From an uncultured Candidatus Peribacteria bacterium (lineage in GTDB: Bacteria > Patescibacteriota > Gracilibacteria > Peribacterales > Peribacteraceae), in NCBI GenBank assembly GCA_964632395.1, contig CAZWES010000004.1:120-64119 (forward strand): 64,000 nucleotides of DNA, written 5' to 3'. Numbering within the stretch: position 1 is the stretch's first letter; each line of letters begins with the position of its first letter. The notes beneath the pieces were generated by a model, which saw nothing but the letters and a program-made list of their open reading frames with translations, was not told the DNA's origin and ran no database searches. This document shows, in pieces, positions 1 to 64,000 of the stretch. A program made the position numbers and the translations under genes.

Positions 1-190
1 TTGGGATCATGCCCCTCCGTATTGGCTGGGAGAGTCGTATCGAAGTACTTTTCATGCAAAAAAAGTACTTCGATACGTCCATCACACAAAGGGTAAGGGG
101 GCATTGATCAAAGAAGAAAATTTTATGACAAATATCACGTATTATGCTGGTGTCCCCTTACCCTTTGTGTGAGTCCACTCAGTATGACGT
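1..190. repeat. Cargo-less nested inverted-repeat element, left end cut by the window edge; same layout as the GIY-YIG cassette at 19588-20167
   Basis: Inner IR GGAGAGTCGTATCGAAGTAC (29-48) / GTACTTCGATACGTCC (65-80) separated by 16 nt. Perfect 18-bp hairpin CACACAAAGGGTAAGGGG (83-100) / CCCCTTACCCTTTGTGTG (154-171). Outer terminus GAGTCCACTCAGTATGACGT (171-190) resembles GGATCCACTCAGCATGACGT at 20148-20167. Confidence 0.6.
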
Positions 191-192
191 AA

Positions 193-1068
193 CTATTCAC
201 CCCACCCCAACTTCCCCCGCAACGTCTCGTAAAAAGCATCCTCCTTACGCTTGAGGAATCTGATTTTTTCAGAATGTGGTCCGACAATCACTCGGTCATT
301 CTTTTCAAGTTCATAATGCGTTTGCCCATCCAGTGTGAGGCTAATCCTAACATCTTCCCGGGATGAGGGCTTGAGCTTTATCTCAACTTCTATTTCCGTA
401 TCTGAAGGAACAGCAAGCGGTTTTTTACTCAAAGTATGTGCGTTGATAGGTGTGATGATTGTGTCGCAGCAATGCGGATGGACAATTGGGCCACCTGCTG
501 CAAGGTTGTATGCCGTGGATCCGGTCGGAGTTGAAATTATGATGCCGTCTGCTCTGAATGTCGTGAGCAGCCCCCCATTTACTTTGGTTCTCAAATCAAA
601 AAGCCTTGCGATTGCGCCCTGGCTTATTACGACTTCGTTAAGTGAGTGGCCTTTGATGATCTCCTTCCCGTCACGCGAAACCGTGCATGCAAGCATGTCG
701 CGCTCTTCGAGCACCCCGCTGCCGGAAAGAAGTTCTGCGATAACTTTTTCACATTCATCAGTGTCACACTCTGTCAAAAAACCAAGTGTCCCACGATTCA
801 CGGTCAGCAGAGGCACGCTGAAGTCTTTCATTCTATTCACAGTCCTCAGGATCGTGCCATCTCCGCCGACGACGATGATGAGGTCAACATCCTTTGGGTC
901 TTTGAATTTTTTACATTTTTTAAGTGAAGGAAGATTACAACGCTCTTCATCCACACAAACCTCCGCACCTGTGTTTTTGATAAGGTCAACAATCCCTTTA
1001 AGTACCTGCTCTTTATTCTCAAAGTTTGAGCGTGAGGTGAGGGCGATGCGGGAGTAGGGAGTTGCCAT
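193..1068 (-). CDS. nadK: NAD(+) kinase
   Basis: 291 aa. GGDGT motif (IIVVGGDGTILRTV) and the C-terminal STPTGSTAYNLAAGGPIV motif typical of PpnK/NadK. Confidence 0.9.
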   Translation of the reverse strand: MATPYSRIALTSRSNFENKEQVLKGIVDLIKNTGAEVCVDEERCNLPSLKKCKKFKDPKDVDLIIVVGGDGTILRTVNRMKDFSVPLLTVNRGTLGFLTECDTDECEKVIAELLSGSGVLEERDMLACTVSRDGKEIIKGHSLNEVVISQGAIARLFDLRTKVNGGLLTTFRADGIIISTPTGSTAYNLAAGGPIVHPHCCDTIITPINAHTLSKKPLAVPSDTEIEVEIKLKPSSREDVRISLTLDGQTHYELEKNDRVIVGPHSEKIRFLKRKEDAFYETLRGKLGWGE

Positions 1069-1071
1069 GTG

Positions 1072-2442
1072 CTAATTCTCGAGGGATTTGAGCATTCTAT
1101 CAACTGTTTTTTGCCACGATAATGTGTGCGATCTCTCAATTCCTTTGTTTGAGAGTGATTGCCTAAGATCATCATTCGTCACCAAATCTTCAAGTCTTTC
1201 AGATATTTGGTCTATTGATTCCGGATCAACAAGTGCTGCTGCTCCATTCGCGATTTCCCTCGTCGAGCTTTTATCCGAAGTCAAAACAGGAACACCCAGA
1301 GCCATCGCATCAAGAACAGGGAATCCAAAGCCTTCTTTCAAAGACGGATATGCAAGCAGCTTTGCGTTTTTAAGAAGTTCCGTGAGCTCTTTATCCGAAA
1401 CATACCCAACCCACTCAACATTTTCCGATTCTTCCGCGAGCTTCACAATTTCCTCATCATCCCATCCGCGACCACCGGCGAGTATCAGCTTATGTGTTTT
1501 TCGTATCTCATCCGGCAATTTGTTGAAAGCCTGAATTAGGCGCAGTTGGTTTTTTCTTGGACACAGGGTGCCGATGGAGAGGATGTACGGGCCAGCTTTG
1601 GGTGTGATACAATTGCTTGCGATGAGGTTAAGATTTCCAGCGGCTCGTTTCCGGTTCACCAAGCCGAATCTTCGGGTGCTCTCTGCAATGTTTTGCAATG
1701 CTTCAATTGCCTTTTTTGCTTCTGCTGTTGCCAATGTATCACGTCCGCTGATATTGACTGAGGCACTTGTTCTTGGTATCTTGCTTGTGCTCCTTGCCTT
1801 TTGGACGGAAAACTTTCTCGAGGAATTATTATGAATCTCTCCGATATATTCAGTTTGGCCAACATTGCAGGTGCGCTCGTCGTGATTGCTACTCTGCTTG
1901 CATTCATTGTCCACTACCTCCGCAAGCGCGATATGAGGGAAAGTGGAGGATGTTGAAGGTGTAGATAGAGCTGGTCCTGCATGAACAACAGTCATTTTCT
2001 CTGGATCAGCCTTCGGAAATCTTCTCACCAGATCTTTTTTTGTGGCCTCACTTACAGTGAAGATCCATTTGGCAGTTTTCAAAACTCTTGGCAGAGTCAA
2101 TCGCTCGATCAACTGTGCTTTCCTATTATGCGGTTCGTGGTCAAAGGCGATTAGGTCATGAATGACTACGGCAGTCGGGACGGATTTCCCAAGGAGCCAG
2201 GGGACTATGTAACTTGTTGGACTCAAATATATGTCAGGTTTTAGTGAGCGGATTTTGAGGGAGGTTTTCCAATGCCAGACGAGGCTATTAGCCATTGGCT
2301 TTTGGCTATTAGCATCTGGCATTGGGAAGGGGGTAAGTTCTATGTCATGTTTTTTGAGTTCCTCCCACACCTTTTTGGTCCACATGCCTTTGCCTGTGGG
2401 GTTTTTTGCAAGGGCTTCCCGGCAATCAAAAGCTATCCGCAT
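1072..2442 (-). CDS. Glycosyltransferase family 1 (GT4-type) with a long internal insertion
   Basis: C-terminal GT1 motif EGFGFPVLDAMALGVPVLTS and PYILSIGTLCPRKN. The likely start is MRIAFDC at 2442; the ORF is open to 2475. About 110-130 extra residues separate the two Rossmann halves. Confidence 0.8.
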   Translation of the reverse strand: MRIAFDCREALAKNPTGKGMWTKKVWEELKKHDIELTPFPMPDANSQKPMANSLVWHWKTSLKIRSLKPDIYLSPTSYIVPWLLGKSVPTAVVIHDLIAFDHEPHNRKAQLIERLTLPRVLKTAKWIFTVSEATKKDLVRRFPKADPEKMTVVHAGPALSTPSTSSTFPHIALAEVVDNECKQSSNHDERTCNVGQTEYIGEIHNNSSRKFSVQKARSTSKIPRTSASVNISGRDTLATAEAKKAIEALQNIAESTRRFGLVNRKRAAGNLNLIASNCITPKAGPYILSIGTLCPRKNQLRLIQAFNKLPDEIRKTHKLILAGGRGWDDEEIVKLAEESENVEWVGYVSDKELTELLKNAKLLAYPSLKEGFGFPVLDAMALGVPVLTSDKSSTREIANGAAALVDPESIDQISERLEDLVTNDDLRQSLSNKGIERSHTLSWQKTVDRMLKSLEN

Positions 2443-2483
2443 GGGGTGTAGTATAGGGGAGGTTTGTGATAACATTTCGCGGT

Positions 2484-3071
2484 ATGGCCAGAACCTCTTT
2501 CCTTAAAGCCCTCAAATATCTGGAGATCGAGGAGAAAATCCTGAACATCGGGGCGCTTGCGGCTCTGCTTGGTGTGTTTGTGCCGTGGTTTGGCGGAGAG
2601 TGGTTTGGGGAGCCGGCAACGTGGACGGGGTTCCAGTTTTACACGTCGTTCATGGGTCTTTTGATATTCCTTGGGCTTGTGTTCATTCTTTCTTTGACGG
2701 TGCTGCCGCTTTTTGGATATCAGATTGTAAAACCGTCTCTTCGGGATTTGCTGCGCCTTATTATTTCACTCGAGTGTGTACTTTTGACCATTGCAGCGTG
2801 GTCGGTTCTCACAAACATCTCATTTGATCGCTCGCAGATGCAGATTAGGTTTGGAATATATGTCACACTCGTTGGTAGCATTATCGCTTCACTCTACGCG
2901 TTCCTCAGACTGCAACAAGAGAGAAAGCGAAGGGTGCAGGAATTATTCCATCATCCGGAAGATCAGGTGGCTCAGCGGGAAAAAACAATGATAAAACCGA
3001 AAGAAGAAACGCCTCCACCTCCTCCACCTCCACCCTCTCCCGATGAGCCTGAAGAGCCGAGGCTTTTGTAG
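2484..3071 (+). CDS. Membrane protein with proline-rich C-terminal tail
   Basis: ORF open from GTG 2466, first ATG at 2484. About four hydrophobic helices. The tail is KEETPPPPPPPPSPDEPEEPRLL. Confidence 0.55.
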   Translation: MARTSFLKALKYLEIEEKILNIGALAALLGVFVPWFGGEWFGEPATWTGFQFYTSFMGLLIFLGLVFILSLTVLPLFGYQIVKPSLRDLLRLIISLECVLLTIAAWSVLTNISFDRSQMQIRFGIYVTLVGSIIASLYAFLRLQQERKRRVQELFHHPEDQVAQREKTMIKPKEETPPPPPPPPSPDEPEEPRLL

Positions 3072-3075
3072 GGCT

Positions 3076-3110
3076 TAATCGAAGCGCGGGTTCGTTACCC
3101 GCGTTTCGAT
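3076..3110 (+). terminator. Stem-loop downstream of the 2484-3071 CDS
   Basis: AATCGAAGCGCGGGT tcgtt ACCCGCGTTTCGATT, a 15-bp stem with one G:T pair. No strong T-tract follows. Confidence 0.4.
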
Positions 3111-3124
3111 TCATTTCTATTCTT

Positions 3125-3397
3125 ATGAGTGATCAAACCTACAACGACGATGACCTTGTCTACGTTGATCCGGAGGCGAAGTCTGTAGTCGGCGAAGTTG
3201 AGTTGAATGACAACGGGAACCCCAAGTCTTTGCCATATCAGCAGAGCGCGGAGAAAAAATCATGGAGGAAGTTTTATCCACTTGGAACTTTCAGGAGCAT
3301 GAAGAAAGCGTTTCGTCTGGAAGGCAAAAAATCGGAGGAGGATGGAGATCTGACAATTGATGAGGCGCTGCCGCTTCTTTTAAATGATTCCCTTTGA
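3125..3397 (+). CDS. Hypothetical protein (90 aa)
   Basis: Intact ORF in an operon-like position, 3 nt before the next CDS. No recognisable motif. Confidence 0.4.
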   Translation: MSDQTYNDDDLVYVDPEAKSVVGEVELNDNGNPKSLPYQQSAEKKSWRKFYPLGTFRSMKKAFRLEGKKSEEDGDLTIDEALPLLLNDSL

Positions 3398-3400
3398 ATT

Positions 3401-4096
3401 ATGGTAAATCCACTTTCAATTTTCCGGCGTGATAAGGAACAGCTTACGGAAGCAAATAAAGAAGAAATTCATAATGCGATTCACAAATTGATAGCGCTGA
3501 GTACACACGATTACGGATATTATCTTTTTCTCGTTCTCTCGGTCCTTATCACAACAACTGGTCTTTTGCTGGGATCTGCACCGATTATCATTGGAGGAAT
3601 GATAATTGCACCGATTTTGATGCCGCTGCTCTCCTGCGGGCTTGCGTTGTTTTTGCTTGAGGGCAAGGGGATTGTGAGGTCAGTAACCATTATTATTTTA
3701 TCCGTTGTAATTGCGCTGATACTTTCCGCCTCTGTTACTCACATTGCGATTATTACGGATTCTGCACCTTCTTCCATTGATAGTGTTCCGGGAATTATTC
3801 ATCCGGCACTTTATCTGTTGGTTGCGTTTTGCTCGGGGATCGCCGGTACTTTTGCGTTTGTAAAAAAACATCTTTCCTCATCAATTCTTGGAGTGGCGGT
3901 GAGTGCATCACTCTTGCCTCCGCTTTGTGCAGTTGGAATCGGAATTGCGCTCCGCGACGTTTCACTTGTTGAGCGCTCGCAGTGGATATTTCTGATAAAC
4001 GTGGTTGGGATAATAATTGCTGCAAGTATTGTATTTTGGATTCTAGGGTTTCGAAAAGGACGGGAGCTTGAGGAGAAAGCGGTTGAGAACGTGTAA
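3401..4096 (+). CDS. DUF389 / TIGR00271-like hydrophobic-domain membrane protein
   Basis: IIGGMIIAPILMPLLSCGLALFLLEGKG resembles the GAMliaPLmgP core of DUF389. Multiple TM helices. Confidence 0.55.
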   Translation: MVNPLSIFRRDKEQLTEANKEEIHNAIHKLIALSTHDYGYYLFLVLSVLITTTGLLLGSAPIIIGGMIIAPILMPLLSCGLALFLLEGKGIVRSVTIIILSVVIALILSASVTHIAIITDSAPSSIDSVPGIIHPALYLLVAFCSGIAGTFAFVKKHLSSSILGVAVSASLLPPLCAVGIGIALRDVSLVERSQWIFLINVVGIIIAASIVFWILGFRKGRELEEKAVENV

Positions 4097-4105
4097 GATA
4101 CGCGT

Positions 4106-4711
4106 ATGAAAAAGTGCCTCCTTGCGACTTCTAATAAAGGCAAGATTATTGAAATAAGGGAATGCTTGAGCGATCTTCCCGTTGAGCTTTTATCACCTGA
4201 TGATTTGCCAGAAGTTCTTAGAAAACCGCACGAAACTGAGGATACTTTTGAGGGAAATGCCATGCAAAAGGCGCGTTATTATTTTGAAAAGACAGGCATC
4301 CCCTCAATTGCGGATGATTCGGGAATCATAGTTGAAGCATTGGTCAGTGAACTTGGCATACATACGCGTCGTTGGGGCGCGGGTCCGGAGGCTTCTGACG
4401 AGGAATGGATCAATCATTTTTTGGAGCGTATGAAAAAAGAAGAGAACAAACGCGCAAAGTTCACTTGTGTCATTGCATTGATTGAGGATGATGGATCACT
4501 TAAAACTTTTGAGGGGCATTGCGATGGAGTCATTACCGAGTTGTTGGAAGCAGATTATCTGCCCGGCCTTCCAATCTCCGCATGCTTTAGACCTGATGGT
4601 TGCGACAAAGTTTTTTCTGCACTCGGTGTTCAGGAAAAAAACAGAGTGAGCCATAGAGGGCAGGCTGTGTATAAGTTGAGGGAGTATCTGACGACTACAC
4701 AAACAACTTAA
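4106..4711 (+). CDS. rdgB: Non-canonical purine NTP pyrophosphatase (RdgB/HAM1 family)
   Basis: N-terminal ATSNKGKIIEI, plus FEGNAMQKA and ADDSGI motifs of the Ham1 family. Confidence 0.85.
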   Translation: MKKCLLATSNKGKIIEIRECLSDLPVELLSPDDLPEVLRKPHETEDTFEGNAMQKARYYFEKTGIPSIADDSGIIVEALVSELGIHTRRWGAGPEASDEEWINHFLERMKKEENKRAKFTCVIALIEDDGSLKTFEGHCDGVITELLEADYLPGLPISACFRPDGCDKVFSALGVQEKNRVSHRGQAVYKLREYLTTTQTT

Positions 4712-5438
4712 CCGCCGAAACCGAAGTCACCGCAATAAACAGCCACCTTATCCATTTTTCGCTGCTATTCAGCGCCCACCGCGAGCCAAAGAATGCACCG
4801 ACAGAATTTCCGATGAGTAATGCAATTGCGTACGGCCAAATTATCAATCCGTAAATTCCCATGATGGTTGCCACGGTCAAATGTTTTGCAAGGGCGATTG
4901 GCTTTCTTGTGCCTGCGCTCCCGATGTACGTTTCGCCAAAGCAAAGGATAAGGATGAATGTGGCGAGCGTCATTGCTCCTCCGCCAGTGAGTGCTGCAAT
5001 AATTCCAAGTGGTATGAACAGTAGGTATCCAATAATTTTCTTTTTCTTACTGGTTCTTTTTTCTGTGATTCCGATTTTTGGCTCAAGTAAGCTGAATATC
5101 AAAAGTGCTATAACAAAAAATCCAATCAGAATCTTAAGAATATCTGATGGCATGTTTATGCTCACTACTGATCCTACTGCTGCTCCAGCCATCATTATTG
5201 ATATGGCAGGAAGTGCGGTTTTGAAACGTACCCTGCGAGCTTTATAGAATTCAACGAGGCCTATCAATGTCAGTGAAATGTATCCTGTCGTCCCCGTTGC
5301 AATCGCTTCCTGCGGGCTGAGTCCCAAATGGATCAAAACCGGTATAACAAGGAGCCCAGCGCCGCCCACAATTGTGCTGTAGAAGGCGGTAAAGCAGCCG
5401 AGGAATGCGAGGAAAATTATTATGTAGGTCTCAGTCAT
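4695..5438 (-). CDS. TauE/SafE (DUF81) family anion exporter-like membrane protein
   Basis: 247 aa, about 7-8 TM helices, glycine-rich helices (GGAGLLVIPVL, GGGAMTLATF) typical of TauE. Confidence 0.6.
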   Translation of the reverse strand: MTETYIIIFLAFLGCFTAFYSTIVGGAGLLVIPVLIHLGLSPQEAIATGTTGYISLTLIGLVEFYKARRVRFKTALPAISIMMAGAAVGSVVSINMPSDILKILIGFFVIALLIFSLLEPKIGITEKRTSKKKKIIGYLLFIPLGIIAALTGGGAMTLATFILILCFGETYIGSAGTRKPIALAKHLTVATIMGIYGLIIWPYAIALLIGNSVGAFFGSRWALNSSEKWIRWLFIAVTSVSAVKLFV

Positions 5439-8400
5439 GCAATTGGTGAAAAGTCCATTGCAGTGATTTTAGTCCAAATTGCTTTAATAATCTCCTTCAA
5501 TTCTTTCACTTCCTCTTCTTTTATTTCCATATCAATCACCCTCCGTCCCTCTTTTTGAGTTCCAACAAAATCGAGTGTGAACTTTGTCGCAGTATGTGTG
5601 AAACTTGGCGAAAGATCGCAAAGCAGTTTGTAGAAGACGAGTTGGCGGAAGAGATCCTCCGATTTTCTGACAGCATTTTCTGTTTTCTTTGGCATTCCGG
5701 TTTTGTAGTCAATAACTCTGCAGTTTTGGCCTTCCGGTGAAAATAGGTCGATGCGGTCAACTTTTCCGTAAAGCGGGATATCATCTAATCTTGCAGTTAT
5801 TGAGCGTTCCGCGGAGAGGATTATCGGGTGTTCATCTGAGGTTTCCGAGGCATAGCGCATTAGGACTTCTTTTCCTGCATGAAGGTAATGCTCGCGTTCT
5901 TTTTCTGTGAAGACTTCCCGCTCGGTCATCGTCTTCTCAAATGTGTTGATGAGTTCGTCCACTTCAAATTCTTCACCAGCCTGCCATGCGAGATTTCGTT
6001 TCTCGAGCGCTGCATGCACCACAGTTCCGTAAGAAAGATGTGCGGCTTTGGCTTGTGGTTGCGAAAGGAGGTGAAGCCACAGAAATTCCTGCGGATCGCG
6101 AAGATATGCATTTAGAGCCGTCACAGACATGCGGAACTCCTCCAGTCGTTCTTTGAGGAATGCGCGGAATGCTTCATCAATTTCTATTCCTGGCATGTGT
6201 AATGTCTCAACCGGTGCGGGCACATCACTTGCAGGGATTTTTTGTTCGCTGAGTTTATCACCGGCTTCTGCGATGAAACTTGAAGGTTGTGCGTCCTGCA
6301 ACTTTTCCCCGGATCTGTATGTTTCCGGGAATGTGAGTATCAAGTGGCGTTTTGCGCGGGTCATTGCCACGTACATCAACCTCCTTTCATCTTCCTGCTT
6401 TGCACGCTTCTCAACTTTTTTATCAATTCCAAAAATCAAATGATCCGGGAGCGACATCATCTTCCCGCGCATCCTGTTACCCCAGTTCTTGTGTCTTGTG
6501 TGTGCAATTATCACGAGTTCAAATTCCAATCCTTTAGCTCCGTGAGCGGTCATCAGCTGAACTCCGTCCGTCACAATGTGCGGGACGGCATACTCAAGCT
6601 TCAAATGTTTTTCTGTCAAATACTGATCAAGGTCAGATAAAAGTTCCGGGAGTTTGAGTGCTTTGTTCTCATAAACTCTGTCTTTCACATAATCATAAAA
6701 TGCATGCAGTCCCGCGATGACACGTGGGTCAGCTTCCGTATCATCTTTTGCTGGTAAAAGTTTTGAGTCTTTGAGTAAAGTCTCCATGAGTTCCGGGAGA
6801 GTCACGGAATCCTTTTTTGCATGGAGCGCCTCGATCAAGTCGTATGCATTTTTTATAGAGGAGGGGAGTTCTTCGTGATTTGCCAATAGATACTCGCGGA
6901 GCGAGAGGCGCTCTTCCCGTCTTACTCTCCTGAATGCGCACCACAGCCTTCCAAGTTCTGCTGGATGGCATCCAAGTGTTGTGCAGCTGAGTGCAGCACT
7001 CAGAGCAGCATTATCGTTGATGTGTTCGATTGATTTTAAAATAATGATTGCCTGACGAACTTCGCGGTGCATCATCAAATTTTGTTTTGCTGCAAGTACT
7101 ACGGGGATGCCGGCTGCATGGAGTGCATCATGCATTTCCGCGAGCTCCTCATTCCTTCTGCAAAGCACTGCCATCTCGTTCCATTCGGTTCCATTTTCAT
7201 TTGCATCCTTCAAAATCTGTGCGATGCCTGCACGCTCGTTTTCGATTGCGGGGAATCTCAGGAAGATCGGAATTCGGAATCCGGATTCCGAATTCCGAAA
7301 ACTTTTTTGATCAATATTCGATTCCAGTCGCTTGTTTACACTATCTAACCTCTCCTCATTATTTTCTATGACATCCGCCGCGGCATCCAGAATCTCCTGA
7401 GTTGAGCGATAGTTCGCAGTCAATGTGATGATCTCCAGTTCCGGAAAGCGCTTGAGGAAGCGCATCATATTTTGTGGAGAAGCACCCTGGAAGCGGTAGA
7501 TCGCCTGATCGTCGTCACCGACTACAAAGATGTTTGGGTCTTCATCTTCAATCGGATTTTTTGTGAGCGTATCAATCACATCGTACTGCGAGCCGTTTAA
7601 ATCCTGGAATTCATCCACAAGAACGTATTGGTATTTTTCCTGAAGTGAAGCAAGTAACCAGTCATGTTTCACCAAAGCTTTGTGGCAAACAAGAACCATA
7701 TCTTCATAGTCATAACGGTGGCTCTCCTTCAAAGCTTCCTCATATCCACGGTAAAGTGTGATGAATTCTTCAAGCTGTTTAACGAGTCTCAAGTCATCCT
7801 TATACGCCTGAGTTTCTTTGTTTCTTGCTTTTCCGGCTTCCGTCAATTCTATCTCCGCTTTGAATTCTGGAATGATCTTTTCAAGATCTTCAGTTGAAAT
7901 ACCTTCTCGTTTCATCTCACTGATGCGGTTCAAAATTGCAGAGGCGCGATCGTTTTCAAGTGAAGGTCTTCCGAGGATTGATCCGGGCTTGAGCTCTGAC
8001 ATTCCTTTCCTCACGATGCGAAGTCTCTCAATCTCACTAACCTGCTCAAGTGCACGGAAATCCTCAAAAAGATGTGGGTGCTCCAGAATTATCTGGTTGC
8101 AAAAGCTGTGGACGGTTTCAATTGTGATGCCGTACGCATCAGGTCCAATAATCTCACGCAACCTCTCACGCATTGCTTTTGCTCCGCTCGTGGAAAAGGT
8201 CAAACACAAGATGTTGTATGGGCGCATCTGGGTCCTTGCCAAAATGTTTGCAGCCCGCATTGCGAGGGTCTGTGTTTTCCCCGTTCCTGGTCCTGCAACC
8301 ACCATCACCGGCCCCTCGATTGAGTCGACTGCTTTCTTTTGATTGGGGTTAAGTCTTGCATATTCTTTTAGGAACTCGGGCGTCATTTTTGGCTTCAATT

Positions 8401-8443
8401 GCGGCTTTTTATGCTCTGTGATGGGTTCGGTGGTTTGGGGCAT
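5435..8443 (-). CDS. UvrD/PcrA-family ATP-dependent DNA helicase with C-terminal PD-(D/E)xK (RecB/AddB-like) nuclease domain
   Basis: LNPNQKKAV, Walker A AGPGTGKT, DEFQDLN and VGDDDQAIYRFQGA motifs. C-terminal VDRIDL...VIDYKTG nuclease motif. The ORF is open to 8557, but its first 38 codons run antisense through a tRNA-like sequence, so the start is placed at Met 8443 (alternative 8386). Confidence 0.85.
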   Translation of the reverse strand: MPQTTEPITEHKKPQLKPKMTPEFLKEYARLNPNQKKAVDSIEGPVMVVAGPGTGKTQTLAMRAANILARTQMRPYNILCLTFSTSGAKAMRERLREIIGPDAYGITIETVHSFCNQIILEHPHLFEDFRALEQVSEIERLRIVRKGMSELKPGSILGRPSLENDRASAILNRISEMKREGISTEDLEKIIPEFKAEIELTEAGKARNKETQAYKDDLRLVKQLEEFITLYRGYEEALKESHRYDYEDMVLVCHKALVKHDWLLASLQEKYQYVLVDEFQDLNGSQYDVIDTLTKNPIEDEDPNIFVVGDDDQAIYRFQGASPQNMMRFLKRFPELEIITLTANYRSTQEILDAAADVIENNEERLDSVNKRLESNIDQKSFRNSESGFRIPIFLRFPAIENERAGIAQILKDANENGTEWNEMAVLCRRNEELAEMHDALHAAGIPVVLAAKQNLMMHREVRQAIIILKSIEHINDNAALSAALSCTTLGCHPAELGRLWCAFRRVRREERLSLREYLLANHEELPSSIKNAYDLIEALHAKKDSVTLPELMETLLKDSKLLPAKDDTEADPRVIAGLHAFYDYVKDRVYENKALKLPELLSDLDQYLTEKHLKLEYAVPHIVTDGVQLMTAHGAKGLEFELVIIAHTRHKNWGNRMRGKMMSLPDHLIFGIDKKVEKRAKQEDERRLMYVAMTRAKRHLILTFPETYRSGEKLQDAQPSSFIAEAGDKLSEQKIPASDVPAPVETLHMPGIEIDEAFRAFLKERLEEFRMSVTALNAYLRDPQEFLWLHLLSQPQAKAAHLSYGTVVHAALEKRNLAWQAGEEFEVDELINTFEKTMTEREVFTEKEREHYLHAGKEVLMRYASETSDEHPIILSAERSITARLDDIPLYGKVDRIDLFSPEGQNCRVIDYKTGMPKKTENAVRKSEDLFRQLVFYKLLCDLSPSFTHTATKFTLDFVGTQKEGRRVIDMEIKEEEVKELKEIIKAIWTKITAMDFSPIA

Positions 8444-8543
8444 TGGTGGGGGTAGTGTAGCGCATGGTGGCGCGAGCGGTCTCTCACGAGCCTCCATCCT
8501 GGTTACGGTTACGCGCGGTTCGAATCCCGTCGGCGCCATTTTC

Positions 8544-8615
8544 TCCCCGTAGCTCAATTGGTAGAGCGCCGATCTCCAAGTCGGTGGTTGTCGGTTCGAG
8601 ACCGGCCGGGGAGCT
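8544..8615 (+). tRNA. trnW: tRNA-Trp (anticodon CCA) with an anticodon arm one nucleotide short
   Basis: Acceptor CTCCCCG/CGGGGAG. D arm GCTC-AATTGGTA-GAGC. T arm GTCGG-TTCGAGA-CCGGC. Anticodon region CCGAT-CTCCAA-GTCGG. Close to E. coli tRNA-Trp in layout. No encoded CCA. Confidence 0.75.
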
Positions 8616-8649
8616 TTAGGGCCTCAAGTTAATTCTTGAGGCTCTTTCT

Positions 8650-10047
8650 CTATGCCGCAACCTTCGCACAACTATCGCATTTCTCCACCATTCCCTCGCC
8701 CTCGGGATTTGGAACTTCCACGAGCGTGCCCTTGCCGCAGAATGGGCAGGGCGGTCCGAATGCACCAGCTACTCCAGAGAATCCAGCTCCCTGCAAAGCC
8801 TGCATCAACTCCTCTGTGGAAACATCTTCGCGGATGGAAGAGGAGCGCGGGTGATCGCGCATCTTCTGCAAAACTTTTGCTTCAATTTGACGGATTCTTT
8901 CACGGGTAACCCCGAACTCTTTTCCGACTTCTTCCAGCGTATGCCCGATGCCGTCCGATAATCCGAACCGCATCTCAATAATTTTCCTTTCGCGTGGGGT
9001 CAAAAACTTTAGCATGTCGTGGACGCTTTCTTTTTTGAGTTGCTTGTTTGTGGATTCAAATGGAGAGACTGCATCTTTATCCTCAATAAAGTCCCCCAGA
9101 GTGTTATCTTCCTCCGATCCAACCGGAGCTTCGAGTGAAATGATGTCCTGGCTGATCTTCAGGATATGGCGGACTTTTTTGATGTCCATTCCAAGTTCTA
9201 CTGCAAGTTCTTCCACAGTCGGCTCTCGTCCAAGCTCCTGCACAGTTCGTCTCTGCGTGTGTGTCAATTTATTAATTGTCTCCACCATGTGAACAGGAAT
9301 TCGGATCGTGCGTGCCTGATCTGCGATCGCGCGGGTGATCGCCTGACGAATCCACCATGTTGCGTATGTGCTGAATTTGAATCCACGCTCGGGGTCGAAC
9401 TTTTCAACCGCGCGGAAGAGGCCGATGTTTCCTTCCTGAATAAGATCAAGGAAAGAAAGCCCGCGACCGATGTACTTCTTCGCAATACTGACGACCAATC
9501 TCAAATTAGCCTCCGCAAGTTGTTGCTTGGCTGAGGGATCGCCTTTGCGGATGCGCCTTGCAAGTTCTACCTCGCGCTTTGCATCAATTAGTGGAACGCG
9601 CCCGATCTCCGAAAGATACATGCGAACCGAGTCATTGCTGATTTCCAGCAGATCTACCTCGCGTTCTTTCTTGCGCTTTTTCGCTTCATCCTTCGGTAGA
9701 TCCTTGGTCAGCTCATCCACCGGAATACCGGCTGTGGCAACCACATGAGTAAGGTCGTCATCGTCTTCGTCTTCGTTGTCCTTCTCATCTTTTATTCCAT
9801 TCTTCTTTTCCCATATGAGCGAATCCTTCACATCAATCACTTCAACTCCAAGACCCATGAAGAGTTCATACACATCATCCAGCAATTCAATATTTTGCTC
9901 GCCATCGGGAATTGCGGTCATAATTTCCTGATGAGTCACATAGCGCTGTTCGCGCCCCTTCTTGATAAGATGTTTTATTTCCAGCGGAAACTTCTTTAAG
10001 TCGTCATCCGTCGGTTGGACTATGAATTTACGGGGGTGGGAGGCCAT
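8650..10047 (-). CDS. rpoD: RNA polymerase primary sigma factor (sigma-70) with C-terminal zinc-ribbon-like extension
   Basis: Region 2 [14 protein letters not shown]. Region 4.2 [24 protein letters not shown]. Acidic non-conserved region. About 55 extra C-terminal residues carrying CPFC-x19-CDSC. Confidence 0.9.
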
Positions 10048-10099
10048 GTGAGGAGAGTATAAGGGAAAATTGAGGGAGGGGAAGGGACTTCCTTAAGGA

Positions 10100-10200
10100 A
10101 ATTCCAAGCACCAAATTCCAAAAGAATTCCAAATCTCAAATAACAAAGCCTTTTGAGATTTGGAATTTGAGATTCTTTTGGTGCTTGGAATTTGGTGCTT
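10100..10200. repeat. About 100-nt imperfect palindrome (family E), downstream of dnaG
   Basis: Arms AAGCACCAAATTCCAAAAGAATTCCAAATCTCAAA / TTTGAGATTTGGAATTTGAGATTCTTTTGGTGCTT. A second copy lies at 17628-17725. Confidence 0.8.
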
Positions 10201-10205
10201 TTTTA

Positions 10206-11933
10206 TCACCCCGTCATCGCCGTCAACTTAAGCACCTTCTGGTACTGCGTAAGCAGCTTCTCCTCATCCAATTTCTTTCCCTCATCACGTGCGCTTTTGA
10301 TCTCTTCGATCAACTTCATTTGTTTTGTACGCAGGGTATCCTGATTAACTTTTCGGCAGAGGCTCTTTAGCTCAACTTTAGATTTTTCCTCCGACCACGT
10401 TCCAAAATGTTCTTCGCAATAGAGCTGTAGGATTGATGCTTTCTCGCGAATGCTCTCAGGTAAATCATCGGGCTTGATATCTTCTGCATTCTTTTCTGCA
10501 AGGTCTTTGAGTGCATGATAAAGCTCGAGTAGATTTTCTTCTTCCGGCTCCAGCATTTCTTTTGTTATTGAGAGGTGGGCGGGGTATGTGAGGAACAGTC
10601 CAAGCAGAATTTGTGTTGACTGGAATGGTGATGCAGCTTCTCTGCTTTTTTCTTCCTCACGCTTTTTTGCAATCTGACTCTCTTTTTTCAGATCATCTTC
10701 CAACGCCGTGATTGTTGTGCCGATGAATTCGGAAGCATTTTTCACCGCCTCCTCTTTTTCCACTGCAGACGGGATGGAGTTTACCAAAGGCATGATTTTT
10801 TGCAGGATTGCGCGTTTTTCCATCTTTGACTCTTTGAGTTTTGCAAAAAGCGCATCCAGATACGGAATTCCGCCTTCCTCACACACACCCTTCAGGGCAT
10901 CTGGTGCATTATTCACACATTCATCCGGGTCTTTCCCTGCAGGAATTATCAAAGACCGGACATCCAGGTCCTGTGCTTTGCAAAGCAAAAACGCGCGCTC
11001 GGCTGCGTCTTCTCCGGCGGCATCCTGATCAAAGCAGAGGAGTACGCGGTCAGCTGTGCGCTTGAGTATCAAGGCATGTTGCTCAGTCAAAGCTGTTCCG
11101 GAAGCCGCAACAACGTTTTTGATGCCGATTCTGTGGAAGGCCAGAACGTCAAAGTATCCCTCAACCATTATCACGGTTTTGGTTTTGCGGATTGCCTCTT
11201 TTGCGTGAGAGATTCCATAAAGTGCAGTTGATTTGTTGTACAGCGGTCCATCCGGAGAGTTGATGTACTTTGCATCATCTTCGCCCAGCGTTCTCCCTCC
11301 AAAGCCGATGATGTTCGCATGCACATCCAAAATTGGAAACATCAACCGGTTCCGGAATCTGTCATAGATCCGCTCTTCCTGTAATTCCTTCTGAATACCG
11401 AGCCCTGCCTTCATAATCTCCGACCGCGAGAATCCTTTTTTAAGCAAATGCGTGTAAGTTGCATCAAACGAATCCGGTGCGTAACCGATTGCAAAAGATT
11501 TGGAAATCTCAGGTGAGATCGACCGATCAGTCAGATATTTGATGGCCTTTTCATTCTCATTAAGCGAAACCTTGTAAAAAAGCGCAGCCTCCTCCAGACA
11601 CTCCCTCAGTCTGATTTTCTCATCCTTTGTTGGCCCGGGCGTGAAAGCCTTCTCCCTCGGCAGCTCCACGCCAGTCTTCTCAGCCAGATCCTTGATGGCC
11701 TGACGAAAATCGACTCCCTCAATCTCCTGATAGAAACTGAAGATATCGCCACCCTTTTGGCATGGGAAGCAGTACGCAATTCCCTTATCCGGCGAAACGG
11801 TCAAACTTGGCCGAGTATCATTATGGAAAGGGCAAAGACACACAAAATTCCTGCCTTTCTTCTGTATTTGGCAGTACTGGCCTACAAGCTCCTCAATCGG
11901 GAGACGTGCTTTGATTTCGGAGACGGGATCCAT
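10206..11933 (-). CDS. dnaG: DNA primase
   Basis: Zinc finger CPFHNDTRPSLTVSPDKGIAYCFPCQKGGD. TOPRIM motifs VIMVEGYFDV and LCFDQDAAGEDAA. Confidence 0.92.
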   Translation of the reverse strand: MDPVSEIKARLPIEELVGQYCQIQKKGRNFVCLCPFHNDTRPSLTVSPDKGIAYCFPCQKGGDIFSFYQEIEGVDFRQAIKDLAEKTGVELPREKAFTPGPTKDEKIRLRECLEEAALFYKVSLNENEKAIKYLTDRSISPEISKSFAIGYAPDSFDATYTHLLKKGFSRSEIMKAGLGIQKELQEERIYDRFRNRLMFPILDVHANIIGFGGRTLGEDDAKYINSPDGPLYNKSTALYGISHAKEAIRKTKTVIMVEGYFDVLAFHRIGIKNVVAASGTALTEQHALILKRTADRVLLCFDQDAAGEDAAERAFLLCKAQDLDVRSLIIPAGKDPDECVNNAPDALKGVCEEGGIPYLDALFAKLKESKMEKRAILQKIMPLVNSIPSAVEKEEAVKNASEFIGTTITALEDDLKKESQIAKKREEEKSREAASPFQSTQILLGLFLTYPAHLSITKEMLEPEEENLLELYHALKDLAEKNAEDIKPDDLPESIREKASILQLYCEEHFGTWSEEKSKVELKSLCRKVNQDTLRTKQMKLIEEIKSARDEGKKLDEEKLLTQYQKVLKLTAMTG

Positions 11934-12002
11934 TCATCGTGAGGGGAATCGAGCGATGGGATGTGGATCATAGCACGTGCGCAGAGGATGACGTTACCTT
12001 TT

Positions 12003-12587
12003 TTATAGTTTGCACAATTGACCTACGATGTGAGCAGCAGTTTTCCTTACAGTAAACCCAACTTTTCTCTCATCAGTTAGAACCTCATCTTTGATGTTAA
12101 TGTCGTGTATATCTTCAAGATCCATAAAGAACTCCAATAAATCGTGAGAATCGTAGCCAATCAGATCTTTGCAGCTACTTCCCCAATTCACTTTTTCAGG
12201 CTCTGTGCCAGCAATGTTTTGTAGAACTACCCGAATTGTTTGAAATATGTCATCCAGAACGGCCTTTTTAACTCCAGGACTATTATTGTGTGAGATCATT
12301 AAAAATTTTCTTGCAAGGGCCTGTACTTCCTGACGACTCATATCTGATTTATCTGCAATGTCGGATGCAATTTCGGGGTTCTTGATAAGAGCGATTGCCA
12401 CAACAACTGTTTCTTCGTTGCAATAAGGTTCAGGTGCTAGTTGTGCAAACTTGCACATCTTTTGTTCTAGGAGCTGTGGTTTAATCGATTGTATAAGTTC
12501 TTCAGTACTTCTTTCGATTGGCCTTTTGTCTGCACTCTGTAGTTCTGTTTCTTGCATGATGGTTTGGTGGTAAGAAATGGATAACAT
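12003..12587 (-). CDS. Hypothetical protein with C-terminal acyl-carrier-protein-like (PP-binding-like) domain
   Basis: KDLIGYDSHDLLEFFMDLEDIHDINIKDE parallels the ACP segment [27 protein letters not shown]. Its ATG shares one nt with the leuS TAA (TAATG). Confidence 0.5.
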   Translation of the reverse strand: MLSISYHQTIMQETELQSADKRPIERSTEELIQSIKPQLLEQKMCKFAQLAPEPYCNEETVVVAIALIKNPEIASDIADKSDMSRQEVQALARKFLMISHNNSPGVKKAVLDDIFQTIRVVLQNIAGTEPEKVNWGSSCKDLIGYDSHDLLEFFMDLEDIHDINIKDEVLTDERKVGFTVRKTAAHIVGQLCKL

Positions 12588-15499
12588 TAGACAACAAGAC
12601 TCACCAACTTTCCAGCAACATACACCTCTTTTTTCACGGTTTTTCCGGAAATGTACTTCTGCACGTTCTCGTGAGCTTTTGCCTGCGAAATTGCCTCTTC
12701 TTCGGAAATATCGGCCGGAACCTCCAAATTTGCACGAACTTTGCCGTTTACCTGCACAACCAGTGTGAAGGTGTTGGAGATTAGCTTGGATTCATCATAA
12801 GTTGGCCAGTCGGATTCGATTACGAAGCCTTTGGAACCCGTGAGCTCCCACATTTCCTCGGCGAGGTGGGGGGCGAGGGGGGCGAGAAGTTTGGTAAAAG
12901 TAATTGCAGTTTCTTTTATAACTGATCCTGCTTTTTCCATCTCGTTCAAAAGAATCATCAGTGCGCTGATTGCGGTGTTGAAGTTGAATGTAGAAATATC
13001 ATCAGTTACTTTTTTGATTGTTTGATGGAGCAGGGGAGTCACGGATGATGAATCCTCTTTGGCTGATATTTTTTGTGAATCAGAGAAGTAGGAGTAGATG
13101 CGTTTTACAAAGCGGTCCATGCCTTTTATTCCGCTATCGTTCCAGTCGCCGCCGTGCATGAATGGTCCCATGAACATCAGGTACATCCGGAAAACATCTG
13201 ATCCGTATTTCTCTACAAAGTCATCAGGAGAAACCACATTCCCGCGCTTGCTCATTTTTGAACCCTTGTGCGTTATGAGCCCCTGATGGACCAGGCGCTG
13301 GAATGGTTCCTCTGCTTTTATGTGTCCAAGATCTTTAAGGACCATCGTTACAAAACGTGCGTATATCAGGTGCATGCAGGCGTGCTCGGGACCCCCGATG
13401 TAGAGATCAACAGGCATCCACTTCTTTTCAATACCTTTTGGAATAAATTCTTTTTGGCTGCCTTCCGAGAGAAATCGGAATTGATAGAAGCTGCTGCAGA
13501 CGAATGTGTCCATTGTGTCCACTTCCGGCCGCCAACCCTTTCCGAATATTTTTTCCGTGCGTTCAACAAATTCTTTCGATTGCGCGAGTGGAGATTTTCC
13601 TTTTGGCTTAAATTCAACGTCGGTTGGAAGTTTCCAGGGCAGATGTTTTTCCGGGATCGGATGAGGATTTCCTTCCGGGTCATAGACAATTGGGATAGGT
13701 GCTCCCCAGTAGCGTTGTCGGGAGATGAGCCAATCACGCAGGCGATAAGTTGTTACTCGTTTGCCCCATCCTTTTTCCACAAAGTAATCCATAATTTTTT
13801 CTTTGGCATCCATGATTTCCATGCCATCCAGAAAATCTGAATTTGTCATGGTTCCGGCTTCTTCCTGAACCTGTTCGATGCGTGTGATATCGGAGGTGTC
13901 TCCATCGGGTCCAATCACCACACGAACGACTGGAAGATCGAAAGTTGTTGCGAACTCGAAATCACGCACGTCGTGGCCTGGCACTCCCACAACTGCACCT
14001 GTTCCAAATCCTGCGAGGACAAAGTCGGAAACCCAAATAGGCATTTTCTCCCCATTTAGATTATTGATCGCATAATGCCCGGTAAAAACACCTGTCTTCT
14101 TTTTGCCTTCCTCCTGCCTCTCAAGTTCAGTCTTGTTCATAGACTTTTTGATGTAATCATCAACTTCCTTGTTGTTTCTGGAAACCATACGGGCAAAAGG
14201 ATGTTCAGGTGCTAGGACAACAAAAGTGGCGCCAAAATTGGTATCAGGCCGCGTTGTGAAAGTTGTTATAGTTATCGGTAATTTCGACAGAATTCGCCCA
14301 TTTTCCTCAACATTGCCATTCTTTGGGTTTTGTTGGATGTAATTTAAAACTGATTCAAATTGTTCCAGGTTTGTTACTTCTTCGAAGTGGTTGCCTTTAG
14401 CCCAAACAGGTCCTTGCCTGTCGTACTGTTCGTTGAAATCGTGGGCGCTGCCTCCTTTTAGCTTCCTGACAATATCCTTTTCCAAGTGCCTCCCTTTTTC
14501 AAACGAAATAAGCAAATGAAGGTGTTCCAGCATTGCACATGCCTCATGAAGAATTATGTTATGCCTTTTTGCAACTGCACCGATAATTCTAAGCATAGAA
14601 GATGCGATTTGTGATTTGGAAAACAAATTTTCTCTGTTCTTTGGTTCTATGGTTATGTGAACAGTACGCTTAGTGGGCTGAAGCCCGGTTGATTTCGTAT
14701 CGTTAACCCCGCCCTTAAGGGCGGGGTTAACGCAACTATCGTTATCGGGCTTTAGCCCTTCATCCCAACCTATAACTCCGCGCTTAATACCTTCAATCTC
14801 ATAAATAATATCGATTCCGCGCTTTTTTCCAATCCAGTTTTTCTGCATCAGTTTAGTCTTTTCCGGCCATTCAATTTTTTCAAGGCCTTCAAGCAACTGA
14901 TCGGAATATTTTGTGATCTTCCAATACCACTGTGTTAACGGCTTTTGTACCACTTCGTTATCACACCGCTCACATATTCCATCCCAAACCTGCTCGTTTG
15001 CAAGAACCGTTTGGCAATCCGGGCAAAAGTTCACATTTCCCTCTGAGCGGTATGCAAGATTGGAATTGTACATCTGCAAAAATAGCCACTGTGTCCAGCG
15101 GTAGTATTCGGACTCGGATGTGTTCAGTGTTTTGCTCCAGTCGTATGTGCATCCCATTCGTTTGTATTGCTTAACCATATACTCAACATTTTCCTGAGTC
15201 GAATCGTGCGGGTGCATTTTTTTCTTAATTGCATTGTTCTCCGCGGGCAAACCGAACGCATCAAATCCTATTGGGTGGAGCACGTCCTTCCCGCACATTT
15301 TCATAAAGCGGCTGAACGAATCCGGAGTGGAATACTGGAACCAGTGCCCAACGTGCAGGCGGGATCCGCTTGGGTATGGAAACATAACCAGGCAGTAATA
15401 GGGATTCTTCGCTTTCTTAAGATCAACCTTGTACACACCGGATTCTTCCCAGCGTTTTTGCCATTTGGATTCGATGGTGGAGGGGTCGTAGGTGGGCAT
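12587..15499 (-). CDS. leuS: Leucyl-tRNA synthetase carrying an in-frame insertion of about 165 aa (HUH/Y1 transposase-like domain)
   Basis: PYPSGSRLHVGHW (HIGH), TTRPDTNFGATFVVLAPEHP (CP1 editing domain), GSKMSKRGN (KMSKS) and a C-terminal anticodon-binding region. Uninterrupted 970-aa ORF. Confidence 0.93.
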   Translation of the reverse strand: MPTYDPSTIESKWQKRWEESGVYKVDLKKAKNPYYCLVMFPYPSGSRLHVGHWFQYSTPDSFSRFMKMCGKDVLHPIGFDAFGLPAENNAIKKKMHPHDSTQENVEYMVKQYKRMGCTYDWSKTLNTSESEYYRWTQWLFLQMYNSNLAYRSEGNVNFCPDCQTVLANEQVWDGICERCDNEVVQKPLTQWYWKITKYSDQLLEGLEKIEWPEKTKLMQKNWIGKKRGIDIIYEIEGIKRGVIGWDEGLKPDNDSCVNPALKGGVNDTKSTGLQPTKRTVHITIEPKNRENLFSKSQIASSMLRIIGAVAKRHNIILHEACAMLEHLHLLISFEKGRHLEKDIVRKLKGGSAHDFNEQYDRQGPVWAKGNHFEEVTNLEQFESVLNYIQQNPKNGNVEENGRILSKLPITITTFTTRPDTNFGATFVVLAPEHPFARMVSRNNKEVDDYIKKSMNKTELERQEEGKKKTGVFTGHYAINNLNGEKMPIWVSDFVLAGFGTGAVVGVPGHDVRDFEFATTFDLPVVRVVIGPDGDTSDITRIEQVQEEAGTMTNSDFLDGMEIMDAKEKIMDYFVEKGWGKRVTTYRLRDWLISRQRYWGAPIPIVYDPEGNPHPIPEKHLPWKLPTDVEFKPKGKSPLAQSKEFVERTEKIFGKGWRPEVDTMDTFVCSSFYQFRFLSEGSQKEFIPKGIEKKWMPVDLYIGGPEHACMHLIYARFVTMVLKDLGHIKAEEPFQRLVHQGLITHKGSKMSKRGNVVSPDDFVEKYGSDVFRMYLMFMGPFMHGGDWNDSGIKGMDRFVKRIYSYFSDSQKISAKEDSSSVTPLLHQTIKKVTDDISTFNFNTAISALMILLNEMEKAGSVIKETAITFTKLLAPLAPHLAEEMWELTGSKGFVIESDWPTYDESKLISNTFTLVVQVNGKVRANLEVPADISEEEAISQAKAHENVQKYISGKTVKKEVYVAGKLVSLVV
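14280..14790 (-). mobile_element. In-frame RAYT / IS200-IS605 TnpA-like (HUH Y1 transposase) domain plus REP-like hairpin module embedded in leuS
   Basis: The translation VHITIEPKNRENLF...ILHEACAMLEHLHLLIS...VWAKGNHFEEV...LNYIQQNPKNG has the HUH motif (HLH, 14516-14524) and the catalytic-Tyr motif Y-I-x-x-N-P (Tyr codon 14339-14341). It lies between the LeuRS segments IEGIKRG and ITTFTTRPDT. Confidence 0.75.
14675..14758. repeat. 84-nt three-hairpin module 1, inside the leuS coding sequence
   Basis: GGGCTGAAGCCC, 15 nt, the perfect 30-nt palindrome GTTAACCCCGCCCTTAAGGGCGGGGTTAAC (14702-14731), 15 nt, GGGCTTTAGCCC. An adjacent half-site TAACTCCGCGCTTAA lies at 14772-14786. Confidence 0.9.
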
Positions 15500-15523
15500 G
15501 ATAAATGTTGAGGTGAGTATAAC

Positions 15524-15607
15524 GGGCTAAAGCCCGTATTTAAAAAGCACGTTAACTCCGCGCTTAAGCGCGGAGTTAACGTAACTGTCGTTGTTGGGCT
15601 TTAGCCC
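15524..15607. repeat. 84-nt three-hairpin module 2, 25 nt upstream of the leuS start codon
   Basis: GGGCTAAAGCCC, 15 nt, the perfect 30-nt palindrome GTTAACTCCGCGCTTAAGCGCGGAGTTAAC (15551-15580), 15 nt, GGGCTTTAGCCC. Same spacing as module 1. Followed by the hairpin CCAGCGGAAT-tt-ATTCCGCTGG (15611-15632). Confidence 0.9.
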
Positions 15608-15829
15608 GCGCCCAGCGGAATTTATTCCGCTGGGAGAGGAAAAAGAAGTGGATTCCCGGTAAGGGGTGGATGGATCAGGATTCATTCCACTGGGGTTAGA
15701 AAAAGTGGAATGATCTCCTTTGGGAGTGAAGGGAGAAGGCGGTAAAGGGCCTGAGTTTGGGAAAGATGGATGCGCCACAAGAAACATTATAAGTTTGACA
15801 AAACCAAATAAGCAAGTAAAGTGTACATC

Positions 15830-16162
15830 ATGAGAACAGTCGACCGTTATTATGACAGGGAGGGGGATATTTTTCAGACACCTGTAGCCGTTGTCAGGAG
15901 GTCTGTGGACGCTCAAAGTAGTCGTCTTTGGCATTTGAGAAACAACATTCATAGGTACTTGAGGTGTTGTTTGCGTGCAAAGCCAGATGATGAAGAAGTA
16001 TTATTCGTTCTGGAAGATCTTGTTTTTAACGGAACATTCCAAGCGGTTCGAGCAGATATGTTTGATGAGTTATTGAAACATCAAAATAGGGGTCACTACA
16101 TGAGAATTATGCAAGATGCTCTTCGTGAGAGAAATATTGAGAGAAAAAGCCAAAGAGCATGA
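15830..16162 (+). CDS. Hypothetical protein
   Basis: ORF open from GTG 15821, first ATG at 15830. Ends 11 nt before der. No recognisable motif. Confidence 0.35.
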   Translation: MRTVDRYYDREGDIFQTPVAVVRRSVDAQSSRLWHLRNNIHRYLRCCLRAKPDDEEVLFVLEDLVFNGTFQAVRADMFDELLKHQNRGHYMRIMQDALRERNIERKSQRA

Positions 16163-16173
16163 CGTGGTAGAAT

Positions 16174-17625
16174 ATGGCTCCACACATGCCCAAACTCCCC
16201 ACCGTCGCCATTGTCGGCCGCCCGAACACAGGAAAATCCACGCTATTCAACCGCCTCATCGGATCGCGTCGTGCAATCGTCAGCGATATTCCGGGAACAA
16301 CGCGTGACCCCGTCGTCCAAAGAGTCGAAGGCGAAGAGGTTGATTATTTGTTGATGGACACAGGTGGAATGGGTGGCGGCACACGCGATCAGGATTTTGA
16401 AGATGATGTTGCGTCGCAATCACTCATTGCGCTTGAACATGCGGATCTCATACTCTTCCTTGTCAACAGTCGTGAGGAACTTACCTCATCTGATTTTGAA
16501 GTTGTGGATGCACTGCGAAAAAAACGCAAGCGTCACGTTTCTGTTTTTCTTGTGATAACAAAGTGTGATGATCTGCAAAAAATGGAAGAGGCGCTGCCTA
16601 AGTTTTTTGAGCTCGGAATTTCCGATGATGTTTTTGCTGTGAGTGCGGCTCATAGGCTTGGGATGGATGAATTGGAGGAAGCGGTTGAGGAGAGACTTTT
16701 GGAAATGCATTTTGGGGAGGATTGCTCTTTTCGAGCGAGCATCACAGACGCGCCTCTCGACTCGTCGCTATCAGCTAACGCTTCGAGCTCCTCGCTCGAG
16801 GAGAGCGTCTGTGATGCGAGTCGAGAAACAATTCCAAAGGTTGCAATAGTCGGAAGACCGAATGTCGGGAAGAGCTCACTCATCAATGCGTTGATGCCGG
16901 AGCCGCAGAGGAAGGTTCAATCGAGATTGACGAGTGATGTGCCGGGGACAACGCGTGATACGACGGATACGGTGCTCAGATCACATGGTCAGGAATTTCT
17001 TTTTTTGGATACGGCGGGTTTGAAGCGTCGTAAAAATGTCAGAGAAGATGTTGAGGTGTATGCGATCATCAGAACACTGCAGGCGATTGAGGATGCAGAT
17101 GTCACCGTCCTCGTGCTTGATGCTACAGAGGAGATTGGGAGGCAGGATAAACGCATTGCATCGCTTGCGATTGCGCGTGGGAGCGGATTGGTTCTGCTTG
17201 TGAACAAAACTGATCTTCTTTCGGAGGGAGAAAAGCAGGCGTTTCAACGTCAAGTGGATATCAATTTCCCGTTCTGCAAATGGGCTCCGGTTCTTTATAC
17301 ATCAGCCGTAACTCGTGAGAATCTACCAAAGCTCTTTGATTTGATATTGGTCATCGCGGGAAATCGTGCACAGCGAGTGGAGACTGCTGCATTGAATAGA
17401 TGGTTTCGTGATCTCGTAGCAGCTTCGCAACCGAAAGGAGTTGGTGGCCTGAGTGTGAAAGCAAAATACATCACGCAGGCGGATGTTTGCCCGCCGACAT
17501 TCGTGTTGTTTTTGAATGATCCGAAGCGACTTCATTTTTCCTCGATCAGATTTTTTGAGAATAAAATGCGGGAGACTTTTTCACTGGAGGGGACGCCTGT
17601 CAGATGGGTTAAAAAATCGAACTAA
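16174..17625 (+). CDS. der: Ribosome-associated GTPase Der/EngA
   Basis: Two tandem GTPase domains (GRPNTGKST...DTGG; GRPNVGKSS...DTAG...NKTD) and a KH-like C-terminus. The inter-domain linker contains a palindromic insert. Confidence 0.92.
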   Translation: MAPHMPKLPTVAIVGRPNTGKSTLFNRLIGSRRAIVSDIPGTTRDPVVQRVEGEEVDYLLMDTGGMGGGTRDQDFEDDVASQSLIALEHADLILFLVNSREELTSSDFEVVDALRKKRKRHVSVFLVITKCDDLQKMEEALPKFFELGISDDVFAVSAAHRLGMDELEEAVEERLLEMHFGEDCSFRASITDAPLDSSLSANASSSSLEESVCDASRETIPKVAIVGRPNVGKSSLINALMPEPQRKVQSRLTSDVPGTTRDTTDTVLRSHGQEFLFLDTAGLKRRKNVREDVEVYAIIRTLQAIEDADVTVLVLDATEEIGRQDKRIASLAIARGSGLVLLVNKTDLLSEGEKQAFQRQVDINFPFCKWAPVLYTSAVTRENLPKLFDLILVIAGNRAQRVETAALNRWFRDLVAASQPKGVGGLSVKAKYITQADVCPPTFVLFLNDPKRLHFSSIRFFENKMRETFSLEGTPVRWVKKSN

Positions 17626-17627
17626 AC

Positions 17628-17725
17628 ACCAAGCACCAAATTCCAAAAGAATCTCAAATTCCAAATCTCAAACGGTTTTGGAATTTGAGTTTTGCAATTC
17701 TTTTGGTGCTTGGGATTTGGGATTT
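17628..17725. repeat. About 100-nt imperfect palindrome (family E) between convergent genes
   Basis: CACCAAGCACCAAATTCCAAAAGAATCTCAAATTCCAAATCTCAAA cgg TTTTGGAATTTGAG...TTCTTTTGGTGCTTGG. Homologous to 10100-10200. Plausible bidirectional terminator. Confidence 0.8.
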
Positions 17726-17728
17726 GGA

Positions 17729-18325
17729 TTATCCCCGTCTAACTTTGTCGTCCTTAACCCTCCCATCTTCATGTATCGGAAGGGGATACGTCTTAACCAC
17801 GGTTTCAAGCTTATCCAAAAGCGTCTTCGGATCGTCATCAAAAACCATATTGGGCGGGATGTGGCGTTTGCATAACTCTTCCACGATGTGCGGAATTGAG
17901 TTACTGATGCCGCCGCTATTCGTCAAAACTCCGAGTGGCCTTCCTTCATCGTATGCAATTGTGAATTCGTTGAGTGAACCTATCCCACCGGAGATCAAAA
18001 TAATCGCGTCACATGATCGTATGTTGATGATGTCGCGCTCCATGAAACCAAGGCCTGTAAAAATCAAAATATCATGATGGTGCGGAGACATGTACTCGTT
18101 CACGTGTTCGTACTCGGAAAAAGCAGGGGAGATGCCGATCGTCATTCCGCCCTCTTCCTTTGCAGCCATTGCAGCCTCATCCGGAATGCCAGGGCACGCT
18201 CCGTTTATCAAAATGTATCCGCGCTGCCCGATCTCTCGACCCATCTCACGCGCTTTTGCAATGGAGGTCGGGTCCTCCACCTGAGGGCCGCTTGCGGAGC
18301 CGATAATTCCAATCTTTAACTTCAT
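17729..18325 (-). CDS. TIGR00725 / LOG-like (SLOG) Rossmann-fold protein
   Basis: MKLKIGIIGSASG, GACPGIPDEAAMAAKEEGG and ILISGGIGSLNEF motifs. The start is placed at Met 18325; the ORF is open to 18415 but would then overlap the divergent neighbour. Confidence 0.65.
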   Translation of the reverse strand: MKLKIGIIGSASGPQVEDPTSIAKAREMGREIGQRGYILINGACPGIPDEAAMAAKEEGGMTIGISPAFSEYEHVNEYMSPHHHDILIFTGLGFMERDIINIRSCDAIILISGGIGSLNEFTIAYDEGRPLGVLTNSGGISNSIPHIVEELCKRHIPPNMVFDDDPKTLLDKLETVVKTYPLPIHEDGRVKDDKVRRG

Positions 18326-18350
18326 GATTTTCACTATATTATAGCGTGGA

Positions 18351-18917
18351 ATGAAGAAATTGTCATTCCCACTACACCGCGCATTCATCGCCATCCCGCT
18401 TGAGGATATGGCCAAGCAACAGTATCAACTCATCCAAGATAACCTCAAAGATTACGAAAAAATCTTCCGCTTCCAAAATCCTGTGTCACCACACCTCACA
18501 CTCTACTTCTGGCCGGAGCTTATGGAGATTGAGTATCACGATGTCATCAAAAAAGTTGAAGCGATCGCGTCAAAAACAAAACCGTTTGAGATGGAGGTGA
18601 CGAGTGCTTCAACCAATGAGAATGGAGGAAGAGGATTGCCCCGGGTTTTGTGGTTGAATATCAGCCGATCTGATGAGCTTGCGTCACTTAAAAAGCTTTG
18701 CCCATGGCCGAACACACGTCCGTTTTCTCCGCACATCACGATTGCAAGAATGAAGAATCCGAATGATTTCATCGCGCACAGGAAAAAGATCATGAAACTC
18801 GTCAAAGATGTCTCATTCAAAATTCCGGCTGACTGCATCAGGCTTTATGCGGAGATTGATGGGGTTAAGCAGACTCCGATTCAGGATTTTGTTTTTGCTC
18901 AAGGGCCTTCTTGTTAA
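18351..18917 (+). CDS. thpR: RNA 2',3'-cyclic phosphodiesterase / 2'-5' RNA ligase (2H phosphoesterase)
   Basis: Two HxT/S motifs: PHLTLYFW and PHITIARM. Confidence 0.75.
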   Translation: MKKLSFPLHRAFIAIPLEDMAKQQYQLIQDNLKDYEKIFRFQNPVSPHLTLYFWPELMEIEYHDVIKKVEAIASKTKPFEMEVTSASTNENGGRGLPRVLWLNISRSDELASLKKLCPWPNTRPFSPHITIARMKNPNDFIAHRKKIMKLVKDVSFKIPADCIRLYAEIDGVKQTPIQDFVFAQGPSC

Positions 18918-19563
18918 CGCGTCCAAGGAACGGCTCAAACACGGTCTGCAGGATCGAAGCCGTCAAAGGCTGAGCTTTCTCGTAAGGCAGATCTTTCTTT
19001 TCCTTTTCTGCAAAGAATTCCTGCAGCACGAATATTGTGAGCTGCAGCACGCACCCATCCAGGTGTTTTTCGTCAATGAGCAGACTTCCGAGAATCCTCT
19101 CTGCCTCGTGAGTCAAAATCATCTGCAGCCTTGTTATCCAGTCAATTAAATGACGGTTTGTGGAGTCTTTTAGTTTGTCTCCATCCACAAGCGCCATGCT
19201 TTCATCCACGGTTTCACTCGCGGTCGGCTCTTCGTGCTCCTTGAAGTACTCCTCAACCGCTTTCAAACATCCTTCATTTATCAGCGAAAGAATGCCGAGG
19301 ATGAAGACACTCGGGCAATTCCTTGCAACGAGTTTGCTTATCAAAGTGAAGAGGTGTGCATGCTTATCGTCATTCAAAAACTGGATGATGGTGCGTGCGA
19401 CCTGATCATCCTTTTTCTTTGCGCGTTTTTCCTCACGCTTTAAAGCTTGCATTGCAGCCGCAGCTGCAGCAAATCTCTGCTTGGCAGCTTCACTCAATCC
19501 TTCCTGCGCGGATTCTCCTCCTTCCTGCGGCGGGCCTAATTCAAAATCTCCGAATTCGGACAT
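18865..19563 (-). CDS. Hypothetical acidic protein (232 aa)
   Basis: Long intact ORF. Its 3' end overlaps the convergent thpR by about 50 nt. No recognisable motif. Confidence 0.45.
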   Translation of the reverse strand: MSEFGDFELGPPQEGGESAQEGLSEAAKQRFAAAAAAMQALKREEKRAKKKDDQVARTIIQFLNDDKHAHLFTLISKLVARNCPSVFILGILSLINEGCLKAVEEYFKEHEEPTASETVDESMALVDGDKLKDSTNRHLIDWITRLQMILTHEAERILGSLLIDEKHLDGCVLQLTIFVLQEFFAEKEKKDLPYEKAQPLTASILQTVFEPFLGRVNKKALEQKQNPESESA

Positions 19564-19587
19564 GGGTACATGGTAGCGTAAAACAAA

Positions 19588-20167
19588 ACGTCATGCTGAG
19601 TGGATCCCCCAATTTAAGAAGGGGGCACCAGTTTGGTTGTTTGATGTTATTCATATGATACGATTCTACTCCTTTGCCCCCCTCTTAAATTGGGGAGAGA
19701 CGTATCGAAGCACACTTTTTAACTAAATAATATGACAAAGCGCACATTCACCGTTTATATGCTCCGTTGCTCTGATGGCAGCTACTACACAGGAATGACC
19801 AGCAATCTTGAGAATCGGCTTCAGGAGCATGACAGTGGAAAGTTTCCTGATTCATATACTCATGAACTAAGGCCTGTTGATTTAGTATTTTCCCATACAT
19901 TTGATAATACGTATGACGCAATTTTATGGGAGAGAAAAATAAAAGGATGGAGCAAAAAGAAAAAAGAAGCTCTTATTAAAGAAGATTGGGAAGCTATTCA
20001 GAAACTTTCCAAGAAGAGGAATTTTAAACGTAAACGGTGAATGTGCTTCGATACGTCTCTCCTAGCCGGTATGGAGGGGCATAAATCATGACCAGACGAT
20101 ATTTAAAAAAATGCAAACTCAAACTGGAGCCCCTCCATACCGGCTAGGGATCCACTCAGCATGACGT
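19588..20167. mobile_element. 580-bp nested inverted-repeat cassette carrying a GIY-YIG nuclease gene
   Basis: Outer 20-bp IR ACGTCATGCTGAGTGGATCC (19588-19607) / GGATCCACTCAGCATGACGT (20148-20167). Inner perfect 20-bp IR GGAGAGACGTATCGAAGCAC (19694-19713) / GTGCTTCGATACGTCTCTCC (20043-20062). One long hairpin sits between the outer and inner IR on each side. Confidence 0.7.
19732..20040 (+). CDS. GIY-YIG nuclease family protein (small, UPF0213/YhbQ-like)
   Basis: FTVYMLRCSDGSYYTGMTSNLENRLQEH and WERKIKGWS give the GIY...YIG, Arg and Glu elements of the GIY-YIG fold. Basic C-terminal tail. Confidence 0.85.
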   Translation: MTKRTFTVYMLRCSDGSYYTGMTSNLENRLQEHDSGKFPDSYTHELRPVDLVFSHTFDNTYDAILWERKIKGWSKKKKEALIKEDWEAIQKLSKKRNFKRKR

Positions 20168-20176
20168 ACTTTGTGG

Positions 20177-20497
20177 CTACCTACTCAAACTCTCCGTAAT
20201 CTCCCGCATAATTGCAAGAATCATTGAGAAGGAGATCTGGAAAGGCACATCCAAGAGCCTCGCAATCCATGTGACGATGAATGTTGCAAGGAAAGTTACA
20301 ATGAATCCGATGATTGCGTAGCGGATTGTGTGGATTGCACTTTTGATCTTCTCTTCATTTCCTGCGGAGAGAATAAATGAGATGCCTCCTACGATGATGA
20401 AAATGAGGCTTAATACAAATGCTGCAATAATTGCGAGTGCGATAAACGTTGCGATTATGTCGACGATGCTGCCTTGCTCGAGTAATTCTCTAATCAT
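20177..20497 (-). CDS. Small two-TM protein, T4SS pilin-like (TrbC/VirB2-like)
   Basis: IVGGISFILSAGNEEKIKSAIHTIRYAIIGFIV matches the gG-x-y-x-s-x-G-x-x-x-k-x-x-x-A-k...aiiG pattern of pilin-like conjugal-transfer proteins. 106 aa. Confidence 0.45.
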   Translation of the reverse strand: MIRELLEQGSIVDIIATFIALAIIAAFVLSLIFIIVGGISFILSAGNEEKIKSAIHTIRYAIIGFIVTFLATFIVTWIARLLDVPFQISFSMILAIMREITESLSR

Positions 20498-20613
20498 GAT
20501 CGATGGTGTAAGTGAATAAATCTCTGCGAAGAGTCCGCCGTAGCTCGCACGAAGCGGAGCGGAGTGGGAGCGAAGGTGGGCTCCAGAAGTTCTCTGATCA
20601 TGATGATGGGGGA

Positions 20614-20892
20614 TTAGGAAGCAAGAGCACCTTCCGGCTCAAGGATTTTTAGATTAATTCGTTGGTTGACGTTACCTCCCACAATTCGGAGCAATGTCCG
20701 TAATGCTTTTACAGTCTGTCCGCCTTTTCCGATGAGTTTGCCCATGTCTTTCTGGCTGACCTGAACGGTCAAAAGCACTCCCTGATCATCAATCGTTCCC
20801 TCAATTTTTAGGGCATCCTTATCCTCCACCATCGCCTCCATTACAAAGCGCAGAAATGCAAGCCCGGGGATGTCGTTAGTTTCGTCTGCCAT
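20614..20892 (-). CDS. KH-domain RNA-binding protein (YlqC/UPF0109-like)
   Basis: GKLIGKGGQTVKALRTLLRIV contains the GxxG KH loop. It sits directly downstream of rpsP, as in many bacteria. Confidence 0.8.
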   Translation of the reverse strand: MADETNDIPGLAFLRFVMEAMVEDKDALKIEGTIDDQGVLLTVQVSQKDMGKLIGKGGQTVKALRTLLRIVGGNVNQRINLKILEPEGALAS

Positions 20893-20904
20893 ACTCGGAT
20901 AAGG

Positions 20905-21309
20905 TTACTCCTTTTTCTCCTCTGCGTCACCCTCCGGTTTTGGGGGTTCTTCCTCTTTCTTTTCTTCTTCATTTGCCTTTGGAGAAGACGCTGTCTTGGA
21001 CGCCTTCTCTTCAATTTTCTTTTCCTTTCGTTTCTTTTTCTTCGTGTAGGTCTCCATGAACTTTTCCATATTTCCCACTCCTTCGCGTTTTAATAGACGA
21101 GCAACTGTGTCGGAGGGCCGTGCTCCCATCTTTACCCAATGCTCTATGCGTTCCTTATCAAACTCCAGAACATGCGGATTACGCGTTGGCAGGTAGTGCC
21201 CCAAAAACTCCTTCACCCTACCTTTTACAGGCGCGCTCTTCTCACAAACCGCAATGCGGTATGCAGGCACATTCCTCCGGCCGGTGCGTTGCAATCTGAT
21301 GACTAGCAT
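20905..21309 (-). CDS. rpsP: 30S ribosomal protein S16 with Lys/Glu-rich C-terminal extension
   Basis: MLVIRLQRTGRRNVPAYRIAVCE... is a typical S16 N-terminus. The tail is about 50 aa and KE-rich. Confidence 0.9.
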   Translation of the reverse strand: MLVIRLQRTGRRNVPAYRIAVCEKSAPVKGRVKEFLGHYLPTRNPHVLEFDKERIEHWVKMGARPSDTVARLLKREGVGNMEKFMETYTKKKKRKEKKIEEKASKTASSPKANEEEKKEEEPPKPEGDAEEKKE

Positions 21310-21371
21310 GGAATCAGCCCAGAGAGTCTAGGGAAGCGCCCTATTTCGGTCAAATGCTATGTGAGGATTTC

Positions 21372-21746
21372 TTAGCTCCTATTCCTCTTATTTGCCCTCT
21401 GCCTAATCCCCATGCGCTCAAGCTGTGCGTCACGGGCTGAGCGGGCTCGTAGTTTTCTTGCCTCGGACTCCCTATCCACGGTTCGTGCCGAAGGTCGGTT
21501 GAACGAACTCAAGCGACGAGAAACGCCAGACATTCTTTTGCTCACAATGGGTGATGTGTGCTCGCCGGATGAACGGCGGAACAGCATGTGGCGCGGCATC
21601 GTAATAACTTCGTTTCCACGAATGCGGAAAGGGGAGCGGTGCATGATGTTGGATGCAACAGTGCTCGATGCAAGCGTGTTTGTTGGGAATGCAAAGAACG
21701 CCGCTGCGATCATCATGCCGACAAAAGATGAGAAAAGTTTCTTCAT
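21372..21746 (-). CDS. Hypothetical secreted basic protein
   Basis: N-terminal signal-peptide-like MKKLFSSFVGMMIAAAFFAFPTNTLA. Arg/Ser-rich remainder. Confidence 0.45.
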   Translation of the reverse strand: MKKLFSSFVGMMIAAAFFAFPTNTLASSTVASNIMHRSPFRIRGNEVITMPRHMLFRRSSGEHTSPIVSKRMSGVSRRLSSFNRPSARTVDRESEARKLRARSARDAQLERMGIRQRANKRNRS

Positions 21747-21772
21747 GGTTGTGATGGGGTAAGTTCAATTCG

Positions 21773-22075
21773 TCATCCTACCATGCTTTCCCGCCTCCTG
21801 ATAATGCGAAGTTTTTGTATTAGCGAGCCATCATACATTTTTTGTAACCAGTGGAGCAGATCGTCAGATAAGCCAAGGCACTCCTGTGCAGAGGTTGAAT
21901 GTTCGACTTCTATGAAGAGTGCTCCATCCTTCAGCTTAGTCGCCTTTGCATCTTCCGGTGCTCCGTGCGAGAGCATCCATTCGTTTGCTTTATGGATTAT
22001 GAGCGAGGCATCGGCTTCTCCTTTTAGGCCGTGCCTTCGGAGGACTTTCGGGAGGAGTGTGGAGGCTTTTTGCAT
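21773..22075 (-). CDS. DUF721 (DciA-like) protein
   Basis: 100 aa. The layout (a basic N-terminus, W in the first third, LKDGALFIEVEHSTSAQEC) resembles DUF721 (l.dGvL.v.v.ssawaqeL). Confidence 0.45.
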   Translation of the reverse strand: MQKASTLLPKVLRRHGLKGEADASLIIHKANEWMLSHGAPEDAKATKLKDGALFIEVEHSTSAQECLGLSDDLLHWLQKMYDGSLIQKLRIIRRRESMVG

Positions 22076-22094
22076 TGTGCGGTTGTTGTATCAC

Positions 22095-22442
22095 TTATGC
22101 AGGGAGAGCTTCACGACCAAGACGATCTTCATATTTCTGTGGATCATTATGAAATTCCCGGACGCGCTCGAGTTGATTTCTTGTATTTCTGAGATCTTCT
22201 TCACCGTTTCCTGTCAGTACTTGCCAGTCTATGCGACCGAGATTTTGCACAAGTTGGTCAAATTCTTTACTTGGAACAAGGCCTCTCTGAAGCCAAAAAT
22301 GTTTGAATCTGGATGTTGTCTGCAAACATCGCAGTAGCCAATGACTACTGCACTCATCTACTTTGGTGGCTTCTTGAGGGCTTTCTGCCTGTAGCGTTTT
22401 TAGTAGGTTGATAACGTCTGCTGGAGTAGGAGTTTTATTCAT
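22095..22442 (-). CDS. Hypothetical protein (115 aa)
   Basis: Intact ORF in a co-directional gene string. No motif recognised. Confidence 0.4.
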   Translation of the reverse strand: MNKTPTPADVINLLKTLQAESPQEATKVDECSSHWLLRCLQTTSRFKHFWLQRGLVPSKEFDQLVQNLGRIDWQVLTGNGEEDLRNTRNQLERVREFHNDPQKYEDRLGREALPA

Positions 22443-22629
22443 GGGGGTTTTTGGGGTATGCAGGACTTTTGCATGGGGATCATATCACTTTTTACGCGCT
22501 TCGCGCGTGTTCTTTTTGTAACCAAAAACCAGGCTCTCCGGGATGCATCGTACAAGACGGCGGGGGGACTATAGGAGAACCAAAAAGTTCAGCCAGTCTT
22601 TTGTGAGTCGCATCCAGTCGGTTTTCCCC

Positions 22630-22728
22630 GAGCCGCAGCCACACTTCGGCCCGGCTCAGCACGGGCTGCGGGCTGCTCTGCGTGTGGAAATAATTCCAAA
22701 GCGCAGAGCGCCCTTCCACGGGCGTGGC
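22630..22728. repeat. Family B palindromic repeat, copy 1
   Basis: Core GCTGCTCTGCGTGTGGAAATAATTCCAAAGCGCAGAGCGCCC flanked by GCCGCAGCC... / ...GGGCGTGGC. Homologous to 26479-26556, 48901-48976 and 57248-57325. Confidence 0.85.
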
Positions 22729-22754
22729 TTGGGGAAACGGTATCTGGGTGCAGG

Positions 22755-23789
22755 CTAGAAAGACGGTGGCTGCGAAATTAAGGATTTATAAATATTTGCC
22801 GTCTCCTCCGCCATCCTCTCCCACGAAAATCCCTTCGCATGTTCCATAGCTTTCTCGCGATCAGGTGGAGATGAAAGCGCTTGTTTGATGCCATTTGATA
22901 CTCCTTCCACGGTTGGCTGCACAAGAATTGCATTGCCTCCTGCAATCTCCGGGATGCTTGTTCTGTTTGATGCAACCACTGGGCAGCCGCATGCCATTGC
23001 CTCCAGGATTGGCAGGCCGAAGCCTTCATATAGCGAAGGTAGTATGAAGCAGGAGGCGGCGGAATAGATTGTGGGGAGATCTGCATCATCAACATTTCCG
23101 CCTGTGACCAACACCAACTCCCAACCTTCTGGGCATGCATCAACCAACGTCTGAACATTCTTATGCTCCTTGCATGCACCTACATACAAAAGGAATTGCT
23201 CCAGCAGCTGATATTTTTCACGGACTCTTTTGATATCTTCATCCGATCTCGGATAAAAATCCTCTGAGACTCCTTCGTAAATCACGCTCATTTTTGATCG
23301 GACATCTTCACCATATGTTTTTGCAATATCATCAGCGGTCGAATTACTCACTGTGATGATGTGTTTCGATTTCCTGATGGCATGTTTCATCAGCATTTTG
23401 TATGCAATCCGTTTTGGCAGCGTTGCTTGATTCGGATAATGATGGAGGATCAAATCATGGATTGTTGTGATGAACAGAACGGGACACTTCAGTGGGACGT
23501 TGAAGTGGGGAACGTGGAGCAGATCAATTTTGGATTTTCGGATAATTTTTGGAAATTCGATTTGTTCGCGCAGCGAATAATGGCTGATTGATAATGGATA
23601 ATGGATAATTCGGTCACCTTGAGTGGAGTCGAGTCCGTGATTTGCATTTTTTGGTAGGAAGAGGACGTAGTTCCAGGGGTCATCGCGTTTTGTGAGGTTT
23701 AGGACGAGTTCGCGTGTGTAGCGGCCGATGCCGGAGCGGGTTCCTGCAAAGCGACAGTCGATGCCGATGGTGTATCCTTTATCGGTCAT
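22755..23789 (-). CDS. Glycosyltransferase family 1 (GT4-type)
   Basis: EGFGLPILEAMACGCPVVAS motif. The N-terminus MTDKGYTIGIDCRF is typical. The start is placed at Met 23789; the ORF is open to 23915. Confidence 0.85.
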   Translation of the reverse strand: MTDKGYTIGIDCRFAGTRSGIGRYTRELVLNLTKRDDPWNYVLFLPKNANHGLDSTQGDRIIHYPLSISHYSLREQIEFPKIIRKSKIDLLHVPHFNVPLKCPVLFITTIHDLILHHYPNQATLPKRIAYKMLMKHAIRKSKHIITVSNSTADDIAKTYGEDVRSKMSVIYEGVSEDFYPRSDEDIKRVREKYQLLEQFLLYVGACKEHKNVQTLVDACPEGWELVLVTGGNVDDADLPTIYSAASCFILPSLYEGFGLPILEAMACGCPVVASNRTSIPEIAGGNAILVQPTVEGVSNGIKQALSSPPDREKAMEHAKGFSWERMAEETANIYKSLISQPPSF

Positions 23790-25134
23790 GCTGCCACGTA
23801 TCTTACAGGCACTCGGATCAAAAAACCGTCTTGCCGGCGGTGCCCTCATTCTCGCCCTCACCCAGTTCGGTGCCTCATTTGCCGGCCTAATCCGCGATCG
23901 TGTGCTCGCGGTCACGTTTCCTCCGGGAGCGGATCAGCTTGACGTTGTTTCCGTTTACATCGCATCGTTTCGTCCATCTGATCTTTTGATACAGATGTTC
24001 ATACTTTCCGGATTCGTAGCAGTCTTAACTCCACTGCTCGCTTCACATCTTGCACATGAAAAAAAGGAGGAGATGGACAGCCTGCTTACAAGCGTCACAG
24101 TCATCGCAACTGCTGCTTTTGGAGTGATTGCATTACTGCTTGTAATCTTCTTCGAGCAGCTCGCACCGCTTTTCACAGAATTCACAGGCGAAAAACTTTC
24201 GATGTATATCAAATTTGGAAGACTCGCATGCCTTTCAAATGTTCTATTCGTGATCGGCTATGCGTTTGGTCAGTATGAAGTCACGCACAGATGGTTTTGG
24301 GTTTATGGGATCACGCCAATTATCTACACATGCGGAACTATTGCTGGTGCAATTCTTTTGACACCGATCATCGGTCCGTTCGGTCCGATTGTGGGAACAG
24401 TCACCGGCGCAGCTTTGTACACGATTATCCGTATCATAGATTGCGTGGTTCGGCATGATGGCTTCCGAGTCAGAATAAAACCATTCTGGCATCCCGAACT
24501 CATCACAATGGGTGCGTTAATGGTTCCGCCAATGCTCGCGCGTGGCGCTGGGCAATTAGAGCTGCTTCTTTTTGACCGCGTTGCATCCGGTCTTCCTTTA
24601 GGTTCCGTCACCATCAACGCATACGCTCGCAACTTTCAGGCCGCGGCAGTTGGAATAATTGGAGTTGCACTCGCACAATCTGCGTATTCGCTTCTTTCAC
24701 AGGCGATGGCAAAAAATGAGATCAAGCGTTTTTGGATCTATCTAAAAAAGGGATCAATGCTTACGGTCGGCGCATCAGTCATCGCTTTAATAGCATTGAT
24801 ACTACTTTGTAAATTTGCAGCGTGGCTTGTTCATCTCACAGAGCCTGGAATTGAGGAGGTCTTCATCGTAGTTCTTGGAATTTATGCTTTGAGTATTCCG
24901 TTTGAGAGTCTGAATCATCTTCTTTTAAGAGCGAGCTATGCGACTAAACACACGGCAGTGCCAGCGTGTTTGACAATCCTCAATGGCTTAACTGCAATTG
25001 CCATCGCCTGGATTTTTGCACCGGCGTATGGGGTTTATGCGATTGCGGTTGGGTTTGGTGCGGGGCAGCTTGTGCAGGTTGTGGGGTTGTGGGGGTTTTT
25101 GAGGTTGAGGATAAAAGTGCCTGCTTCATTCTGA
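23788..25134 (+). CDS. murJ: Lipid II flippase MurJ/MviN-like polytopic membrane protein
   Basis: About 14 TM helices. N-terminal GASFAGLIRDRVLAVTF resembles the MurJ SRxLGxxRDxxxAxxFG motif. The start is placed at ATG 23788 (MLPRILQ...). Confidence 0.6.
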   Translation: MLPRILQALGSKNRLAGGALILALTQFGASFAGLIRDRVLAVTFPPGADQLDVVSVYIASFRPSDLLIQMFILSGFVAVLTPLLASHLAHEKKEEMDSLLTSVTVIATAAFGVIALLLVIFFEQLAPLFTEFTGEKLSMYIKFGRLACLSNVLFVIGYAFGQYEVTHRWFWVYGITPIIYTCGTIAGAILLTPIIGPFGPIVGTVTGAALYTIIRIIDCVVRHDGFRVRIKPFWHPELITMGALMVPPMLARGAGQLELLLFDRVASGLPLGSVTINAYARNFQAAAVGIIGVALAQSAYSLLSQAMAKNEIKRFWIYLKKGSMLTVGASVIALIALILLCKFAAWLVHLTEPGIEEVFIVVLGIYALSIPFESLNHLLLRASYATKHTAVPACLTILNGLTAIAIAWIFAPAYGVYAIAVGFGAGQLVQVVGLWGFLRLRIKVPASF

Positions 25135-25536
25135 GTTGAACATCCGTCTCAATAGTTGATCGTTCATGGCAAGTTCCTCATCAGTGGGCTCAGGTTCCTT
25201 ATCAGAGGGTTCTGGTTCTCGTAAGGATTCAATTTTCTCTGCAAGTAATTCTTCAATTGTGCATACTGTCGTCATATCAAATTCATATACATGTTGTGGA
25301 CCACTTGCCATTCTTCCGGGTACTCTGTCCGGATTAGGTTTTTTTTGGAGTAGTTTGTGTTCCTGCATCGTGTCCAAAAGTATGCTGACCATCCTTCGCC
25401 CAACTCCCATTTCTGCGGCGAGTTTTTGGATTATCGGAAGCTTAAGGGACTCTTCGGTTGTTACCATTGCGTGTACAAGCCTTTTCTCATTATCCTCAAG
25501 CCGTGCGTAAAACAATTGTGCGTTTCCTTCTGACAT
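25126..25536 (-). CDS. Hypothetical protein, possible winged-helix DNA-binding
   Basis: 136 aa. The central IIQKLAAEMGVGRRMVSILLDTMQEHKLL looks like a helix-turn-helix. Acidic tail. Confidence 0.4.
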   Translation of the reverse strand: MSEGNAQLFYARLEDNEKRLVHAMVTTEESLKLPIIQKLAAEMGVGRRMVSILLDTMQEHKLLQKKPNPDRVPGRMASGPQHVYEFDMTTVCTIEELLAEKIESLREPEPSDKEPEPTDEELAMNDQLLRRMFNSE

Positions 25537-25654
25537 TGCGCCAATTCTATAGAAAATTATTTTTTGTCCAACAATTTACTTGAGATTTTCAAGCGTTCGA
25601 AAATCGTCATTTTTGGGTTGTAATGCAGCAAATGAGGTATAGGATTTGCGATAA

Positions 25655-26041
25655 ATGGGATTAGATCAACAATCCACGGCAGAGGAATTGCTTGAGATAC
25701 AAGCAGATGACTTGGTGTTTGATTTTAAAGACGGAGAAGATGCGCAACTTAACGGAGCCAAAAATGCTCTTGCTCCAGTAACATTGAATTATTTATCGGA
25801 AAGGGGATTAAGTAGTATGATCAGGAAGAGAGATTCAATCGATCTTGAAACATGTATGAGTGCGTTATATGACTTTGATTTTGGTGAGCGCAAAAATCGT
25901 TTATTAAAGACTGAGGGGCAAAGACGCTTGCTTCCTCCAGAGGTTACTGCAATTGGTGAACAAGTAAATCGGGACTTAGTCAGATTGCGGAAGATGATGC
26001 TACAAAGAGCAGCCGATATAATCAGATCTAATGGTAGCTAG
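25655..26041 (+). CDS. Hypothetical protein (128 aa)
   Basis: Intact ORF with an ATG start. No motif recognised. Confidence 0.4.
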   Translation: MGLDQQSTAEELLEIQADDLVFDFKDGEDAQLNGAKNALAPVTLNYLSERGLSSMIRKRDSIDLETCMSALYDFDFGERKNRLLKTEGQRRLLPPEVTAIGEQVNRDLVRLRKMMLQRAADIIRSNGS

Positions 26042-26313
26042 AGATGTACTTTAAAATTCGTATGGTTCACATCCATCTCAGCTTTTTTTGAGCGCACATC
26101 ATCAACTTTTGCTGCAGATGGCCCATTCCCACACCACTCCACAAACTCCTTCAACTTCTCATCCTCTCCCTGTGCAAAAACCTCCACGCTCCCATCCGCA
26201 CAATTTTTCACCCAACCTGTTAGCCCAAGCGAGTCAGCTTTTTCTTTTGTAGTGGCGCGGAAGAAGACACCCTGGACGCGGCCGGTGATTTTTAGGTGGA
26301 TAGCTTCAGTCAT
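26038..26313 (-). CDS. acyP: Acylphosphatase
   Basis: ITGRVQGVFFRATTKEKADSLGLTGWVKNCADGSVEV contains the V-x-G-x-V-Q-G-V-x-F-R signature. Confidence 0.88.
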   Translation of the reverse strand: MTEAIHLKITGRVQGVFFRATTKEKADSLGLTGWVKNCADGSVEVFAQGEDEKLKEFVEWCGNGPSAAKVDDVRSKKAEMDVNHTNFKVHL

Positions 26314-26478
26314 GTTTTATAGAAATATGGTATCATTTTGATGTCTTTCCTGGGATGGAATCCTTTAAGGGGTCCATTCCGGTGCTGTTGTAACAGCCGA
26401 CGAGAAGTCCCTCTGGCGCCCATCAAGGGACTCTCTTTGTCGAGGTGCTGAGTTAATGATTGAGCATATAGTGTTATT

Positions 26479-26556
26479 CCAGGTCGCGCCCACGGAGGGG
26501 CGCTCTGCGTTTTGGAATTATTTCAACACGCAGAGCAGCCTTCCACGGCTGCGGCC
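26479..26556. repeat. Family B palindromic repeat, copy 2 (opposite orientation)
   Basis: CGCGCCCACGGAGGGGCGCTCTGCGTTTTGGAATTATTTCAACACGCAGAGCAGCCTTCCACGGCTGCGGCC. Confidence 0.85.
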
Positions 26557-26648
26557 AATGGAAAAACCAACTGGGTGCGGTCGTACAACACTGGGTGCGG
26601 TAATACAACACTCGCTCAACGTCCTCAGATACGCTATAATAGTAGGTA

Positions 26649-29087
26649 ATGGCAAAACGCTCACGAAAAGCAAAGAAACAATTCACCCGCAAAGTCACGC
26701 GCAGCAAACGCAACATTTTGTGGTTTAGTGAACTTGGTATAAAAGATGTGCCGCTTGTTGGCGGAAAGAATGCGTCACTTGGGGAGATGTATAGAAAGCT
26801 CGGGAAAAAGGGCGTGAGGGTTCCAAATGGTTTTGCGGTCACGGCGCATGCGTATTTTGAATTCATCAAAAAGGCAAAGATTGATGATGATATTCAGCGA
26901 ATTCTAAAAGGTCTGAATACGCATGATGTTGAGGATTTGGCGCGTCGCGGTCAAAAAGTTCGTCACACAATTTTGGACGCAGATCTTCCCAAAGATTTGG
27001 AAGATGAGATCATGGTCGCGTACAAAAAGTTTTGCAGGATGGAGAAAAAGGCGAATGTTGATGTTGCAGTCAGATCATCAGCTACTGCAGAAGATTTGCC
27101 GGATGCATCGTTCGCGGGGCAGCAGGAAACTTTTTTGAATATTCGCGGACGTGCGCATCTTTTGGAATCAGTTAAAAAGTGTTTTGCATCGCTCTTCACA
27201 AACCGTGCGATCAGCTATCGCGAAGATAAAGGCTTTGATCACTTTTCGATTGGCCTCTCTGTCACGATCCAGAAAATGGTCAGATCCGATATGTCTTCTT
27301 CCGGTGTGATGTTCAGCATAGATACCGAGAGCGGGTTCAAAGACGCAGTCCTTATCAACGGAGTTTATGGTCTTGGCGAGTACATCGTGCAGGGCATTGT
27401 CAACCCCGATGAGTTCTACGTATTCAAGCCAACTTTGAAGAAGGGTCTTAAGCCGATTCTTAAAAAGACTCTCGGATCCAAAAAGAAGAAGCTCATCTAC
27501 AGCCGTGAGGGGACAAAGGCGGTGGAGGAAAAATCTGTGGATCTCCCTGATCGTAAAAAGTTCTGTGTTACCGATGATGAAGTTTTGAAGTTGGCCGAGT
27601 GGTCATGCATCATAGAAGATCACTACGATAAGCCGATGGATATGGAGTGGGCTAAAGATGGAAAAGATGGAAAACTCTACATTGTGCAGGCGCGACCGGA
27701 AACCGTTCATTCGCAAAAATCCGGTGATGTTCTTGAGGAATACAAACTCAAAAAGTCAGGGAAGGTCCTGACTAAAGGACAGGCGGTCGGAAGCAAAATC
27801 GGAGCAGGAAAAGCCCGCGTGATCGAAGACGTCAAGGACATCGCAAAATTCAAAAAGGGTGAAGTTCTTATCACAGACATCACAGATCCGGACTGGGAGC
27901 CGATTATGAAAATTGCCTCGGCAATTGTCACCGATAAAGGCGGGAGGACTTCGCACGCGGCAATCGTTTCACGCGAGCTTGGCATCCCTGCGATCGTCGG
28001 GTGTGAGGATGCGACTGATGCTATCAAGACCGGAGCTGAGGTCACCGCATGCTGTGCGGAAGGAGAGGTTGGGAAGGCATATAGCGGATTGCTTCCGTTC
28101 GTCGTTAAAAAGACGAACATCAAAGGCCTAAAACGGCCGAAGACAAAAATTATGATGAATGTCGGAACGCCGGATATTGCCTTTAAAGTCTCACACATTC
28201 CAAACGATGGAGTCGGCCTTGCCCGCGAGGAATTCATCGTCACGGAATCTGTCGGAGTTCACCCGCTTGCGCTCATCAATTACAAAGATCAGAAAAAGGA
28301 CATCAAGAAAAAAATTGATGAGGTGATATCTGGTTACGATAGCCCAACTGATTATTTTGTGAGCAAGCTCTCCGAGGGAGTTGGAATGATTGCAGCTGCG
28401 TTTTACCCCAAACCTGTAATCGTCAGATTGTCAGATTTCAAGACGAATGAGTACGCAACCATGCTTGGTGGCGAGCAGTATGAGCCCGAAGAAGAAAACC
28501 CGATGCTTGGATGGAGAGGTGCTTCACGTTACTACGATCCTACATTCGCCAAAGCATTTGCACTTGAGTGCAAGGCAATGAAGCGCGTTAGGGAAGATAT
28601 GGGTTTGACTAACCTTAAGATCATGATCCCGTTTTGCCGAACTGTTGAAGAGGGGAAGAAAGTACAAGATGTGATGTCAAAACACGGTCTCAAGCGACAT
28701 CAAAAAGGACTTGAGATTTATATGATGTGCGAAATTCCATCCAATGTTGTTAAAGCGGAAGAATTTGCGAAGATCTTTGATGGGTTTTCCATCGGTTCAA
28801 ATGATCTTACTCAGATGACTCTTGGAGTTGACCGCGATTCACATCTTGTTTCCAGTATTTATGATGAGCGTGATCCTGCTGTTAAATGGATGGTCAGTCA
28901 CGCAATCAAGACTGCAAAGAAGTGCAAGTGCAAGGTTGGAATTTGTGGCCAGGGCCCTTCCGATCACCCTGACTTTGCTGCGTTTTTGGTTGAGTGTGGA
29001 ATTGATTCGATGAGTTTGAATCCGGATACGGTTTTGAAAACGACTTTGATGGTGTTGAAGAAGGAGAAAAGATGTAGTGGGAAGTAA
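26649..29087 (+). CDS. ppsA: Phosphoenolpyruvate synthase (pyruvate, water dikinase)
   Basis: 812 aa. N-terminal ATP-grasp region, phospho-His swivel motif GGRTSHAAIVSRELGIPAIVG, C-terminal PEP-utilising motif GFSIGSNDLTQ. Confidence 0.93.
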   Translation: MAKRSRKAKKQFTRKVTRSKRNILWFSELGIKDVPLVGGKNASLGEMYRKLGKKGVRVPNGFAVTAHAYFEFIKKAKIDDDIQRILKGLNTHDVEDLARRGQKVRHTILDADLPKDLEDEIMVAYKKFCRMEKKANVDVAVRSSATAEDLPDASFAGQQETFLNIRGRAHLLESVKKCFASLFTNRAISYREDKGFDHFSIGLSVTIQKMVRSDMSSSGVMFSIDTESGFKDAVLINGVYGLGEYIVQGIVNPDEFYVFKPTLKKGLKPILKKTLGSKKKKLIYSREGTKAVEEKSVDLPDRKKFCVTDDEVLKLAEWSCIIEDHYDKPMDMEWAKDGKDGKLYIVQARPETVHSQKSGDVLEEYKLKKSGKVLTKGQAVGSKIGAGKARVIEDVKDIAKFKKGEVLITDITDPDWEPIMKIASAIVTDKGGRTSHAAIVSRELGIPAIVGCEDATDAIKTGAEVTACCAEGEVGKAYSGLLPFVVKKTNIKGLKRPKTKIMMNVGTPDIAFKVSHIPNDGVGLAREEFIVTESVGVHPLALINYKDQKKDIKKKIDEVISGYDSPTDYFVSKLSEGVGMIAAAFYPKPVIVRLSDFKTNEYATMLGGEQYEPEEENPMLGWRGASRYYDPTFAKAFALECKAMKRVREDMGLTNLKIMIPFCRTVEEGKKVQDVMSKHGLKRHQKGLEIYMMCEIPSNVVKAEEFAKIFDGFSIGSNDLTQMTLGVDRDSHLVSSIYDERDPAVKWMVSHAIKTAKKCKCKVGICGQGPSDHPDFAAFLVECGIDSMSLNPDTVLKTTLMVLKKEKRCSGK

Positions 29088-29405
29088 AGTTTATGTATAT
29101 GTGATGTTTTATGGTTGTACAATGATCTAAATCGTAGATTTGCCGTAAGGTGATGAATTTGGACACAAAAAGACATTTATTTTTACTTAATATTTTGAGA
29201 TACTGGACGCGATCTTCCCTCTACTCACCATGGAAAATAAGCACGCCAATGATCGCGATCATAGACCAGCTTTTCATGTTGATAAAAAGCTCAGAGAGGC
29301 GGGGCAGCGTGCCGCCCAAGCTTTTGAGCAAGAGAGAAAGGATTTACACAAAGCAATTAATGAAAGACTACCGAAATAAGCATTCTAAGGAGACCTTTTC
29401 TTTTT

Positions 29406-29717
29406 TTATACGGCAATACCGTTATCCTGGACCTCTCTTGCGAGTGTGAAGAACTTGTTTGCGAGATCTTTCGGATGCAGACACACAGGTTCGATGCGGA
29501 GGTCGATACTGCGCCTGGCTTTTCGCAGCATTGTGTTTTCTTTGTGTTTTGTAGGCAGAAAAGGTTCACAAACCACAGCAATATCAATATCACTCTGTTC
29601 ATGGGCTTCGTTGCGGGCTACCGAACCGAATAATAGTACATTCGCAATTGGAAGATTTTGTTCAAGAAGTATTTCCTTAAATTTCCTTGCCATTGCTAGT
29701 CCTTCTTCGCGTGTCAT
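29406..29717 (-). CDS. Nucleotidyltransferase-domain protein (MNT / MntA-like antitoxin candidate)
   Basis: LFGSVARNEAHEQSDIDIAVV gives the G-S...D-x-D minimal NTase motif. A 4-nt overlap (ATGA) with the upstream HEPN gene. Confidence 0.8.
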   Translation of the reverse strand: MTREEGLAMARKFKEILLEQNLPIANVLLFGSVARNEAHEQSDIDIAVVCEPFLPTKHKENTMLRKARRSIDLRIEPVCLHPKDLANKFFTLAREVQDNGIAV

Positions 29718-30157
29718 GATGATTTTTCAAGGAGGGAAACATAATGCTCGGCCTGTTTGAGTCGGTTTTCCACATTCTCTTTTGTAGCTTCCTGAGATGT
29801 CCATTCCACATCGTCGTATCTTGCTGCGGTTGAATATCCTGAGAGATCATCCAGTTCATCCTTTTCATTTTCCTGCCAGTCCCAATCTATGCTTTCTGCC
29901 AAAAGTAGTAGGTCATGGGATTTGAGCGGCTCTTTTTCTTTTTGCTGAATGTAAGCGGCTTTAAGTGCTTTTTCGATTGCGAGGTGGCAGTGGAAAAGAG
30001 CGAGTGCATACTTACCATTTTCAAATCCCAACTTTGCCATTTCCAGAGCATCTTTTGCTCCCTGATGCCAGTGGCTCGAGGCTTGCTGCTGTGTCACGAG
30101 ATTATTATACCATGAGATTCGGTGTTGAATGGTATTGCCCTCTGTGAATCCCCTCAC
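29714..30157 (-). CDS. HEPN-domain protein (HepT-like toxin candidate)
   Basis: 147 aa helical protein. ALALFHCHLAIEKALKAAY is typical of the HEPN helices found next to MNT genes. Confidence 0.7.
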   Translation of the reverse strand: MRGFTEGNTIQHRISWYNNLVTQQQASSHWHQGAKDALEMAKLGFENGKYALALFHCHLAIEKALKAAYIQQKEKEPLKSHDLLLLAESIDWDWQENEKDELDDLSGYSTAARYDDVEWTSQEATKENVENRLKQAEHYVSLLEKSS

Positions 30158-30228
30158 AAACTGCCTCCGAGATCGCTTGAGTCATGCTTTTTGAGGTATA
30201 GACTGAATGCGTTATTCCCACAATCAGC

Positions 30229-31572
30229 ATGACCACTGCAACTGCTCAAACTCCATCCAAAACAGCCGATACAGGCCAAAAGGCTACGCCGTACACACGG
30301 TTCCTCACAAACCTGCATGAGGTTCTGGATCACATGGAGGCAAGCCGGGATGTGAGGAATATTTTTGAGTCTCCGCAGAATGTTCACAAAAAGGAGGTAG
30401 AGATCACACGTGATGATGGGACATCTTCAACTTACCCCGCATTCCGTGTTCAGTTCAACAACGCACGCGGGCCGTATAAAGGTGGAATCCGATTTCATCC
30501 TGATGCGGATTTGGAAGAGGTAAAAGCGCTTGCAGCATTGATGGCTATCAAAACTGCTGTGGTCGGGATTCCATTCGGTGGTGCAAAGGGCGGAGTTCAG
30601 TTCAATCCAAAAGAACTGAGTCTAAAAGAACTCGAGCGACTCTCGCGTGGTTATATGCGTGTGATGCAGGGTGCGCTTGGGCCGTATGTTGATTGTCCTG
30701 CGCCGGACGTGAACACCAATGCAATGATCATGGGATGGATGCGTGATGAGTACGAACACATGACAGGGGAGTTCGCGCCGGGAGTCGTCACCGGAAAACC
30801 ACTGGAATACGGCGGATCAATCGGACGTGATACTGCAACGGCGCGTGGAGGATTCTTCGTTTTGGAAGAAGTATTGGAAAGGATGGCGCTTGATCCAAAG
30901 GATCAGCGTGTTGCCATCCAGGGATTTGGGAATGCGGGTGCAGCAATTGCGCAGTATCTGCATGACCGCGGTTGCACGATTGTTGCAATCTCCGATTCGC
31001 GCGGGGGCGTGTATAGCGAGGAGGGGATTGATCCGGTTCGAATTATGAAGTACAAAAAGAAGACGGGGCAGGTTCGTGGATATTATTGCGAGGGATCTGT
31101 GTGTGATGTTGAGAGGCTGAATCTGGATAGTGCGGAACTCATAAACAATGAGGAACTTATCACCTGCGATTGCGATATTCTTATTCCTGCAGCTCTGGAT
31201 AACGTCATCACAAAAGAGAATGCAGGTGATATCAAAGCCAAGATAATACTTGAACTTGCAAACGGGCCCACGACTCCGGAGGCGGATAAAATTCTGGACG
31301 AGAAGAAAGTGAGAGTCATCCCTGATGTTCTTGCGAATGCAGGGGGGGTCACAGTTAGCTACTTCGAGTGGACACAAGGCAGGAGCGGAGAGCAGTGGAC
31401 TGCAAATAGGGTTGATGACGAGCTCAAACGGATCATTTTAGCTGCATATCGTGAGGTTCGTCGTGAAGCGCGTCGTGAGGGCTTAAGCTACAGAAAGGCT
31501 GCGTATCTGATTGGGGTCAAGAAGATGGCGGAGACGATGAAGGCACGCGGTTGGTGTGGCAACGGGTGTTAG
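30229..31572 (+). CDS. gdhA: Glutamate dehydrogenase
   Basis: Catalytic-Lys region IPFGGAKGGVQF. Dinucleotide fold AIQGFGNAGAAIAQ. Confidence 0.92.
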   Translation: MTTATAQTPSKTADTGQKATPYTRFLTNLHEVLDHMEASRDVRNIFESPQNVHKKEVEITRDDGTSSTYPAFRVQFNNARGPYKGGIRFHPDADLEEVKALAALMAIKTAVVGIPFGGAKGGVQFNPKELSLKELERLSRGYMRVMQGALGPYVDCPAPDVNTNAMIMGWMRDEYEHMTGEFAPGVVTGKPLEYGGSIGRDTATARGGFFVLEEVLERMALDPKDQRVAIQGFGNAGAAIAQYLHDRGCTIVAISDSRGGVYSEEGIDPVRIMKYKKKTGQVRGYYCEGSVCDVERLNLDSAELINNEELITCDCDILIPAALDNVITKENAGDIKAKIILELANGPTTPEADKILDEKKVRVIPDVLANAGGVTVSYFEWTQGRSGEQWTANRVDDELKRIILAAYREVRREARREGLSYRKAAYLIGVKKMAETMKARGWCGNGC

Positions 31573-31587
31573 TCTGGATAATTTTGT

Positions 31588-31630
31588 TTAGAACAAATGA
31601 TTGATAATTGATAATGGATAATTGATAATT
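31588..31630. repeat. GATAAT/GGATAAT short-repeat cluster (family D)
   Basis: ATGATTGATAATTGATAATGGATAATTGATAATTAGG. Related clusters at 23586-23610 (coding) and 42545-42577. Confidence 0.7.
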
Positions 31631-31636
31631 AGGTCC

Positions 31637-32554
31637 ATGTACGATGTAATTATCGTTGGGCTTGGATGCGCGGGCTACACCGCAGCGGTTTACTCTGCGC
31701 GGTACAAACTCAATACTTTACTGGTTGGGCAGGAAGAAGGTGGGATGGGGATGACTGCGGCGGAGGTGGGGAACTGGCCGGGAGACATAGAAGTAAAGGG
31801 TCCGGATTTGATGCAGCGGATGAAGGAGCATGCGGTGAGCTTTGAGGAGGTCACTGAAAAACTTGCAAAGGTTGAGGCGGTGGAGAAAATATCAAATGGA
31901 TTCAAGGTAACGATGAGTGGTGGTGAAACTGCTGAGTCAAAAGCTTTGATCTTTGCAACCGGATCCGTGAAACGTCATCTTGGCGTTCCGGGTGAGGAAA
32001 AGCTCTCCGGCAAGGGTGTCACATACTGCGCAACGTGTGATGCTTTCTTTTATAAAGGAAAGGATGTTGCAGTAATAGGAGGAGGGGACAGCGCTGTAGA
32101 AGGTGCTGCAATTGCTGCACAGGTTGCGAACAGAGTTTATCTCGTACACCGTCGCGATAAGTTTCGTGCAGAGCCCTATTGGGTAGAAAAAGTCAAAGAG
32201 CGCGATAATGTCACATTGGTTTTGGAGAGGAATGTCATGGAAGTTTTGGGTGAAGAGAAAGTTGAAGGAGTCAAACTGGATAAACCTTTTGAGGATTCAG
32301 AAACTCTGAAAGTTGACGGAGTCTTTATAGAAATTGGCGCGAATCCTTCAGTCGATCTCCCCAAGTCACTCGGTTGCGAGATTGATGAAAAAGGATTCCT
32401 TGCGGTCAAATCCGATATGAGCACGTCAGTTCCCGGAGTCTTTGGAGCGGGAGACGTCACAAATGCTTCCAATTATTTCGCACAATTTGCGACTGCGGCG
32501 GGGGAGGCGGCTGTTGCGGTTTATGGGGTGTTTAATTATCTGCAGGGGGGTTAA
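31637..32554 (+). CDS. trxB: Thioredoxin-disulfide reductase
   Basis: FAD site VIIVGLGCAGYTAA, redox centre CATCDAFF, NADPH site GGGDSAVEGA. The start is placed at ATG 31637; the ORF is open from TTG 31622. Confidence 0.92.
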   Translation: MYDVIIVGLGCAGYTAAVYSARYKLNTLLVGQEEGGMGMTAAEVGNWPGDIEVKGPDLMQRMKEHAVSFEEVTEKLAKVEAVEKISNGFKVTMSGGETAESKALIFATGSVKRHLGVPGEEKLSGKGVTYCATCDAFFYKGKDVAVIGGGDSAVEGAAIAAQVANRVYLVHRRDKFRAEPYWVEKVKERDNVTLVLERNVMEVLGEEKVEGVKLDKPFEDSETLKVDGVFIEIGANPSVDLPKSLGCEIDEKGFLAVKSDMSTSVPGVFGAGDVTNASNYFAQFATAAGEAAVAVYGVFNYLQGG

Positions 32555-32755
32555 GGTGGCGCGGGTGCATCCGGTTGTTTTGCATGAATGAGATACGGTT
32601 TGTGATTTTAAATGTGTCCGAAACGGCAGGATCGCTCGCGCTGGGACAAGCATCTCTGACACAAATCTTCGTTCAAGTATTCTTGTCCCTGCGCGAGCGG
32701 TCATGTGCCAGTCGCGCTCCGCGCTCCGGCACATGACACACCCGCGCCACCTTAA
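32551..32755. repeat. 205-nt compound inverted-repeat structure filling the trxB / DMT-transporter intergenic region
   Basis: Outer perfect 17-bp IR TTAAGGTGGCGCGGGTG (32551-32567) / CACCCGCGCCACCTTAA (32739-32755). Inner 18-bp IR at 32633-32650 / 32682-32699 with 1 mismatch. 10-bp IR GTCATGTGCC / GGCACATGAC at 32700-32737. Confidence 0.85.
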
Positions 32756-32762
32756 GTGATGT

Positions 32763-33668
32763 ATGCTACGGCGGATTATGTGGTTTTTGTATGCCCTTTT
32801 ATCGCCTGTGTTTTACGGAGCAGTAAACGTGACTGATTCAATTCTGGTCAAGAAATATACGAAGAACGCAATGGCTATTCTTTGGGCGTTGGGAATAGCC
32901 AAGATTCCTATTGTGGTGATAGTACCTTTTATTATTGATGTGCGATCAGCATGGATGTTGCCTGTGGTGCTAACCAGCCTGCTCGCATATGGAGGCGATT
33001 TTTTGTACTACCGGGCAATTCGCCGGTTGGATGTTTCTGTTATGAATGCAGGGTGGGCAATTCTTGCAATAGTTATAAGTATTGGTGGGTTTATATTCTT
33101 CGGCGAATCATGGAATGCGATGCAATCTGTTGGTGTGATTATGGTATTGGGTGGAGTAATTTTGCTTTCGGTTTGGCATAAGAATATTCCAGTAATATGG
33201 ACAGCCTGCATGTTTCTTCTCATGTCCTTTGCATATGCTCCGGGACTTCTAGTTCAAAAAGCATCACAAGTGGATGGTGCACACATAATAGTAATTCTGT
33301 ATTGGTTCTTCTGTACAAAAGCATTTGTACAATGTTTATTTCCTATCCTTCGAAAGCACTGGCGGCGAACAGTGATTGACGAGATATTCCCGTTAAAGTT
33401 TTCTTTCAGTTTGTTCATCTTTTTTGGCGTCATATTCTGGATTTTGGGTGCCTTTTTCAGCATTTTGGCTTTCAGGACTGGTTTCGTCTCTCTTGTATCA
33501 GTCGTGGGCAACGTTCAACCGTTTGTTGTGATATGTATGGCATTGATTATTGCCAGCCTGCTTCCTGCATATGCTCCAAAGGAACTCCTCACAACCCAAT
33601 CCGTTCAAATAAAGCTCGTAAGCTTTTGCATTGTATTTGCAGGCCTTGCAATGCTTGCGGTGGGATAA
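32763..33668 (+). CDS. EamA/DMT-family transporter
   Basis: 301 aa and about 10 TM helices in two similar halves. Typical DMT topology. Confidence 0.65.
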   Translation: MLRRIMWFLYALLSPVFYGAVNVTDSILVKKYTKNAMAILWALGIAKIPIVVIVPFIIDVRSAWMLPVVLTSLLAYGGDFLYYRAIRRLDVSVMNAGWAILAIVISIGGFIFFGESWNAMQSVGVIMVLGGVILLSVWHKNIPVIWTACMFLLMSFAYAPGLLVQKASQVDGAHIIVILYWFFCTKAFVQCLFPILRKHWRRTVIDEIFPLKFSFSLFIFFGVIFWILGAFFSILAFRTGFVSLVSVVGNVQPFVVICMALIIASLLPAYAPKELLTTQSVQIKLVSFCIVFAGLAMLAVG

Positions 33669-33723
33669 GTTTTCCGTAGATACTGATTGGCATTAGAGTG
33701 TTGCAGTTGTAGCGTATATCCCC

Positions 33724-33921
33724 ATGAAGGAGGTTAGGCTATTTGGATGTGATGGCTTTTTGGAAGCTTTGCAAGCTGACTTAGCAAGGAGAGATTTGGA
33801 TTGCGATGTAGTTCCTATTGGTGACAAGAGTAAGGTTTTTCAGTACAAAGTGATCATCAAATGTGGTGAGGATGTACGTGAGCAAGTACTAAAAGCTGTT
33901 TGGGAGATGACAGAGTCATAG
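33724..33921 (+). CDS. Hypothetical small protein (65 aa)
   Basis: Intact ORF with an ATG start. No motif recognised. Confidence 0.3.
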   Translation: MKEVRLFGCDGFLEALQADLARRDLDCDVVPIGDKSKVFQYKVIIKCGEDVREQVLKAVWEMTES

Positions 33922-33990
33922 TCACCTTCTCATCCTTTTCCTTGCTCTTCCCCAATTTTCGCGTACTCTATCCACACTTTTCCAAATATT

Positions 33991-34194
33991 ATGCCCCGCG
34001 GAAAGCGCATAGTTTTTGCCGGCTTCTGCAAGGAATGCAATCGCAGGAATGCGACTGTGCGGCTGCACAGGCAAAAAGGGGCAAAGAGCTGGAAGGATTT
34101 TGGGCCGACTGATGGGGATCTGAAGAAGTTTTGTCCGAGTTGCAGGAAGAGGACGGCTGTGAAAATAAAAGAGGAGAGGCACAGTGCGAAGTAG
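33991..34194 (+). CDS. rpmG: 50S ribosomal protein L33 (with a short internal insertion)
   Basis: CKECNRRN ... LKKFCPSCRKRT matches the L33 zinc-ribbon pattern C-x2-C-x-RRNY...L-x-K[FY]CP-x-C-[RK]-x-x-T. Confidence 0.7.
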   Translation: MPRGKRIVFAGFCKECNRRNATVRLHRQKGAKSWKDFGPTDGDLKKFCPSCRKRTAVKIKEERHSAK

Positions 34195-34339
34195 GTGAAC
34201 GCCTGTGCACACAAAATGTGTTCAAAACACGAATACAAAGTGTGATCAACCGGAAGTTGAAAATGAAGCTCGACATTCGGGGTTTTACTGATTACATTGC
34301 GATTACTCTTGATCAAGCATTTTGTACAACTCTCTTGCC

Positions 34340-36061
34340 ATGAAAATCGGCGAAGTTATTAAAACTTTATACGGCGTGAATACAGATGTTGCTCTGGTTG
34401 CGCCGGCGGACGCCTCTCATGGTGACCTTACGACTAATGTTTGTATGCAGGTGAGTAAAAAAGTAGGTAAGAGCCCGGAGGAGATCTCGGAGGGTGTAAT
34501 AAGTGCTATTAAAGGTGAGGAAGTAGTTGATTCAGTAGTTTTTGCGAAGCCTGGCTTCATTAACATCACATTGACCGGGGAAGCGAGGATGAAATTGGTG
34601 CAGGAATCGTGGGGGGCGTGTAAGGCGCAGGAGAAGAGGGATGAGGCACCGGTGATCGTGGAGTACTCACATCCAAATATTGCGAAGCCACTTGGCGTTC
34701 ATCACATCCTGAGTACTGTAATCGGGCAGGCGATTACCAATTTGTACCGCCATCAGGGTTATTCAGTTGTAAGTTGGAATTATGTTGGAGATTGGGGGAC
34801 ACAGTTTGGAAAATTGGCGGTGGCGTTGGAAAAATGGGGTAAGAAAGGCAAAAAGGCATCAGATTACACTCTTCAGGAGCTTTTGGATCTGTATGTTAAA
34901 TTCCATGAAGAAGCGGAAAAAGATAAGTCACTGGAGGAAGAAGGGCGTGCGGCATTCCGTCGCCTGGAAGAAGGTGATGAGGATATCCGTGCGTTTTGGA
35001 AGGATGTAGTTGATATCAGCCTAAAGGGTTTGGATGAGCTATATGATCGTCTGCACGTTTCATTTGATGTTACAAAGGGGGAAAGCCCGTACGAGGACGC
35101 AATGCCCGAAATCATCAAGGAAGGGAAAAAGAAGGGGGTTTTTGTGGATGGTGAAGACGGGGCGCTGATCGTAGAGTTTGATGATGAGAGTCTTCCTGTT
35201 TATATGATCGTAAAATCTGATGGGGGTACGCTGTACTCAACTCGTGATCTCGCTTTGGCACTCGATCGAAAGAAATCTTACAAGCCACAGGCAGTGCATC
35301 ACGTTGTGGACGTTGCGCAGCAAACTTACTTCCGTCAACTATTTGCAACAATGGATAAGTTGGGGTGGGAGATGGACCACGAAAACCATGTCGTGTACGG
35401 GCGTATGAGCTTTGCTGAAAAAGGAATGAGTACACGAAAAGGGAACATCCTCAAGCTTGAAGATGCATTGGATGAAGCTGTGAAGCGCGCGGAGAAATTA
35501 ATTGAGGAGAAGGAATCTGAGGTCAAAGGCTCAGAGCGAGACGATCTTGCAGAGATGATGGGTGTGAGCTCATTCGTCTACACAATCCTGAGTCAAAACA
35601 GGAAGCACAACATTGTCTTCACATGGGATAAAGCGCTTACGTTTGAGGGAAACAGCGCACCCTATCTTCAATATACTCATGCGAGGGCTCGCTCAGTTCT
35701 TAGAAAGGCTGAATCGCAGAAAATTATCAATTTACAAGTGTCAATTTTCAAACAATTTTCAATTTTCAAGGATCAAAAGTTGTCTGAGGTAGAGCTCGAA
35801 GAAAAAGAGTTAATTTTGATGCGTCGTCTGATCCTATTCTCAGAAGTTCTTGAGGACGCAAGGCGGGATGCAATGCCACATAAACTCACAAACTATCTCT
35901 ATTCCCTTTGCCAGGATTACAACACGTTTTACAACGCACTCCCAATTCTAGATTCCAAAGATCCCGTTCGCTCGCTTCGGTTGGCTTTAACGGGCATCAC
36001 TTCCGACATCTTAAAAACCGGTGCCGAGATTCTTACTCTCCGCGTGCCGGATCGCATGTAA
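34340..36061 (+). CDS. argS: Arginyl-tRNA synthetase
   Basis: Class I HIGH-like region YSHPNIAKPLGVHHI. YSTRDLA motif. C-terminal DALR anticodon-binding domain (LTNYLYSLCQDYNTFY...). The ORF is open from TTG 34322. Confidence 0.9.
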   Translation: MKIGEVIKTLYGVNTDVALVAPADASHGDLTTNVCMQVSKKVGKSPEEISEGVISAIKGEEVVDSVVFAKPGFINITLTGEARMKLVQESWGACKAQEKRDEAPVIVEYSHPNIAKPLGVHHILSTVIGQAITNLYRHQGYSVVSWNYVGDWGTQFGKLAVALEKWGKKGKKASDYTLQELLDLYVKFHEEAEKDKSLEEEGRAAFRRLEEGDEDIRAFWKDVVDISLKGLDELYDRLHVSFDVTKGESPYEDAMPEIIKEGKKKGVFVDGEDGALIVEFDDESLPVYMIVKSDGGTLYSTRDLALALDRKKSYKPQAVHHVVDVAQQTYFRQLFATMDKLGWEMDHENHVVYGRMSFAEKGMSTRKGNILKLEDALDEAVKRAEKLIEEKESEVKGSERDDLAEMMGVSSFVYTILSQNRKHNIVFTWDKALTFEGNSAPYLQYTHARARSVLRKAESQKIINLQVSIFKQFSIFKDQKLSEVELEEKELILMRRLILFSEVLEDARRDAMPHKLTNYLYSLCQDYNTFYNALPILDSKDPVRSLRLALTGITSDILKTGAEILTLRVPDRM

Positions 36062-36162
36062 TTTTTTACCCCCAGTGCCATGCAGCGCACATTCTTCACT
36101 TTCATTATCATCGCATCGATTGGTGTATTGTTCGTCGGATAGAAGAGTCCGGTATAATCCTG

Positions 36163-37536
36163 ATGATGCACATCAAAGCCTCAGTTTTGGCAATACCAGC
36201 ACTCATAATCCTCACTTCGTGCGGAGGCTCCGAGGAGTTCGAGGATACTTTTACGTTCACGGAATCAGACGTGGAAGAAATCAGTGCGTTGCTGGATAGG
36301 ATCGAGGGTGAGGAGGGAGTTCTTCCTGAGGGTGAGGAAGGTGAGTCACTTGTTATCCCCGGAGTTGAAGAAATTGAGATAGATGCTGCTGATGCCCATC
36401 GCTTTGATAATCTTCGCTCAGAACTTGGTGCTCTTGAAGAAAATACGTACAGGGTTACGAATGTGTTTTTGAATGTCCGCTCAACTCCATCAATCCATGC
36501 TGATCTTGTGGAGGAGTTAAGGCAGGGCGATTATGTCCGAGTGCTTTCTTTCCCGGATGCAAAGTGGGCGGAGGTTCAGCTCTCGGATGCGCGCAAAGGA
36601 TTTGTCTCCACGGCTTATATTTCTCAGGTCATCTCGGAAAACCAGCTTGAAGAAGTCAAAAAACGATACGAGGGACAGTACGAGGTCAACTTCCGGTTTT
36701 TAAATGTCCGTTCGGAACCCTCAACTCAGGGGCTAAAACTCGGTGAGTTAAACGCGCATGAAATCGTCAAACCAATCGCGTTTCATGACGACTGGGCACG
36801 CGTTCCATTTGGCGATGGCGAGGGATTTGTTGCAGCTGATTATCTCAAACCATATTTCCCAAAACTGATTGTTCGTCAGGAAAAATTTGCATTGCCGATC
36901 TTGCGTTACCGCGGAGATGATCCGGAAGTTGCGGATGTTCTTGTGCGCCAGGTGGCATTCCTAAAGTCACAGGGGAAGAAGGTGATGACTCTTCGCGATT
37001 TTTATAATCTGCTTATGAAACAGGAGAGGGAGGATGCAAATCTCCCGGAGGGGCGAGTTCTCCTGCTTATTTCTGATGTGACTAAAGAAACAGTCAAAGA
37101 TATTGCAGATGCGCTCCGGGCATCTTCTGTAACCGCAACGTTCTTCTTCCAGACAGACCAAATCGGACAGGGCGGAATTTCCCCTCAAATTGTTAAGTCG
37201 ATTGCCTCGAACGGGAATGATGTACAATCCGCGTCTTTTAGTGGGGATGACCTGCGTGCAATGACGAATACAAATATCCTCAAAGAGCTCGCACAAAGCC
37301 GGCAGATTCTGGAGGACATCACGGGGCAGGATGTCTTTGCGGTTGCGTATCCTCGTGGAGGGGTCAACGATCGTGTTGCGGAGCAGGCTGTGCAGACGGG
37401 GTACCTATTTGGAGTCACTTTGACTCCTGCAGTGGGTGAGAGTTTTGAGAGGGCTCAGTTTTTGAAGTTGCCCTCGAATAGTATTACGTCTTCTACGACG
37501 GAGGGGACGTTGAAGTCGTTGGTGGGGATTAAGTGA
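36163..37536 (+). CDS. Lipoprotein with two SH3b-like domains and a polysaccharide-deacetylase-like (NodB-fold) C-terminal domain
   Basis: Signal peptide and lipobox MMHIKASVLAIPALIILTSCGG. Two repeats of the form FLNVRS.PS....L.E......V....D.WA.V. C-terminal ATFFFQTD...AVAYPRGGVND resembles NodB, but the canonical Asp/His motifs are diverged. The ORF track extends it to 35908, overlapping argS. Confidence 0.6.
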   Translation: MMHIKASVLAIPALIILTSCGGSEEFEDTFTFTESDVEEISALLDRIEGEEGVLPEGEEGESLVIPGVEEIEIDAADAHRFDNLRSELGALEENTYRVTNVFLNVRSTPSIHADLVEELRQGDYVRVLSFPDAKWAEVQLSDARKGFVSTAYISQVISENQLEEVKKRYEGQYEVNFRFLNVRSEPSTQGLKLGELNAHEIVKPIAFHDDWARVPFGDGEGFVAADYLKPYFPKLIVRQEKFALPILRYRGDDPEVADVLVRQVAFLKSQGKKVMTLRDFYNLLMKQEREDANLPEGRVLLLISDVTKETVKDIADALRASSVTATFFFQTDQIGQGGISPQIVKSIASNGNDVQSASFSGDDLRAMTNTNILKELAQSRQILEDITGQDVFAVAYPRGGVNDRVAEQAVQTGYLFGVTLTPAVGESFERAQFLKLPSNSITSSTTEGTLKSLVGIK

Positions 37537-38189
37537 TAGAATGGCTTTCCATGTCATTCCTCGATTTCCTCTTTCCCAAGCAATCCCTCGGTGGCCGAGA
37601 AGGTGCGTGGGTCACGGAAGAAGAGCTTGAGAGCCTCACGCTCAGGCCAAAAATCTTTGAGATTCCAGAGCTCAGGAAGCGTGGCATAAGATCGCTGGAC
37701 CGTGTTTTTGCAATGGGCGGGTATCATGACTCTCGTCTTTTAAAAGATGCGATTCACACGTTCAAGTACAGGAGGATTCCGGGGGTGGGGGAGGCGTTGG
37801 CGGATAAATTATCGGAGTCATCTTGCAATGTGATTGATAGTGATTCCTGCCTCTGCCCCGTCCCCCTCCATTTCCTCCGCAAATTCTGGCGTGGGTTTAA
37901 TCAGGCAACATATCTTGCGGAGCGTGTCAGTAAATCTGCAGGAGTCCCGGTTTGCAATCTTCTCAAACGGACACGGCCTACTGGCCATCAGGCAAAGCGT
38001 GGGAAGAAGGAGAGGTGGAAAGCGCTTCGTGGAGCGTTTCGGATGAAGTCAAAAAATTGTGATGGTCATAAAACGGTTTATCTTGTGGATGACGTGTTTA
38101 CGACTGGTTCAACGTTGGAGGAGTGTGCGAGGGTACTTAAGAAGGGGGGTGTGGAGAGAGTGGAGGCTGTGGTGCTCGCGTATGATTGA
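37533..38189 (+). CDS. comFC: ComF-family phosphoribosyltransferase-like protein
   Basis: PRTase motif VYLVDDVFTTGSTLEE. N-terminal Cys-containing region. Confidence 0.75.
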   Translation: MIEWLSMSFLDFLFPKQSLGGREGAWVTEEELESLTLRPKIFEIPELRKRGIRSLDRVFAMGGYHDSRLLKDAIHTFKYRRIPGVGEALADKLSESSCNVIDSDSCLCPVPLHFLRKFWRGFNQATYLAERVSKSAGVPVCNLLKRTRPTGHQAKRGKKERWKALRGAFRMKSKNCDGHKTVYLVDDVFTTGSTLEECARVLKKGGVERVEAVVLAYD

Positions 38190-38273
38190 CCCCACATCAT
38201 TTTCCCCCGAACGCAATCCGATCTCTGTGGAAAACTTTTATTTTTTCCACAGTGGGGGTACTCTCCATTTCCC

Positions 38274-39419
38274 ATGACGTGGATACTTTCTGGAATTGCA
38301 TTCCTGGCTTTACTGACTCTTCTCGTTATTGCCCATGAACTCGGGCATTACTTTGCATCTGTTTGGTCAAAAGTTACAGTCGAGGAATTTGGCTTTGGCT
38401 TGCCACCTAGAGCCAGAAAGCTATTTAGCCACAAGGGTACTCTATTCTCTCTTAACTGGATCCCATTCGGAGGATTCGTTCGCCTCAAAGGGGAGAACAG
38501 CCTGGATCCTCTGGAACGAAAAAAGAAAGGCAGCTTTGTTGCGGCTTCCATTCCTGCGCGGCTGATCATTCTCTCCGCAGGAGTCTTTATGAATTTTGTC
38601 ATTGCGCTTTGTCTATTCACTTTCGGATTCTGGGCGTGGCAATGGGCGCCGACGTATCTCAGCTTGGATGCTCTTAAAGATGGAGAAGCAAGAAGCGAAG
38701 TGCAGGTAGAGTGGACTCTTTACGTTTCGGAAGTTGTGGAGGGGGCAAATGCTGAGGAGGCGGGTGTGGAGAATGGCGAAATTCTTTCTGCTATAAACGG
38801 CGAGCGTGTCACAACGGTGGAAGAGGTCCTTGCAATTCAGGAGGGAAAAAGTTCGGTTGAGTACACGCTACTCTCCGATGCTGATGCACTTGCAACTACG
38901 GAAGACGAATTTCGTAACAAGCGAACAGTTGAAGTTATGCTTGATGACGGGAAATCCGGCGTTGCTCTCTCACCGTTTGCACTAAATATCACTGGGTCCG
39001 AGAGATCGCTTACAGAAGGCGTTTCTCTCGCATTACGAGAATCATGGACTGTTACTTCGGGGACCGTTCAGGGTGTAGGGCGTCTGCTTGGCAATCTGTT
39101 CATAGAACAACGTGTTCCAAGTGATATCGCCGGCATTGTTGGAATTGCACAGCTTACACACAGTTCAGTGCAGCAGGGATTGATGAAATATCTCAGGCTT
39201 GTTGCTCTTCTTTCTTTGAGTCTTGCAGTCCTGAACATCCTCCCGTTCCCTGCACTTGATGGAGGGCGAGTGGTATTTGTGCTTTACGAACTCATTGTAC
39301 GAAGGCCCGTAAACCGCCGGTTTGAAGTTGTGACGAATGGTCTGGGAATTGCTTTCATTATGGCATTGATGCTTGCAGTTACGTGGAACGATGTGCTTCG
39401 TATCCTATCTTCTTCCTGA
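38274..39419 (+). CDS. rseP: RIP site-2 metalloprotease (M50, RseP-like)
   Basis: HExxH AHELGHYF, a central PDZ-like segment, and NILPFPALDGG (LDG motif). Confidence 0.88.
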   Translation: MTWILSGIAFLALLTLLVIAHELGHYFASVWSKVTVEEFGFGLPPRARKLFSHKGTLFSLNWIPFGGFVRLKGENSLDPLERKKKGSFVAASIPARLIILSAGVFMNFVIALCLFTFGFWAWQWAPTYLSLDALKDGEARSEVQVEWTLYVSEVVEGANAEEAGVENGEILSAINGERVTTVEEVLAIQEGKSSVEYTLLSDADALATTEDEFRNKRTVEVMLDDGKSGVALSPFALNITGSERSLTEGVSLALRESWTVTSGTVQGVGRLLGNLFIEQRVPSDIAGIVGIAQLTHSSVQQGLMKYLRLVALLSLSLAVLNILPFPALDGGRVVFVLYELIVRRPVNRRFEVVTNGLGIAFIMALMLAVTWNDVLRILSSS

Positions 39420-39424
39420 CTCTT

Positions 39425-39570
39425 ATCATGGAAAATTTTCAATTATCAAGGATCAATTATCAAACAATTTTCAAATATCAATTTTCAATTTTTCAAACGT
39501 TTGATACTTGAAAATTGATACTTGTTTGGAAATTGTAAATTGTAAATTGAAAATTTTCTCCGACCACTTT
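39425..39570. repeat. AT-rich palindromic element (family C) immediately upstream of dnaA
   Basis: CAAATATCAATTTTCAATTTTTCAAACG / TTTGATACTTGAAAATTGATACTTGTTTG plus TGTAAAT tandem repeats. One arm (reverse complement of 39513-39570) is about 85% identical to 35720-35780 inside argS. Confidence 0.75.
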
Positions 39571-39584
39571 CCCGTCAACAAAAA

Positions 39585-41018
39585 ATGAGTGTATCGCAGT
39601 GCAAGACCCTCTGGACTTCCATACTCAAAAAGCTTGAGCCCACGCTCCAACGCGCGATGATGATCACTTGGTTCAAGGATACCGCGGTTTTGGGCAAAGA
39701 TGAGGGTCAGCTCATCGTAGGTTTGCCCCTCCCCATGTTTTTGAACTGGCATCTGGAGCACTACAAGGATCAAATCCTAAAAGTTGCAAAGGAACTTGAT
39801 CCTTCGATTGAGAAAATCGTTTATCACGTGGATCTTTCGCTGCAGGATGATGAGACGCGCGCGGTGGATATCCTAAAACTCTTTCCGGAGAAGAGAAGTA
39901 GGAAGCTCCCGAACAAACCGGAAGTCAAATTAGGGGAAGGCCTTAAAAGCAAGATGCTCAACCCGCGTTATACGCTGGATAGTTTTGTTGTTGGGCCGAG
40001 CACCCGCCTTGCACATGCCGCCGCACTCTCCATTGCTGCACAGCCGGGAGGAAAGTATAACCCATTCTTTATATACGGCGGAGTTGGTCTTGGCAAAACT
40101 CATCTTTTGCAGGCTGTTGGGAATGAGCTACTCAAAAATGATCCGAGTGCAACGGTTCTTTATACAACTTCGGAAGAATTTACGAATCAGGTTGTGGAAG
40201 CTATCAAGCATCAAAAAATGGAGCAGCTCAGAAGAAAATATCGTCAGGTAGATATGCTGATCATTGATGACATCCAATTCTTTGCAGGAAAAGAACGAAC
40301 ACAGGAAGAGTTCTTCCACACGTTTAATACGCTTCTGGAAGCCAGAAAACAGGTCGTCATCAGTTCCGATCGCACTCCGCAGGAGCTACATGACACAGTT
40401 CAGGATCGCCTACGTTCGCGGTTTGAGCGCGGCATGGTCGCAGATGTAAAAATGCCCGATTACGAAACGCGTCTTGCAATTCTCACGGAACGTGCAAAGG
40501 AATACGAGATAATCTTTGATCACAAGGTACTCGCGTTCATTGCAAAATATGCAACCGATAGCGTGCGCAGTCTGGAAGGCATACTCATGCAGGCCGTTGC
40601 GCAGTATGATTTGGAAAAACAAACGCCAACGGAAAATTCGATTGCGGAAATTATGTGCAAGCTCTCGCGCGATCCCGGTAAGGCAGAGGAAGATCCGGTA
40701 GGGTTTGATGTTCCTGCAAAAAGAGCGCCACGCATCGAAGACATTCTGGAAAATGTAAGCGGTTATTACTCCATTCCAATTCAGGAGATGGTTGGAACGT
40801 CCCGCACCCGCGACACACTCATCCCGCGGCAGATTGCAATGTATCTCTGTTCCAAGCATCTTAGGATCAGCCTGCAAAAACTTGGCGAGCGCTTCTCCGG
40901 TCGCGATCACTCAACAGTCATCCATTCCGTTAAAAAGATCAAAAATAAGATTAATGAGGATCCGGGGTTGATACGGGAGATTAATGCGATTGAGAGGGAG
41001 TTGGGGGTGGGGGTTTAG
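39585..41018 (+). CDS. dnaA: Chromosomal replication initiator protein DnaA
   Basis: Walker A GGVGLGKTHLL, Walker B LIIDDIQF, domain IV signature ERFSGRDHSTVIHSVKKI. Confidence 0.95.
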   Translation: MSVSQCKTLWTSILKKLEPTLQRAMMITWFKDTAVLGKDEGQLIVGLPLPMFLNWHLEHYKDQILKVAKELDPSIEKIVYHVDLSLQDDETRAVDILKLFPEKRSRKLPNKPEVKLGEGLKSKMLNPRYTLDSFVVGPSTRLAHAAALSIAAQPGGKYNPFFIYGGVGLGKTHLLQAVGNELLKNDPSATVLYTTSEEFTNQVVEAIKHQKMEQLRRKYRQVDMLIIDDIQFFAGKERTQEEFFHTFNTLLEARKQVVISSDRTPQELHDTVQDRLRSRFERGMVADVKMPDYETRLAILTERAKEYEIIFDHKVLAFIAKYATDSVRSLEGILMQAVAQYDLEKQTPTENSIAEIMCKLSRDPGKAEEDPVGFDVPAKRAPRIEDILENVSGYYSIPIQEMVGTSRTRDTLIPRQIAMYLCSKHLRISLQKLGERFSGRDHSTVIHSVKKIKNKINEDPGLIREINAIERELGVGV

Positions 41019-41085
41019 GATCAGGGCTTGCGTGCCGTGAAAAGTCTTGACTCAAGTTGCCTGTAGATAGTATTGTCCTGCACCC

Positions 41086-41415
41086 ATGGCAGATGACAAA
41101 TCAACACCGGCAACAAAGCAGGATATTGAGATGCTTATGAAAGAAATGGCGAAGTTATACGATCATACATCAGCAGTAAAAGAAGAGCTAAGAGAAGAAC
41201 TAAAAGAAGAACTTACCAAAGACCTGAAGAGGTACATCGATAAAAAACATCAGGACACGCTGGACGAGATTAAGTTTTACAATGGGAAGCTCCAACGTGA
41301 TTTTGTATCTGCAATGGGCGACCAGACAAGCCAATTCAAGGACAGAGCCGACAATCATGAAATCAGAATCACAAAAGTTGAGCATCGTCTGGAGACTGCA
41401 GGAATTGGAGTCTGA
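41086..41415 (+). CDS. Hypothetical coiled-coil protein (109 aa) between duplicated dnaA 3' ends
   Basis: Charged heptad-like sequence (KEELREELKEELTKDLKRY). Its TGA stop is in the same frame as, and 6 nt before, the dnaA-3' duplicate. Confidence 0.45.
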   Translation: MADDKSTPATKQDIEMLMKEMAKLYDHTSAVKEELREELKEELTKDLKRYIDKKHQDTLDEIKFYNGKLQRDFVSAMGDQTSQFKDRADNHEIRITKVEHRLETAGIGV

Positions 41416-41421
41416 CCGTCC

Positions 41422-41556
41422 GGCGAGCGCTTCTCCGGTCGCGATCACTCCACAGTCATCCATTCCGTTAAAAAGATCAAAAACAAGATTAATGAGGATC
41501 CGGGGTTGATACGGGAGATTAATGCGATTGAGAGGGGGTTGGGGGTGGTGGCTTAG
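41422..41556 (+). pseudogene. Duplicate of the last 135 nt of dnaA (45 codons plus stop)
   Basis: 130/135 identical to 40884-41018, including the TAG stop. Confidence 0.9.
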
Positions 41557-41610
41557 AAGAGTATTAAATTGCTATCAAATAGCTGGCAACGTACAAAAAT
41601 AAGTCATACA

Positions 41611-42531
41611 ATGTTTTCGATGCAAACCGTAAGCCACCAGAAATTGGCATGGCACACTTTGGTCCGGCCTACGCCGGAGGAGCTAAACGTGCTCCAGGAA
41701 AAGTATAGCTTCCATGAACTTGATATCGAAGACTGCCTTAGTGAGCACGAGAGGCCGAAGATTGATGAGTATGAGGATTACCTGTTCCTTGTTTTGCACA
41801 TCCCGTATTTTGATAAGGCAACGAGGAGTATTCTGAAGGATGAGGTTCACCTTTTCGTCGGGCAAAACTATGTGATTACGTTGAATGATGGAAAGATAAA
41901 AGTTCTGGATGAGTTCCGTGAGATGCTGGAAAAATCGGGTGCTGAGTGTGAGGAATATCTTGGTAAGGATGCGGGGTACTTTTTGTATGAGCTCATCAAT
42001 TTGCTTTTTGAGTCCTGTTTTCCGCTTGTAGATGGGCTTACCAAGAAGCTCCGGGAACTTGATGCAATTCTTTTTGAGGCGGAGCGTGAGGAGAAAGTTC
42101 TTCGCACTATCCTAGAACTCAAGCGAAGCATTATCGCGATGCGCCGCATCCTGCTTCCGCAACGTTCGCTTGTTGCATCGCTTGAACACAAAAGTAAAAA
42201 ATTCATCAGTGAGGATATGGATGTTTATTTTGATGATGTGCTTGATGCAATTGAGCGGCAGTGGGCACTTTTGGAAACTGCCAAAGAAGTAAGCGATGCA
42301 CTGCAGCAATCTTTTGAGTCGTGGATTCAAAATAAGACGAACCGCATCATTCGTTTCCTGACTGTGATGTCCGTAACTATGCTTCCGCTTACTGTGATCA
42401 CAGGGTTTTACGGAATGAATGTTCATCTTCCTTATGCAAAGGAGGTTTATGCGTATTTTGGGATTGCAATTGTTTTGTTTGTATTTCTTGTGGCATCGCT
42501 TGCGTATTCTGTTTGGCGTAAATGGCTCTGA
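41611..42531 (+). CDS. corA: CorA-family magnesium/cobalt transporter
   Basis: GFYGMNV (GMN motif) followed by two C-terminal TM helices. The ORF is open from TTG 41569. Confidence 0.88.
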   Translation: MFSMQTVSHQKLAWHTLVRPTPEELNVLQEKYSFHELDIEDCLSEHERPKIDEYEDYLFLVLHIPYFDKATRSILKDEVHLFVGQNYVITLNDGKIKVLDEFREMLEKSGAECEEYLGKDAGYFLYELINLLFESCFPLVDGLTKKLRELDAILFEAEREEKVLRTILELKRSIIAMRRILLPQRSLVASLEHKSKKFISEDMDVYFDDVLDAIERQWALLETAKEVSDALQQSFESWIQNKTNRIIRFLTVMSVTMLPLTVITGFYGMNVHLPYAKEVYAYFGIAIVLFVFLVASLAYSVWRKWL

Positions 42532-42583
42532 TGCGCTTCGCGCGAATTGATAATGGCTAATGGATAATTGATAATGGAAAATT

Positions 42584-43351
42584 ATGAAAAATTTCAGATT
42601 AAAAATTGCGGCTGTCATCATCGTAGCTGTTTTGTTGGTTGTGGTTGGTGGTGTGTTTTTGAGTCAGAAGATTGCACATCGGAGAAATGTTCGGGAGGCT
42701 GAGGAGCTGCTTTCGCGTGAGCTTCCTCCGGTTACTGAGGTGGTTAGTGCAACTTCGGTGGAGTCTGGAATCAAGGATGAGGTCAACTTACCGGTTCCCT
42801 TCACCGTTCAGGCGCCGCATGGTGATTGGGGAATGCCCTATCAGGAAGCTTGTGAAGAGGCTGCAGCTTTGATGGCAATCAGGTATTCCTTTAGCAATCC
42901 AATTTTGGATGCGGATGATGCGGATACTGCTATCAAAGACCTCGTGCGTGATACTGACGTTTTGCTTAACTCGGGAGTAGATCAAACGGCAGAGGATGTG
43001 ATGGATCTAATCATAGAAATTGAGCACCTGATGCCGGTCAAACTGATTCACAATCCATCCGTAAAAGATTTGAAGATCCAGCTTTCGATGGGCAATGTTG
43101 CAATAGTACCGGCAGCGGGGAGGAAGCTTGGGAATCCTTTTTACAGTGGTGATGGGCCTCGGTATCACATGCTGGTTCTTCGCGGATACACTGCGGATGG
43201 GTACTTCATAACTAACGATTCCGGTACAAGGCGTGGGGAAGGTTATCTATACCTGTTTGATGTTGTGATGGAAGCGATGGGGGATTGGAATGATGGGAAG
43301 CCGGAAAGTGGTGAGAAGGTTGTGGTGGTTGTTGGAAAAATGGCTGGATGA
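42584..43351 (+). CDS. Membrane-anchored peptidase C39-like domain protein
   Basis: N-terminal TM anchor. VPFTVQAPHGDWGMPYQEACEEAAALMAIRY resembles the Q...C catalytic region of the Peptidase_C39_2/YvpB-like family. Confidence 0.5.
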   Translation: MKNFRLKIAAVIIVAVLLVVVGGVFLSQKIAHRRNVREAEELLSRELPPVTEVVSATSVESGIKDEVNLPVPFTVQAPHGDWGMPYQEACEEAAALMAIRYSFSNPILDADDADTAIKDLVRDTDVLLNSGVDQTAEDVMDLIIEIEHLMPVKLIHNPSVKDLKIQLSMGNVAIVPAAGRKLGNPFYSGDGPRYHMLVLRGYTADGYFITNDSGTRRGEGYLYLFDVVMEAMGDWNDGKPESGEKVVVVVGKMAG

Positions 43352-43378
43352 TGCGCATTTTTGGGCTATCATCTGCAC

Positions 43379-43741
43379 ATGTTCCAATCCAAAAAGTGCA
43401 TCTCCACAGATAATCTGCAACAGCTTAAGTCTGATCTGGATTGTTTTCTCAAAAAAAGGAAAAAGGTGAAATGCAAATCACTGAATCGAACCGTTTCCCT
43501 TGAGAAATTACCTGATGCTCTCACTGAGCGTCACGATTCAAGAAGAAGGCTACAGGCTCTAAATGTTGGTTTGGACATTGTGCTAAAGTCTCCGTCCTGC
43601 ACAAGACGTGTTATCGGAGGTCATACATGTTTTGAGTTTCGTGGAAAAGATGCCGCAGGAAAGCTGGTTATTGTGCATCTTAGGGAAGAAATTATTCAGA
43701 AAGATCGCATATTGTTTCTTGTCTCTTGTGCAACAAAATGA
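43379..43741 (+). CDS. Hypothetical protein
   Basis: ORF open from TTG 43361, first ATG at 43379. No motif recognised. Confidence 0.35.
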   Translation: MFQSKKCISTDNLQQLKSDLDCFLKKRKKVKCKSLNRTVSLEKLPDALTERHDSRRRLQALNVGLDIVLKSPSCTRRVIGGHTCFEFRGKDAAGKLVIVHLREEIIQKDRILFLVSCATK

Positions 43742-43931
43742 GAAACGAACAGGTTGAAAACCCCACCCACTAGCTAACGTGGGTCAGGATTTCCGAATCA
43801 TTTTATTCCCTTGGGAGTTTTACCACTCCGCCGTAACGAAGGCACCCGCGGGACCTACTCTGATGTGCCTCTATACTACCTCTGCAATGCTATTTTAGTC
43901 AATAGCGCTCAAATGCTGGTACACTGCACGT

Positions 43932-45614
43932 ATGCAACGCTCCTGTGCAAATTCCTGGTGCAACCAGTCCTTTGAGGTCACCGAGAGCGACATTAAGTTC
44001 TACGACAAAATTTCTCCGGTTTTTGGTGGGAAGAAATATCAGATACCGGCTCCGACGAGATGTCCGGAGTGTAGGCAGCAAAGGCGGTTAACATTCAGAA
44101 ATGAGAATTGCTTATACAATCGTAATTGTGATCTATGCAAAAATCCGATGATGGCTGTGTTCCATCCTAGTAGTCACTATGCAGTTTATTGCGTTGATTG
44201 CTGGTGGTCAGATAAGTGGGATCCTACAGATTATGCACAAGACTATGATCCCAATCGTCCTTTCTTCGATCAGCTTAAAGAACTCACGCTTAAGGTTCCC
44301 AAGGCAGCGGTTCTGCAACTCAATAATGAAAACAGCAAGTACAATACACTGCTTGCTTTCAGCAAAAATACTTACATGAGTCCTGGCAGTTATTTGATGG
44401 AAAACTGCATGTATGTGAGAAAGGGGCAAAGGTGTGGTGATTGTATTAATAGCAATGCACTCAACAAGTGCGAACTGGTCTCTAACAGTACAAATTGTGA
44501 CAGATGTTATTCATCTCACTACTTGGTAAATTGTCGCAATTGCTCTGACTCAAAATATCTTCAAGATTGCACTGAGCTGAAAGATTGTTTTATGTGTTCA
44601 GGAATTAATAAAAAGCAGTATTGCTACAAAAACAAAGAATATCCGAAAAAAGAATACGAACAGATTCTTACTCGCTACGAATCGGAACCCCTGGATGTCG
44701 TGTGGAAAGAGTTCGTTGAGCTTAGTTCCGGTGTTCCAAAGAAAGCACAGATTCAGCTTAACTGTGAGAATTCATCTGGGGACTACCTGTACAATTGCAA
44801 AAATGCGGTCAAATGCTTCGACTGCTTCGATATTGAGGATTCAAAGTACCTATATGAATGCGAAGGTGTAAAGGATTCAATGGATATGTGCATGCATGAT
44901 AAAGAAATTGAGCTTTGTCTGGAACTGAGTTCCGGAGGTGAGAAAAATTATCGAACAAAATACTGCTACTGCACAATCGCATCGCCGAACTCTGCATATT
45001 TGCATTCGTGTTTCTATTTGCGTGACAGTTTTGGATGCGATGGAATACATGAGAGATCAAAGCACTGCATCCTCAACAAACAATATTCAAAAGAAGAATA
45101 CGAAGCCCTTGTCCCGAAAGTAATAGAACATATGCAAAAGACGGGAGAGTGGGGCGAATTCTTCTCTGTAGAACTTTCTCCCTTTGCCTACAACGAAACA
45201 GTTGCTCAGGAATACTTTCCTCTAACAAAAGAAGAAGTCATATCCCGGGGATGGAAATGGAGAGATGAGGTTGACGAAGTTCCACAGGTCGAAAAAATCA
45301 TTCCCGCAGAGCGTCTTCCTGATTCCATCAACGATATTCCCGATGACATCTTAAATTGGGCAATTAAATGTGAAGCAACGGGAAGGCCATTTAGAATCGT
45401 AAAACAAGAACTTGCTTTTTACAGGAAGATGAAGTTGCCGATTCCCCATCTTCATCCGGATGAAAGGCATAAAAGAAGAATGGCACTCAGAAATCCAAGA
45501 AAACTCTGGAACAGAAAATGTGCAAAGTGCCAGAAAGACATCCAGACGACATACTCGCCTGAGAGACCAGAAACGGTTTACTGCGAAGAATGCTATTTGA
45601 AGGAGGTGTACTAA
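43932..45614 (+). CDS. Cysteine-rich protein with N- and C-terminal zinc-ribbon modules and a central Cys-repeat region
   Basis: 560 aa. N-terminal RCPECRQQRRLTFRNE...NCDLCKNPM...VYCVDCW is paralogous to C-terminal ERHKRRMALRNP...KCAKCQKDI...VYCEECY. The centre has many C-x2-C / NC-x-x-C repeats. Confidence 0.6.
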   Translation: MQRSCANSWCNQSFEVTESDIKFYDKISPVFGGKKYQIPAPTRCPECRQQRRLTFRNENCLYNRNCDLCKNPMMAVFHPSSHYAVYCVDCWWSDKWDPTDYAQDYDPNRPFFDQLKELTLKVPKAAVLQLNNENSKYNTLLAFSKNTYMSPGSYLMENCMYVRKGQRCGDCINSNALNKCELVSNSTNCDRCYSSHYLVNCRNCSDSKYLQDCTELKDCFMCSGINKKQYCYKNKEYPKKEYEQILTRYESEPLDVVWKEFVELSSGVPKKAQIQLNCENSSGDYLYNCKNAVKCFDCFDIEDSKYLYECEGVKDSMDMCMHDKEIELCLELSSGGEKNYRTKYCYCTIASPNSAYLHSCFYLRDSFGCDGIHERSKHCILNKQYSKEEYEALVPKVIEHMQKTGEWGEFFSVELSPFAYNETVAQEYFPLTKEEVISRGWKWRDEVDEVPQVEKIIPAERLPDSINDIPDDILNWAIKCEATGRPFRIVKQELAFYRKMKLPIPHLHPDERHKRRMALRNPRKLWNRKCAKCQKDIQTTYSPERPETVYCEECYLKEVY

Positions 45615-45619
45615 CAAAA

Positions 45620-45640
45620 AACCCCGCAAGAGGCGGGGTT
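45620..45640 (-). terminator. Intrinsic-terminator-like hairpin whose U-tract lies on the minus strand
   Basis: AACCCCGC aagag GCGGGGTT is an 8-bp stem. The A6 run at 45616-45621 on the plus strand gives hairpin + TTTTTT when read on the minus strand. Confidence 0.5.
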
Positions 45641-45758
45641 CAAATGCCCATACTAGGGGCGACCCTTTGGATCGTCACCTCAGGGTACTAATAGTTTATT
45701 CTTTCCCTCTGTTCATGTCAAGGCAAATGCGCTAGCTTGTTGTGCGCTGCTATTATGT

Positions 45759-45829
45759 GGGGCGGGCTTGGTGCGGCCTTGGGATCGTCACCTCAGAGGT
45801 TAGGGGTTCGAATCCCCTCCGCTCCACCA
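45759..45829 (+). ncRNA. tRNA-like RNA of tmRNA-TLD / alanine type ending in encoded CCA; not a canonical cloverleaf
   Basis: 7-bp acceptor GGGGCGG/CCGCTCC with G3:U70. T arm AGGGG-TTCGAAT-CCCCT. Discriminator A plus CCA. Only 36 nt lie between the acceptor and the T arm. TGCTATTAT (extended -10-like) lies 3 nt upstream. A second GGGGCGA...GGATCGTCACCTCAG motif at 45656-45683 resembles a tmRNA 5' end. Confidence 0.5.
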
Positions 45830-45860
45830 AGGCAGCGTCAATACTTACCTATCCTCTACT

Positions 45861-47132
45861 ATGACTAAAATCCAATCTCTCCACGCCCGCCAAATACTGG
45901 ATTCCCGTGGCAATCCCACAATCGAAGTTGATTGCCTGCTTGATGACGGCTCGTTCGGTCGTGCCGCAGTTCCTTCCGGTGCTTCCACCGGAACACACGA
46001 AGCGCTTGAACTTCGTGATGGTGATAAAAGTTTGTTTGGCGGCAAGTCCGTTCAGAAAGCGGTCAAAAACGTCAACACCGTCATCGCGGAGAAGTTGAAG
46101 GATATGGATGTTGCGGATCAAAAAGCAGTTGATCAGGCAATGCTGGAACTTGATGGGACGGAGAACAAATCAAAGCTTGGTGCCAATGCCATTCTGGGTG
46201 TTTCGATGGCAGTTTGCCGTGCGCGTGCCGGCAGCGAGCACTGCCCGTTATGGAAGTCGCTCGCAACGCAATTTGAGATCGAAGATCCGAATGTGCTCCC
46301 GGTTCCAATGATGAATGTACTAAACGGCGGTCAGCATGCGGATTCCGGTCTTGCAATTCAGGAGTTCATGATAATTCCGTCAGAATTTTCCACATTTTCC
46401 GATGCGCTGCGTGCGGGAGTAGAGACTTTTCACACGCTTAAGAAAATTCTCAAAGAGGATGGCCACATCACTGCAGTTGGAGATGAGGGGGGATTTGCAC
46501 CGCGACTCAAGACAAATCGAGAAGCTCTGGAAATGCTGATGCGTGCTATCAAGGATGCCGGCTACGGGGGCAAGATCAAACTGGCACTGGATGCGGCAGC
46601 CTCTGAGTTTTATCAGAATGGCAAATACAAAATTGATGGCAAAGAGATTTCGTCAGACGAATTGACTGCGTATTACCAAGAGCTCGTCAACGATTTCCCG
46701 ATTGCTTCAATCGAGGATAGCCACAGCGAAGATGACTGGGATGGGTTCGCCTCACTTACATCAGCAATTGGCGATCGTGTTCAACTTGTAGGAGATGATT
46801 TGTACGTCACAAATGTCAAACGAATCGAACAGGGGATTGAGAAGAAAACTACGAATGCAGTGCTTATCAAGCTAAATCAAATCGGATCAGTCACAGAGAC
46901 TGTGGATGCTATCAAATTGACGCAGGATGCCGGATGGAACCCGGTAATCAGCCACAGGAGCGGCGAGACTGAGGATACCTTCATCGCACATCTTGCGATT
47001 GCGTTGCGTGCCGGGCAGATAAAAACGGGTTCCCTGAGCCGTACAGACCGCGTTTGTAAATACAATCAGATCCTGAGGATAGAGGAGCAGTTGGGCGGGA
47101 AGGCGGAGTATGGTATTGTCTCCTCCCCATGA
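45861..47132 (+). CDS. eno: Enolase
   Basis: [10 protein letters not shown], the [18 protein letters not shown] signature, and [10 protein letters not shown]. Confidence 0.96.
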
Positions 47133-48859
47133 TCCAATCCCGCCGCCGCCGCCATGGCGTGTATGCCATTTCTACTCCCCGTGCTTCGGGCATGAGGCGT
47201 GCAGTGGTTATGTTGGTGGTTGCAGCCGTCATAGTTCTTCTGAGCTGGATGATGTTGCGTGCCGTTATCCCTTCAGACGAGATGCACCGCGTTGCGACCA
47301 TCCTAAAAGTCAGTGACCGTGGAAGAGTGGAGGTCACGATTCAGGGTGAGGGCGCAGCACAGCGCGCGGAGTCAGGTCTACGTCTTTATGATGGCGACCT
47401 AGTCAAAACTGATGCAGGTGCAAATGCGACTCTCCAGTTTTTTGATGGAACATCCGTCACTCTTGATTCAAAAAGCTCTTTGATGCTTGGAGATGTTTTG
47501 CAGGGAGTTGAATCCTCAACGATTGAATTAAGTGTACAGAGCGGTCAGGTATTCATTGAGTCCGGAACCGGTACAACAGTAAATCGGGGGCTTAAATCAA
47601 AACTTGCGCTCTCAGAGATTCCAGCTTATACAAGGGCAGTAATCGGTCGCTCAGGGGAAATGTATGAGGACTCCGAGCATGTTGTGGTATTTGCGACAAC
47701 CGGTCCGGGAGTTATGTCATCAGTTGATACCGGCAAATTTATGAATCAGGAAATTATCACAGGCGAGGGGCAGGAACTCACACTGTCATCTGCCGGACTT
47801 GCAAAGATTAAAGAAGGTGCTGATCCATATGACCTTCGTTCAGTTTTAGATGACAAGGTCTTCTCAAGTTCTTTGTATATTTATGTTTCTGAGTGGCAGG
47901 ATGTTGTGGAAGTTGCTGAAGCTCCGGAAGAGGAGCAGGAAACTACGGTTGATGGAGAACTGCTTGTGATTGATGAACCTGCTGACGGGTCGCTCCTTGA
48001 TGAGAGCGCTGTTCTTGTAAAAGGCCGCGTCGGCTCGCGTGTGACTGTCGTCAGAGTCAACGGATATTCTGCAGAACTCAACGAGGGCGTTTTTGAGAAG
48101 GAGATTGCTTTGCCGGATGAAGAGGAGTTTTCAGTTGAGGTTCAGGCAGAGGATAAAGACGGCCTGAACGTTGCAACAAAAACTCTGGAACTCAGGCGTG
48201 ATATCAAGCCACCGGAGCCTCCAATAATAACTTCCCCTGCACGAGTCACAATCGAGGACATGGCAGAAGAGCGCGAGCCCGTTCCAGTACAGGCAGATAG
48301 CTTCGAAATTGAGGGTGATCCGCCGGAAGATGCAATCGGAATCATCGTCAACGGGTATCGTCTCCAGAAGTTCAAGCCCGGAAAGCCATGGTCATACCTT
48401 GTGGATCCGGAGCTCAAAAATGTCAGAGTGGGGGAGAATACTTACGAGGTGATCGCAGTTGATCACTCAGGTAACCAAAGCGAACCTGTTTCGATTGTCA
48501 TCCTCTGGAAAGCACAGCCGGTTCCGGAGATTCCGGAGGGTGAGGATTTGCCACGTGATGAAGGCGCAGCACTTTATCCGGGGTCACTCCGAGTAATCGC
48601 TCCAACATCAGATGGAAGTCAATTTGTAACAAATCTTTCAGAAGTTTTGATCGAGGGAGAGACGCATCCGGAGACTCATTCTGTGAGCGTCAACGGTTTC
48701 ACTTTAACTTTGTATGAACCCGGGAAAGTCACATGGAATTACATTGCGAAAGAGGAGTACAGGAACTTCAAAGTCGGCGTTAATCGCTACACGGTTGTCG
48801 CTCGGAATCGTGAGGGGATGATTTTGGATGTTGTGAGGTATGTGGTGGAGAGGAGGTAG
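47129..48859 (+). CDS. Membrane-anchored FecR-domain protein with Ig-like repeat region
   Basis: TM anchor [19 protein letters not shown]. FecR-like [37 protein letters not shown]. Beta-rich repeats. ATGA overlap with the eno stop. Confidence 0.6.
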
Positions 48860-48900
48860 GTGAACGCCCGCGTTGACTCCACGCAGTTGCCGTTTTCACA

Positions 48901-48976
48901 AGCCGCGCCCTCGGAGGGGCGCTCTGCGTTTTGGAATTATTTCCACACGCAGAGCAGCCTTCCACGGCTGCGGCTC
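48901..48976. repeat. Family B palindromic repeat, copy 3
   Basis: About 93% identical to copy 2. Lies between convergent genes. Confidence 0.85.
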
Positions 48977-49047
48977 GGGGAAAATCGACTGGCTGAAGTT
49001 TGAAAACTACAGACACACCCACTCCATCTCGGTAGTAAGAGAGCATG

Positions 49048-49728
49048 CTAAATCAATGTGAGGCTTTCTCCATCACCACAAAACCCATCCCACACAGGCG
49101 CCTCAACTTGTGCATCTTTTTGAGTATCAGGTGACACAAACTCCAACCTCCACGCATGCAACTGCATAGTCTTAACACCATATTTCTCGGAAATTGTCTG
49201 ACTCGCACTCGTCCCATACGTCTCATCCCCCAAAACCGGATGGCCGATTGAGGCTAAGTGCACGCGGATTTGATGAGTTCGACCTGTCTTAATTTCACAT
49301 CTGAGCAGTGCAGAATCGTCAGTGCTATCAAGTACTTCATACATCGTCACAGCTTCCCGGCTTTTACCTGTTTTAAAAAGTGACATCTTCACACGATTAA
49401 CAAGTGATCTGCCGATTGGAGAATCTATCATTGCTTTCTTCTCTTTAGGGATTCCGGCCACGATTGCGAGATATATTTTTTTGACTGTACGGTCTTTGAA
49501 TTGTTTTTTTAAGTAGGCGAGCGCTTCAGTATTTTTTGCGATAAGGAGGCAACCGGTTGTTTCTTTGTCGAGTCGATGGACGAGTTCAAGATTTTTATCA
49601 TTGAGCTCTTCCCTGAGTTTTTCTATCAACGTCACTTCACCTTTAGTTTGTTCAGCTGGGTGCACGGTCATGCCGCGGGGCTTGTTGATGACGAGGCAGG
49701 AAGCGTCTTGGTAGAGGATGGGTAACAT
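49048..49728 (-). CDS. RluA-family pseudouridine synthase
   Basis: Catalytic motif HRLDKETTGCLLIAK, and KTGRTHQIRVHL. Confidence 0.88.
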   Translation of the reverse strand: MLPILYQDASCLVINKPRGMTVHPAEQTKGEVTLIEKLREELNDKNLELVHRLDKETTGCLLIAKNTEALAYLKKQFKDRTVKKIYLAIVAGIPKEKKAMIDSPIGRSLVNRVKMSLFKTGKSREAVTMYEVLDSTDDSALLRCEIKTGRTHQIRVHLASIGHPVLGDETYGTSASQTISEKYGVKTMQLHAWRLEFVSPDTQKDAQVEAPVWDGFCGDGESLTLI

Positions 49729-49757
49729 TTGGGTATCAGTCTACCATTGCTCTGATT

Positions 49758-49818
49758 AGTGGATAGAGGATAGTGGATAGTGAAATGAAGTGATTACTAT
49801 CCTCTATCCACTATCCTC
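49758..49818. repeat. GGATAG-repeat hairpin upstream of infB
   Basis: GGATAGAGGATAGTGGATAG ... CTATCCTCTATCCACTATCC, an inverted repeat of three GGATAG(A/T) units. Confidence 0.75.
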
Positions 49819-49877
49819 TTTTTTCGTTTCACGAATCACTCCATTCTGCTACAGTCCCCCAGGCTAACCCCACTCCT

Positions 49878-52136
49878 ATGCGCCTTGTAGAAGTTGCGCG
49901 ATCTCTCGGCATGACGGGTCAAAAACTGCGACGTGAACTCACGCAGGTGGATTTTGGGGTAAAGCCGACGGATAGAGAGGTGCCCGATACTGTGGCACAG
50001 GGGATAATCCGCTATATTTCGCAGAAGTATGGGATAGAGGTGAAGGATGAGTCTGAGGTTGCAGAGGAGGAGACACAATTATCGGAAGAGGAAGTTCAGG
50101 AAGAAGCATCAGAAGTTTCTGATGAGGAAGTGGTTGAGTCTGAATCACCAGAGGATGTGAAGGAGGCGAAGGGAGAGAAAGAGGGAGAAAAAAAGGAGCA
50201 GGTGCACGTCATGCGAAAGCTCACGCTTGAGGATGTTTCCGATGCTGCGGTTAAAGCCCATGCTGCAAAAAGTCCTCCTTCGCGTCGCAGGAAACCTTCA
50301 GCCAGGCGCACAGGTAGAACTGTACAACAAAAAAGAAGGAAGCACGCGGTTCAGGAGCAGATCAAAAAGAAGGAAGGCGTGGTTGAGATCCCGGACGCTA
50401 TCACGGTAAAAGAGTTTGCGGAAAAGACAGGAGTGCAGGTGCCGGAGGTTGTTTCCACTCTTATGAAAAACGGTGTGATGGCATCCATCAACCAAAACAT
50501 TGATTTTGACACAGCGGCAATTGTTGCGGAAGAAATGGATATTCAGGTTAAAAAAACACAGGTTGAGGTTTCCGCAGAAGGTTTGCTCACGGGAAATCTG
50601 GAGGAATTGCTTAAAGAGGATGATAAATCCGTACTCAAACCGCGAGCGCCGATCGTTACGATTATGGGGCACGTTGATCACGGTAAGACTGCAATTCTGG
50701 ATGCTATCCGAAAAACTGATGTGGTTTCCGGAGAGGCTGGAGGAATCACACAAAAGATTGGTGCTTATCAGGTAGAGAATGATGGCAAACCAATCACGTT
50801 TTTGGATACTCCGGGACACGAGGCATTCACTTCCATGCGCGCACGTGGTGCGCAGATCACAGACATCGTAGTTCTAGTCATCTCCGCAGATGAAGGCATT
50901 AAGCCGACAACGGTGGAAGCAATTGATCATGCAAAAGATGCAGGAGTCCCGATTTTGGTTGCCATAAACAAGATGGATCGCGAGACTGCAGATCCGGATA
51001 GAGTTAAAGGGGAGCTTGCAGGTCACGATTTGCAGCCGGAAGAGTGGGGTGGCAAAACTCCGGTTGTTCTCTGTAGTGCAAAGACAGGGCAGGGGATTGA
51101 TGAACTTCTGGATTCAATTCTCATCTTATCTGAAATCGCAGAGCTAAAAGCCAGTCCATCGCGCCCTGCAGTTGCAACGGTTGTAGAAAGCCATCTTGAT
51201 TCCTCGCTTGGTCCCGTGGCCTCAATCGTGGTCAACGCAGGAACCCTGAGGAATGGTGATTCCATTGTCTGCGGTGCAACTTCCGGTCGCATAAAGTATA
51301 TGGCTGATGCAAGTGGCGAGAGCCTTGATGAAGTTCAGCCTTCAGGTACTGTCCGCATTTCCGGACTTTCCGCAGTTCCAAGAACTGGTGATATTCTTCA
51401 GGTTGTGCAGGATGATCAGGAGGCTAAAAAACTGCTTTCACAGATTCAGGATGCGCGGGAACGCGATCGAAAGCGCGGTCTTGCGGACCTTATCACCCGC
51501 CTTTCCGAAGGGCAGATGACGATGCTCAAGATTGTTCTAAAAGCCGATTCGCAGGGTGAGATTGAGGCGATACGCGGTGCGCTTGCAAAGATTGAAAAGG
51601 AAAGCCAGGGAGTAAAAGTGATGCCGAAAGTAATCCACACGGCATGCGGGAACATTACAGAGAGCGATGTGATGATGGCTGCAGCAAGCGAAGGAATTGT
51701 GCTTGGCTTCAACGTTATAGTTTCTACTCATGTGGAGGAAATGGCTCAAACTCAGGGCGTAAAGGTCAAACTCTATGACGTAATCTATGAGTTGATTGAT
51801 GATGTGGAGAGCCTTCTCTCCGGTCTTGTTGAGCCGGAGGAGGAAGAAAAAGTTGTGGGTCACCTGGAAGTTCGTGCATTATTCTTCCGCAAAAAATCAG
51901 ATCAGGTGATTGGCGGAATGGTGACTGATGGAATGTTCAAGCGCGTGCCTTTCCGGATTATGCGGGATGGCGAAGAGGTCGGAGCCGGCCGCATCACAAA
52001 TGTAAAAAATGGCGAAAAAGACGTAAAAGAATCCAAGGAAGGCAGAGAGTGCGGTCTTCGCATCGACTGTTCTGCAGATATACAAGAGGGCGACGTTATC
52101 GAAGGATTCGTCAGGGAATTTAAGAAGAAGGGATAG
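49878..52136 (+). CDS. infB: Translation initiation factor IF-2
   Basis: [16 protein letters not shown] and NKMD G-domain motifs. Acidic/basic N-terminal region. C-terminal beta-barrel domains. Confidence 0.96.
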
Positions 52137-53564
52137 TTACCCCGGTATTTTTTCTGGAAACTCAACTGCCATCACGATCTCTGTTACTTTTTCTGGTTTT
52201 TCTATTTCCAAATTTTTAAGAGTGGTCAGAAAGTGTTTAAGATTTACCTGGTCTATTTTTGCTTCCTTGGTTTCACCTTCCACTTTTTCAATAGCTGCGT
52301 AAAATGGATCAGTCTTTTTCACATATTGCTTAAAGTTTGCCGCCTTAAGAGCGATCGGCTTATTAATTATTTTCCAGATTTCTCTACCATCACTGGCATC
52401 GGAAACGAGGTCATGGAAGTCATTTACAACTTTTGCAGCTTCTGCGTTGCCACCCATCTTTGCAATTGCAGATTTGCATTGAGGATCATTCCTGATCGAA
52501 AGCAATTTGTTCAATGCTTCAACTTCGCTTGGTTTGCTTGGGAGTATGTTCGTCCCCGCAAGCGCAAGTGTGCCAACTCCGTAGGCTGCGGTAAGTGCAT
52601 CGCTGTGCGAGAGGCCTTTGCCTTTTACAATCTTTTTGCCTGTTGTAATTGCGCTAAGCAGGAACAGAATTGCAAAAACACCAAATCCGGCAGCTCTTGC
52701 TGTAAGAGCCATTGGGCTCCTGTGCTTATCCACAGGCTCCACACCCGGAGGTGCAAGATTTAGCTTTCCACCTTTTCCGATCAGGCCAAGCTTTTCTGCG
52801 CATGCATAAGCTTGAGGGCATGTCCGTTTGATGTTTTGTGCTCCGAACTCTGGCAGACTTTTCATCCTACCGATCGGGTCCATGGACATGATCGTATCCA
52901 GTGCCATTTCCATTCTATTCAGTCTTGCAAGAGTTGCAGCACGCTCTGCAGGTGTTGCCTTAGGATGAATAAGTTCTTTTGCGTTGTAGATTTGCTTACG
53001 CAACTCATCAATTCTCTTAAAGTTCGGCAGAGCACTTTTTCCGTATCTGTGTAGCTTGTTTGAAGGATCGGTGTAATAAAAAATTTCATCTTCAATTTTG
53101 CTCATTTCATCATCAAGTGTTACATCGCTTGAATCGCGCTCAACGAACACGCCATTTATCTTTTTTGCTTCCTTGGTTTTGGGATCAACAGTTTTTTCCA
53201 TTGCCGATGGTGCTTTAAGCATTTTGAGGAGACTTTCCAGCACCTTTTCCCTCGCCTCAAAAAATTCTTCAGCCTTTTTTCCCAACTTTGCAGTAATCTC
53301 ACTGTTTGTCAGACTTGTATCAGTTTTACACTTGAGTGCTTCCAAATTCAGCTGAGTCGCGGATTCTATCCAATGTTTTACAAGTTCACGATCCCGAGCA
53401 GTTTCAATCTTTCCTTTATCCAGTATCTTTGTAAGATTTCTTACGATGTTCACACGTCTTTCTTCACTTACAAGCAATGCGGCAGAAAAATCTTCAGCCA
53501 GAGCTTGATTGGTTGATTTTTCTTTGCCCTCCTTGGATTCTGGTGGTTGGAGTGGGGTGGTCAT
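52137..53564 (-). CDS. Hypothetical membrane protein (475 aa; helical N-domain, two central TM helices)
   Basis: TM segments AAGFGVFAILFLLSAITTG and AAYGVGTLALAGTNIL. Lies 12 nt downstream of the 719-aa membrane protein. Its stop abuts the infB stop. Confidence 0.55.
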   Translation of the reverse strand: MTTPLQPPESKEGKEKSTNQALAEDFSAALLVSEERRVNIVRNLTKILDKGKIETARDRELVKHWIESATQLNLEALKCKTDTSLTNSEITAKLGKKAEEFFEAREKVLESLLKMLKAPSAMEKTVDPKTKEAKKINGVFVERDSSDVTLDDEMSKIEDEIFYYTDPSNKLHRYGKSALPNFKRIDELRKQIYNAKELIHPKATPAERAATLARLNRMEMALDTIMSMDPIGRMKSLPEFGAQNIKRTCPQAYACAEKLGLIGKGGKLNLAPPGVEPVDKHRSPMALTARAAGFGVFAILFLLSAITTGKKIVKGKGLSHSDALTAAYGVGTLALAGTNILPSKPSEVEALNKLLSIRNDPQCKSAIAKMGGNAEAAKVVNDFHDLVSDASDGREIWKIINKPIALKAANFKQYVKKTDPFYAAIEKVEGETKEAKIDQVNLKHFLTTLKNLEIEKPEKVTEIVMAVEFPEKIPG

Positions 53565-53576
53565 GAGTTAATGCTA

Positions 53577-55736
53577 TTAAATTGAATTTAGTTTCTGTTT
53601 AAGTGCATTTGCATCTGCGGCATTATCTATCTCTTTGATTATCTCGCTTATTGCAGTTTTGCTTTGTGCCGATGCGTGAACAGCTCTGTGTGACTCAAGA
53701 GCTTTCTTTACATCAGCCATACTACTTGTATCGAGTGCCTGCGCTGCTCTTTCAGCTACGAATTTCTTATCTAGTGTTGCGCCGCCACCTTGTAGATTCA
53801 CTTTTCTGAGATTTGATTGCAAATCATTAATTACAGGGGTAAACGCACCTGTTATAGAAGCAACATAAGCGTCGGTTACACCACTACCCTGAACATCTTT
53901 TGCTTTATTCAGCACATCGGTAAGCACTTGTGGATTTGTCATTATCGATTGAGCTCCTCCTTTACCGATACTGTTTGATTTCTCAAGTGATACTGCCAAT
54001 TGCTGTAGAGCTTTTATCATTTTATCGTTACCTTGACCCTGGCTTGCCTTAAGATCATTTATAGCTTTCTTGAAATCTCCAGAATTCCCCACTTGTTTAA
54101 CTGCGCTATCAATTTGGTTTGTGTTCATTGGTGGTGCAACGCCACCACCACCTCCACCTCCACCACCTGGAGCTCCGCCCATAAAGTCTAGTGCTCTGCC
54201 CTGTGCAAACGGACTGCCGAATCCGGCACGTGTCACAGCATCTCGTGCTCCAAATAGGCTGCCCTTGCCTCCGCCAGGCATCGGTAGAACAGGAGCATAA
54301 CCAACTGCATTCATTCCGTACTTGAGCGCACCCTGGCCGAAGTTCTTAACGCCCATTGTGAACTTACTCGCAATTTGATCGCTCTTTTCCAGAACCTTAA
54401 AGGTCATAATCCACATAATTCCAAGAGTGATAGCAAGCCACAAAAGTTCATGGAATGTGCTTATACCAAGAACCTTCGGTATGCCTTCTATCATGTATGG
54501 CCCCGGGTTTGATGCATACCATCCGATTGTTGGTGCCTGGCTGAGCAAAGTGAAGCCGATTGCAAGTGGCACGGCCACCATCGCAGGGAGGAATGCGTAT
54601 TTTAGGAATGTCTTCCAGATGTTGAACTCCGCTCCGGGTATTTCTCCGAGCGACTGGAATGACCCTCTCATCGCCAGTCCAAGAAATACGAATGGCATAA
54701 ATGCAACACAAAGCCATATCACACCTATTCGTACGATGAACACTGCAAGCATTGCAAGCAGTAGCAGGCCGATTGCGATGGCCAGTATTGCATGGAACAC
54801 GAGCATGACTACGTACTTCATGTATGCCTGCGCCTTGCCCATGGGCCCGGCTCTTGCTGCAACGTCCTGCGCCTGCGCAAAATTTATTCGTGAGAGGTGT
54901 GGCAGCTTTGCAAAGTTAACGGCAAGCCCGTTTATCACGGTATCTGCTCCGCTGACAGGGTAGAACTGGTTGTTATATGTGTATCCGCCGTCTTTTATAA
55001 CATTCCCCCAGTCCGCGTAGTAGATATCAACCAGGTTCCCAATTTGCCTTCCACGATTTGGAAAAGTACCTCCTTTGGTGGGACGAACACAATCGGGCGC
55101 ATGGCACTTATCTGCTGGAGTGGGGAAGATATGAACTCCCCATACAAAATTACATGGGATTGCGCTATCTGCATCATCTCCCTGCCCCCCCGGCTTTCCG
55201 TCTGCACCAAAATCTACTCCATTTATACACTTTGCCTGAGGACTCACCATTGCCGGCATCTGGTATACCACCGCCTGCAACACATTTGCCATATCCAGTA
55301 TCACTCGTGGCACAAACCATGAAAAGTTTACCAATATAACTGCAATGACGAACATTGGAGCCTTTTGCTTTAGCATTTCCATCTTTCCCTGCAATATCAC
55401 CATTATTGCTCCCACTATCAGCAGGAAAGCAAAGATGGCATTCACGATATCACGTGAAATCATCCAGATTTTATTCAAAATAGGTTCCATTGGACGCACA
55501 CCACCTGCCATATTTTCCCCGAATATAAAGTCGGGATTAAGAACCTTTTGAACCATTCCAAGCACTATCCAGTTGAGCACGGTAAAGACTTCCAGTGCTC
55601 CACCAAAGAATCTTGCCGCAGTATCACCGATACCTGATTGAGCATGTGCTTTGGGAATAGAGACAATCTCAGAAATGTCAGTCAGCTGCGGTACACCATG
55701 AGTCTGTGCAAGTGACACAACACTTGGTGCAAGCAT
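53577..55736 (-). CDS. Large polytopic membrane protein with Cys-containing extracytoplasmic loop, poly-Gly hinge and helical tail (possibly VirB6/TrbL-like)
   Basis: About 8-10 TM helices, an extracytoplasmic loop with 4 Cys, and GGAPGGGGGGGGGVAPP. The reading frame stays open upstream to 55814 and encodes KKAIFALILCAMLAPSVVSLA (signal-peptide-like) with no ATG/GTG/TTG. Confidence 0.6.
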   Translation of the reverse strand: MLAPSVVSLAQTHGVPQLTDISEIVSIPKAHAQSGIGDTAARFFGGALEVFTVLNWIVLGMVQKVLNPDFIFGENMAGGVRPMEPILNKIWMISRDIVNAIFAFLLIVGAIMVILQGKMEMLKQKAPMFVIAVILVNFSWFVPRVILDMANVLQAVVYQMPAMVSPQAKCINGVDFGADGKPGGQGDDADSAIPCNFVWGVHIFPTPADKCHAPDCVRPTKGGTFPNRGRQIGNLVDIYYADWGNVIKDGGYTYNNQFYPVSGADTVINGLAVNFAKLPHLSRINFAQAQDVAARAGPMGKAQAYMKYVVMLVFHAILAIAIGLLLLAMLAVFIVRIGVIWLCVAFMPFVFLGLAMRGSFQSLGEIPGAEFNIWKTFLKYAFLPAMVAVPLAIGFTLLSQAPTIGWYASNPGPYMIEGIPKVLGISTFHELLWLAITLGIMWIMTFKVLEKSDQIASKFTMGVKNFGQGALKYGMNAVGYAPVLPMPGGGKGSLFGARDAVTRAGFGSPFAQGRALDFMGGAPGGGGGGGGGVAPPMNTNQIDSAVKQVGNSGDFKKAINDLKASQGQGNDKMIKALQQLAVSLEKSNSIGKGGAQSIMTNPQVLTDVLNKAKDVQGSGVTDAYVASITGAFTPVINDLQSNLRKVNLQGGGATLDKKFVAERAAQALDTSSMADVKKALESHRAVHASAQSKTAISEIIKEIDNAADANALKQKLNSI

Positions 55737-56044
55737 TGCGCAGAGTATGAGTGCGAAGATCGCCTTTTTCAGAAGTGCCTTGCTTATGATTGTGTGGGTG
55801 TAAGAATCTATAGATTATACCTTATTTTAGGGAATTTTGGTACCTGCAGCTCTGCAAATTATTGATGTTTAAGGGCAATTCTCATGAAAATATGTGTTCA
55901 AAATATTTATTCACCTATTTTAGGGTCGAATATAAAGTTTATGCAGTCCTTTTATGGGTTTTGATAAAGAATTTATAAAAGAAAGTGCTATGAGTACTTT
56001 TCTTGATCTTTGAAAAAAAGTTGAATAAGATTCGTGAACACACT

Positions 56045-56626
56045 ATGAACGATGTCCTAAAAGCACTCTTCAGTTCCAATACGAGGGTCAAGCTCCTCTC
56101 GACGTTCCTGTTACACCCAGATCAGGAGTATTTTGTACGCGAACTCACAAGGCTTTTGGATGAGCAGATCAACTCCGTGAGGCGCGAACTCGAGAATCTA
56201 AAGAAGATTGGGCTTGTTAAATCCAGAAATAAAAACAGGAAGAAGTACTTCAAAGTGAATCCCGATTTCCCGCTATATACCGATCTTCGCAGTATGTTTG
56301 GCAAGGCTGTTCAGGGCGAGACAGCTATCATCGCGGAATTGAAAAGGCTTCCCGGACTCAAGTTTTTGGTTCTTGCAGGATCATTCGTCGGCGAGGATGA
56401 TCCGGTTGATTTGCTGATTGTGGGAGAGGTCAGTCGTGATTCTGTAGAGAAATTACTCGCACATGATCCATCGCTCAGCAAGGTCAAGTATTCTATTTTC
56501 TCCGTACCAGACTTTCTGTATCGCTTGAATTTGAAGGACAAGTTCATACGCGAGACTGTGGATTCACCCACGCATGTGGTTGCATACAATCTGATAGATC
56601 GCGAGGTGCAGGATGCGAGGAAGTAG
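56045..56626 (+). CDS. ArsR-like winged-helix protein with C-terminal nucleotidyltransferase-fold-like domain
   Basis: ALFSSNTRVKLLSTFLLHPDQEYFVRELTRLLDEQINSVRRELENLKKIGLV is wHTH-like. The ORF is open from TTG 56003. Confidence 0.55.
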   Translation: MNDVLKALFSSNTRVKLLSTFLLHPDQEYFVRELTRLLDEQINSVRRELENLKKIGLVKSRNKNRKKYFKVNPDFPLYTDLRSMFGKAVQGETAIIAELKRLPGLKFLVLAGSFVGEDDPVDLLIVGEVSRDSVEKLLAHDPSLSKVKYSIFSVPDFLYRLNLKDKFIRETVDSPTHVVAYNLIDREVQDARK

Positions 56627-56694
56627 TGTCATGACGTAAAATTATGAGGTTTCTGGTTTCCGTAGCTTAATTTTTCATCTAGAATCTCCCGGAA

Positions 56695-57198
56695 ATGCAG
56701 CAATTATTGCGCACACAGGCTCAGGCATTCGCAAGGCCCGTTCCGGAGCTTAGGCCCGGATATACCGTTCGTGTGCATCAGAAGGTAAAAGAAGGTGAAA
56801 AGGAGCGTGTGCAGATATTTGAAGGGCTAATCATTGGAATGCATCGTGGAACTTATCCAACGGATACAACTTTCACGGTACGCAGGATTGTGGAAGGAGT
56901 GGGTGTGGAAAAAATCTTCCCTCTGCATTCACCGAATATAGTGAAGATAGAGGTCGTTAAAGTTGCGAGGGTACGCAGGGCAAAGCTTAACTTCCTGCGT
57001 GGACGCCGTGGCAAATCTGCAAGGCTTTCGGAGAGGTTTACGACTGCGGATGAGTTCAAAGTGGCGGTAGCGGTGGAAGAGGATGTGGTGGAGGATACCG
57101 AGGAAGCTGAAGAGGTTAAGGATTCCGGGGAACCTCAGGATGTTGCAGAATCTGAGGCTGCTGATGTTGCTGAGGAGAAGGCTGAGGGGAAGAAATAG
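56695..57198 (+). CDS. rplS: 50S ribosomal protein L19 with acidic C-terminal extension
   Basis: [31 protein letters not shown]...[22 protein letters not shown]. Confidence 0.92.
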
Positions 57199-57247
57199 TG
57201 GCGCGGACGTATCCGTTTCCACAAGTCGTGCCCGTTATCGTTTCCTC

Positions 57248-57325
57248 GAGCCGCAGCCACGGAGGGCTGCTCTGCGTGTGTAAAAAATTACAAAGCGCAG
57301 AGCGCCCCTCCGCGGGCGCGGCCTG
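57248..57325. repeat. Family B palindromic repeat, copy 4
   Basis: GAGCCGCAGCCACGGAGGGCTGCTCTGCGTGTGTAAAAAATTACAAAGCGCAGAGCGCCCCTCCGCGGGCGCGGCC. An extra GGGCGCGGCCTGG lies at 57340-57352. Confidence 0.85.
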
Positions 57326-57380
57326 GAAAAAATGTAACGGGCGCGGCCTGGACTCAGCAATTTGATGTATCCTTTACGCT

Positions 57381-58403
57381 GTGCAATACCTCCTAATCGG
57401 CAACTACGGCGTAAAAAATGCCGGGGACGACATCCTCCGCGATTACTTCCTCAGGCGTTTCCTGGAAGTTGAGTGGCGTGTTCTCTCAGCTGCTCCGAGT
57501 GGTGATGAGTTACCCAGACTACCTGCAGGTATCAGGTCTTTCTTCAGTTTCCGGTGGCTTAAGACAGTCAATGCATTGCGAAAGTCAAAAGGGGTTGTGT
57601 TTGGTGGCGGGAGTCTGTTCACGGACATAGAGTCAGTGAGTGCATGCTGGATCTGGTTTGTTCATGCTCTCATTGCCTGGATATTCAGAAAGCCAATTTT
57701 TCTTGCGTTTCAGGGCATCGGTCCATTCAGAACCAGAGTGGGGGAGACGCTTTCAAAATGGGTTGTGTGTCATTCCTCATTCATCAGCGTACGGGATGAG
57801 GCTTCTTTTGAACGTCTGAAAGGGTGGAAAAAGAACACAGATGTTGTTCAAACCTTTGACCCTTCGATTTTGCTTTTAGATAAGCAAAAAGACTCATTTA
57901 GAACAAATAATGTATTCACATTTATACCCCGGTTTTCCACATCCAAAAGTCAAGAAAAGTTGATAGTCCATGCGCTCTCCGGACTCGTAAAAAGTGGAGT
58001 AGCACTGCGAGTTTTATCATTGCAGCCAGATGATGTACGTGAACATGAGCTATGTATCAATTTGCGTGACGCGTTCAGGGCAGATTTCCACATCGCAAGA
58101 TCGCTTGAGGATGCACTCAATTCAATTTCAGGAACGTGTGTGATAACACAGAGATATCACGGTGCTATCGTGGCAGCTACTGCGGGCATCCCATTTGTAG
58201 CAATTCGTCAACGGGAAGGGGATAAGTTGGATGCGTTTGCGAGGCGATCAGGATGTATTTCAGCTCCTGCGGAGTCTTTGGATGTGAGCCAGTTGTTAGA
58301 AAATCCTTGGGAAAAGGCTGCTGAGAATCTTACATTCATTCGAGAGGAGTTGGTCAGAGAAGCTGAGTTCGGAGAACGTAAACTCTCGTTGCAAATTATT
58401 TAG
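57381..58403 (+). CDS. Polysaccharide pyruvyl transferase (CsaB-like)
   Basis: GTG start. LIGNYGVKNAGDDIL N-terminus and QRYHGAIVA near the C-terminus, as in the PS_pyruv_trans family. Confidence 0.55.
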   Translation: MQYLLIGNYGVKNAGDDILRDYFLRRFLEVEWRVLSAAPSGDELPRLPAGIRSFFSFRWLKTVNALRKSKGVVFGGGSLFTDIESVSACWIWFVHALIAWIFRKPIFLAFQGIGPFRTRVGETLSKWVVCHSSFISVRDEASFERLKGWKKNTDVVQTFDPSILLLDKQKDSFRTNNVFTFIPRFSTSKSQEKLIVHALSGLVKSGVALRVLSLQPDDVREHELCINLRDAFRADFHIARSLEDALNSISGTCVITQRYHGAIVAATAGIPFVAIRQREGDKLDAFARRSGCISAPAESLDVSQLLENPWEKAAENLTFIREELVREAEFGERKLSLQII

Positions 58404-58678
58404 TTTACCCAAATGATTTGTATTTTTTCCTTCGTTGCGATGCGCAATTTAGTGAGAATAGGGAAATGAGGATATTGTGCTAGATCACTATCATCACATT
58501 GCCATCCGAGATTTTCTAAGGTATCACCCGGCTGCAAATCTAGTTGGACACTTTTGCCTCTAAAATCACCCTCACGTCCAGATAGTGTTAGTGGAGATTG
58601 CACAGTTGCAACGTCGCCAGATTTCTTCGGATACCTCATGCAGATATGATTACAAAAATATGTGTGATCGCAAGCCAA
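58400..58678 (-). CDS. Hypothetical small protein (92 aa)
   Basis: Intact ORF convergent with the previous gene. No motif recognised. Confidence 0.3.
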   Translation of the reverse strand: MACDHTYFCNHICMRYPKKSGDVATVQSPLTLSGREGDFRGKSVQLDLQPGDTLENLGWQCDDSDLAQYPHFPILTKLRIATKEKIQIIWVN

Positions 58679-58761
58679 AAATGAAGATTTTTCATATGAA
58701 TGTTTTAGGTTTGGTAGATGAAGTTGTAGGCAAACATCTATATCATCGTGAATGATAAATA

Positions 58762-60645
58762 ATGCAAATCCGCAACTTTTGCATCATCGCGCACGTTGAT
58801 CATGGCAAATCCACTCTGGCGGATCGGTTGCTTGAGCTTACGGGAACAGTTGAATCGCGGGATATGAAGGAGCAGATACTCGATACCATGGATCTGGAGC
58901 GCGAGCGCGGCATCACGATCAAGCTGCAGCCGGTTAGGATGATGTATGAAGTGTCATCCCTCGATACGCGCCTCGATACGCCTCGCTCCGCTCGGCTACT
59001 CGGCGCTACTCGGGATGACACGGCTTATCAACTCAATCTGATAGATACCCCCGGACACACAGACTTCAGATATGAAGTCAGTCGATCACTCGCAGCGGTT
59101 GAGGGTGCAATTCTGCTCATAGATGCTTCGCAGGGAGTGCAGGCGCAGACTCTCGCAACTCTTCATTCCGCAATGGAGCATGACCTCAAGATCATTCCTG
59201 TTTTGAATAAGATTGATCTGCCTGCAGCGGATGTTCCGCGAGTCATGCGTGAGGTTACAAAATTGCTTGGGTGTTCTGAGGATGAAGTGCTTTCGATTTC
59301 TGCAAAGGATGGGACAGGGGTGGAGGGGGTGTTGGAGGCGGTCGTTTCAAAAATACCGGGACCGTCAGATTCTTCCAAGTCCTCGACCAGAGCTCTAATC
59401 TTCGATGCCAATGCAGATCCCTATCGCGGTGTGGTTGCTTATGTTCGAGTGATGGAAGGTGAGTTCAAAAGAGGGGATGCTGCGCATCTACTTGGCTCCA
59501 AAAAGCAGATTACGATTTCGGAAGTCGGGATGTTTACACCCGATTACGAAGCAACCGATACTCTTTCTGCGGGTGAGATTGGGTACATAATCACAGGACT
59601 AAAAGACGTTTCCGAGGCTAGAGTCGGTGACACGTTCGCGTCATCTCCAGGTCTTGATCCGCTTCCAGGTTACAGAGTGATCGAACCAATGGTTTTTGCA
59701 GGGCTTTATCCAACAAATCCTGATGATTTGCCCAAACTTCGTGAAGCGCTTGAGAAACTTCAGTTGAACGATGCATCTTTAACGGTTGAGCCTGAGCAAA
59801 ACACTGCACTCGGGAATGGCTTCCGTTGCGGGTTTTTGGGATTGCTTCACCTGGATATTGTGCAGGAACGGCTTGAGCGTGAGGAGGGTTGCAGCCTAAT
59901 CGTTACAGCGCCAAGCGTGACTTATGAAGTTGTGCTTCAGTCCAAAAGCCCTGCATCGGTCGTGCGATCAAGTCTATTAAAACCTGATGAGAAGAGTGTT
60001 GCCCTGATCAGCAACCCCGCAGACTTTCCGGATAGAACTCACATCAAGGCGGTGCGTGAGCCTTGGGTCAAATTGGAAATCGTCTGCCCAAGTGAAAGCG
60101 TTGGTGCGATTATGCAGATGGTGCAGGAGCGGCGCGGCACTTACGAGTCATTGGAATACCTGGAGGAGGGGACTTCCTTAATCCATTTTGAGGTTCCGCT
60201 TTCGGGCATTGTCCATGACTTTTTCGATCGTCTTAAATCCATAACTTCCGGCTACGGCTCCATGAGCTACGAACTACTCGAGTTCCGGGAAGGTGATCTC
60301 ATCAAAATTGATATGCTGCTAATCGGCGAATCTGTGGATGCCTTGAGCACCATAGTTCATAAATCAGAAGCGCATACCGTGGGTGCAAAGATTTGTAGGA
60401 AGTTGAAGGAAGTCATTCCGCGCCAGCAGTATCAAGTCCCGATTCAGGCTGCGATCGGCGGCAAGATAATAGCGCGTGAAACATTGTCAGCGCTGCGCAA
60501 AGATGTAACGGCTAAGCTTTATGGGGGGGATAGGACGAGGAAGGATAAGCTTTTGAAAAAGCAGAAGAAGGGTAAAGATAGGCTAAAAGCTGTGGGGAAG
60601 ATTGTGTTGCCACAGGAGGCGTTTCTTTCAGTTCTGGAGAGGTGA
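58762..60645 (+). CDS. lepA: Elongation factor 4 (LepA) with a palindromic in-frame insert in the G domain
   Basis: AHVDHGKST, DTPGH, NKIDL, and the C-terminal LepA-specific region ...RKDVTAKLYGGDRTRKDKLLKKQKKGK. Confidence 0.95.
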   Translation: MQIRNFCIIAHVDHGKSTLADRLLELTGTVESRDMKEQILDTMDLERERGITIKLQPVRMMYEVSSLDTRLDTPRSARLLGATRDDTAYQLNLIDTPGHTDFRYEVSRSLAAVEGAILLIDASQGVQAQTLATLHSAMEHDLKIIPVLNKIDLPAADVPRVMREVTKLLGCSEDEVLSISAKDGTGVEGVLEAVVSKIPGPSDSSKSSTRALIFDANADPYRGVVAYVRVMEGEFKRGDAAHLLGSKKQITISEVGMFTPDYEATDTLSAGEIGYIITGLKDVSEARVGDTFASSPGLDPLPGYRVIEPMVFAGLYPTNPDDLPKLREALEKLQLNDASLTVEPEQNTALGNGFRCGFLGLLHLDIVQERLEREEGCSLIVTAPSVTYEVVLQSKSPASVVRSSLLKPDEKSVALISNPADFPDRTHIKAVREPWVKLEIVCPSESVGAIMQMVQERRGTYESLEYLEEGTSLIHFEVPLSGIVHDFFDRLKSITSGYGSMSYELLEFREGDLIKIDMLLIGESVDALSTIVHKSEAHTVGAKICRKLKEVIPRQQYQVPIQAAIGGKIIARETLSALRKDVTAKLYGGDRTRKDKLLKKQKKGKDRLKAVGKIVLPQEAFLSVLER

Positions 60646-60705
60646 TCATTTCGATTCACTCTCCGCAATTTCTGCTCTAAAATACCCCGTGTTCTTTTTA
60701 AACAA

Positions 60706-60780
60706 GCGGGCGTCGTATAATGGTTATTATACAAGCCTTCCAAGCTTGCGATGGCGGTTCGATTCCGCTCGCCCGCTCCA
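60706..60780 (+). tRNA. trnG: tRNA-Gly (anticodon UCC), CCA encoded
   Basis: Acceptor GCGGGCG/CGCCCGC. Anticodon arm CAAGC-CTTCCAA-GCTTG. T arm GGCGG-TTCGATT-CCGCT. Discriminator T plus CCA. Close to B. subtilis tRNA-Gly(UCC). Confidence 0.85.
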
Positions 60781-60789
60781 GTTTTCGTT

Positions 60790-61288
60790 CCATTAGCACA
60801 AATGTCACGACTATCTTCAAAATTTCTGAGTCTCATAAGACCTTTTTTGATGTGGATCGAATTGGCCTTTTGTGCAGCTGGATTGGGACTGTATTGATAA
60901 TAAAATCCACAAACTTCTTTGCATCCAATGTAACATTCAATGGCTTGGGAGGAGAAGAGCATCCGTTTGTAATTGGAGAACATCCAGAATATTTGAAGAT
61001 AGGTTTAGGGCTAACTGCGTTTGGTTTCTGGATATCCTATTCTAAGAAAAAGAAAATCTGAGATGGCCCCTCACACTTGCGTATATCGCGGGAATGAAGA
61101 ATTACGTTAGTCGTGTTCCAGTACTTTGTTTTGATTTTGTTCATGCCTTCTTCGAATGCGGAGAGCTCGTCGCCGGTGAATAGGCACCCACATAGTAGGA
61201 ATACGGGAAAATTTGGATCGATGTGTGTAAGCCCGTGATCTCCGGTTTCATCAAGAAATAACTGCATAACGGTATTATTGTACTTCAT
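60790..61288 (-). pseudogene. DUF3800-like gene, apparently truncated or frameshifted
   Basis: The 83-aa ORF (61037-61288) starts with LFLDETGDHG, the DUF3800 N-terminal D-E-[ST]-G motif, and stops early. A second frame continues towards the tRNA. Confidence 0.4.
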
Positions 61289-61622
61289 ATTCGTGTAAGT
61301 ATTCCTTGAATGCGGCGCATTTCAGAGTTCCATAATCGGAGCCCCACGGATTACACCTCACCAACCTAACCCCAATCTTCACCACTCCCACACAAACCCC
61401 ATCACTCAACAAAACTCGCCTCCCATATTCCGAGCAACTCGGTTCATGCCTGCAAAATCCATACGGATAAAACGCAGACATCAACCCATGATCTGGTGAA
61501 AGTGTTTTTTGGTAAAGGAAAATGAGGAGTGCAAGCGCTCTTCGCGGAACCCGCCACAATGTAAAGATGATCTTGCGCATACCATGCTTAATGGTATATC
61601 GTTTAATCCATGATTCAAACAC
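61275..61622 (-). CDS. yidD: Membrane protein insertion efficiency factor YidD
   Basis: LLIFLYQKTLSP...CRHEPSCSEYG...RCNPW conserved YidD core. Confidence 0.85.
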   Translation of the reverse strand: MFESWIKRYTIKHGMRKIIFTLWRVPRRALALLIFLYQKTLSPDHGLMSAFYPYGFCRHEPSCSEYGRRVLLSDGVCVGVVKIGVRLVRCNPWGSDYGTLKCAAFKEYLHEYEVQ

Positions 61623-61954
61623 TTGGAGACGTTTTAGTTCTCGTCACCATCATCTCTGTTGGAGTGGTGGCTTTCCTGCTTGCAATTTTCCTTTACCACC
61701 TTGTTTTTGTGGTGATGGATTTGCGAAAAGTTATGAAACGCGTGAACGAGATCACGGCACAGATTGAGGATATGTTGGTGAAGCCTGTGGAAGTTGCAGG
61801 GGTCGCTTTGGGATGGGCTCAGAAGCTTGTATTTGATCTGATTGATATGGAAACAACTGCTAAGCCTAAAAAGGCAAAGAAGGCCAAAAAAGCCAAGCCG
61901 AAGAAGGAGAAGAAGAAGCGGAAGAAGGGAGGGTTTAAAAAGAAGAAAGTTTGA
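61610..61954 (+). CDS. Small membrane protein with Lys-rich tail (DUF948-like?)
   Basis: One N-terminal TM helix, a helical region, and the tail KPKKAKKAKKAKPKKEKKKRKKGGFKKKKV. Confidence 0.45.
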   Translation: MIQTLGDVLVLVTIISVGVVAFLLAIFLYHLVFVVMDLRKVMKRVNEITAQIEDMLVKPVEVAGVALGWAQKLVFDLIDMETTAKPKKAKKAKKAKPKKEKKKRKKGGFKKKKV

Positions 61955-61956
61955 GC

Positions 61957-62126
61957 GTGTCATGCTGAGCGTAGCGCAAGCATCCGATAAGGATGCGAAG
62001 CGCGGAGACGAAGCATATACTCGTGGATGCTTCGTCTCCGCCCTCCGCTACGCTCCGGGCTCCGCTCAGCATGACACGGCCAGTCCGCAGACGAAGCATT
62101 AATTCGGACTCCGCTCAGCATGACAC
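61957..62126. repeat. GTCATGCTGAGCG-family compound palindromic repeat
   Basis: GTGTCATGCTGAGCGTAGCG (61957-61976) ... CGCTACGCTCCGGGCTCCGCTCAGCATGACAC (62047-62077). Inner 14-bp IR CGGAGACGAAGCAT / ATGCTTCGTCTCCG (62003-62040). A second terminus CTCCGCTCAGCATGACAC lies at 62109-62126. Confidence 0.88.
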
Positions 62127-63400
62127 CTTTTAGTTCCATCAAACGGCTGATTCCTCAGCGCCACCCCATTCGCCTTGGCTGGCATTTCATAAAGGCATTC
62201 TTTGCAGCGCTCATCAATGGGTTTCCTGCGCGTAAGTTGACTGTTATCGGTGTGACTGGGACGGATGGGAAGACGACTGTTGTTTCTATGATTTCGCATA
62301 TTCTCCAGAATGCTGGGAGGAAGGTTGGATCGGCTTCTACAACTACTTTCAAAATTGGAGATAAAGTGGAAGCGAATGTGACACAGAAAACCTCGATGAG
62401 TCCGTTTCTACTCCAAAAAAAATTGCGTGAGATGGTAAAAGCCGGATGCGAGTTTGCAGTTCTGGAAGTTTCCTCACATGGGCTTGTGCAGGGTCGCGTT
62501 CACCACATTTTCCCGAGAGTCGTAGCGGTGACGAATACTTCAGAGGAGCATTTGGATTATCACGGGACTATGGAGCAGTATAGGAAAGATAAAGGCAAAC
62601 TCTTCAAGATGTTGAAAGGCAAGGGGACTAAGGTCTTGAATGCTGCGGATGAGTCATTCAAGATTTATAGAGAGATCCCATCAGATGAAACGATTACTTT
62701 CAATGATCCGGAGGGTGGTCTTTGGGTATCGGAGATAAATGCAGAATTCAAAATGCAAAATGCAAAATTACATACGGATTTAGGTGGGGCGGTTGATTTG
62801 GAGATTGGCGTACCTGGAAAATTTAATTTTGATAATGCGATGTGTGCGATTGGATGCTCGGTGTCAGTTGGAATTCCGCTTGAGGTTTGCATCAATGCCC
62901 TGGCAAGTTTTTGCGGAGTTGAGGGGAGGCTTGAAGAGATTGACGAAGGTCAGAACTTTCGTGTTTTTGTGGACTTCACTGTTACTGCCGCAGCGTATGA
63001 GGGAGTGCTTTCTGCTCTACGCCCGATGGTTTCGCCTGGCAAACGTCTACTTATTGTGACCAGTGCATGTGGGGATCGTATGCAGGAGAAGCGTCCGGCA
63101 CTTGGGAAGATTTGCAGTAATGGCGCTGACGTTGTCGTTGTGACGAGTGACGAAACTTATGGTGAGCCGCACGAGAAAATAATGAGTGAGATCTGGTCTG
63201 GGATTGATGAGTCAAAATGTTCTGCTCACAAAGTTCCGGATCGGCGCGAGGCGATAGAGTTCATCATCAATCAAGCCGAAGAAGGTGATGTGGTTGCGAT
63301 CTGTGGTATGGCTGGAGTGACGACCATGATGACGCCGGAGGGTCAAGTGGAGTGGGATGAAGGGGGGATTGTGGGGGAGGTGCTAATATTACGCTCATGA
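62120..63400 (+). CDS. murE: Mur ligase, most likely UDP-MurNAc-L-Ala-D-Glu:meso-DAP (or L-Lys) ligase
   Basis: P-loop IGVTGTDGKTT, then EVSSHGL and TNTSEEHLDYHGTMEQYRKDKGKLF as in MurE. The N-terminal domain is short. Confidence 0.8.
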   Translation: MTPFSSIKRLIPQRHPIRLGWHFIKAFFAALINGFPARKLTVIGVTGTDGKTTVVSMISHILQNAGRKVGSASTTTFKIGDKVEANVTQKTSMSPFLLQKKLREMVKAGCEFAVLEVSSHGLVQGRVHHIFPRVVAVTNTSEEHLDYHGTMEQYRKDKGKLFKMLKGKGTKVLNAADESFKIYREIPSDETITFNDPEGGLWVSEINAEFKMQNAKLHTDLGGAVDLEIGVPGKFNFDNAMCAIGCSVSVGIPLEVCINALASFCGVEGRLEEIDEGQNFRVFVDFTVTAAAYEGVLSALRPMVSPGKRLLIVTSACGDRMQEKRPALGKICSNGADVVVVTSDETYGEPHEKIMSEIWSGIDESKCSAHKVPDRREAIEFIINQAEEGDVVAICGMAGVTTMMTPEGQVEWDEGGIVGEVLILRS

Positions 63401-64000
63401 AAGAAGCAATCATCGCCGGGCTGGATGAAGCGGGAAGGGGGTGCCTTGCGGGGCCTGTTGTTGCGGGGGCGTGTGTTGTGGAGGTGGAAACGTGTCGTCC
63501 TTCGTCTCCGTGGCAGCTGTGTCATGCTGAGCGGAGCCCGGAGCGTAGCGGAGGGCGGAGACGAAGCACGACCAGCTGCCGCTCCGCTCAGGATGACACG
63601 TTTCCCATTATCACAGACTCAAAAAAGATGACTGAAGAGCAGCGAAACTCATCCTTCATCTTCATCAAAAAGAATTTTCCATGTGGAATTGGAGTTGCAC
63701 CTGCTTCTTACGTTGATGAGCACGGCATTCTTGGAGCCACGGAGCTTGCGATGCATCAGGCGTTATTTGAGCTTGAAAAAATTATCAAACCAACTTACTT
63801 GCTGATAGATGGCCGGGATCACTTTTGGTTTGATGTTCCTCATTCCTCAATAATCCGTGGTGACGAGAAGGAGCTTTGCATCGCGGCAGCCTCTATCCTT
63901 GCTAAAGTCACACGTGACAGGCTTATGGTGGAGTATGACATGGAATATCCAGGATATGGCTTTGCAGAGCATAAAGGGTATGGGACGGATTTTCATCGAA
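63397..64000 (+). CDS. rnhB: Ribonuclease HII (3' end beyond window) with in-frame palindromic repeat insertion
   Basis: Own translation from ATG 63397 (ATGA overlap with the murE stop): GLDEAGRGCLAGPVVAGA, DSKKMTEEQR, IAAASILAKVTRD, YGFAEHKGYGT. This ORF is not in the supplied track because it runs off the window. Confidence 0.88.
   Translation, partial: MKEAIIAGLDEAGRGCLAGPVVAGACVVEVETCRPSSPWQLCHAERSPERSGGRRRSTTSCRSAQDDTFPIITDSKKMTEEQRNSSFIFIKKNFPCGIGVAPASYVDEHGILGATELAMHQALFELEKIIKPTYLLIDGRDHFWFDVPHSSIIRGDEKELCIAAASILAKVTRDRLMVEYDMEYPGYGFAEHKGYGTDFHR

Follow-up and report, generated by a model that had tools for sequence, protein, structure and literature searches.

Seven housekeeping genes in the DNA studied here appeared, on a sequence-only reading, to keep intact frames across hairpin-forming repeats. 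This raises the question of whether such inserts belong to repeat families that spread through coding and non-coding DNA, and whether enzymes encoded on the same contig could mobilize them. The window, that is, the whole stretch analyzed, covers the initial 64 kb of a 70-kb contig that belongs to a Peregrinibacteria (CPR) bacterium. Pfam identified six of the genes as encoding a UvrD/PD-(D/E)XK helicase, LeuRS, Der, a GT4 glycosyltransferase, ArgRS and LepA, and the seventh product, RNase HII, was identified from PDB matches and from the complete 225-aa rnhB on the parent contig. All seven reading frames were open and the gene names given earlier were correct. Perfect stems of at least 12 bp with a loop of at most 100 nt numbered 22, as compared with 0.27 expected from 100 first-order Markov simulations (highest count, 2). 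This is an excess of about 80-fold, more than chance would give; the majority of these long stems were intergenic. The motifs GTCATGCTGAGCGGA and GGGCTNNAGCCC gave 10 and 4 matches in the window, against 1.7 and 0.06 expected, respectively.

The sites were folded as single-stranded DNA and compared with shuffles. Hairpins had been claimed in all seven genes; we found them in leuS, the helicase gene, rnhB and der (Table 1), and in lepA with a z-score of -2.0, for which 7 of 200 shuffles folded equally well. Judged by their z-scores, the GT4 and argS sites are not hairpins, and they consist of AT-rich tracts of heptamer direct repeats. The five hairpin inserts were missing from orthologues, and tolerance in frame, as in Rickettsia palindromic elements (RPEs), holds for these five genes. 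The seven sites do not form one common family; the repeats belong to five or more families with no relation to each other. The window contains several hairpin-repeat families, some copies of which lie in frame within intact essential genes.

Table 1. Positions of repeat-related features in the 64-kb window (z, hairpin folding relative to shuffles).
Feature	Position	Strand	Details
Helicase palindrome	7267..7298	-	perfect, 32 nt, TCGGAATTCGGAATCC and GGATTCCGAATTCCGA; z -4.7; UvrD/PD-(D/E)XK helicase
leuS (LeuRS, 970 aa)	12587..15499	-	Pfam; intact; ~169-aa in-frame insert
Y1/HUH (RAYT- or IS200-like) transposase domain in LeuRS, aa 276-408	14276..14674	-	Pfam Y1_Tnp, E 7e-14
84-nt composite hairpin element in leuS	14675..14758	-	z -7.6
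leuS insert left edge	14759..14782	-	encodes KRGVIGWDE; contains AAGCGCGGAGTTA; direct reading of sequence
Second 84-nt element copy, der-leuS spacer	15523..15608	.	central perfect palindrome 15549-15582, ACGTTAACTCCGCGCTTAAGCGCGGAGTTAACGT
der in-frame insert	16714..16818	+	~29 aa, linker between Der's two GTPase domains; z -4.0
GIY-YIG unit	19588..20167	+	Pfam GIY-YIG, E 3e-16
Gene-less GIY-YIG unit version	1..192	.	clipped by window edge
GT4 TGATAAT-type heptamer tract	23576..23615	-	z +0.6; no hairpin
argS TTTTCAA/TTATCAA heptamer tract	35714..35781	+	AT-rich; z -1.2; no hairpin
lepA in-frame insert	58946..59021	+	10-nt inverted repeats GTGTCATCCC / GGGATGACAC at ends
Intergenic element	61956..62126	.	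GTGTCATGCTGAGCG inverted repeats 61956-62078, solo repeat 62105-62126; upstream of Mur ligase gene
rnhB in-frame insert	63486..63605	+	about 36-40 codons; PDB-match alignment; z -4.5

The GT4 tract has relatives at 31596-31635 and 42535-42588; in a BLAST search of the window against itself, 23585-23610 matched 31598-31623 with 96% identity (E 1e-4, low complexity), and the site was not alignable with orthologues. The argS tract corresponds to one arm of a 128-nt intergenic palindrome (39431-39558), its whole length matching 39496-39563 with 85% identity (E 3e-13), and the insertion there amounts to only about 11 aa relative to E. coli ArgRS. Both tracts may have arisen by slippage rather than mobility. 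Within rnhB, the core of the insert (63519-63599, 81 nt) lies between GTGTCATGCTGAGCGG / CCGCTCAGGATGACAC inverted repeats, as in the intergenic elements, and its terminal repeats of 15-19 nt are common to seven other sites. Positions 63519-63568 are the reverse complement of 62028-62077 (100% identity, E 3e-20), the identical 50-nt relative being 1.4 kb upstream. In leuS, 14701-14758 matched 15550-15607 with 86% identity (E 5e-11). The self-BLAST thus recovered intergenic relatives for all four inserts for which they had been proposed (leuS, GT4, argS and rnhB), in agreement with the idea that the families colonize coding as well as non-coding DNA.

The lepA insert measures 19-23 aa relative to orthologues, with a net gain of about 21-23 codons. 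A LepA of separate origin, 92% identical, also has it, and a 90%-identical empty allele (P0273/L143) showed a 69-nt gap in the DNA alignment. A relative of this insert adjoins GIY-type repeats in another locus (L018, 1096-1155), and the insertion site is a hot spot, with insertions in 12 other LepA proteins. The der insert, whose hairpin (16739-16817) has 13 perfect and 22 imperfect base pairs, was missing from seven relatives, and the helicase palindrome, which adds 7-8 aa, from three. Neither the window nor the other loci retrieved contained a relative of the der or helicase insert.

One explanation for these data is that the coding inserts are local palindromes or low-complexity expansions that arose in rapidly evolving loops of CPR proteins, through replication slippage or template switching, and that their likeness to intergenic repeats reflects a shared mutational bias. 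In line with this, tandem heptamers make up the helicase palindrome as well as the tracts in GT4 and argS, the der and helicase inserts lack relatives, and LepA loops hold many unrelated inserts. We regard it as very improbable, however, given the 50-nt identity and recurring terminal repeats of the rnhB insert, the lepA relative at a separate locus, and the leuS element, whose identity with copies scattered in other genomes is 82-91% over approximately 85 nt. Repeats are also well known for causing mis-assembly, and this is a metagenomic contig; an assembly or binning artefact that spliced repeats into genes is nevertheless largely refuted and hardly credible. A contig from a second sample was 100% identical over 11.4 kb, lepA and rnhB inserts included, the LepA from another source carries the same insert, the LeuRS architecture described below occurs in 24 independent assemblies, and all reading frames remain open.

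The leuS product retains the LeuRS motifs HVGH (HIGH-type) and KMSKR and the editing motif TTRPD. Its residues 239-408 were unmatched in the alignment with T. thermophilus LeuRS (1H3N), and the distance from NWIGK to FTTRPD was 188 aa, as compared with 19 aa in empty Peregrinibacteria alleles (L139 and L140). The insert lies 5-6 residues ahead of TTRPD and consists of a perfect 30-nt palindrome, at its left end, and a Y1/HUH domain, with EHLHLL as the HUH motif and NYIQQNP bearing the tyrosine. The domain scored 52 bits against REP_Tyr_transpos in NCBIfam, below the cut-off of 80, and 43 bits against IS200. The AlphaFold model (pLDDT 95.8) has an IS200/RAYT fold, the best 30 Foldseek matches all being IS200/IS605 TnpA or the RAYT 4ER8.

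Y1-bearing LeuRS was found in 24 proteins scattered through Peregrinibacteria, with an identical insertion point in all of them; the smallest insert (146 aa) is palindrome plus Y1. Across 26 sequences the HUH histidines were invariant and the tyrosine nearly so. The mean identity was 54% for the Y1 domain and 64% for the LeuRS host. The domain evolves about as slowly as its host and is thus under constraint; this would also be consistent with an exapted LeuRS module having no DNA-mobility role, for instance in nucleic-acid binding or enzyme regulation. The palindrome would then be an mRNA or DNA regulatory hairpin of leuS, and the other coding hairpins unrelated accidents. Retention of Y1 beside the editing domain in many lineages, and a leuS leader that holds the second element copy and another conserved hairpin, agree with such a role. 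We think it distinctly unlikely, as most close LeuRS relatives have no Y1 domain, a purely structural role needs no invariant catalytic HUH and tyrosine, and the palindrome occurs at about 50 unrelated intergenic places in relatives.

The 84-nt element in leuS is laid out as GGGCTGAAGCCC, 15 nt, the palindrome CGTTAACCCCGCCCTTAAGGGCGGGGTTAACG (14701-14732), 15 nt, and GGGCTTTAGCCC. It codes for ...GLKP...VNPALKGGVN...GLQP, and only one of its six frames, the one in use, is open; none of the six is open in the spacer copy. This der-leuS spacer is 675 nt long, as compared with 25-110 nt in relatives. The AAGCGCGGAGTTA at the left edge of the insert resembles one half of the intergenic palindrome and may be a half-copy of it. 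All eight LeuRS-Y1 genes with DNA contained one or two perfect zero-loop palindromes of 30-40 nt, of the form GTTA(A/G)C-N7-TTAA-N7'-G(T/C)TAAC, which vary among the genes by compensatory changes and are read in different frames as VNPALKGGVN, TLTGDLNRRLT or VSPRINSGAN. The palindrome is therefore constrained as DNA, not as peptide. It begins exactly at the left insert junction in L134 and L135, and the left segment folded with z of -4 to -7 in seven of the eight genes; z was about 0 at the right junction in all eight, i.e., the hairpin is on one side only. Neither of the two insert-free leuS loci had a GTTAAC-type palindrome. Stand-alone relatives of the Y1 domain likewise have hairpin-coded termini (e.g., RGLKPA and AGFNPH.AGFIP).

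A search of metagenome contigs recovered 51 copies of the palindrome pattern on 49 contigs; only four of the copies were not outside ORFs of 150 aa or more, which leaves 47 that were. Nearly all copies carried the exact 30-mer of the window, most with its flanking mini-hairpins and the rest with variant ones. The dispersed copies were nearly identical among themselves, so that something has amplified or homogenized them recently. They belong to other organisms and are linked to LeuRS-Y1 by sample co-occurrence: one LeuRS-Y1 contig came from a sample common to 17 of the palindrome contigs. At least two palindrome-bearing contigs showed protein-level synteny with the window. Matched copies within a single genome occurred in the window (14701/15549) and in L138 (11094/11210/15951).

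These features could also be explained if the LeuRS insert were a self-contained, selfish, one-ended IS200-like unit (hairpin plus tnpA) that homes to one leuS site and is precisely excised, like a never-spliced intein, the dispersed 84-nt elements being decayed or non-autonomous copies that are not actively maintained. It is well established that IS200/IS605 TnpA excises precisely and inserts at specific sites. The single insertion point, the minimal palindrome-plus-Y1 insert and the patchy distribution fit this explanation; in a crude neighbour-joining tree, the 24 Y1-bearing LeuRS were interleaved with insert-free sisters, and Y1 and host distances correlated weakly (r 0.21). With so weak a correlation and so crude a tree, multiple losses and horizontal spread are indistinguishable. 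Against the explanation, no conserved nucleotide target motif was visible at the left insert junction of LeuRS-Y1 genes, the right end has no hairpin, host and Y1 agree on several reciprocal nearest neighbours, suggesting some vertical descent, and the near-identity of the dispersed copies points to recent amplification or homogenization. We therefore consider it possible but unlikely.

The second enzyme is encoded in the GIY-YIG unit, which comprises an outer inverted repeat ACGTCATGCTGAGTGGATC, a hairpin (19607-19695), an inner inverted repeat GAGACGTATCGAAGCACA, an ORF for a 102-aa UPF0213 protein (19732-20040), and then the inner repeat, a hairpin (20061-20148) and the outer repeat again. 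The gene had been called cassette-borne; it lies inside a nested inverted-repeat unit, and there is no integron-type cassette. The protein gave PDB profile matches to the UPF0213 structures 1ZG2 and 1YWL and has no DNA-binding extension. The gene-less version has inner repeats at 36-77 (8 nt apart), a hairpin at 82-172 and an outer repeat at 174-188. The same architecture was repeated in L049, inverted repeats lay on either side of the gene in L043, and 63 of 80 loci from many phyla had flanking inverted repeats. No target-site duplication was visible at four element ends. Both enzymes suspected of mobilizing repeats are thus physically tied to them: Y1/HUH abuts the leuS palindrome in eight genomes, and GIY-YIG is bracketed by terminal repeats of the rnhB type.

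On balance, we lean toward a genome colonized by several unrelated REP/MITE-like families of small palindromes, two of which have a partner enzyme, the LeuRS Y1 domain and the UPF0213 GIY-YIG protein. Most copies lie in the approximately 10% of the DNA that is intergenic, and a few may have inserted where an essential protein has a linker or a surface loop. Such coding inserts would persist because they alter gene length by a number of nucleotides divisible by three, introduce no stop codon and occupy a permissive site, the same filter as proposed for RPEs. The GTTAAC family (84 nt, perfect 30-nt palindrome) would be the cognate hairpin of the Y1 domain, which may bind it as single-stranded DNA and cut and rejoin alongside, like IS200/IS605 TnpA and RAYTs, thereby spreading hairpin copies. 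The same action would permit precise excision or re-insertion of the entire hairpin-plus-Y1 unit, and this would account for its being found in some LeuRS genes and not in others; residence in an essential gene could supply the domain with expression and shield it from loss. A 'GTCATGCTGAGCGG' family includes the inserts in rnhB and, probably, lepA, together with the intergenic element that precedes the Mur ligase gene; its terminal repeats are common to the approximately 580-nt unit, with the GIY-YIG gene in the loop of a nested palindrome. The UPF0213 nuclease might cut palindromic units, and repair could then copy the gene or repeats in, in a homing-like manner. Counting against this preferred explanation, the helicase and der inserts have no candidate enzyme, and the GTTAAC family has only two copies in the window, neither of them more than 1 kb away from the Y1 domain. 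The term "active" used in the earlier reading went too far: the only signs of recency are the 50 nt that the rnhB insert has in common, without a mismatch, with the element upstream of it, and the empty alleles in close relatives. Mobility of the repeats is inferred.

Compared with RAYT/REP(IN) systems (PMC5581495, PMC3337134, 4ER8), the LeuRS domain shares the Y1 HUH fold, the HUH and Tyr motifs and an apparently single copy. In both, the enzyme has beside it a G+C-rich palindrome of which further copies are scattered through extragenic DNA, and the palindrome has a sequence of its own in each lineage, changing along with the enzyme. In contrast to a RAYT, which is a gene, the window enzyme is an in-frame LeuRS domain, scores under the NCBIfam family cut-off and is patchy among close relatives; canonical RAYT loci have REPs on both sides, whereas the LeuRS-Y1 hairpin is on one side, within coding sequence. 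Its palindrome is a perfect zero-loop 30-40-mer, atypical of REP or IS200 hairpins, with no GTAG or CGTC tag. The closest structural matches were IS200/IS605 TnpA (ISDra2 2XM3 and IS608 2VJV; Foldseek E 8e-9, TM 0.70), whose hairpin-guided single-strand "peel and paste" and seamless excision would explain empty and occupied leuS alleles. Unlike IS200/IS605 elements, which have hairpins at both ends, LeuRS-Y1 has no right-end hairpin, TnpB, multiple copies or recognizable target tetranucleotide, and is translated within the host protein.

The GIY-YIG protein shares its catalytic domain with UPF0213/YhbQ-type proteins (1ZG2, 1YWL) and GIY-YIG homing endonucleases. Its gene is free-standing and repeat-bracketed, with gene-less repeat copies nearby, as expected of a homing-type selfish gene; unlike I-TevI, the protein has 102 aa and no DNA-binding domain, and the gene is not in an intron. 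Peregrinibacteria GIY-YIG units have additional hairpins with variable stems. We know of no UPF0213 member that acts as a mobility enzyme (transposase or homing enzyme). Repeats fused in frame to genes include Correia, BOX/RUP/SPRITE and cyanobacterial MITEs (review PMC3184786). Unlike MITEs, the window elements show no target-site duplication and no DDE transposase was found in the window; like them (PMC3184786), they have terminal inverted repeats and a length of 80-120 nt, do not themselves encode proteins and are now and then fused in frame to ORFs.

The nearest parallel for the coding copies is provided by RPEs (Ogata et al. 2000, cited in review PMC3184786). RPEs resemble the present repeats in being small and palindromic and in occurring between genes as well as in frame within protein genes that are conserved and intact. 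In both cases the proteins gain short stretches of peptide where these are tolerated, and one small genome contains several families. The host lineage differs, an alphaproteobacterium for RPEs and CPR Peregrinibacteria here, and a sequence relation is not expected; moreover, two of the seven window sites are not palindromic, and two window families adjoin a candidate enzyme. To our knowledge, RPEs have no identified mobilizing enzyme. In-frame palindromic repeats as such are thus already known from Rickettsia, and a RAYT-like transposase domain carried in frame, with its own hairpin, by an essential synthetase appears to be undescribed.

All seven reading frames remained open across the repeats, as the sequence-only reading had claimed for seven housekeeping genes, and Pfam upheld the gene names (UvrD/PD-(D/E)XK helicase, LeuRS, Der, GT4 glycosyltransferase, ArgRS and LepA); the RNase HII gene, truncated by the window end, encodes a full-length protein of 225 aa on the parent contig (JGI metagenome contig Ga0118720_1000409, 70,346 nt), of which the window makes up the first 64 kb. 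The best protein matches came from Candidatus Peregrinibacteria/Peribacteraceae. The claim that the inserts form hairpins, which we assessed by folding single-stranded DNA at each site, held for five of the seven, but not for the GT4 and argS sites, which are AT-rich tandem-heptamer tracts and do not fold. The N-terminal half of GT4 gave no alignment to PDB structures in the insertion test. We found the lepA insert in a 92%-identical LepA but not in a 90%-identical one (protein match P0273), and alignment of the occupied DNA with the empty P0273 allele left a clean 69-nt gap. A contig from a second sample was identical through the lepA and rnhB inserts, on which ground the rival explanation of a single-assembly artefact was rejected. 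The 5' end of the mechanically called helicase ORF is overlapped by a sequence resembling a tRNA (51.5 bits with the Rfam tRNA model), to which ARAGORN could assign no anticodon, so that the helicase probably starts further downstream.

Coding sites, repeat elements and neighbouring features in the window (z, fold of single-stranded DNA against shuffled sequence; more negative, stronger hairpin)
Feature	Position	Description	z
leuS site	14675-14758 (family A element)	insert of ~169 aa vs orthologues; 84-nt 'GTTAAC' composite element	-7.6
helicase site		insert of 7-8 aa, missing in 3 relatives; family F (singleton)	-4.7
rnhB site		insert of ~36-40 aa vs orthologues; family B	-4.5
der site		~29 aa in inter-GTPase linker, missing in 7/7 relatives; family F (singleton)	-4.0
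lepA site		insert of 19-23 aa vs orthologues	-2.0
argS site		~11 aa extra vs E. coli; families D, E (AT-rich heptamer palindromes and tracts)	-1.2
GT4 site		families D, E	+0.6
Family A, second copy	15523-15608	in der-leuS spacer
Family B	61956-62126; 19588-20167 (ends of GIY-YIG unit); 1-192 (gene-less unit)	GTGTCATGCTGAGCGG inverted-repeat-bounded elements
Family C	22646-22738; 26473-26565; 48892-48984; 57240-57332	93-nt G+C-rich palindromes, core GCTCTGCGT...ACGCAGAGC; all intergenic
AT-rich long hairpins	10099-10195; 17624-17720; 39431-39558; 49757-49813	all in intergenic gaps
GIY-YIG ORF	19732-20040	UPF0213-type protein, 102 aa
Half-unit hairpins	19607-19695; 20061-20148; 82-172	85-91 nt, between outer and inner repeats
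Direct repeat	40884-41018; 41422-41556	135 nt, 96% identical, bracketing small ORF 41086-41415
der-leuS spacer	15500-16173	675 nt vs 25-110 nt in seven relatives
Spacer hairpin	15611-15634	CCCAGCGGAATTTATTCCGCTGGG
tRNA-like sequence	8543-8614	at called 5' end of helicase ORF

Among the LepA orthologues of Peregrinibacteria (P0271-P0390), two insertion hot spots were noticed, after core positions 62-64 and 180-184, which hold unrelated inserts of 6-34 aa in 12/120 and 18/120 orthologues. The simplest reading is that small palindromic elements invade repeatedly and that selection would keep the in-frame, stop-free copies in permissive loops; the LepA hot spots, with their unrelated inserts, show such filtered invasion across the lineage as a whole. 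The window LepA has segments at ~aa 64-87 and ~aa 395-410, the second of which (~16 aa) is without counterpart in T. thermophilus EF4. In the orthologue P0276, an extension at the N terminus is translated repeat sequence (CHAERSE...PEPVEG).

Enrichment of repeats, on which the sequence-only reading depended, was evident within the window, where 22 long perfect stems were observed against 0.27 expected; the inverted-repeat count was redone at 12 nt or longer, since 10-mers were swamped by trivial 5+5 palindromes (88 observed vs 72 expected). Verified genes hold just 3 of the 22 stems, though ~90% of the window is coding, so that the repeats are primarily intergenic and the coding copies a tolerated minority. 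Self-BLAST bore out all four of the intergenic relatives proposed for the leuS, GT4, argS and rnhB inserts, the strongest being that of rnhB, whose positions 63519-63568 match 62028-62077, read as the reverse complement, at 100% identity. The repeats are several families, not one. The family-B repeat motif occurs in eight good copies, as compared to 1.7 matches expected; the ends of the lepA insert (GTGTCATCCC...GGGATGACAC) are related to family-B ends, and a relative of this insert lies between a family-B repeat and an inner GIY-type repeat on another Peregrinibacteria contig. The four copies of family C share 87-97% mutual identity, and no associated enzyme is evident for them. Rfam 15 at the gathering score returned two tRNAs and nothing else from the whole window, and at E up to 10 only noise, with nothing meaningful, from the region of the GIY-YIG unit (19400-20400), which indicates that the hairpins are in no described RNA family. 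The arms of the AT-rich long hairpins consist of tandem 6-7-mers (AAATTCC, TTTTCAA, GGATAG), and the helicase palindrome (TCGGAAT twice) is likewise built from tandem repeats. The first copy of the 135-nt direct repeat forms the 3' end of ORF 39585-41018. On the parent contig past the window end (locus L141, 16100-17660), a tRNA gene is followed by ~1.4 kb without gene calls, coding-like on the reverse strand and flanked by inverted 80-nt repeats (~16222-16301 and ~17698-17777; 98.75% identical, ~1.4 kb apart).

The leuS insert, the most informative of these features, is bounded by ...EG(xx) and (x)T(I/V)T(C/T)FTTRPD, 5-6 residues ahead of the T-rich motif of the editing site. It opens with a hypervariable segment, after which comes a 133-aa domain (LeuRS aa 276-408; 14276..14674, minus strand). 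This domain matched Pfam Y1_Tnp, and its best NCBIfam model was REP-associated tyrosine transposase; the score with NF047646 was 52.3 bits, under the 80-bit cut-off. Because sequence matches to PDB were too weak (E 0.1-0.3), structure prediction and Foldseek were used instead. The AlphaFold model, from an alignment of 26 sequences, had a pLDDT of 95.8, and its 30 best PDB matches were all IS200/IS605 TnpA or the REP-hairpin complex of the E. coli RAYT (structure 4ER8, E 6e-8 at an rmsd of 2.8 Å). The histidines of the HUH motif do not vary and the YIxxNP tyrosine hardly does, and conservation of the domain approaches that of LeuRS. The insert is carried by 24 of 121 aligned LeuRS (that of the window and its best 120 matches), always at the identical position, and the carriers are scattered among insert-free sisters in a neighbour-joining tree with the insert columns removed; one bears the JGI name 'leucyl-tRNA synthetase/REP element-mobilizing transposase RayT'. 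Among LeuRS matches located on contigs of 0.3-1.4 Mb, P0012, P0007 and P0024 have the insert and P0118, P0049, P0030 and P0090 do not. Two rival explanations are a purely selfish element homing to leuS and an exapted LeuRS module. Host and Y1 distances showed a weak but significant correlation (r 0.21, Mantel p 0.005) and the tree was star-like, so that host/Y1 congruence does not decide between a vertical and a horizontal history. A single copy of the Y1 domain is present in the window, and likewise in each locus. An intein was rejected, as no intein or Hint Pfam match was found and the insert, which starts ...EGIK|RGV and finishes ...GRILSKLP|ITIT, lacks the splicing motifs (Cys/Ser at the N terminus; His-Asn at the C terminus, then Cys/Ser/Thr). 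Besides its LeuRS-Y1 gene, the related locus L138 has a separate canonical stand-alone Y1 transposase gene (2309-2818), which contains a perfect 30-nt palindrome in frame (2590-2619).

In all eight LeuRS-Y1 genes with DNA, the hypervariable segment held a perfect zero-loop palindrome of 30-40 nt, commonly GTTA(A/G)C-N7-TTAA-N7'-G(T/C)TAAC, whose N7 stems vary among genomes through compensatory changes and which is read in different frames (VNPALKGGVN, TLTGDLNRRLT, VSPRINSGAN). Other palindromes are almost absent from these eight 3-kb genes, and no GTTAAC-type palindrome was found in two insert-free leuS loci. Judged from these sequence comparisons, the segment is constrained as DNA. In two genomes the palindrome starts exactly at the left junction, which makes palindrome plus Y1 the minimal insert. 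The hairpin lies on the N-terminal side of Y1 only, the right junction being unstructured in 8/8 genes. One of the six frames of the leuS element copy is open, and it is the one used; in the intergenic copy none is (0/6). The der-leuS spacer holds, besides the second GTTAAC element, further hairpins, one of which (CCCAGCGGAATTTATTCCGCTGGG) recurs upstream of leuS in the related locus L137. ORF 15527-15952 was rejected as a real gene, with no Pfam or NCBIfam match and a composition of repeat-coded peptides.

When metagenome contigs were scanned for the palindrome pattern, 51 copies came up on 49 contigs, nearly all with the 30-mer of the window leuS. Most are flanked on both sides by GGGCTAAAGCCC / GGGCTTTAGCCC mini-hairpins, which take variant forms in some subfamilies. 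Of the 51 copies, 47 lay outside ORFs of 150 aa or more, and the contigs resemble window DNA solely at the repeat. A rival explanation is that palindromes are generated locally. Two of the contigs nevertheless share synteny with the window (protein identity 52-91%) and so derive from related organisms, and the LeuRS-Y1 gene P0005 shares its sample with 17 of the contigs. Two leuS copies and one intergenic copy in L138 have identical 17-nt arms. The intergenic one (15951-15990) has a different centre. Copy counts were 2 in 64 kb for the window genome and 3 in 23 kb for L138, figures that describe partial genomes and not whole-genome over-representation. Stand-alone relatives of the Y1 domain (167-236 aa, 37-49% identity) turned up when 1.84 billion representative proteins were searched exhaustively; their termini carry peptides encoded by like kinds of hairpin. 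The Y1 domain and the palindrome together are the RAYT/REP signature of one Y1 enzyme plus a hairpin that is specific to the lineage and occurs dispersed as well.

The UPF0213-type protein, a Pfam GIY-YIG match with no additional domain found by Pfam, gave profile matches to the PDB entries 1ZG2 (E 1e-17) and 1YWL (E 5e-15). Its unit is mirror-symmetric, in the order outer repeat, ~89-nt hairpin, inner repeat, gene, inner repeat, hairpin and outer repeat; in the gene-less structure at the window start, the inner repeats form a hairpin with an 8-nt loop. An integron cassette with attC sites was rejected on account of these mirror-image flanks and of the inner repeats closing into a hairpin when gene-less. 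The architecture is identical around a 54%-identical homologue on another Peregrinibacteria contig, whereas of a third homologue the outer repeats are seen. The half-unit hairpins, with counterparts on the reverse strand of the related locus L049 (~7650-7566 and ~7180-6940), keep position, size and structure but not sequence: 17-20 of 21 stem positions pair within a copy and 5-10 of 21 bases are shared between copies, and the loops of ~45 nt are unrelated. In other phyla, outer and inner GIY-type repeats are contiguous, without a half-unit hairpin. With one genome per species scanned, at least 502 loci in many phyla encode a UPF0213-type protein, and in 63 of 80 retrieved loci the gene stands between exact inverted repeats of 9 nt or more; the recurrent flanking consensus GTCACCCTGAGC(C/T)TGTCGAAGGGTG equals the outer and inner repeats of the window joined. 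The association of gene and repeat is thus both old and widespread. The rnhB insert belongs to this GIY-YIG-associated family.

The sequence-only reading had named the Y1/HUH and GIY-YIG proteins as candidate mobilising enzymes. Each indeed adjoins a repeat family and is the obvious candidate to mobilise it: the neighbouring Y1 HUH domain may act on single-stranded hairpins of the leuS family, and the neighbouring nuclease may act on the palindromic units of the GIY-YIG family. Taken together, that reading was confirmed in part as an observation and supported in part as an interpretation; the most valuable results are the two it pointed to without means to evaluate either, namely the LeuRS Y1-palindrome module and the GIY-YIG/repeat link. 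A joint reading, which we consider rather doubtful, is that a RAYT-type transposase resides in LeuRS and that UPF0213 nucleases are mobilisers of palindromic repeats. In its first half, a working single-strand DNA transposase would be an in-frame LeuRS domain with its own recognition hairpin, which would enter and leave leuS seamlessly and, from a protected site, seed and maintain perfect palindromes genome-wide. In its second half, UPF0213 GIY-YIG nucleases would mobilise GTCAYCCTGAGC...TCGAAGG-type palindromic repeats in many phyla.

If true, this would be the first transposase housed within an aminoacyl-tRNA synthetase, and a very widespread class of palindromic repeats would have its long-missing mobilisers in the UPF0213 nucleases. 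GIY-YIG proteins of the UPF0213 type are common and, to our knowledge, lack an assigned function; their reproducible link to a very widespread palindromic repeat across phyla gives a lead that can be tested, on the protein family as on the repeats. Rickettsia is the best-known case of palindromic repeats in frame; to meet them again in a CPR lineage whose genomes are just as small suggests that repeat invasion generally has this outcome where genomes are gene-dense. Additional loops of CPR proteins may thus be mobile DNA and not adaptations, and repeat-coded peptides (CHAERS..., PEPVEG, GLKP, VNPALKGGVN) inflate gene calls, as in the LepA P0276. The upkeep of single-copy RAYTs is recognised as a puzzle (PMC5581495). 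Where a RAYT-like domain lies inside an essential gene and its hairpin must stay in frame, there is a natural experiment on RAYT maintenance and, if the joint reading is true, a concrete answer to how single-copy RAYTs escape loss; since genomes with and without the LeuRS insert exist, repeat load, excision scars and LeuRS editing are directly comparable.

Literature searches on palindromes in Peregrinibacteria, RAYT in LeuRS, and GIY-YIG with MITE, REP or CPR did not find these arrangements, which is not proof of novelty. Palindromic repeats in frame in ORFs are described for Rickettsia palindromic elements and other ORF-fused repeats (PMC3184786). The leuS and rnhB elements share with the former both intergenic copies and in-frame copies in conserved ORFs, a likeness by analogy and not by membership, the host here being a Peregrinibacterium. 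Intergenic relatives, hairpin z-scores and orthologue alignments agree with the proposed in-frame tolerance, a phenomenon already known, of which this is a new instance. The elements match MITEs in size (81-121 nt) and terminal inverted repeats (15-19 nt), but no direct duplication like the MITE target-site duplication is visible at the ends of four copies. I-TevI-type GIY-YIG homing endonucleases combine a catalytic with a sequence-specific DNA-binding domain, in an intron or as a free-standing gene with a cognate empty site. The protein here is a single domain of 102 aa; gene-less versions of its palindromic unit lie at the window start (1-192). As compared with IS200/IS605, the LeuRS Y1 domain retains fold, motifs and hairpin association, but has one hairpin end instead of left and right subterminal hairpins, and no multiple copies. 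In RAYT systems, the REP carries a GTAG or CGTC tag beside the stem (PMC3733652); this tag is missing here, where the stems of the leuS palindrome begin GTTAAC or GTTAGC. The Y1 HUH fold, HUH motif, catalytic Tyr and hairpin association are common to both, but the domain falls below the curated NCBIfam score for RAYT and is embedded in LeuRS with a hairpin on one side, in contrast to a stand-alone single-copy gene with REP/REPIN on both sides. By analogy, the LeuRS Y1 domain and its hairpin probably work like RAYT and IS200/IS605 systems, set apart as a variant and not a member.

Follow-up and report, generated by a model that had tools for sequence, protein, structure and literature searches.

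The window, by which we mean the whole 64,000-nucleotide stretch of an uncultured Candidatus Peribacteria bacterium analysed here (GCA_964632395.1 CAZWES010000004.1:120-64119), carries at 19588-20167 a 580-bp cassette in which a small GIY-YIG nuclease gene is enclosed by nested inverted repeats (IRs) and hairpins. The cassette sits between two minus-strand genes, one coding for a conserved 232-aa protein and the other for a T4SS-pilin-like protein, and the named relatives of these neighbours come from Peregrinibacteria/Peribacteria (CPR). All parts listed in a preliminary description of this DNA were found where it had placed them, and the order it gave (outer IR, hairpin 1, inner IR, ORF, inner IR, hairpin 2, outer IR) was borne out, with IRs that measure 21/21 instead of the 20/20 claimed:

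19588-19608 / 20147-20167: outer IR, 21/21
19588..19608, plus strand: left arm of the outer IR, holding the tag and the 5' half of the left predicted recognition stem; homology to the related cassettes L007 and L008 begins here
19607-19627 / 19675-19695, plus strand: clamp hairpin HP1, stem of ~20 bp, 95% complementary, loop of 47 nt
19694-19714 / 20042-20062: inner IR, 21/21
19694..19714, plus strand: left arm of the inner IR, GTAT-CGAAG-CAC, the 3' half of the left predicted recognition stem
19732-20040, plus strand: GIY-YIG ORF, 102 aa
19742-19757 (ORF start) / 20031-20046 (ORF end): extra 16-nt IR, by which the inner stem is extended across the start-codon region
20061-20080 / 20129-20148: clamp hairpin HP2, 20/20 stem, loop of 48 nt

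The boundary of the element lies at 19588 or 1-3 nt before it. The 16-nt IR that joins the start and the end of the ORF is conserved in L007 and partly in L008, and the loop of HP1 holds a CATATGATACGATT block that all three cargo copies have kept in the hairpin upstream of the ORF; a promoter/terminator scan of the region of this block found no sigma-70-like site. The GIY-YIG gene is the sole ORF of the cassette, and no transposase ORF was found within it or adjoining it.

The Pfam GIY-YIG domain covers residues 7-78 of the encoded protein (E=3.3e-16), no other domain is present in its 102 aa, and Y9, Y19, R29, H33 and E67 (catalytic) show no or almost no variation among 30 homologues. There is a profile match to PDB 1zg2 (E=3.9e-23), the solved relatives are all UPF0213 proteins, and searches of PADLOC and NCBIfam gave no match. 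The gene evolves at a dN/dS of 0.06-0.07 with a dS of about 1.2, which is like that of the neighbouring gene; under such strong purifying selection, it is a functional gene of long standing and not one in decay. A single copy was seen in the 64-kb window; together with a dS equal to the neighbour's, this is as compatible with a gene that has long been resident, and may be domesticated, as with an active element. The first site-specific nucleases that cut only single-stranded DNA (ssDNA) were described in 2025 as the Ssn family (Chenal et al., 2025, Nat Commun 16:2388, PMC11893778). Two traits of this family, a single domain of about 90-150 aa lacking a separate DNA-binding domain and the GIY/YIG tyrosines with a metal-binding Glu, are found in the cassette protein, which is probably best described as Ssn-like and UPF0213-related.

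The repeat unit and its copies in the window

The cassette is a gene with a copy of a 127-nt unit on either side, the two copies being inverted; we call this unit U, and it reads ACGTCATG-CTGAG-TGGATCC-(hairpin)-GGAGAGAC-GTAT-CGAAG-CAC:

19588..19714, plus strand: left unit U, 127 nt; ACGTCA tag, TG-CTGAG, linker, HP1, linker, GTAT, CGAAG-CA
20042..20167, minus strand: right unit U, 126 nt; laid out as the left unit on the minus strand, with a different clamp, HP2 (20061-20148)

Each unit thus consists of an unpaired 5' tag, (A)CGTCA, a short stem with a conserved tandem G.A mismatch (TGCTGAG / CGAAGCA), and a loop of ~100 nt that holds a 20-bp clamp hairpin. Over loops of 20-103 nt, the dinucleotide that precedes CTGAG pairs with the one that follows CGAAG; the combinations observed are TG:CA, TA:TA, CC:GG, TC:GA, GT:AC and TT:AA, and L008 has an intermediate G.T. 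In a third repeat subtype of the window, CTGAG/CGAAG has become CCGAG/CGAGG, a T-A to C-G change that retains the tandem G.A. Over seven aligned units, 97% of the cells pair and 15 of the 25 pairs have changed on both sides, giving a covariation score that was reached by none of 500 shuffles. In the clamp stems, 14/20 pairs have changed on both sides: these stems are wholly different between copies, yet perfectly Watson-Crick, with zero wobble cells, and their loops keep a constant length of 47-49 nt. No trans targets of the clamp arms were found in the window. From the covariation of half-stems and clamps we infer that each end of the cassette is a tagged tandem-G.A recognition stem whose loop has been expanded and is shut by a clamp of free sequence.

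As one DNA strand, the whole cassette has a predicted fold of -122 kcal/mol, compared to -58.5 +/- 4.5 for shuffles (z = -14), and a four-way junction is predicted for it because only 0-1 nt separates each helix from the next. Two U units in inverted orientation suffice to give the outer IR, the inner IR and this junction. The reading of the nested IRs as a functional cruciform is therefore not supported: the junction follows automatically from the inverted units, the covarying pairing is within each unit, and the outer-to-outer pairing bears no sign of selection. Folding of the single units yields, in addition, a pairing of ACGTC with GACGT, which is not conserved in relatives.

With at most one mismatch, GTCATGCTGAG occurs 10 times in the window, where 1.3 occurrences are expected, and the cassette and its repeats are real and well above chance. 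The further copies are:

1..190, no strand assigned: dimer without cargo, made of two U units in inverted orientation that stand back to back across a 16-nt centre, cut by the start of the window
58950..59021, minus strand: third subtype, GTGTCATC-CCGAG...GTAT-CGAGG, in which C-G has replaced T-A as the pair beside the tandem G.A
61957..62126, no strand assigned: cluster of the second subtype, GTGTCATG-CTGAG-CGGAGC...GA-CGAAG-CA, with three tagged units
63519..63599, no strand assigned: dimer of the second subtype, in frame inside the RNase HII gene

The tag is ACGTC in the cassette and GTGTC in the other subtypes of the window. The left clamp of the dimer at 1-190 is related to HP2 through four compensatory double transitions, and this dimer is, as had been proposed, a genuine version of the cassette without its gene. 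The kinship drawn in the preliminary description between the outer IR and the repeats at 61957-62126 and in rnhB (63519-63599 in our delimitation) likewise held, and these are genuine relatives. The shorter forms it had listed at 30181-30235 and 32700-32737 are weak, as they have only GTCATG and a palindrome in common with the cassette and the CTGAG/CGAAG core is absent.

The block in related genomes and its hairpins in other phyla

Comparison with three genomes, which are about equidistant, bears on the mobility of the block. In L007, the cassette is found at 79% nucleotide and 84% amino acid identity downstream of an unrelated gene, and the homology ends on both sides at the ACGTCA tags and outer IRs, beyond which the flanks are unrelated. 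In L116, only 25 nt separate the pilin-like gene from the gene of the 232-aa neighbour (94% identical), with neither cassette nor repeat arms, and three more distant relatives also lack the cassette. In L008, which is syntenic with flanks 83-88% identical at the nucleotide level, the cassette occupies the same site as in the window in inverted orientation, with HP1 conserved and HP2 replaced. Given the equidistance of the genomes, at least two events must have taken place, a gain or loss plus an inversion or second insertion. A comparison of insertion sites for target duplications, suggested in the preliminary description, was run and found none: at the compared sites no direct repeat lies beside the block, and its flanks, which are merely A-rich, have no conserved sequence in common. 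A weak flank palindrome, ACAAA/TTTGT, was seen at one site only. On this comparative evidence the block is mobile: it is present or absent, inverted and relocated as one repeat-gene-repeat unit, with no target duplication.

The protein has hundreds of relatives, from which we took 80 loci in GTDB species genomes that span Bacteroidota, Alpha-, Beta-, Gamma- and Deltaproteobacteria, Chloroflexota, Nitrospirota, Patescibacteria and others. At most loci, comparison of the two flanks of the gene gives as the best inverted repeat a simple form of the cassette hairpin, for example TGTCATC-CTGAG-CCTGT-CGAAG-GAT or CCGTTCGCC-CTGAG-CTTGT-CGAAG-GGCGAACGG; simple relatives of the type ATCCTGAG/CGAAGGAT have loops of 5-6 nt and two G.A mismatches. 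For hairpin counts, 59 loci of 6 kb each (354 kb) were searched with CTGAG-N3-14-CGAAG. This pattern lies within 300 nt of the gene at 45/59 loci, and its matches are concentrated in the first 250 nt, with 113 there against 1-4 per 250-nt bin past 1 kb and 6 in shuffles. Within 500 nt, 47 of the 59 loci carry a hairpin on at least one side and 36 on both, the opposite of the outcome that the preliminary description had named as contrary to its reading, namely GIY-YIG paralogues that are never flanked by such IRs. The arms that flank the genes of relatives are in most cases inverted with respect to each other. On the 5' side of the hairpin, outside the stem, stands a conserved (Y)GT(T)CA tag, and 105 of the 156 hairpins near homologues carry the tag as YGT(T)CR. 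In many phyla, the GIY-YIG gene is consistently present between the repeats, and no other gene is.

Groundwater CPR contigs carry units with clamp hairpins, some of them nested in the clamp loop of another unit. A metagenome scan with GTCATRCTGAG-N85-115-CGTATCGAAG gave no second copy of the exact window-type unit; its matches were related CPR units and about 10 chance matches in coding DNA. Phage and plasmid collections yielded distant homologues only. The copies on Legionella and Vibrio plasmids and that of S. paeninsulae have no repeats nearby and therefore provide no link from the cassette clade to the biochemically tested Ssn.

Proposed function and alternatives

We propose that the cassette represents an Ssn-type, IS-like unit, the gene of a small GIY-YIG endonuclease between inverted copies of the hairpin repeat that it recognises, and put the probability of this reading at about 70%. 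Its assignment to the Ssn kind, drawn from sequence features, is probable and stops short of calling it a demonstrated Ssn. The best-studied member of that family, SsnA of N. meningitidis, is a 94-aa single-domain GIY-YIG protein (CDD cd10448) with key residues Y6, Y17 and E64, which binds the hairpin repeat NTS (CGTCATTCCCGCGMAVGCGGGAATCYRG) as ssDNA only and in one polarity only, not as RNA or double-stranded DNA (dsDNA), and cuts a few nucleotides upstream of it, the bases 5' of the palindrome governing cutting (PMC11893778). Homologues of SsnA from other species cut their own flanking repeats, and the loop of NTS may be taken out, exchanged, or lengthened with a complementary stem (PMC11893778). 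By analogy, the cassette protein would bind the folded unit as ssDNA only, in the tag-first polarity only, and its cut would fall a few nucleotides 5' of the tag. The two units point inward and lie on opposite strands, so that cuts are predicted immediately beyond 19588 in the top strand and immediately beyond 20167 in the bottom strand, positions that coincide with the limits of the present or absent block in the comparisons with L007 and L116. The clamp hairpin, being of arbitrary sequence, would serve to bring the two half-stems together across the insertion of ~100 nt, while the cargo-less dimers (1-190) and the other repeat subtypes would be non-autonomous partners. The protein may drive the movement of the block; because a hydrolytic GIY-YIG enzyme cannot carry out strand transfer, host replication or repair would have to take part in re-joining. 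The earlier suggestion of an autonomous member of a hairpin-repeat family, analogous to RAYT/REP, agrees with the comparative data, that is with the hairpin-bracketed homologues, the insertion polymorphism and the cargo-less dimer. A stronger form of it, in which the cassette is an active autonomous ssDNA transposon with a GIY-YIG nuclease as its sole protein and a clamped split site that amounts to natural two-piece, DNA-guided cleavage, we regard as unlikely.

A possible, if rather less probable, explanation than the IS-like unit is that the nuclease and its dispersed hairpins form a resident, domesticated host system that serves a cellular ssDNA task such as the trimming of transforming DNA, for which the transformation role in Neisseria is a precedent, and that the genomes came to differ through deletions of the ordinary sort, inversions between the 21-bp IRs, and recombination of repeat copies with one another. 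The strong purifying selection and the dS equal to that of the neighbouring gene are what a long-term vertical resident would display, one gene copy in 64 kb is in keeping with it, and the difference between the window and L008 can be an in-situ inversion, with an HP2 exchange that fits recombination among copies. It accounts less well for the 25-nt intergenic site of L116, which misses the entire block, repeats included, for the block of L007, which stands in unrelated flanks with homology that stops exactly at the tags, and for repeats that lie in frame inside genes and nested in each other, as inserting DNA does. A resident ssDNA-processing role as in Neisseria may nevertheless apply; it is a live alternative and compatible with the IS-like reading. 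TnpB in IS200/IS605 is not the transposase, and the GIY-YIG protein could similarly be a passenger or helper in a block moved by an enzyme encoded elsewhere, HUH/RAYT-like or another transposase. GIY-YIG enzymes are hydrolases with no known strand-transfer activity, and the hairpin ends and lack of target duplication resemble HUH-type ssDNA elements; we consider this explanation distinctly unlikely all the same, since the GIY-YIG gene alone accompanies the repeats consistently across many phyla, no transposase ORF lies in or beside the cassette, and the 5' tag differs from the GTAG of RAYT-associated REPs.

GIY-YIG homing endonucleases such as I-TevI and Seg combine the nuclease with a DNA-binding domain and cut dsDNA at the intron-less or gene-less allele. 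A free-standing homing gene of this sort would cut empty dimers or allelic sites and be copied into them by double-strand-break repair through the repeat arms, and this has in its favour a cargo-less dimer with matching arms, the position of the ORF in the loop of the inner hairpin, and palindromic arms that permit either orientation, as between L008 and the window. It is very improbable, however, as the protein has no counterpart of the DNA-binding domain in GIY-YIG homing enzymes and its characterised relatives of the Ssn kind do not cut dsDNA (PMC11893778); moreover, the empty site of L116 also misses the repeat arms, so that the mobile unit is arms plus gene and not the gene alone. Least probable of all is an element that acts as RNA, be it a ribozyme, a structured mRNA, a regulatory RNA, or an intron with stems around the ORF. 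In its favour, the single-strand fold has a very high stability, the start region is covered by the inner stem, and G.T pairs occur on the ORF-sense strand in L033 and L008. Against this stand the zero wobble pairs of the clamp stems, the units that occur without an ORF and inside coding genes, the tag-first polarities, which lie on opposite strands because the two units are mirror images, and the finding that SsnA does not bind RNA (PMC11893778). Rfam gave no match at gathering score and, up to E 10, only chance microRNA-like hairpins, and an intron, ribozyme or known RNA was rejected as nothing relevant appeared.

Comparison with known systems

The kind of system to which we assign the cassette, a nuclease paired with a hairpin repeat, is already published (PMC11893778), as are CGTC-tagged REPs (PMC3733652), so that the nuclease-plus-repeat idea of the preliminary description matches the Ssn system and is not new. 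In Neisseria, SsnA has a role in transformation, in which it trims incoming DNA (PMC11893778). Chenal et al. described the repeat-gene-repeat layout as IS-like and compared it with IS200/IS605 and REP; they found an "Ssn-related motif" (SRM) near 71% of homologous genes (at least one), and on both sides in 42% (PMC11893778). SRM and Ssn co-occur in 81% of the genomes that are rich in the repeat. The cassette resembles Ssn in its single-domain GIY-YIG protein of ~100 aa, in the placement of the gene between inverted hairpin repeats, in the dispersed repeats and in the IS-like layout. Ssn-bound hairpin repeats begin with CGTCA (PMC11893778), and the cassette repeats share with them a directional 5' tag, (C)GTCA, followed by a stem that starts with A-T; the expanded loop of the cassette is of a kind with the altered or extended loops that SsnA tolerates.

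Unlike NTS, however, the cassette repeat has a conserved tandem G.A (CTGAG/CGAAG) and fails the SRM pattern, HGTCWYN(0-2)YYVSBRHN(0-5)WNVSBRGN(0-2)RNCYNB (PMC11893778), which recognises NTS in a control. This pattern has 0 matches in the window and 3 in the 354 kb of the 59 homologue loci, the A of CTGAG violating position S. Its near-absence from these loci indicates that the protein clade pairs with a repeat class other than the one tested biochemically. A loop of ~100 nt with a hypervariable clamp hairpin and the CPR host are further differences from Ssn/NTS, and, unlike in the Ssn paper, block-wise mobility is documented for the cassette by genome comparison.

The repeats also resemble the superfamily of CGTC- and TGTC-tagged (also CCTC-tagged) REPs of Di Nocera et al. 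(2013, BMC Genomics 14:522, PMC3733652), which includes the Neisseria dRS3. CGTC-REPs have A-T-initiated stems of 8-9 bp and loops of 4-5 nt, occur mostly as inverted dimers, with copies in frame inside genes and dimers inside palindromes, and a dedicated enzyme was not found for them (PMC3733652). The cassette family has in common with them the CGTC/TGTC 5' tag, the inverted dimers (1-190, 61957-62126 and 63519-63599), the in-frame copy in the RNase HII gene and the location of dimers inside palindromic targets. In the dimensions of stem and loop, the simple relatives fit, with stems that start with A-T pairs and loops of 4-6 nt, but they have two G.A mismatches, and the units of the cassette itself have an unpaired first A and a loop of 100 nt. 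In the 2013 survey, any palindrome whose stem had two or more mismatches was dropped, so that the tandem-G.A class would have been excluded; CPR genomes lie outside its coverage (PMC3733652). Literature searches on the repeat sequence, and on GIY-YIG together with REPIN, RAYT or MITE, found nothing.

With REP/REPIN-RAYT (TnpA-REP) and IS200/IS605, the cassette shares a nuclease gene between inverted hairpin repeats, non-autonomous dimers, the lack of target duplication, typically one gene copy per genome and, by analogy with SsnA, a presumed recognition of hairpins in ssDNA. It differs from REP/RAYT and IS200/IS605 in that its enzyme is a GIY-YIG hydrolase, for which no covalent strand-transfer chemistry is known, and not an HUH (Y1) tyrosine transposase, and from RAYT-associated REPs in its GTCA tag, where theirs is GTAG. 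Fold and motifs are common to the cassette protein and the UPF0213 proteins (YhbQ/YazA; PDB 1zg2, 1ywl), with 35-38% identity to YazA.

New in the cassette are the CPR host, a repeat of the G.A class outside the published motif definition, the split, clamped site, and the comparative evidence for mobility. A large branch of the protein family, in Bacteroidota, Pseudomonadota, Chloroflexota, Nitrospirota and CPR, goes together with another class of hairpin, that with the tandem G.A, and because this class escapes the published search pattern, there should be more nuclease-site pairs for ssDNA tools than have been catalogued. The empty site, the inverted copy, the relocated copy and the lack of target duplication together make the IS-like hypothesis testable. 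Two-piece, DNA-guided cleavage has been shown only artificially, for SsnA (PMC11893778), and recognition-site halves ~100 nt apart, joined by a clamp of free sequence, would be the natural counterpart of that in vitro split-site design; if the clamped site does work as two-piece cleavage, clamp arms could direct the cutting of other single strands in trans. An autonomous GIY-YIG ssDNA transposon, if it were to prove true, would represent a third enzyme class for mobile DNA with hairpin ends, beside IS200/IS605 and REP/RAYT.

Clamp hairpins and nested units

The stems of the clamp hairpins, which close the roughly 100-nt loops of the repeat units flanking the GIY-YIG gene (19607-19695 and 20061-20148 in the window, and their counterparts in L007 and L008, two other loci with the cassette), are hypervariable yet perfectly Watson-Crick paired, with wobble pairs in 0 of 140 cells. 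Across the same three loci the hairpin loops keep a constant length of 47-49 nt, and a 14-nt block, CATATGATACGATT, is retained solely in the clamp hairpin upstream of the ORF.

A group of CPR-like metagenome contigs (L012, L013, L016, L021, L022 and L027-L029) carries whole inverted units within the clamp loop of another unit, to a nesting depth of up to three, each level being bordered by a short, perfect palindromic stem. This arrangement, of units lodged in clamp loops with a perfect stem at every level, suggests insertion into hairpin tips.

Syntenic sites without the cassette

L117, a relative in which the syntenic intergenic site lacks the cassette, still has GTCAnnCTGAG-tagged repeats (3462-3538 and 4699), two of them falling inside the range of its LigT-like gene. 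Another relative, L118, carries a different palindromic insert (TCTTCGAGCGA...TCGCTCGAAGA, 2361-2500) at the intergenic site matching that of the cassette in the window. Insertions may target this site repeatedly.

Other repeats and features of the window

The RNase HII gene harbours, at 63478-63600, an in-frame dimer of the GTGTCATGCTGAG-type repeat, which contributes about 40 residues (EVETCRPSSPWQLCHAERSPERSGGRRRSTTSCRSAQDDTF) to the protein and breaks its Pfam RNase_HII match into two stretches. Further features are as follows.

58950-59021, minus strand: tagged hairpin of a third subtype, GTGTCATC-CCGAG...GTAT-CGAGG
22646-22738, 26473-26565, 48892-48984 and 57240-57332, both orientations: 93-nt palindromic repeats (n=4, 60-88% identity)
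10099-10200 and 17624-17725; 14675-14758 and 15550-15607; 23576, 31596, 35719, 39431 and 42535: further palindromic or AT-rich repeat families
40884-41018 and 41422-41556: 135-nt direct repeat, copies 538 nt apart (96% identity)
8543-8614: tRNA gene (Rfam, 51.5 bits)

In the third-subtype hairpin the GTAT-CGAGG segment is duplicated, and the base pair adjoining the tandem G.A shows a T-A to C-G covariation. The anticodon of the tRNA is given by ARAGORN as undetermined, '(cc)', and its anticodon loop may be unusual. The 93-nt repeats form an unrelated family, and the several further palindromic or AT-rich families (AAATTCCAAG..., CGTTAACCCCGCCC..., ATAATTGATAAT...) make the small genome unusually rich in repeats.

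Follow-up and report, generated by a model that had tools for sequence, protein, structure and literature searches.

In the 64,000-nucleotide stretch of an uncultured Candidatus Peribacteria genome analysed here (the window), 71 nucleotides of the plus strand carry an alanine-type acceptor stem and a T arm, and part of them is repeated a short way upstream, where a small RNA gene seems to lie on the other strand. A sequence-only reading of this locus had offered two explanations: a highly reduced or rearranged ssrA gene, or an RNA consisting of nothing but a tRNA-like domain (TLD), paired with a neighbouring antisense regulator. Which of the two is right, and what could such a pair of RNAs be for?

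Two genes on opposite strands

Coordinates of all features are reported in Table 1. By its sequence, the plus-strand segment is an intact tRNA-like RNA. The acceptor with G3:U70, the GGGG-TTCGAAT-CCCC T arm and the ACCA end described earlier are all present, as is the gap of 36 nt between acceptor and T arm. The earlier failure to fold a cloverleaf holds for the canonical form, but a compact fold does exist, in which the D stem has 2 bp and a central arm of 9 bp carries a loop of 8 nt. The GG by which a D arm normally docks on the T loop is retained in the mini D arm, and the alanine identity set is complete (G1:C72, G2:C71, G3:U70, G4:C69, A73, CCA). Two further modules of this kind are carried by the genome, on contigs C19 and C9 (the window lies on C4), and G3:U70, A73, G2:C71 and G4:C69 are found in all three copies. 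Charging by alanyl-tRNA synthetase (AlaRS) follows acceptor-stem rules common to bacteria, and from the identity elements we infer that the RNA would be charged with alanine. The central loop, AUCGUCAC, contains no in-register alanine anticodon (NGC); its register, U-C-GUC-A, corresponds to an Asp-type triplet with one extra nucleotide.

Table 1. Features of the locus, with positions numbered along the window
Feature	Position	Strand	Basis or remark
Antisense sRNA, ~71 nt, predicted ends	45686 to 45616	-	promoter, terminator, complementarity
sRNA promoter TTGACA, 17-nt spacer, TAAACT	45721-45716 / 45698-45693	-	predicted start near 45686
Intrinsic terminator of sRNA	45616..45641	-	stem-loop of at most 9 bp (scan: 45641-45619; hairpin + T6 at 45638-45616)
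Candidate promoter of tRNA-like gene, TGTTCA-17-TAGCTT	45710..45738	+	weak match by eye; putative
Extended -10-like motif TGCTATTAT	45748..45756	+	ends 2 nt before G1
Alanine-type tRNA-like RNA, 71 nt	45759..45829	+	sequence, fold, covariance models, covariation across 49 aligned sequences
Acceptor stem, 7 bp, G3:U70	45759-45765 / 45819-45825	+	GGGGCGG/CCGCTCC
Mini D arm, 2 bp	45766-45774	+	GC-UUGGU-GC
Central arm, 9 bp + 8-nt loop	45775-45801	+	fold
Central-arm loop AUCGUCAC, 8 nt	45784..45791	+	U-N-R (U-turn-type) motif, then GUC-A
T arm, canonical	45802-45818	+	AGGGG-TTCGAAT-CCCCT
A73; encoded CCA	45826; 45827-45829	+	sequence

None of the covariance models identified the window RNA as an ordinary tRNA that had merely been mis-folded, an outcome that the sequence-only reading had allowed for. 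ARAGORN left the window and C19 copies uncalled and reported the C9 copy as 'tRNA-??? (tgct)', and the window RNA is not listed under the Rfam tRNA model (RF00005) at its 29-bit cut-off. For all three copies the best-scoring family is the tmRNA model (RF00023), ahead of the tRNA model, with 30.3 bits for the window and 38.9 and 35.3 bits for the paralogues, yet these scores are below the 47-bit cut-off and close to those of the genome's ordinary tRNA-Ala genes under the same model (41.5, 38.9 and 34.3 bits). On the window copy, only the tRNA-like part is aligned: the match covers the acceptor, the D region, a P2-like stem whose strands are 9 nt apart, and the T arm, with 302 positions skipped. 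Our own models R1 and R2 gave 96.5 and 81.2 bits. An acceptor, a D-like region, a short P2-like stem and a T arm make up the ~65-75-nt format of TLD-only RNAs; the window RNA may be either a tmRNA-type TLD that uses SmpB or a tRNA derivative.

A reduced ssrA is contradicted by the rest of the genome, where the search for a normal ssrA and smpB found both. The canonical tmRNA, 399 nt long, is at C1:22830-23228 (103 bits, tag ORF AEKFDIK...), and because of it the window RNA is not ssrA. AlaRS and RNase III are also encoded, together with three ordinary tRNA-Ala genes (cgc, tgc, ggc). As had already been noticed for the ~174-nt span from 45656, there is no tag ORF in 45656-45829, and the 5′ part of this span belongs to the minus-strand sRNA gene. 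Over the tRNA-like gene, the ORFs of at least 40 aa are two mechanical frames only (45737-45868 and 45742-45864), and a peptide gene at the locus is unsupported by any family model or annotation. A two-piece tmRNA, with its tag frame supplied by the sRNA, was considered and rejected, as no stop was seen by eye in any comparable frame of the C9 sRNA.

The minus-strand promoter and terminator proposed earlier both came out of an independent scan of 45550-45900. TTGACA-17-TAAACT was recovered exactly, as the sole sigma70-like site of this interval (10 matches out of 12 to the consensus), and terminators were found on the minus strand only. The hairpin and its T6 tract are in place, with a CCCCGC/GCGGGG core whose last pairs extend into the U run (45621-45616), and the terminator adjoins the stop codon (45612-45614) of a convergent 560-aa ORF. 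Between the complementary 5′ ~31 nt of the predicted sRNA and its terminator lies a small hairpin, GCCC-CUAGUAU-GGGC. Rfam, run on the sRNA with permissive thresholds, returned terminator-driven, sub-threshold matches only (anti-hemB at 23.2 of 49.5 bits, and others). Short frames that begin with GCC and end in UGA are present in the sRNAs of C4 and C19.

For the tRNA-like gene, the likelier promoter on sequence grounds is TGTTCA-17-TAGCTT, which sits back to back with the -35 element of the sRNA, 20 nt from G1; the distance is the same for TTGTCA-17-TATGCT in the closest homologue (G025). The extended -10-like motif TGCTATTAT highlighted in the sequence-only reading is present, but a full-length RNA probably does not start from it, because the 2 nt that separate it from G1 are too few: with sigma70, transcription starts ~7 nt past the -10 hexamer. 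The sRNA promoters are near-consensus, whereas those of the tRNA-like genes are weak. Sequencing runs listed for this stretch are of DNA throughout, from marine and seawater metagenomes, and two of them probably represent the samples of origin.

Complementarity within and between modules

The repeat that first drew attention to the locus, the 15-mer GGATCGTCACCTCAG, is present at 45669-45683 and again at 45782-45796. Its upstream occurrence lies in a stretch of ~31 nt (45656-45686) that imperfectly copies the tRNA-like RNA from nt 12 to nt 43, with GGGGCGAC corresponding to GGTGCGGC. The upstream GGGGCG is there too, but as part of this copy rather than as a second acceptor 5′ end. With its first ~31 nt (45686 to 45656), the sRNA is complementary to these same nt 12-43, as expected from the antisense pairing proposed earlier. 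RNAduplex extends the pairing to nt 1, over the 5′ strand of the acceptor, by way of the G+C-rich terminator strand; we treat this extension as unproven, because the simpler DNA alignment puts the copy on nt 12-43.

On formation of the heterodimer, the window pair has a net cofold gain of -18.5 kcal/mol, and the predicted dimer forfeits the acceptor, D and central helices of the tRNA-like RNA. Cognate pairs differ markedly from non-cognate ones, with a median net gain of -13.7 versus -0.45 kcal/mol, and a median duplex energy, for the first 30 nt of the sRNA, of -37.5 versus -18.6 kcal/mol. In 29 cases out of 33 the best-pairing partner is the cognate one. The sRNAs have no evident further role: genome-wide, there is no second target of at least 14 nt for those of C4 and C19, and the C9 sRNA has one further 14-nt match (C7:42053, chance expectation 0.15). 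The sRNAs showed no preference for pairing with canonical tRNAs, and the segment of the target that the window sRNA complements is not a ribosome-binding site or start region.

The family was represented by 47 tRNA-like members collected from related genomes of many genera. A clear antisense partner accompanies 41 of them; a mismatch-tolerant search revealed weak, mismatched copies for 3 others, at the usual distance and with scores within the null range, and the last 3 have no partner within ±450 nt. The tRNA-like RNA can therefore apparently exist alone. An exact copy of at least 11 nt of a member's own central arm was found within ±450 nt for 35 of the 47, compared to 21 of 2162 non-cognate controls. 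Promoter and terminator occur together on the antisense strand at 31 of the 41 partner sites, on the sense strand at none, and at 0.6% of random positions; this holds in all three gene arrangements (divergent, convergent and tandem), and the promoter geometry of the window sRNA recurs at 32 of the 41 sites. These partner statistics and the strand asymmetry exclude a chance repeat.

The tRNA-like fold is equally well conserved. In the alignment of 49 sequences, 94.5% of cells pair, versus 63.9% in shuffles, and double changes are seen at 18 of 23 pairs, pair counts being somewhat inflated by the fitting of this alignment (A4) to the model; slid controls collapse. G3:U70 is present in 47 and G2:C71 in all 49. 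Every member has the standard 7/5 acceptor/T branch, not the 8/4 or 9/3 forms, and a D arm reduced to 2-3 bp. Constrained folds give central loops of 8 nt in 20 and of 7 nt in 15 of the 46-47 members, most of which have U-N-R at loop positions 2-4, and the exact-match block mostly ends a few nt from the 3′ edge of the loop. The three copies of our genome all have 8-nt loops on 8-9-bp stems, and none has a 7-nt decoding loop on a 5-bp stem. The anticodon-like triplets of members, each with an A after it, include GUC, GAC, GAG, GCU, GCG, ACG and GAU.

The complementarity between the two RNAs is private to each module and covaries: the sRNA seeds differ among paralogues and follow their own tRNA-like partner only. 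In one genome (G003), two modules (C2 and C92) have flanks that are about 94-98% identical; between them, AA at the loop edge of the tRNA-like RNA becomes GC, with a parallel TT to GC change in the seed of the sRNA and a compensating one inside the stem. The two RNAs of the module thus co-evolve, and the architecture of a tRNA-like RNA with an antisense partner, which the sequence-only reading gave as its second explanation, recurs in relatives. Modules have a patchy distribution, being carried by 6 of 36 genomes of the family and about 13 of 150 of the class, with 1 to 6 and mostly several copies per carrier, and they are surrounded by housekeeping genes, not by defence islands. An enolase match was obtained in 29 relatives from the family, and in all of them the module and the Cys-rich gene are absent upstream of enolase.

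Possible functions of the pair

We consider it probable that, in this module of two genes, the sRNA has the dedicated task of silencing a tRNA-like RNA that accepts alanine; the direction of control is suggested by the anatomy of the locus. Gene 1 (45759-45829, plus strand) would give a compact tRNA-shaped RNA, matured like a tRNA and, while free, charged with alanine by AlaRS according to the identity rules. Gene 2 (about 45686 to 45616, minus strand) would give a ~71-nt sRNA from its near-consensus promoter, ended by the intrinsic terminator. The sRNA may contact the U-turn-type loop (45784..45791) first, and next invade the D region and, in the central stem, the 5′ strand; this would undo the L-shape and leave a 25-30-bp duplex, a possible substrate for RNase III. 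AlaRS requires only the acceptor and T minihelix, so that charging would not cease through masking of the central arm alone. It is because the sRNA would dismantle its target and make a duplex cleavable by RNase III that we see it as a dedicated silencer.

The same two RNAs might also form an all-RNA conflict or switch module, to which we give a small chance. A short-lived private antisense RNA would hold the alanine-charged mimic inactive, and once sRNA synthesis stopped, for example upon phage attack or stress, the released mimic would be able to enter the ribosome and mis-decode, frameshift or compete with tmRNA. A poison-antidote pair made of RNA only, possibly for abortive infection, in which free alanylated tRNA-like RNA goes into the ribosome and mis-decodes or frameshifts unless masked by the sRNA, has a slightly smaller one. 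Alanine identity is indeed joined, across members, to non-alanine anticodon-like triplets followed by A, the interacting bases diversify fast and in step, the modules are patchy, non-syntenic and mostly multicopy, and a strong sRNA promoter beside a weak one is the usual layout of type I toxin-antitoxin systems. A decoder, however, needs a 7-nt loop, and loops have 8 nt in all three copies here and in 20 of 46 overall; the D arm is a vestige, the central stem is 8-9 bp long, and the housekeeping surroundings are not those of a defence island. A message-less tmRNA-type TLD working with SmpB, as a minimal rescue factor or a tmRNA competitor whose dose is set by the sRNA, is about as doubtful as the conflict module. 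The genome encodes SmpB, the top Rfam model is tmRNA for the three copies (30-39 bits), and TLD-only RNAs have been published (PMC11915505), but every score falls short of the cut-off, ordinary tRNA-Ala genes score alike, a rescue role is not obvious for three copies alongside a complete ssrA, and the central loop keeps an anticodon-loop-like pattern for which a TLD has no need.

Roles could conversely be reversed, the sRNA being the effector on other targets and the tRNA-like RNA its sponge or decoy. Sponges of sRNAs derived from tRNA transcripts are established, such as the 3′ external transcribed spacer of leuZ in E. coli, and the extra 14-nt match of the C9 sRNA at C7:42053 would suit this idea; but one such match has a chance expectation of 0.15, the C4 and C19 sRNAs have none, paralogue seeds track their own partner only, and conservation of the alanine identity set, the CCA end and the T loop would be pointless in a sponge, so that we find it quite improbable. 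Still more improbable is a non-ribosomal alanine donor for an aminoacyl-tRNA-dependent transferase, for instance a FemAB-type peptidoglycan bridge enzyme. Staphylococci do have dedicated non-proteinogenic tRNAs for cell-wall synthesis, and the one FemAB gene that a Pfam search found in this genome (C9:32338-33309) is 0.8 kb downstream of the C9 module. FemAB is nevertheless present in 146 of 151 class genomes, as against a patchy module, and in 11 other carriers it is beside no module among the matches listed; moreover, such enzymes read the acceptor end, so that little would be gained from a private antisense RNA directed at the central arm. Finally, a decayed tRNA or tmRNA that happens to have a repeat nearby, or a reduced ssrA, has a negligible probability. 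The lack of an ARAGORN or Rfam tRNA call would fit a remnant, but the data contradict it: ssrA is canonical elsewhere in the genome, covariation is strong and identity elements are intact in 47 members from many genera, and chance is excluded as described above.

To our knowledge, neither tRNAs nor tmRNA have dedicated antisense partners, and a literature search, which covered few subscription journals, turned up no description of a dedicated antisense sRNA for a tRNA-like RNA. Both RNAs of the module are non-coding, and the pair is conserved and co-evolves; its small RNA is directed against a tRNA-shaped molecule that probably carries alanine. Should this mimic act on the ribosome, the pair would be a new, RNA-only way of gating translation fidelity or ribosome rescue; should it not, the pair would still represent RNA-RNA regulation of an uncharacterised class, programmable in its specificity. 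Its hosts are bacteria with very small genomes, in which each gene is under pressure. Both RNAs are ~70 nt long and the acceptor rules of AlaRS are common to bacteria, which makes the system easy to test in vitro.

Relation to known RNAs

In the closest published group, TLD-only ('no CDS') RNAs are known from mycobacteriophage DS6A, jakobid mitochondria, plastids (~65 bp) and a group of candidate-phylum bacteria, and that of DS6A inhibits tmRNA in E. coli (tmRNA database 2025, PMC11915505). They resemble the window RNA in size (~65-75 nt), in the alanine-type acceptor with G3:U70, in ACCA, in the canonical T arm, in the lack of an mRNA-like domain and in having the tRNA-like part of tmRNA as best Rfam match. 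The window RNA differs by coexisting, in three copies, with a complete ssrA, by an anticodon-loop-like loop on a long stem, and by its private antisense sRNA, clear for 41 of 47 members; none is reported for TLD-only RNAs in PMC11915505.

The arrangement of the two genes is reminiscent of hok/sok, tisB/istR-1 and shoB/ohsC (type I, the last two divergent) and of SdsR/RyeA (of the type VIII kind). There too, a small, strongly promoted antisense RNA lies beside its target, complementarity comes from a short repeated segment and not from gene overlap, the target loop is of the U-turn type (U-N-R) described for fast antisense pairing, and a genome has several paralogous pairs, each with a specificity of its own. 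As in type I toxin-antitoxin systems, an adjoining antisense sRNA with its own promoter and terminator is complementary to the target; unlike in these systems, the target is a tRNA-shaped, probably alanylated non-coding RNA without a toxin frame.

A last comparison is with tRNAs of hybrid identity, namely allo-tRNAs (8/4 or 9/3 acceptor branches) and tRNA-ProX/ProA, to which a 2026 preprint on the genetic code reportedly adds a G3:U70-bearing tRNA-CCG. These share with the tRNA-like RNA the combination of alanine identity elements with a non-alanine anticodon-like triplet. The tRNA-like RNA is set apart from them by its 7/5 branch, its 2-3-bp D arm and 8-9-bp central stem, the 8-nt loop that it has in this genome, and its dedicated antisense partner.

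The resident tmRNA and the tRNA-like RNA

The 71-nt RNA at 45759-45829 (+) had been read from sequence either as a highly reduced or rearranged ssrA, the tmRNA gene, or as an RNA limited to the tRNA-like domain of tmRNA (TLD) with a neighbouring antisense regulator. The whole-genome search that the sequence-only reading asked for, for a normal ssrA and smpB, found both. In the source genome (1.07 Mb, 94% complete), of which the window covers C4:120-64119, the tmRNA is canonical, 399 nt long and equipped with a tag frame; smpB, AlaRS and three ordinary tRNA-Ala genes (cgc, tgc, ggc) are also encoded. A canonical full-length ssrA elsewhere, one part of what that reading had named as speaking against it, was present. 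The reduced ssrA is thereby refuted, and the complete tmRNA on contig C1 rules out the tRNA-like RNA as the ssrA of this genome.

Features of the tRNA-like RNA, its antisense sRNA and related genes (C numbers are contigs of the source genome; other positions are in the window)
Feature	Position	Strand	Details
tmRNA with tag frame	C1:22830-23228		399 nt; 103 bits
Acceptor stem	within 45759-45829	+	7 bp, GGGGCGG/CCGCUCC, G3:U70
Mini D arm		+	GC-UUGGU-GC, 2 bp, GG kept in loop
Central arm		+	9-bp stem, one bulged G, 8-nt loop AUCGUCAC
T arm		+	canonical, AGGGG-UUCGAAU-CCCCU
3' end		+	A73 and encoded CCA
Paralogue	C19:17127-17197		central loop AUCGUCAA; tmRNA-model search of genome
Paralogue	C9:31457-31526		central loop CUUGCUAU; tmRNA-model search of genome
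Central-arm copy	45656-45686		matches tRNA-like nt 12-43, one 1-nt indel
sRNA promoter	45721-45693	-	TTGACA-17-TAAACT; 10/12, only sigma70-like site in 45550-45900 (independent scan)
sRNA terminator	45641-45616	-	GC hairpin and U6, preceded by a small hairpin
Predicted sRNA	45686->45616	-	about 71 nt
RNase III gene	C5:33793-34179

ARAGORN called only two other tRNAs in the window and not this one, and the Rfam tRNA model scored below its 29-bit cut-off. At permissive thresholds the best Rfam family was tmRNA (30.3 bits against a 47-bit cut-off), in an alignment of the tRNA-like part only that skipped 302 model positions; Rfam 15 has no family for either the tRNA-like RNA or the sRNA. An unconstrained fold gave the same arrangement of arms, but its energy did not improve on shuffled sequence (z = -0.55). 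The two paralogues, 70-71 nt long, share the architecture of the window copy and have compensatory differences in the stems.

A covariance model, built on two copies and then rebuilt on 16, found members of 69-74 nt in 6 of the 36 genomes sampled from the same family and in about 13 of 150 from the class, at 1-6 copies per carrier; these counts are samples, and absence holds for the searched genomes only. For tests of partner and structure, 47 members were fetched with their flanks. In the member alignment, 94.5% of cells were paired, compared to 63.9% in shuffles, and double changes were seen at 18 of 23 pairs, counts which somewhat favour the structure as the alignment was fitted to the model; in slid controls this support collapsed. 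G3:U70 was kept in 47 of 49 aligned sequences and G2:C71 in all 49. As the RNA has every AlaRS identity element and a CCA end, it is expected from known identity rules to be alanylated.

The antisense partner and its private complementarity

The central arm has an imperfect copy at all three source-genome loci, on the same DNA strand and 72-115 nt upstream. Around the window copy, in 45550-45900, an independent scan found terminators on the minus strand only. Within ±450 nt, 35 of the 47 members had an exact cognate copy of at least 11 nt, against 21 of 2162 non-cognate comparisons. A mismatch-tolerant search gave three further weak copies at the usual distance, with scores within the null range, and no partner within ±450 nt for three of the 47.

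The layout varies: a copy on the same strand makes the genes divergent when upstream and convergent when downstream, and a copy on the opposite strand, on either side, makes them tandem. Whatever the layout, the transcription signals belong to the strand with the complement: the complementary block starts 4-9 nt past the end of a TTGACx-16/18-TAxxxT promoter, and 50-70 nt further on comes a terminator. Of 41 sites, 31 had promoter and terminator together on the antisense strand and none had them on the sense strand; random positions of the same loci gave 0.6%.

The complementarity is private to each module. Against the first 30 nt of the sRNA, the median duplex energy was -37.5 kcal/mol for cognate and -18.6 for non-cognate pairs, and the cognate sRNA was the best among 33 in 29 cases. 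Once both RNAs are unfolded, the net gain had a median of -13.7 kcal/mol for cognate pairs (-18.5, -19.9 and -13.7 for the three of the source genome) and -0.45 for non-cognate ones. For the window pair the predicted dimer keeps only the T arm, the other three helices (acceptor, D and central) being lost. The two partners also covary. In the relative G003, two near-identical loci on its contigs C2 and C92 (flanks about 94-98% identical) may be paralogues or strain alleles. From one to the other, the edge of the tRNA-like loop goes from AA to GC, the sRNA seed changes to match (TT to GC), and the stem has a compensating change in its 3' strand. The spacer holding the sRNA promoter is 48% diverged.

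These tests of structure, partner, strand, specificity and co-evolution confirmed the observation of an alanine-type tRNA-like gene with an antisense partner, and the partner, strand signals, private pairing and covariation support its reading as a tRNA-like RNA with an antisense regulator. That the module is real we hold with high confidence. The tmRNA database contains nine "Standard, no CDS" sequences; a TLD-only RNA of phage DS6A inhibits tmRNA in E. coli, plastid TLD-type forms measure ~65 bp, and a candidate-phylum bacterial group possibly lacks the tag frame (PMC11915505). No antisense partner is mentioned there for such RNAs, whereas the present module has a predicted one, and our literature search turned up no tRNA-like RNA described as having an antisense sRNA dedicated to it.

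Some further sequences were noted. The sRNA segment UUUGAACCCC (45641-45632, -), just before and within the terminator, is complementary to GGGGUUCGAA (45803-45812, +), which in the tRNA-like RNA is the T-stem 5' strand and T loop. Other sRNAs from this bacterial family have similar (U/C)GAA..CCCC stretches and those from other families do not; in the source genome GAACCCCGCC is confined to two occurrences, each within one of these sRNAs. For the C9 sRNA, the sequence targeted by the seed (CGCGGCTTGCCATC) is matched perfectly over 14 nt at C7:42053-42066 (+), with a chance expectation of 0.15 per genome. Just upstream of many tRNA-like genes of this family stands a palindrome, GGTGTAC-N6-GTAC (often GTGTACGATCGTACAG), about 10-30 nt before G1 at the loci L012, L013, L039, L040, L042 and L080; genes with it have no -35 element. 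In the source genome it is found at C9:31425, C5:22474 and C13:4181; it also adjoins an ordinary tRNA-Ala(ggc) gene there and, on C13, precedes a possible ATG start. It may be a lineage-specific promoter or operator site.

Candidate roles and a proposed silencing mechanism

AlaRS reads the acceptor and T half only and the sRNA is aimed at the central arm; the step controlled therefore probably needs the central arm or the intact fold, candidates being the ribosome, SmpB, an enzyme reading the anticodon loop, or RNA stability. A plain decoder is a candidate that fits poorly with the 8-nt loop, vestigial D arm and long central stem, while a plain TLD is at odds with the conserved anticodon-loop-like pattern and with three copies beside a complete ssrA. 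The RNA could also donate alanine to a Fem-type enzyme. Of 151 class genomes, however, 146 have FemAB, and among the matches listed for 11 other carriers none adjoined a module; the only FemAB-family gene that the Pfam search gave for the source genome follows the C9 tRNA-like gene at a distance of 0.8 kb downstream, the two together spanning C9:31457-33309, probably by coincidence. A sponge titrating the sRNA is disfavoured, since two of the three sRNAs have no other target of at least 14 nt and the sRNAs show no preference for canonical tRNAs.

On balance we lean, modestly, towards silencing of the tRNA-like RNA by its sRNA. Of 46 members, 20 have a central loop of 8 nt and 15 one of 7 nt; most loops have U-N-R at positions 2-4, then a variable triplet and an invariant A. 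This arrangement fits the anticodon-loop pattern (U33, purine 37), and also the U-turn motif that speeds loop-tail pairing in antisense RNAs, hok/sok among them. In most cases the exact match stops no more than a few nt from the 3' edge of the loop; together with the position of the block, 4-9 nt past the -10 hexamer, this makes the loop the expected pairing site of the sRNA 5' end. We infer an order of events in which pairing would nucleate there and strand invasion would follow the 5' strand of the central stem and enter the D region, abolishing the L-shape; the resulting 25-30-bp duplex could be cleaved by RNase III.

Genomic setting

The module is patchy in occurrence, present in several copies per genome, variable in gene order and quick to diverge in a compensatory way, traits more reminiscent of accessory or conflict systems than of core translation machinery. 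It is not syntenic: upstream of enolase, its place in the window, it was absent in all 29 family relatives with an enolase match, and the 3-kb locus of the closest homologue, in G025, had no match to the two genes flanking the module in the window. Where the window has the module, at least five relatives (loci L101, L106, L110, L123, L124) have a conserved hairpin of the form GTCACCCTTCGAC..GCTCAGGGTGAC, no further than about 90 nt upstream of the start of enolase.

Beside the module, 43932-45614 (+) encodes a 560-aa cysteine-rich protein of a family with six copies in the genome (five full-length, one partial), others being at C7:13232-16558, C2:20262-21923, C2:68814-69950 and C19:5513-7180. 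Its only Pfam match, a treble-clef zinc finger, is below cut-off. The 3' ends of homologues (46-52% identity) abut two modules in the relative G042 (L043 and L093; G042:C15); in all, such a gene adjoins 3 of 47 modules, more than we would have expected from chance.

A tRNA at 8543-8614 (+) has canonical acceptor, D and T arms and an anticodon arm one nt short, with a loop of 6 or 8 nt (...CUCCAA...); the ARAGORN call is "tRNA-??? (cc)" and the score with the Rfam tRNA model 51.5 bits, and two normal tRNA-Trp(cca) genes are found elsewhere in the genome. Just past the window end, at C4:65032-65107, lies an ARAGORN-called tRNA-Ile whose anticodon, TAT, is an uncommon one among bacteria.
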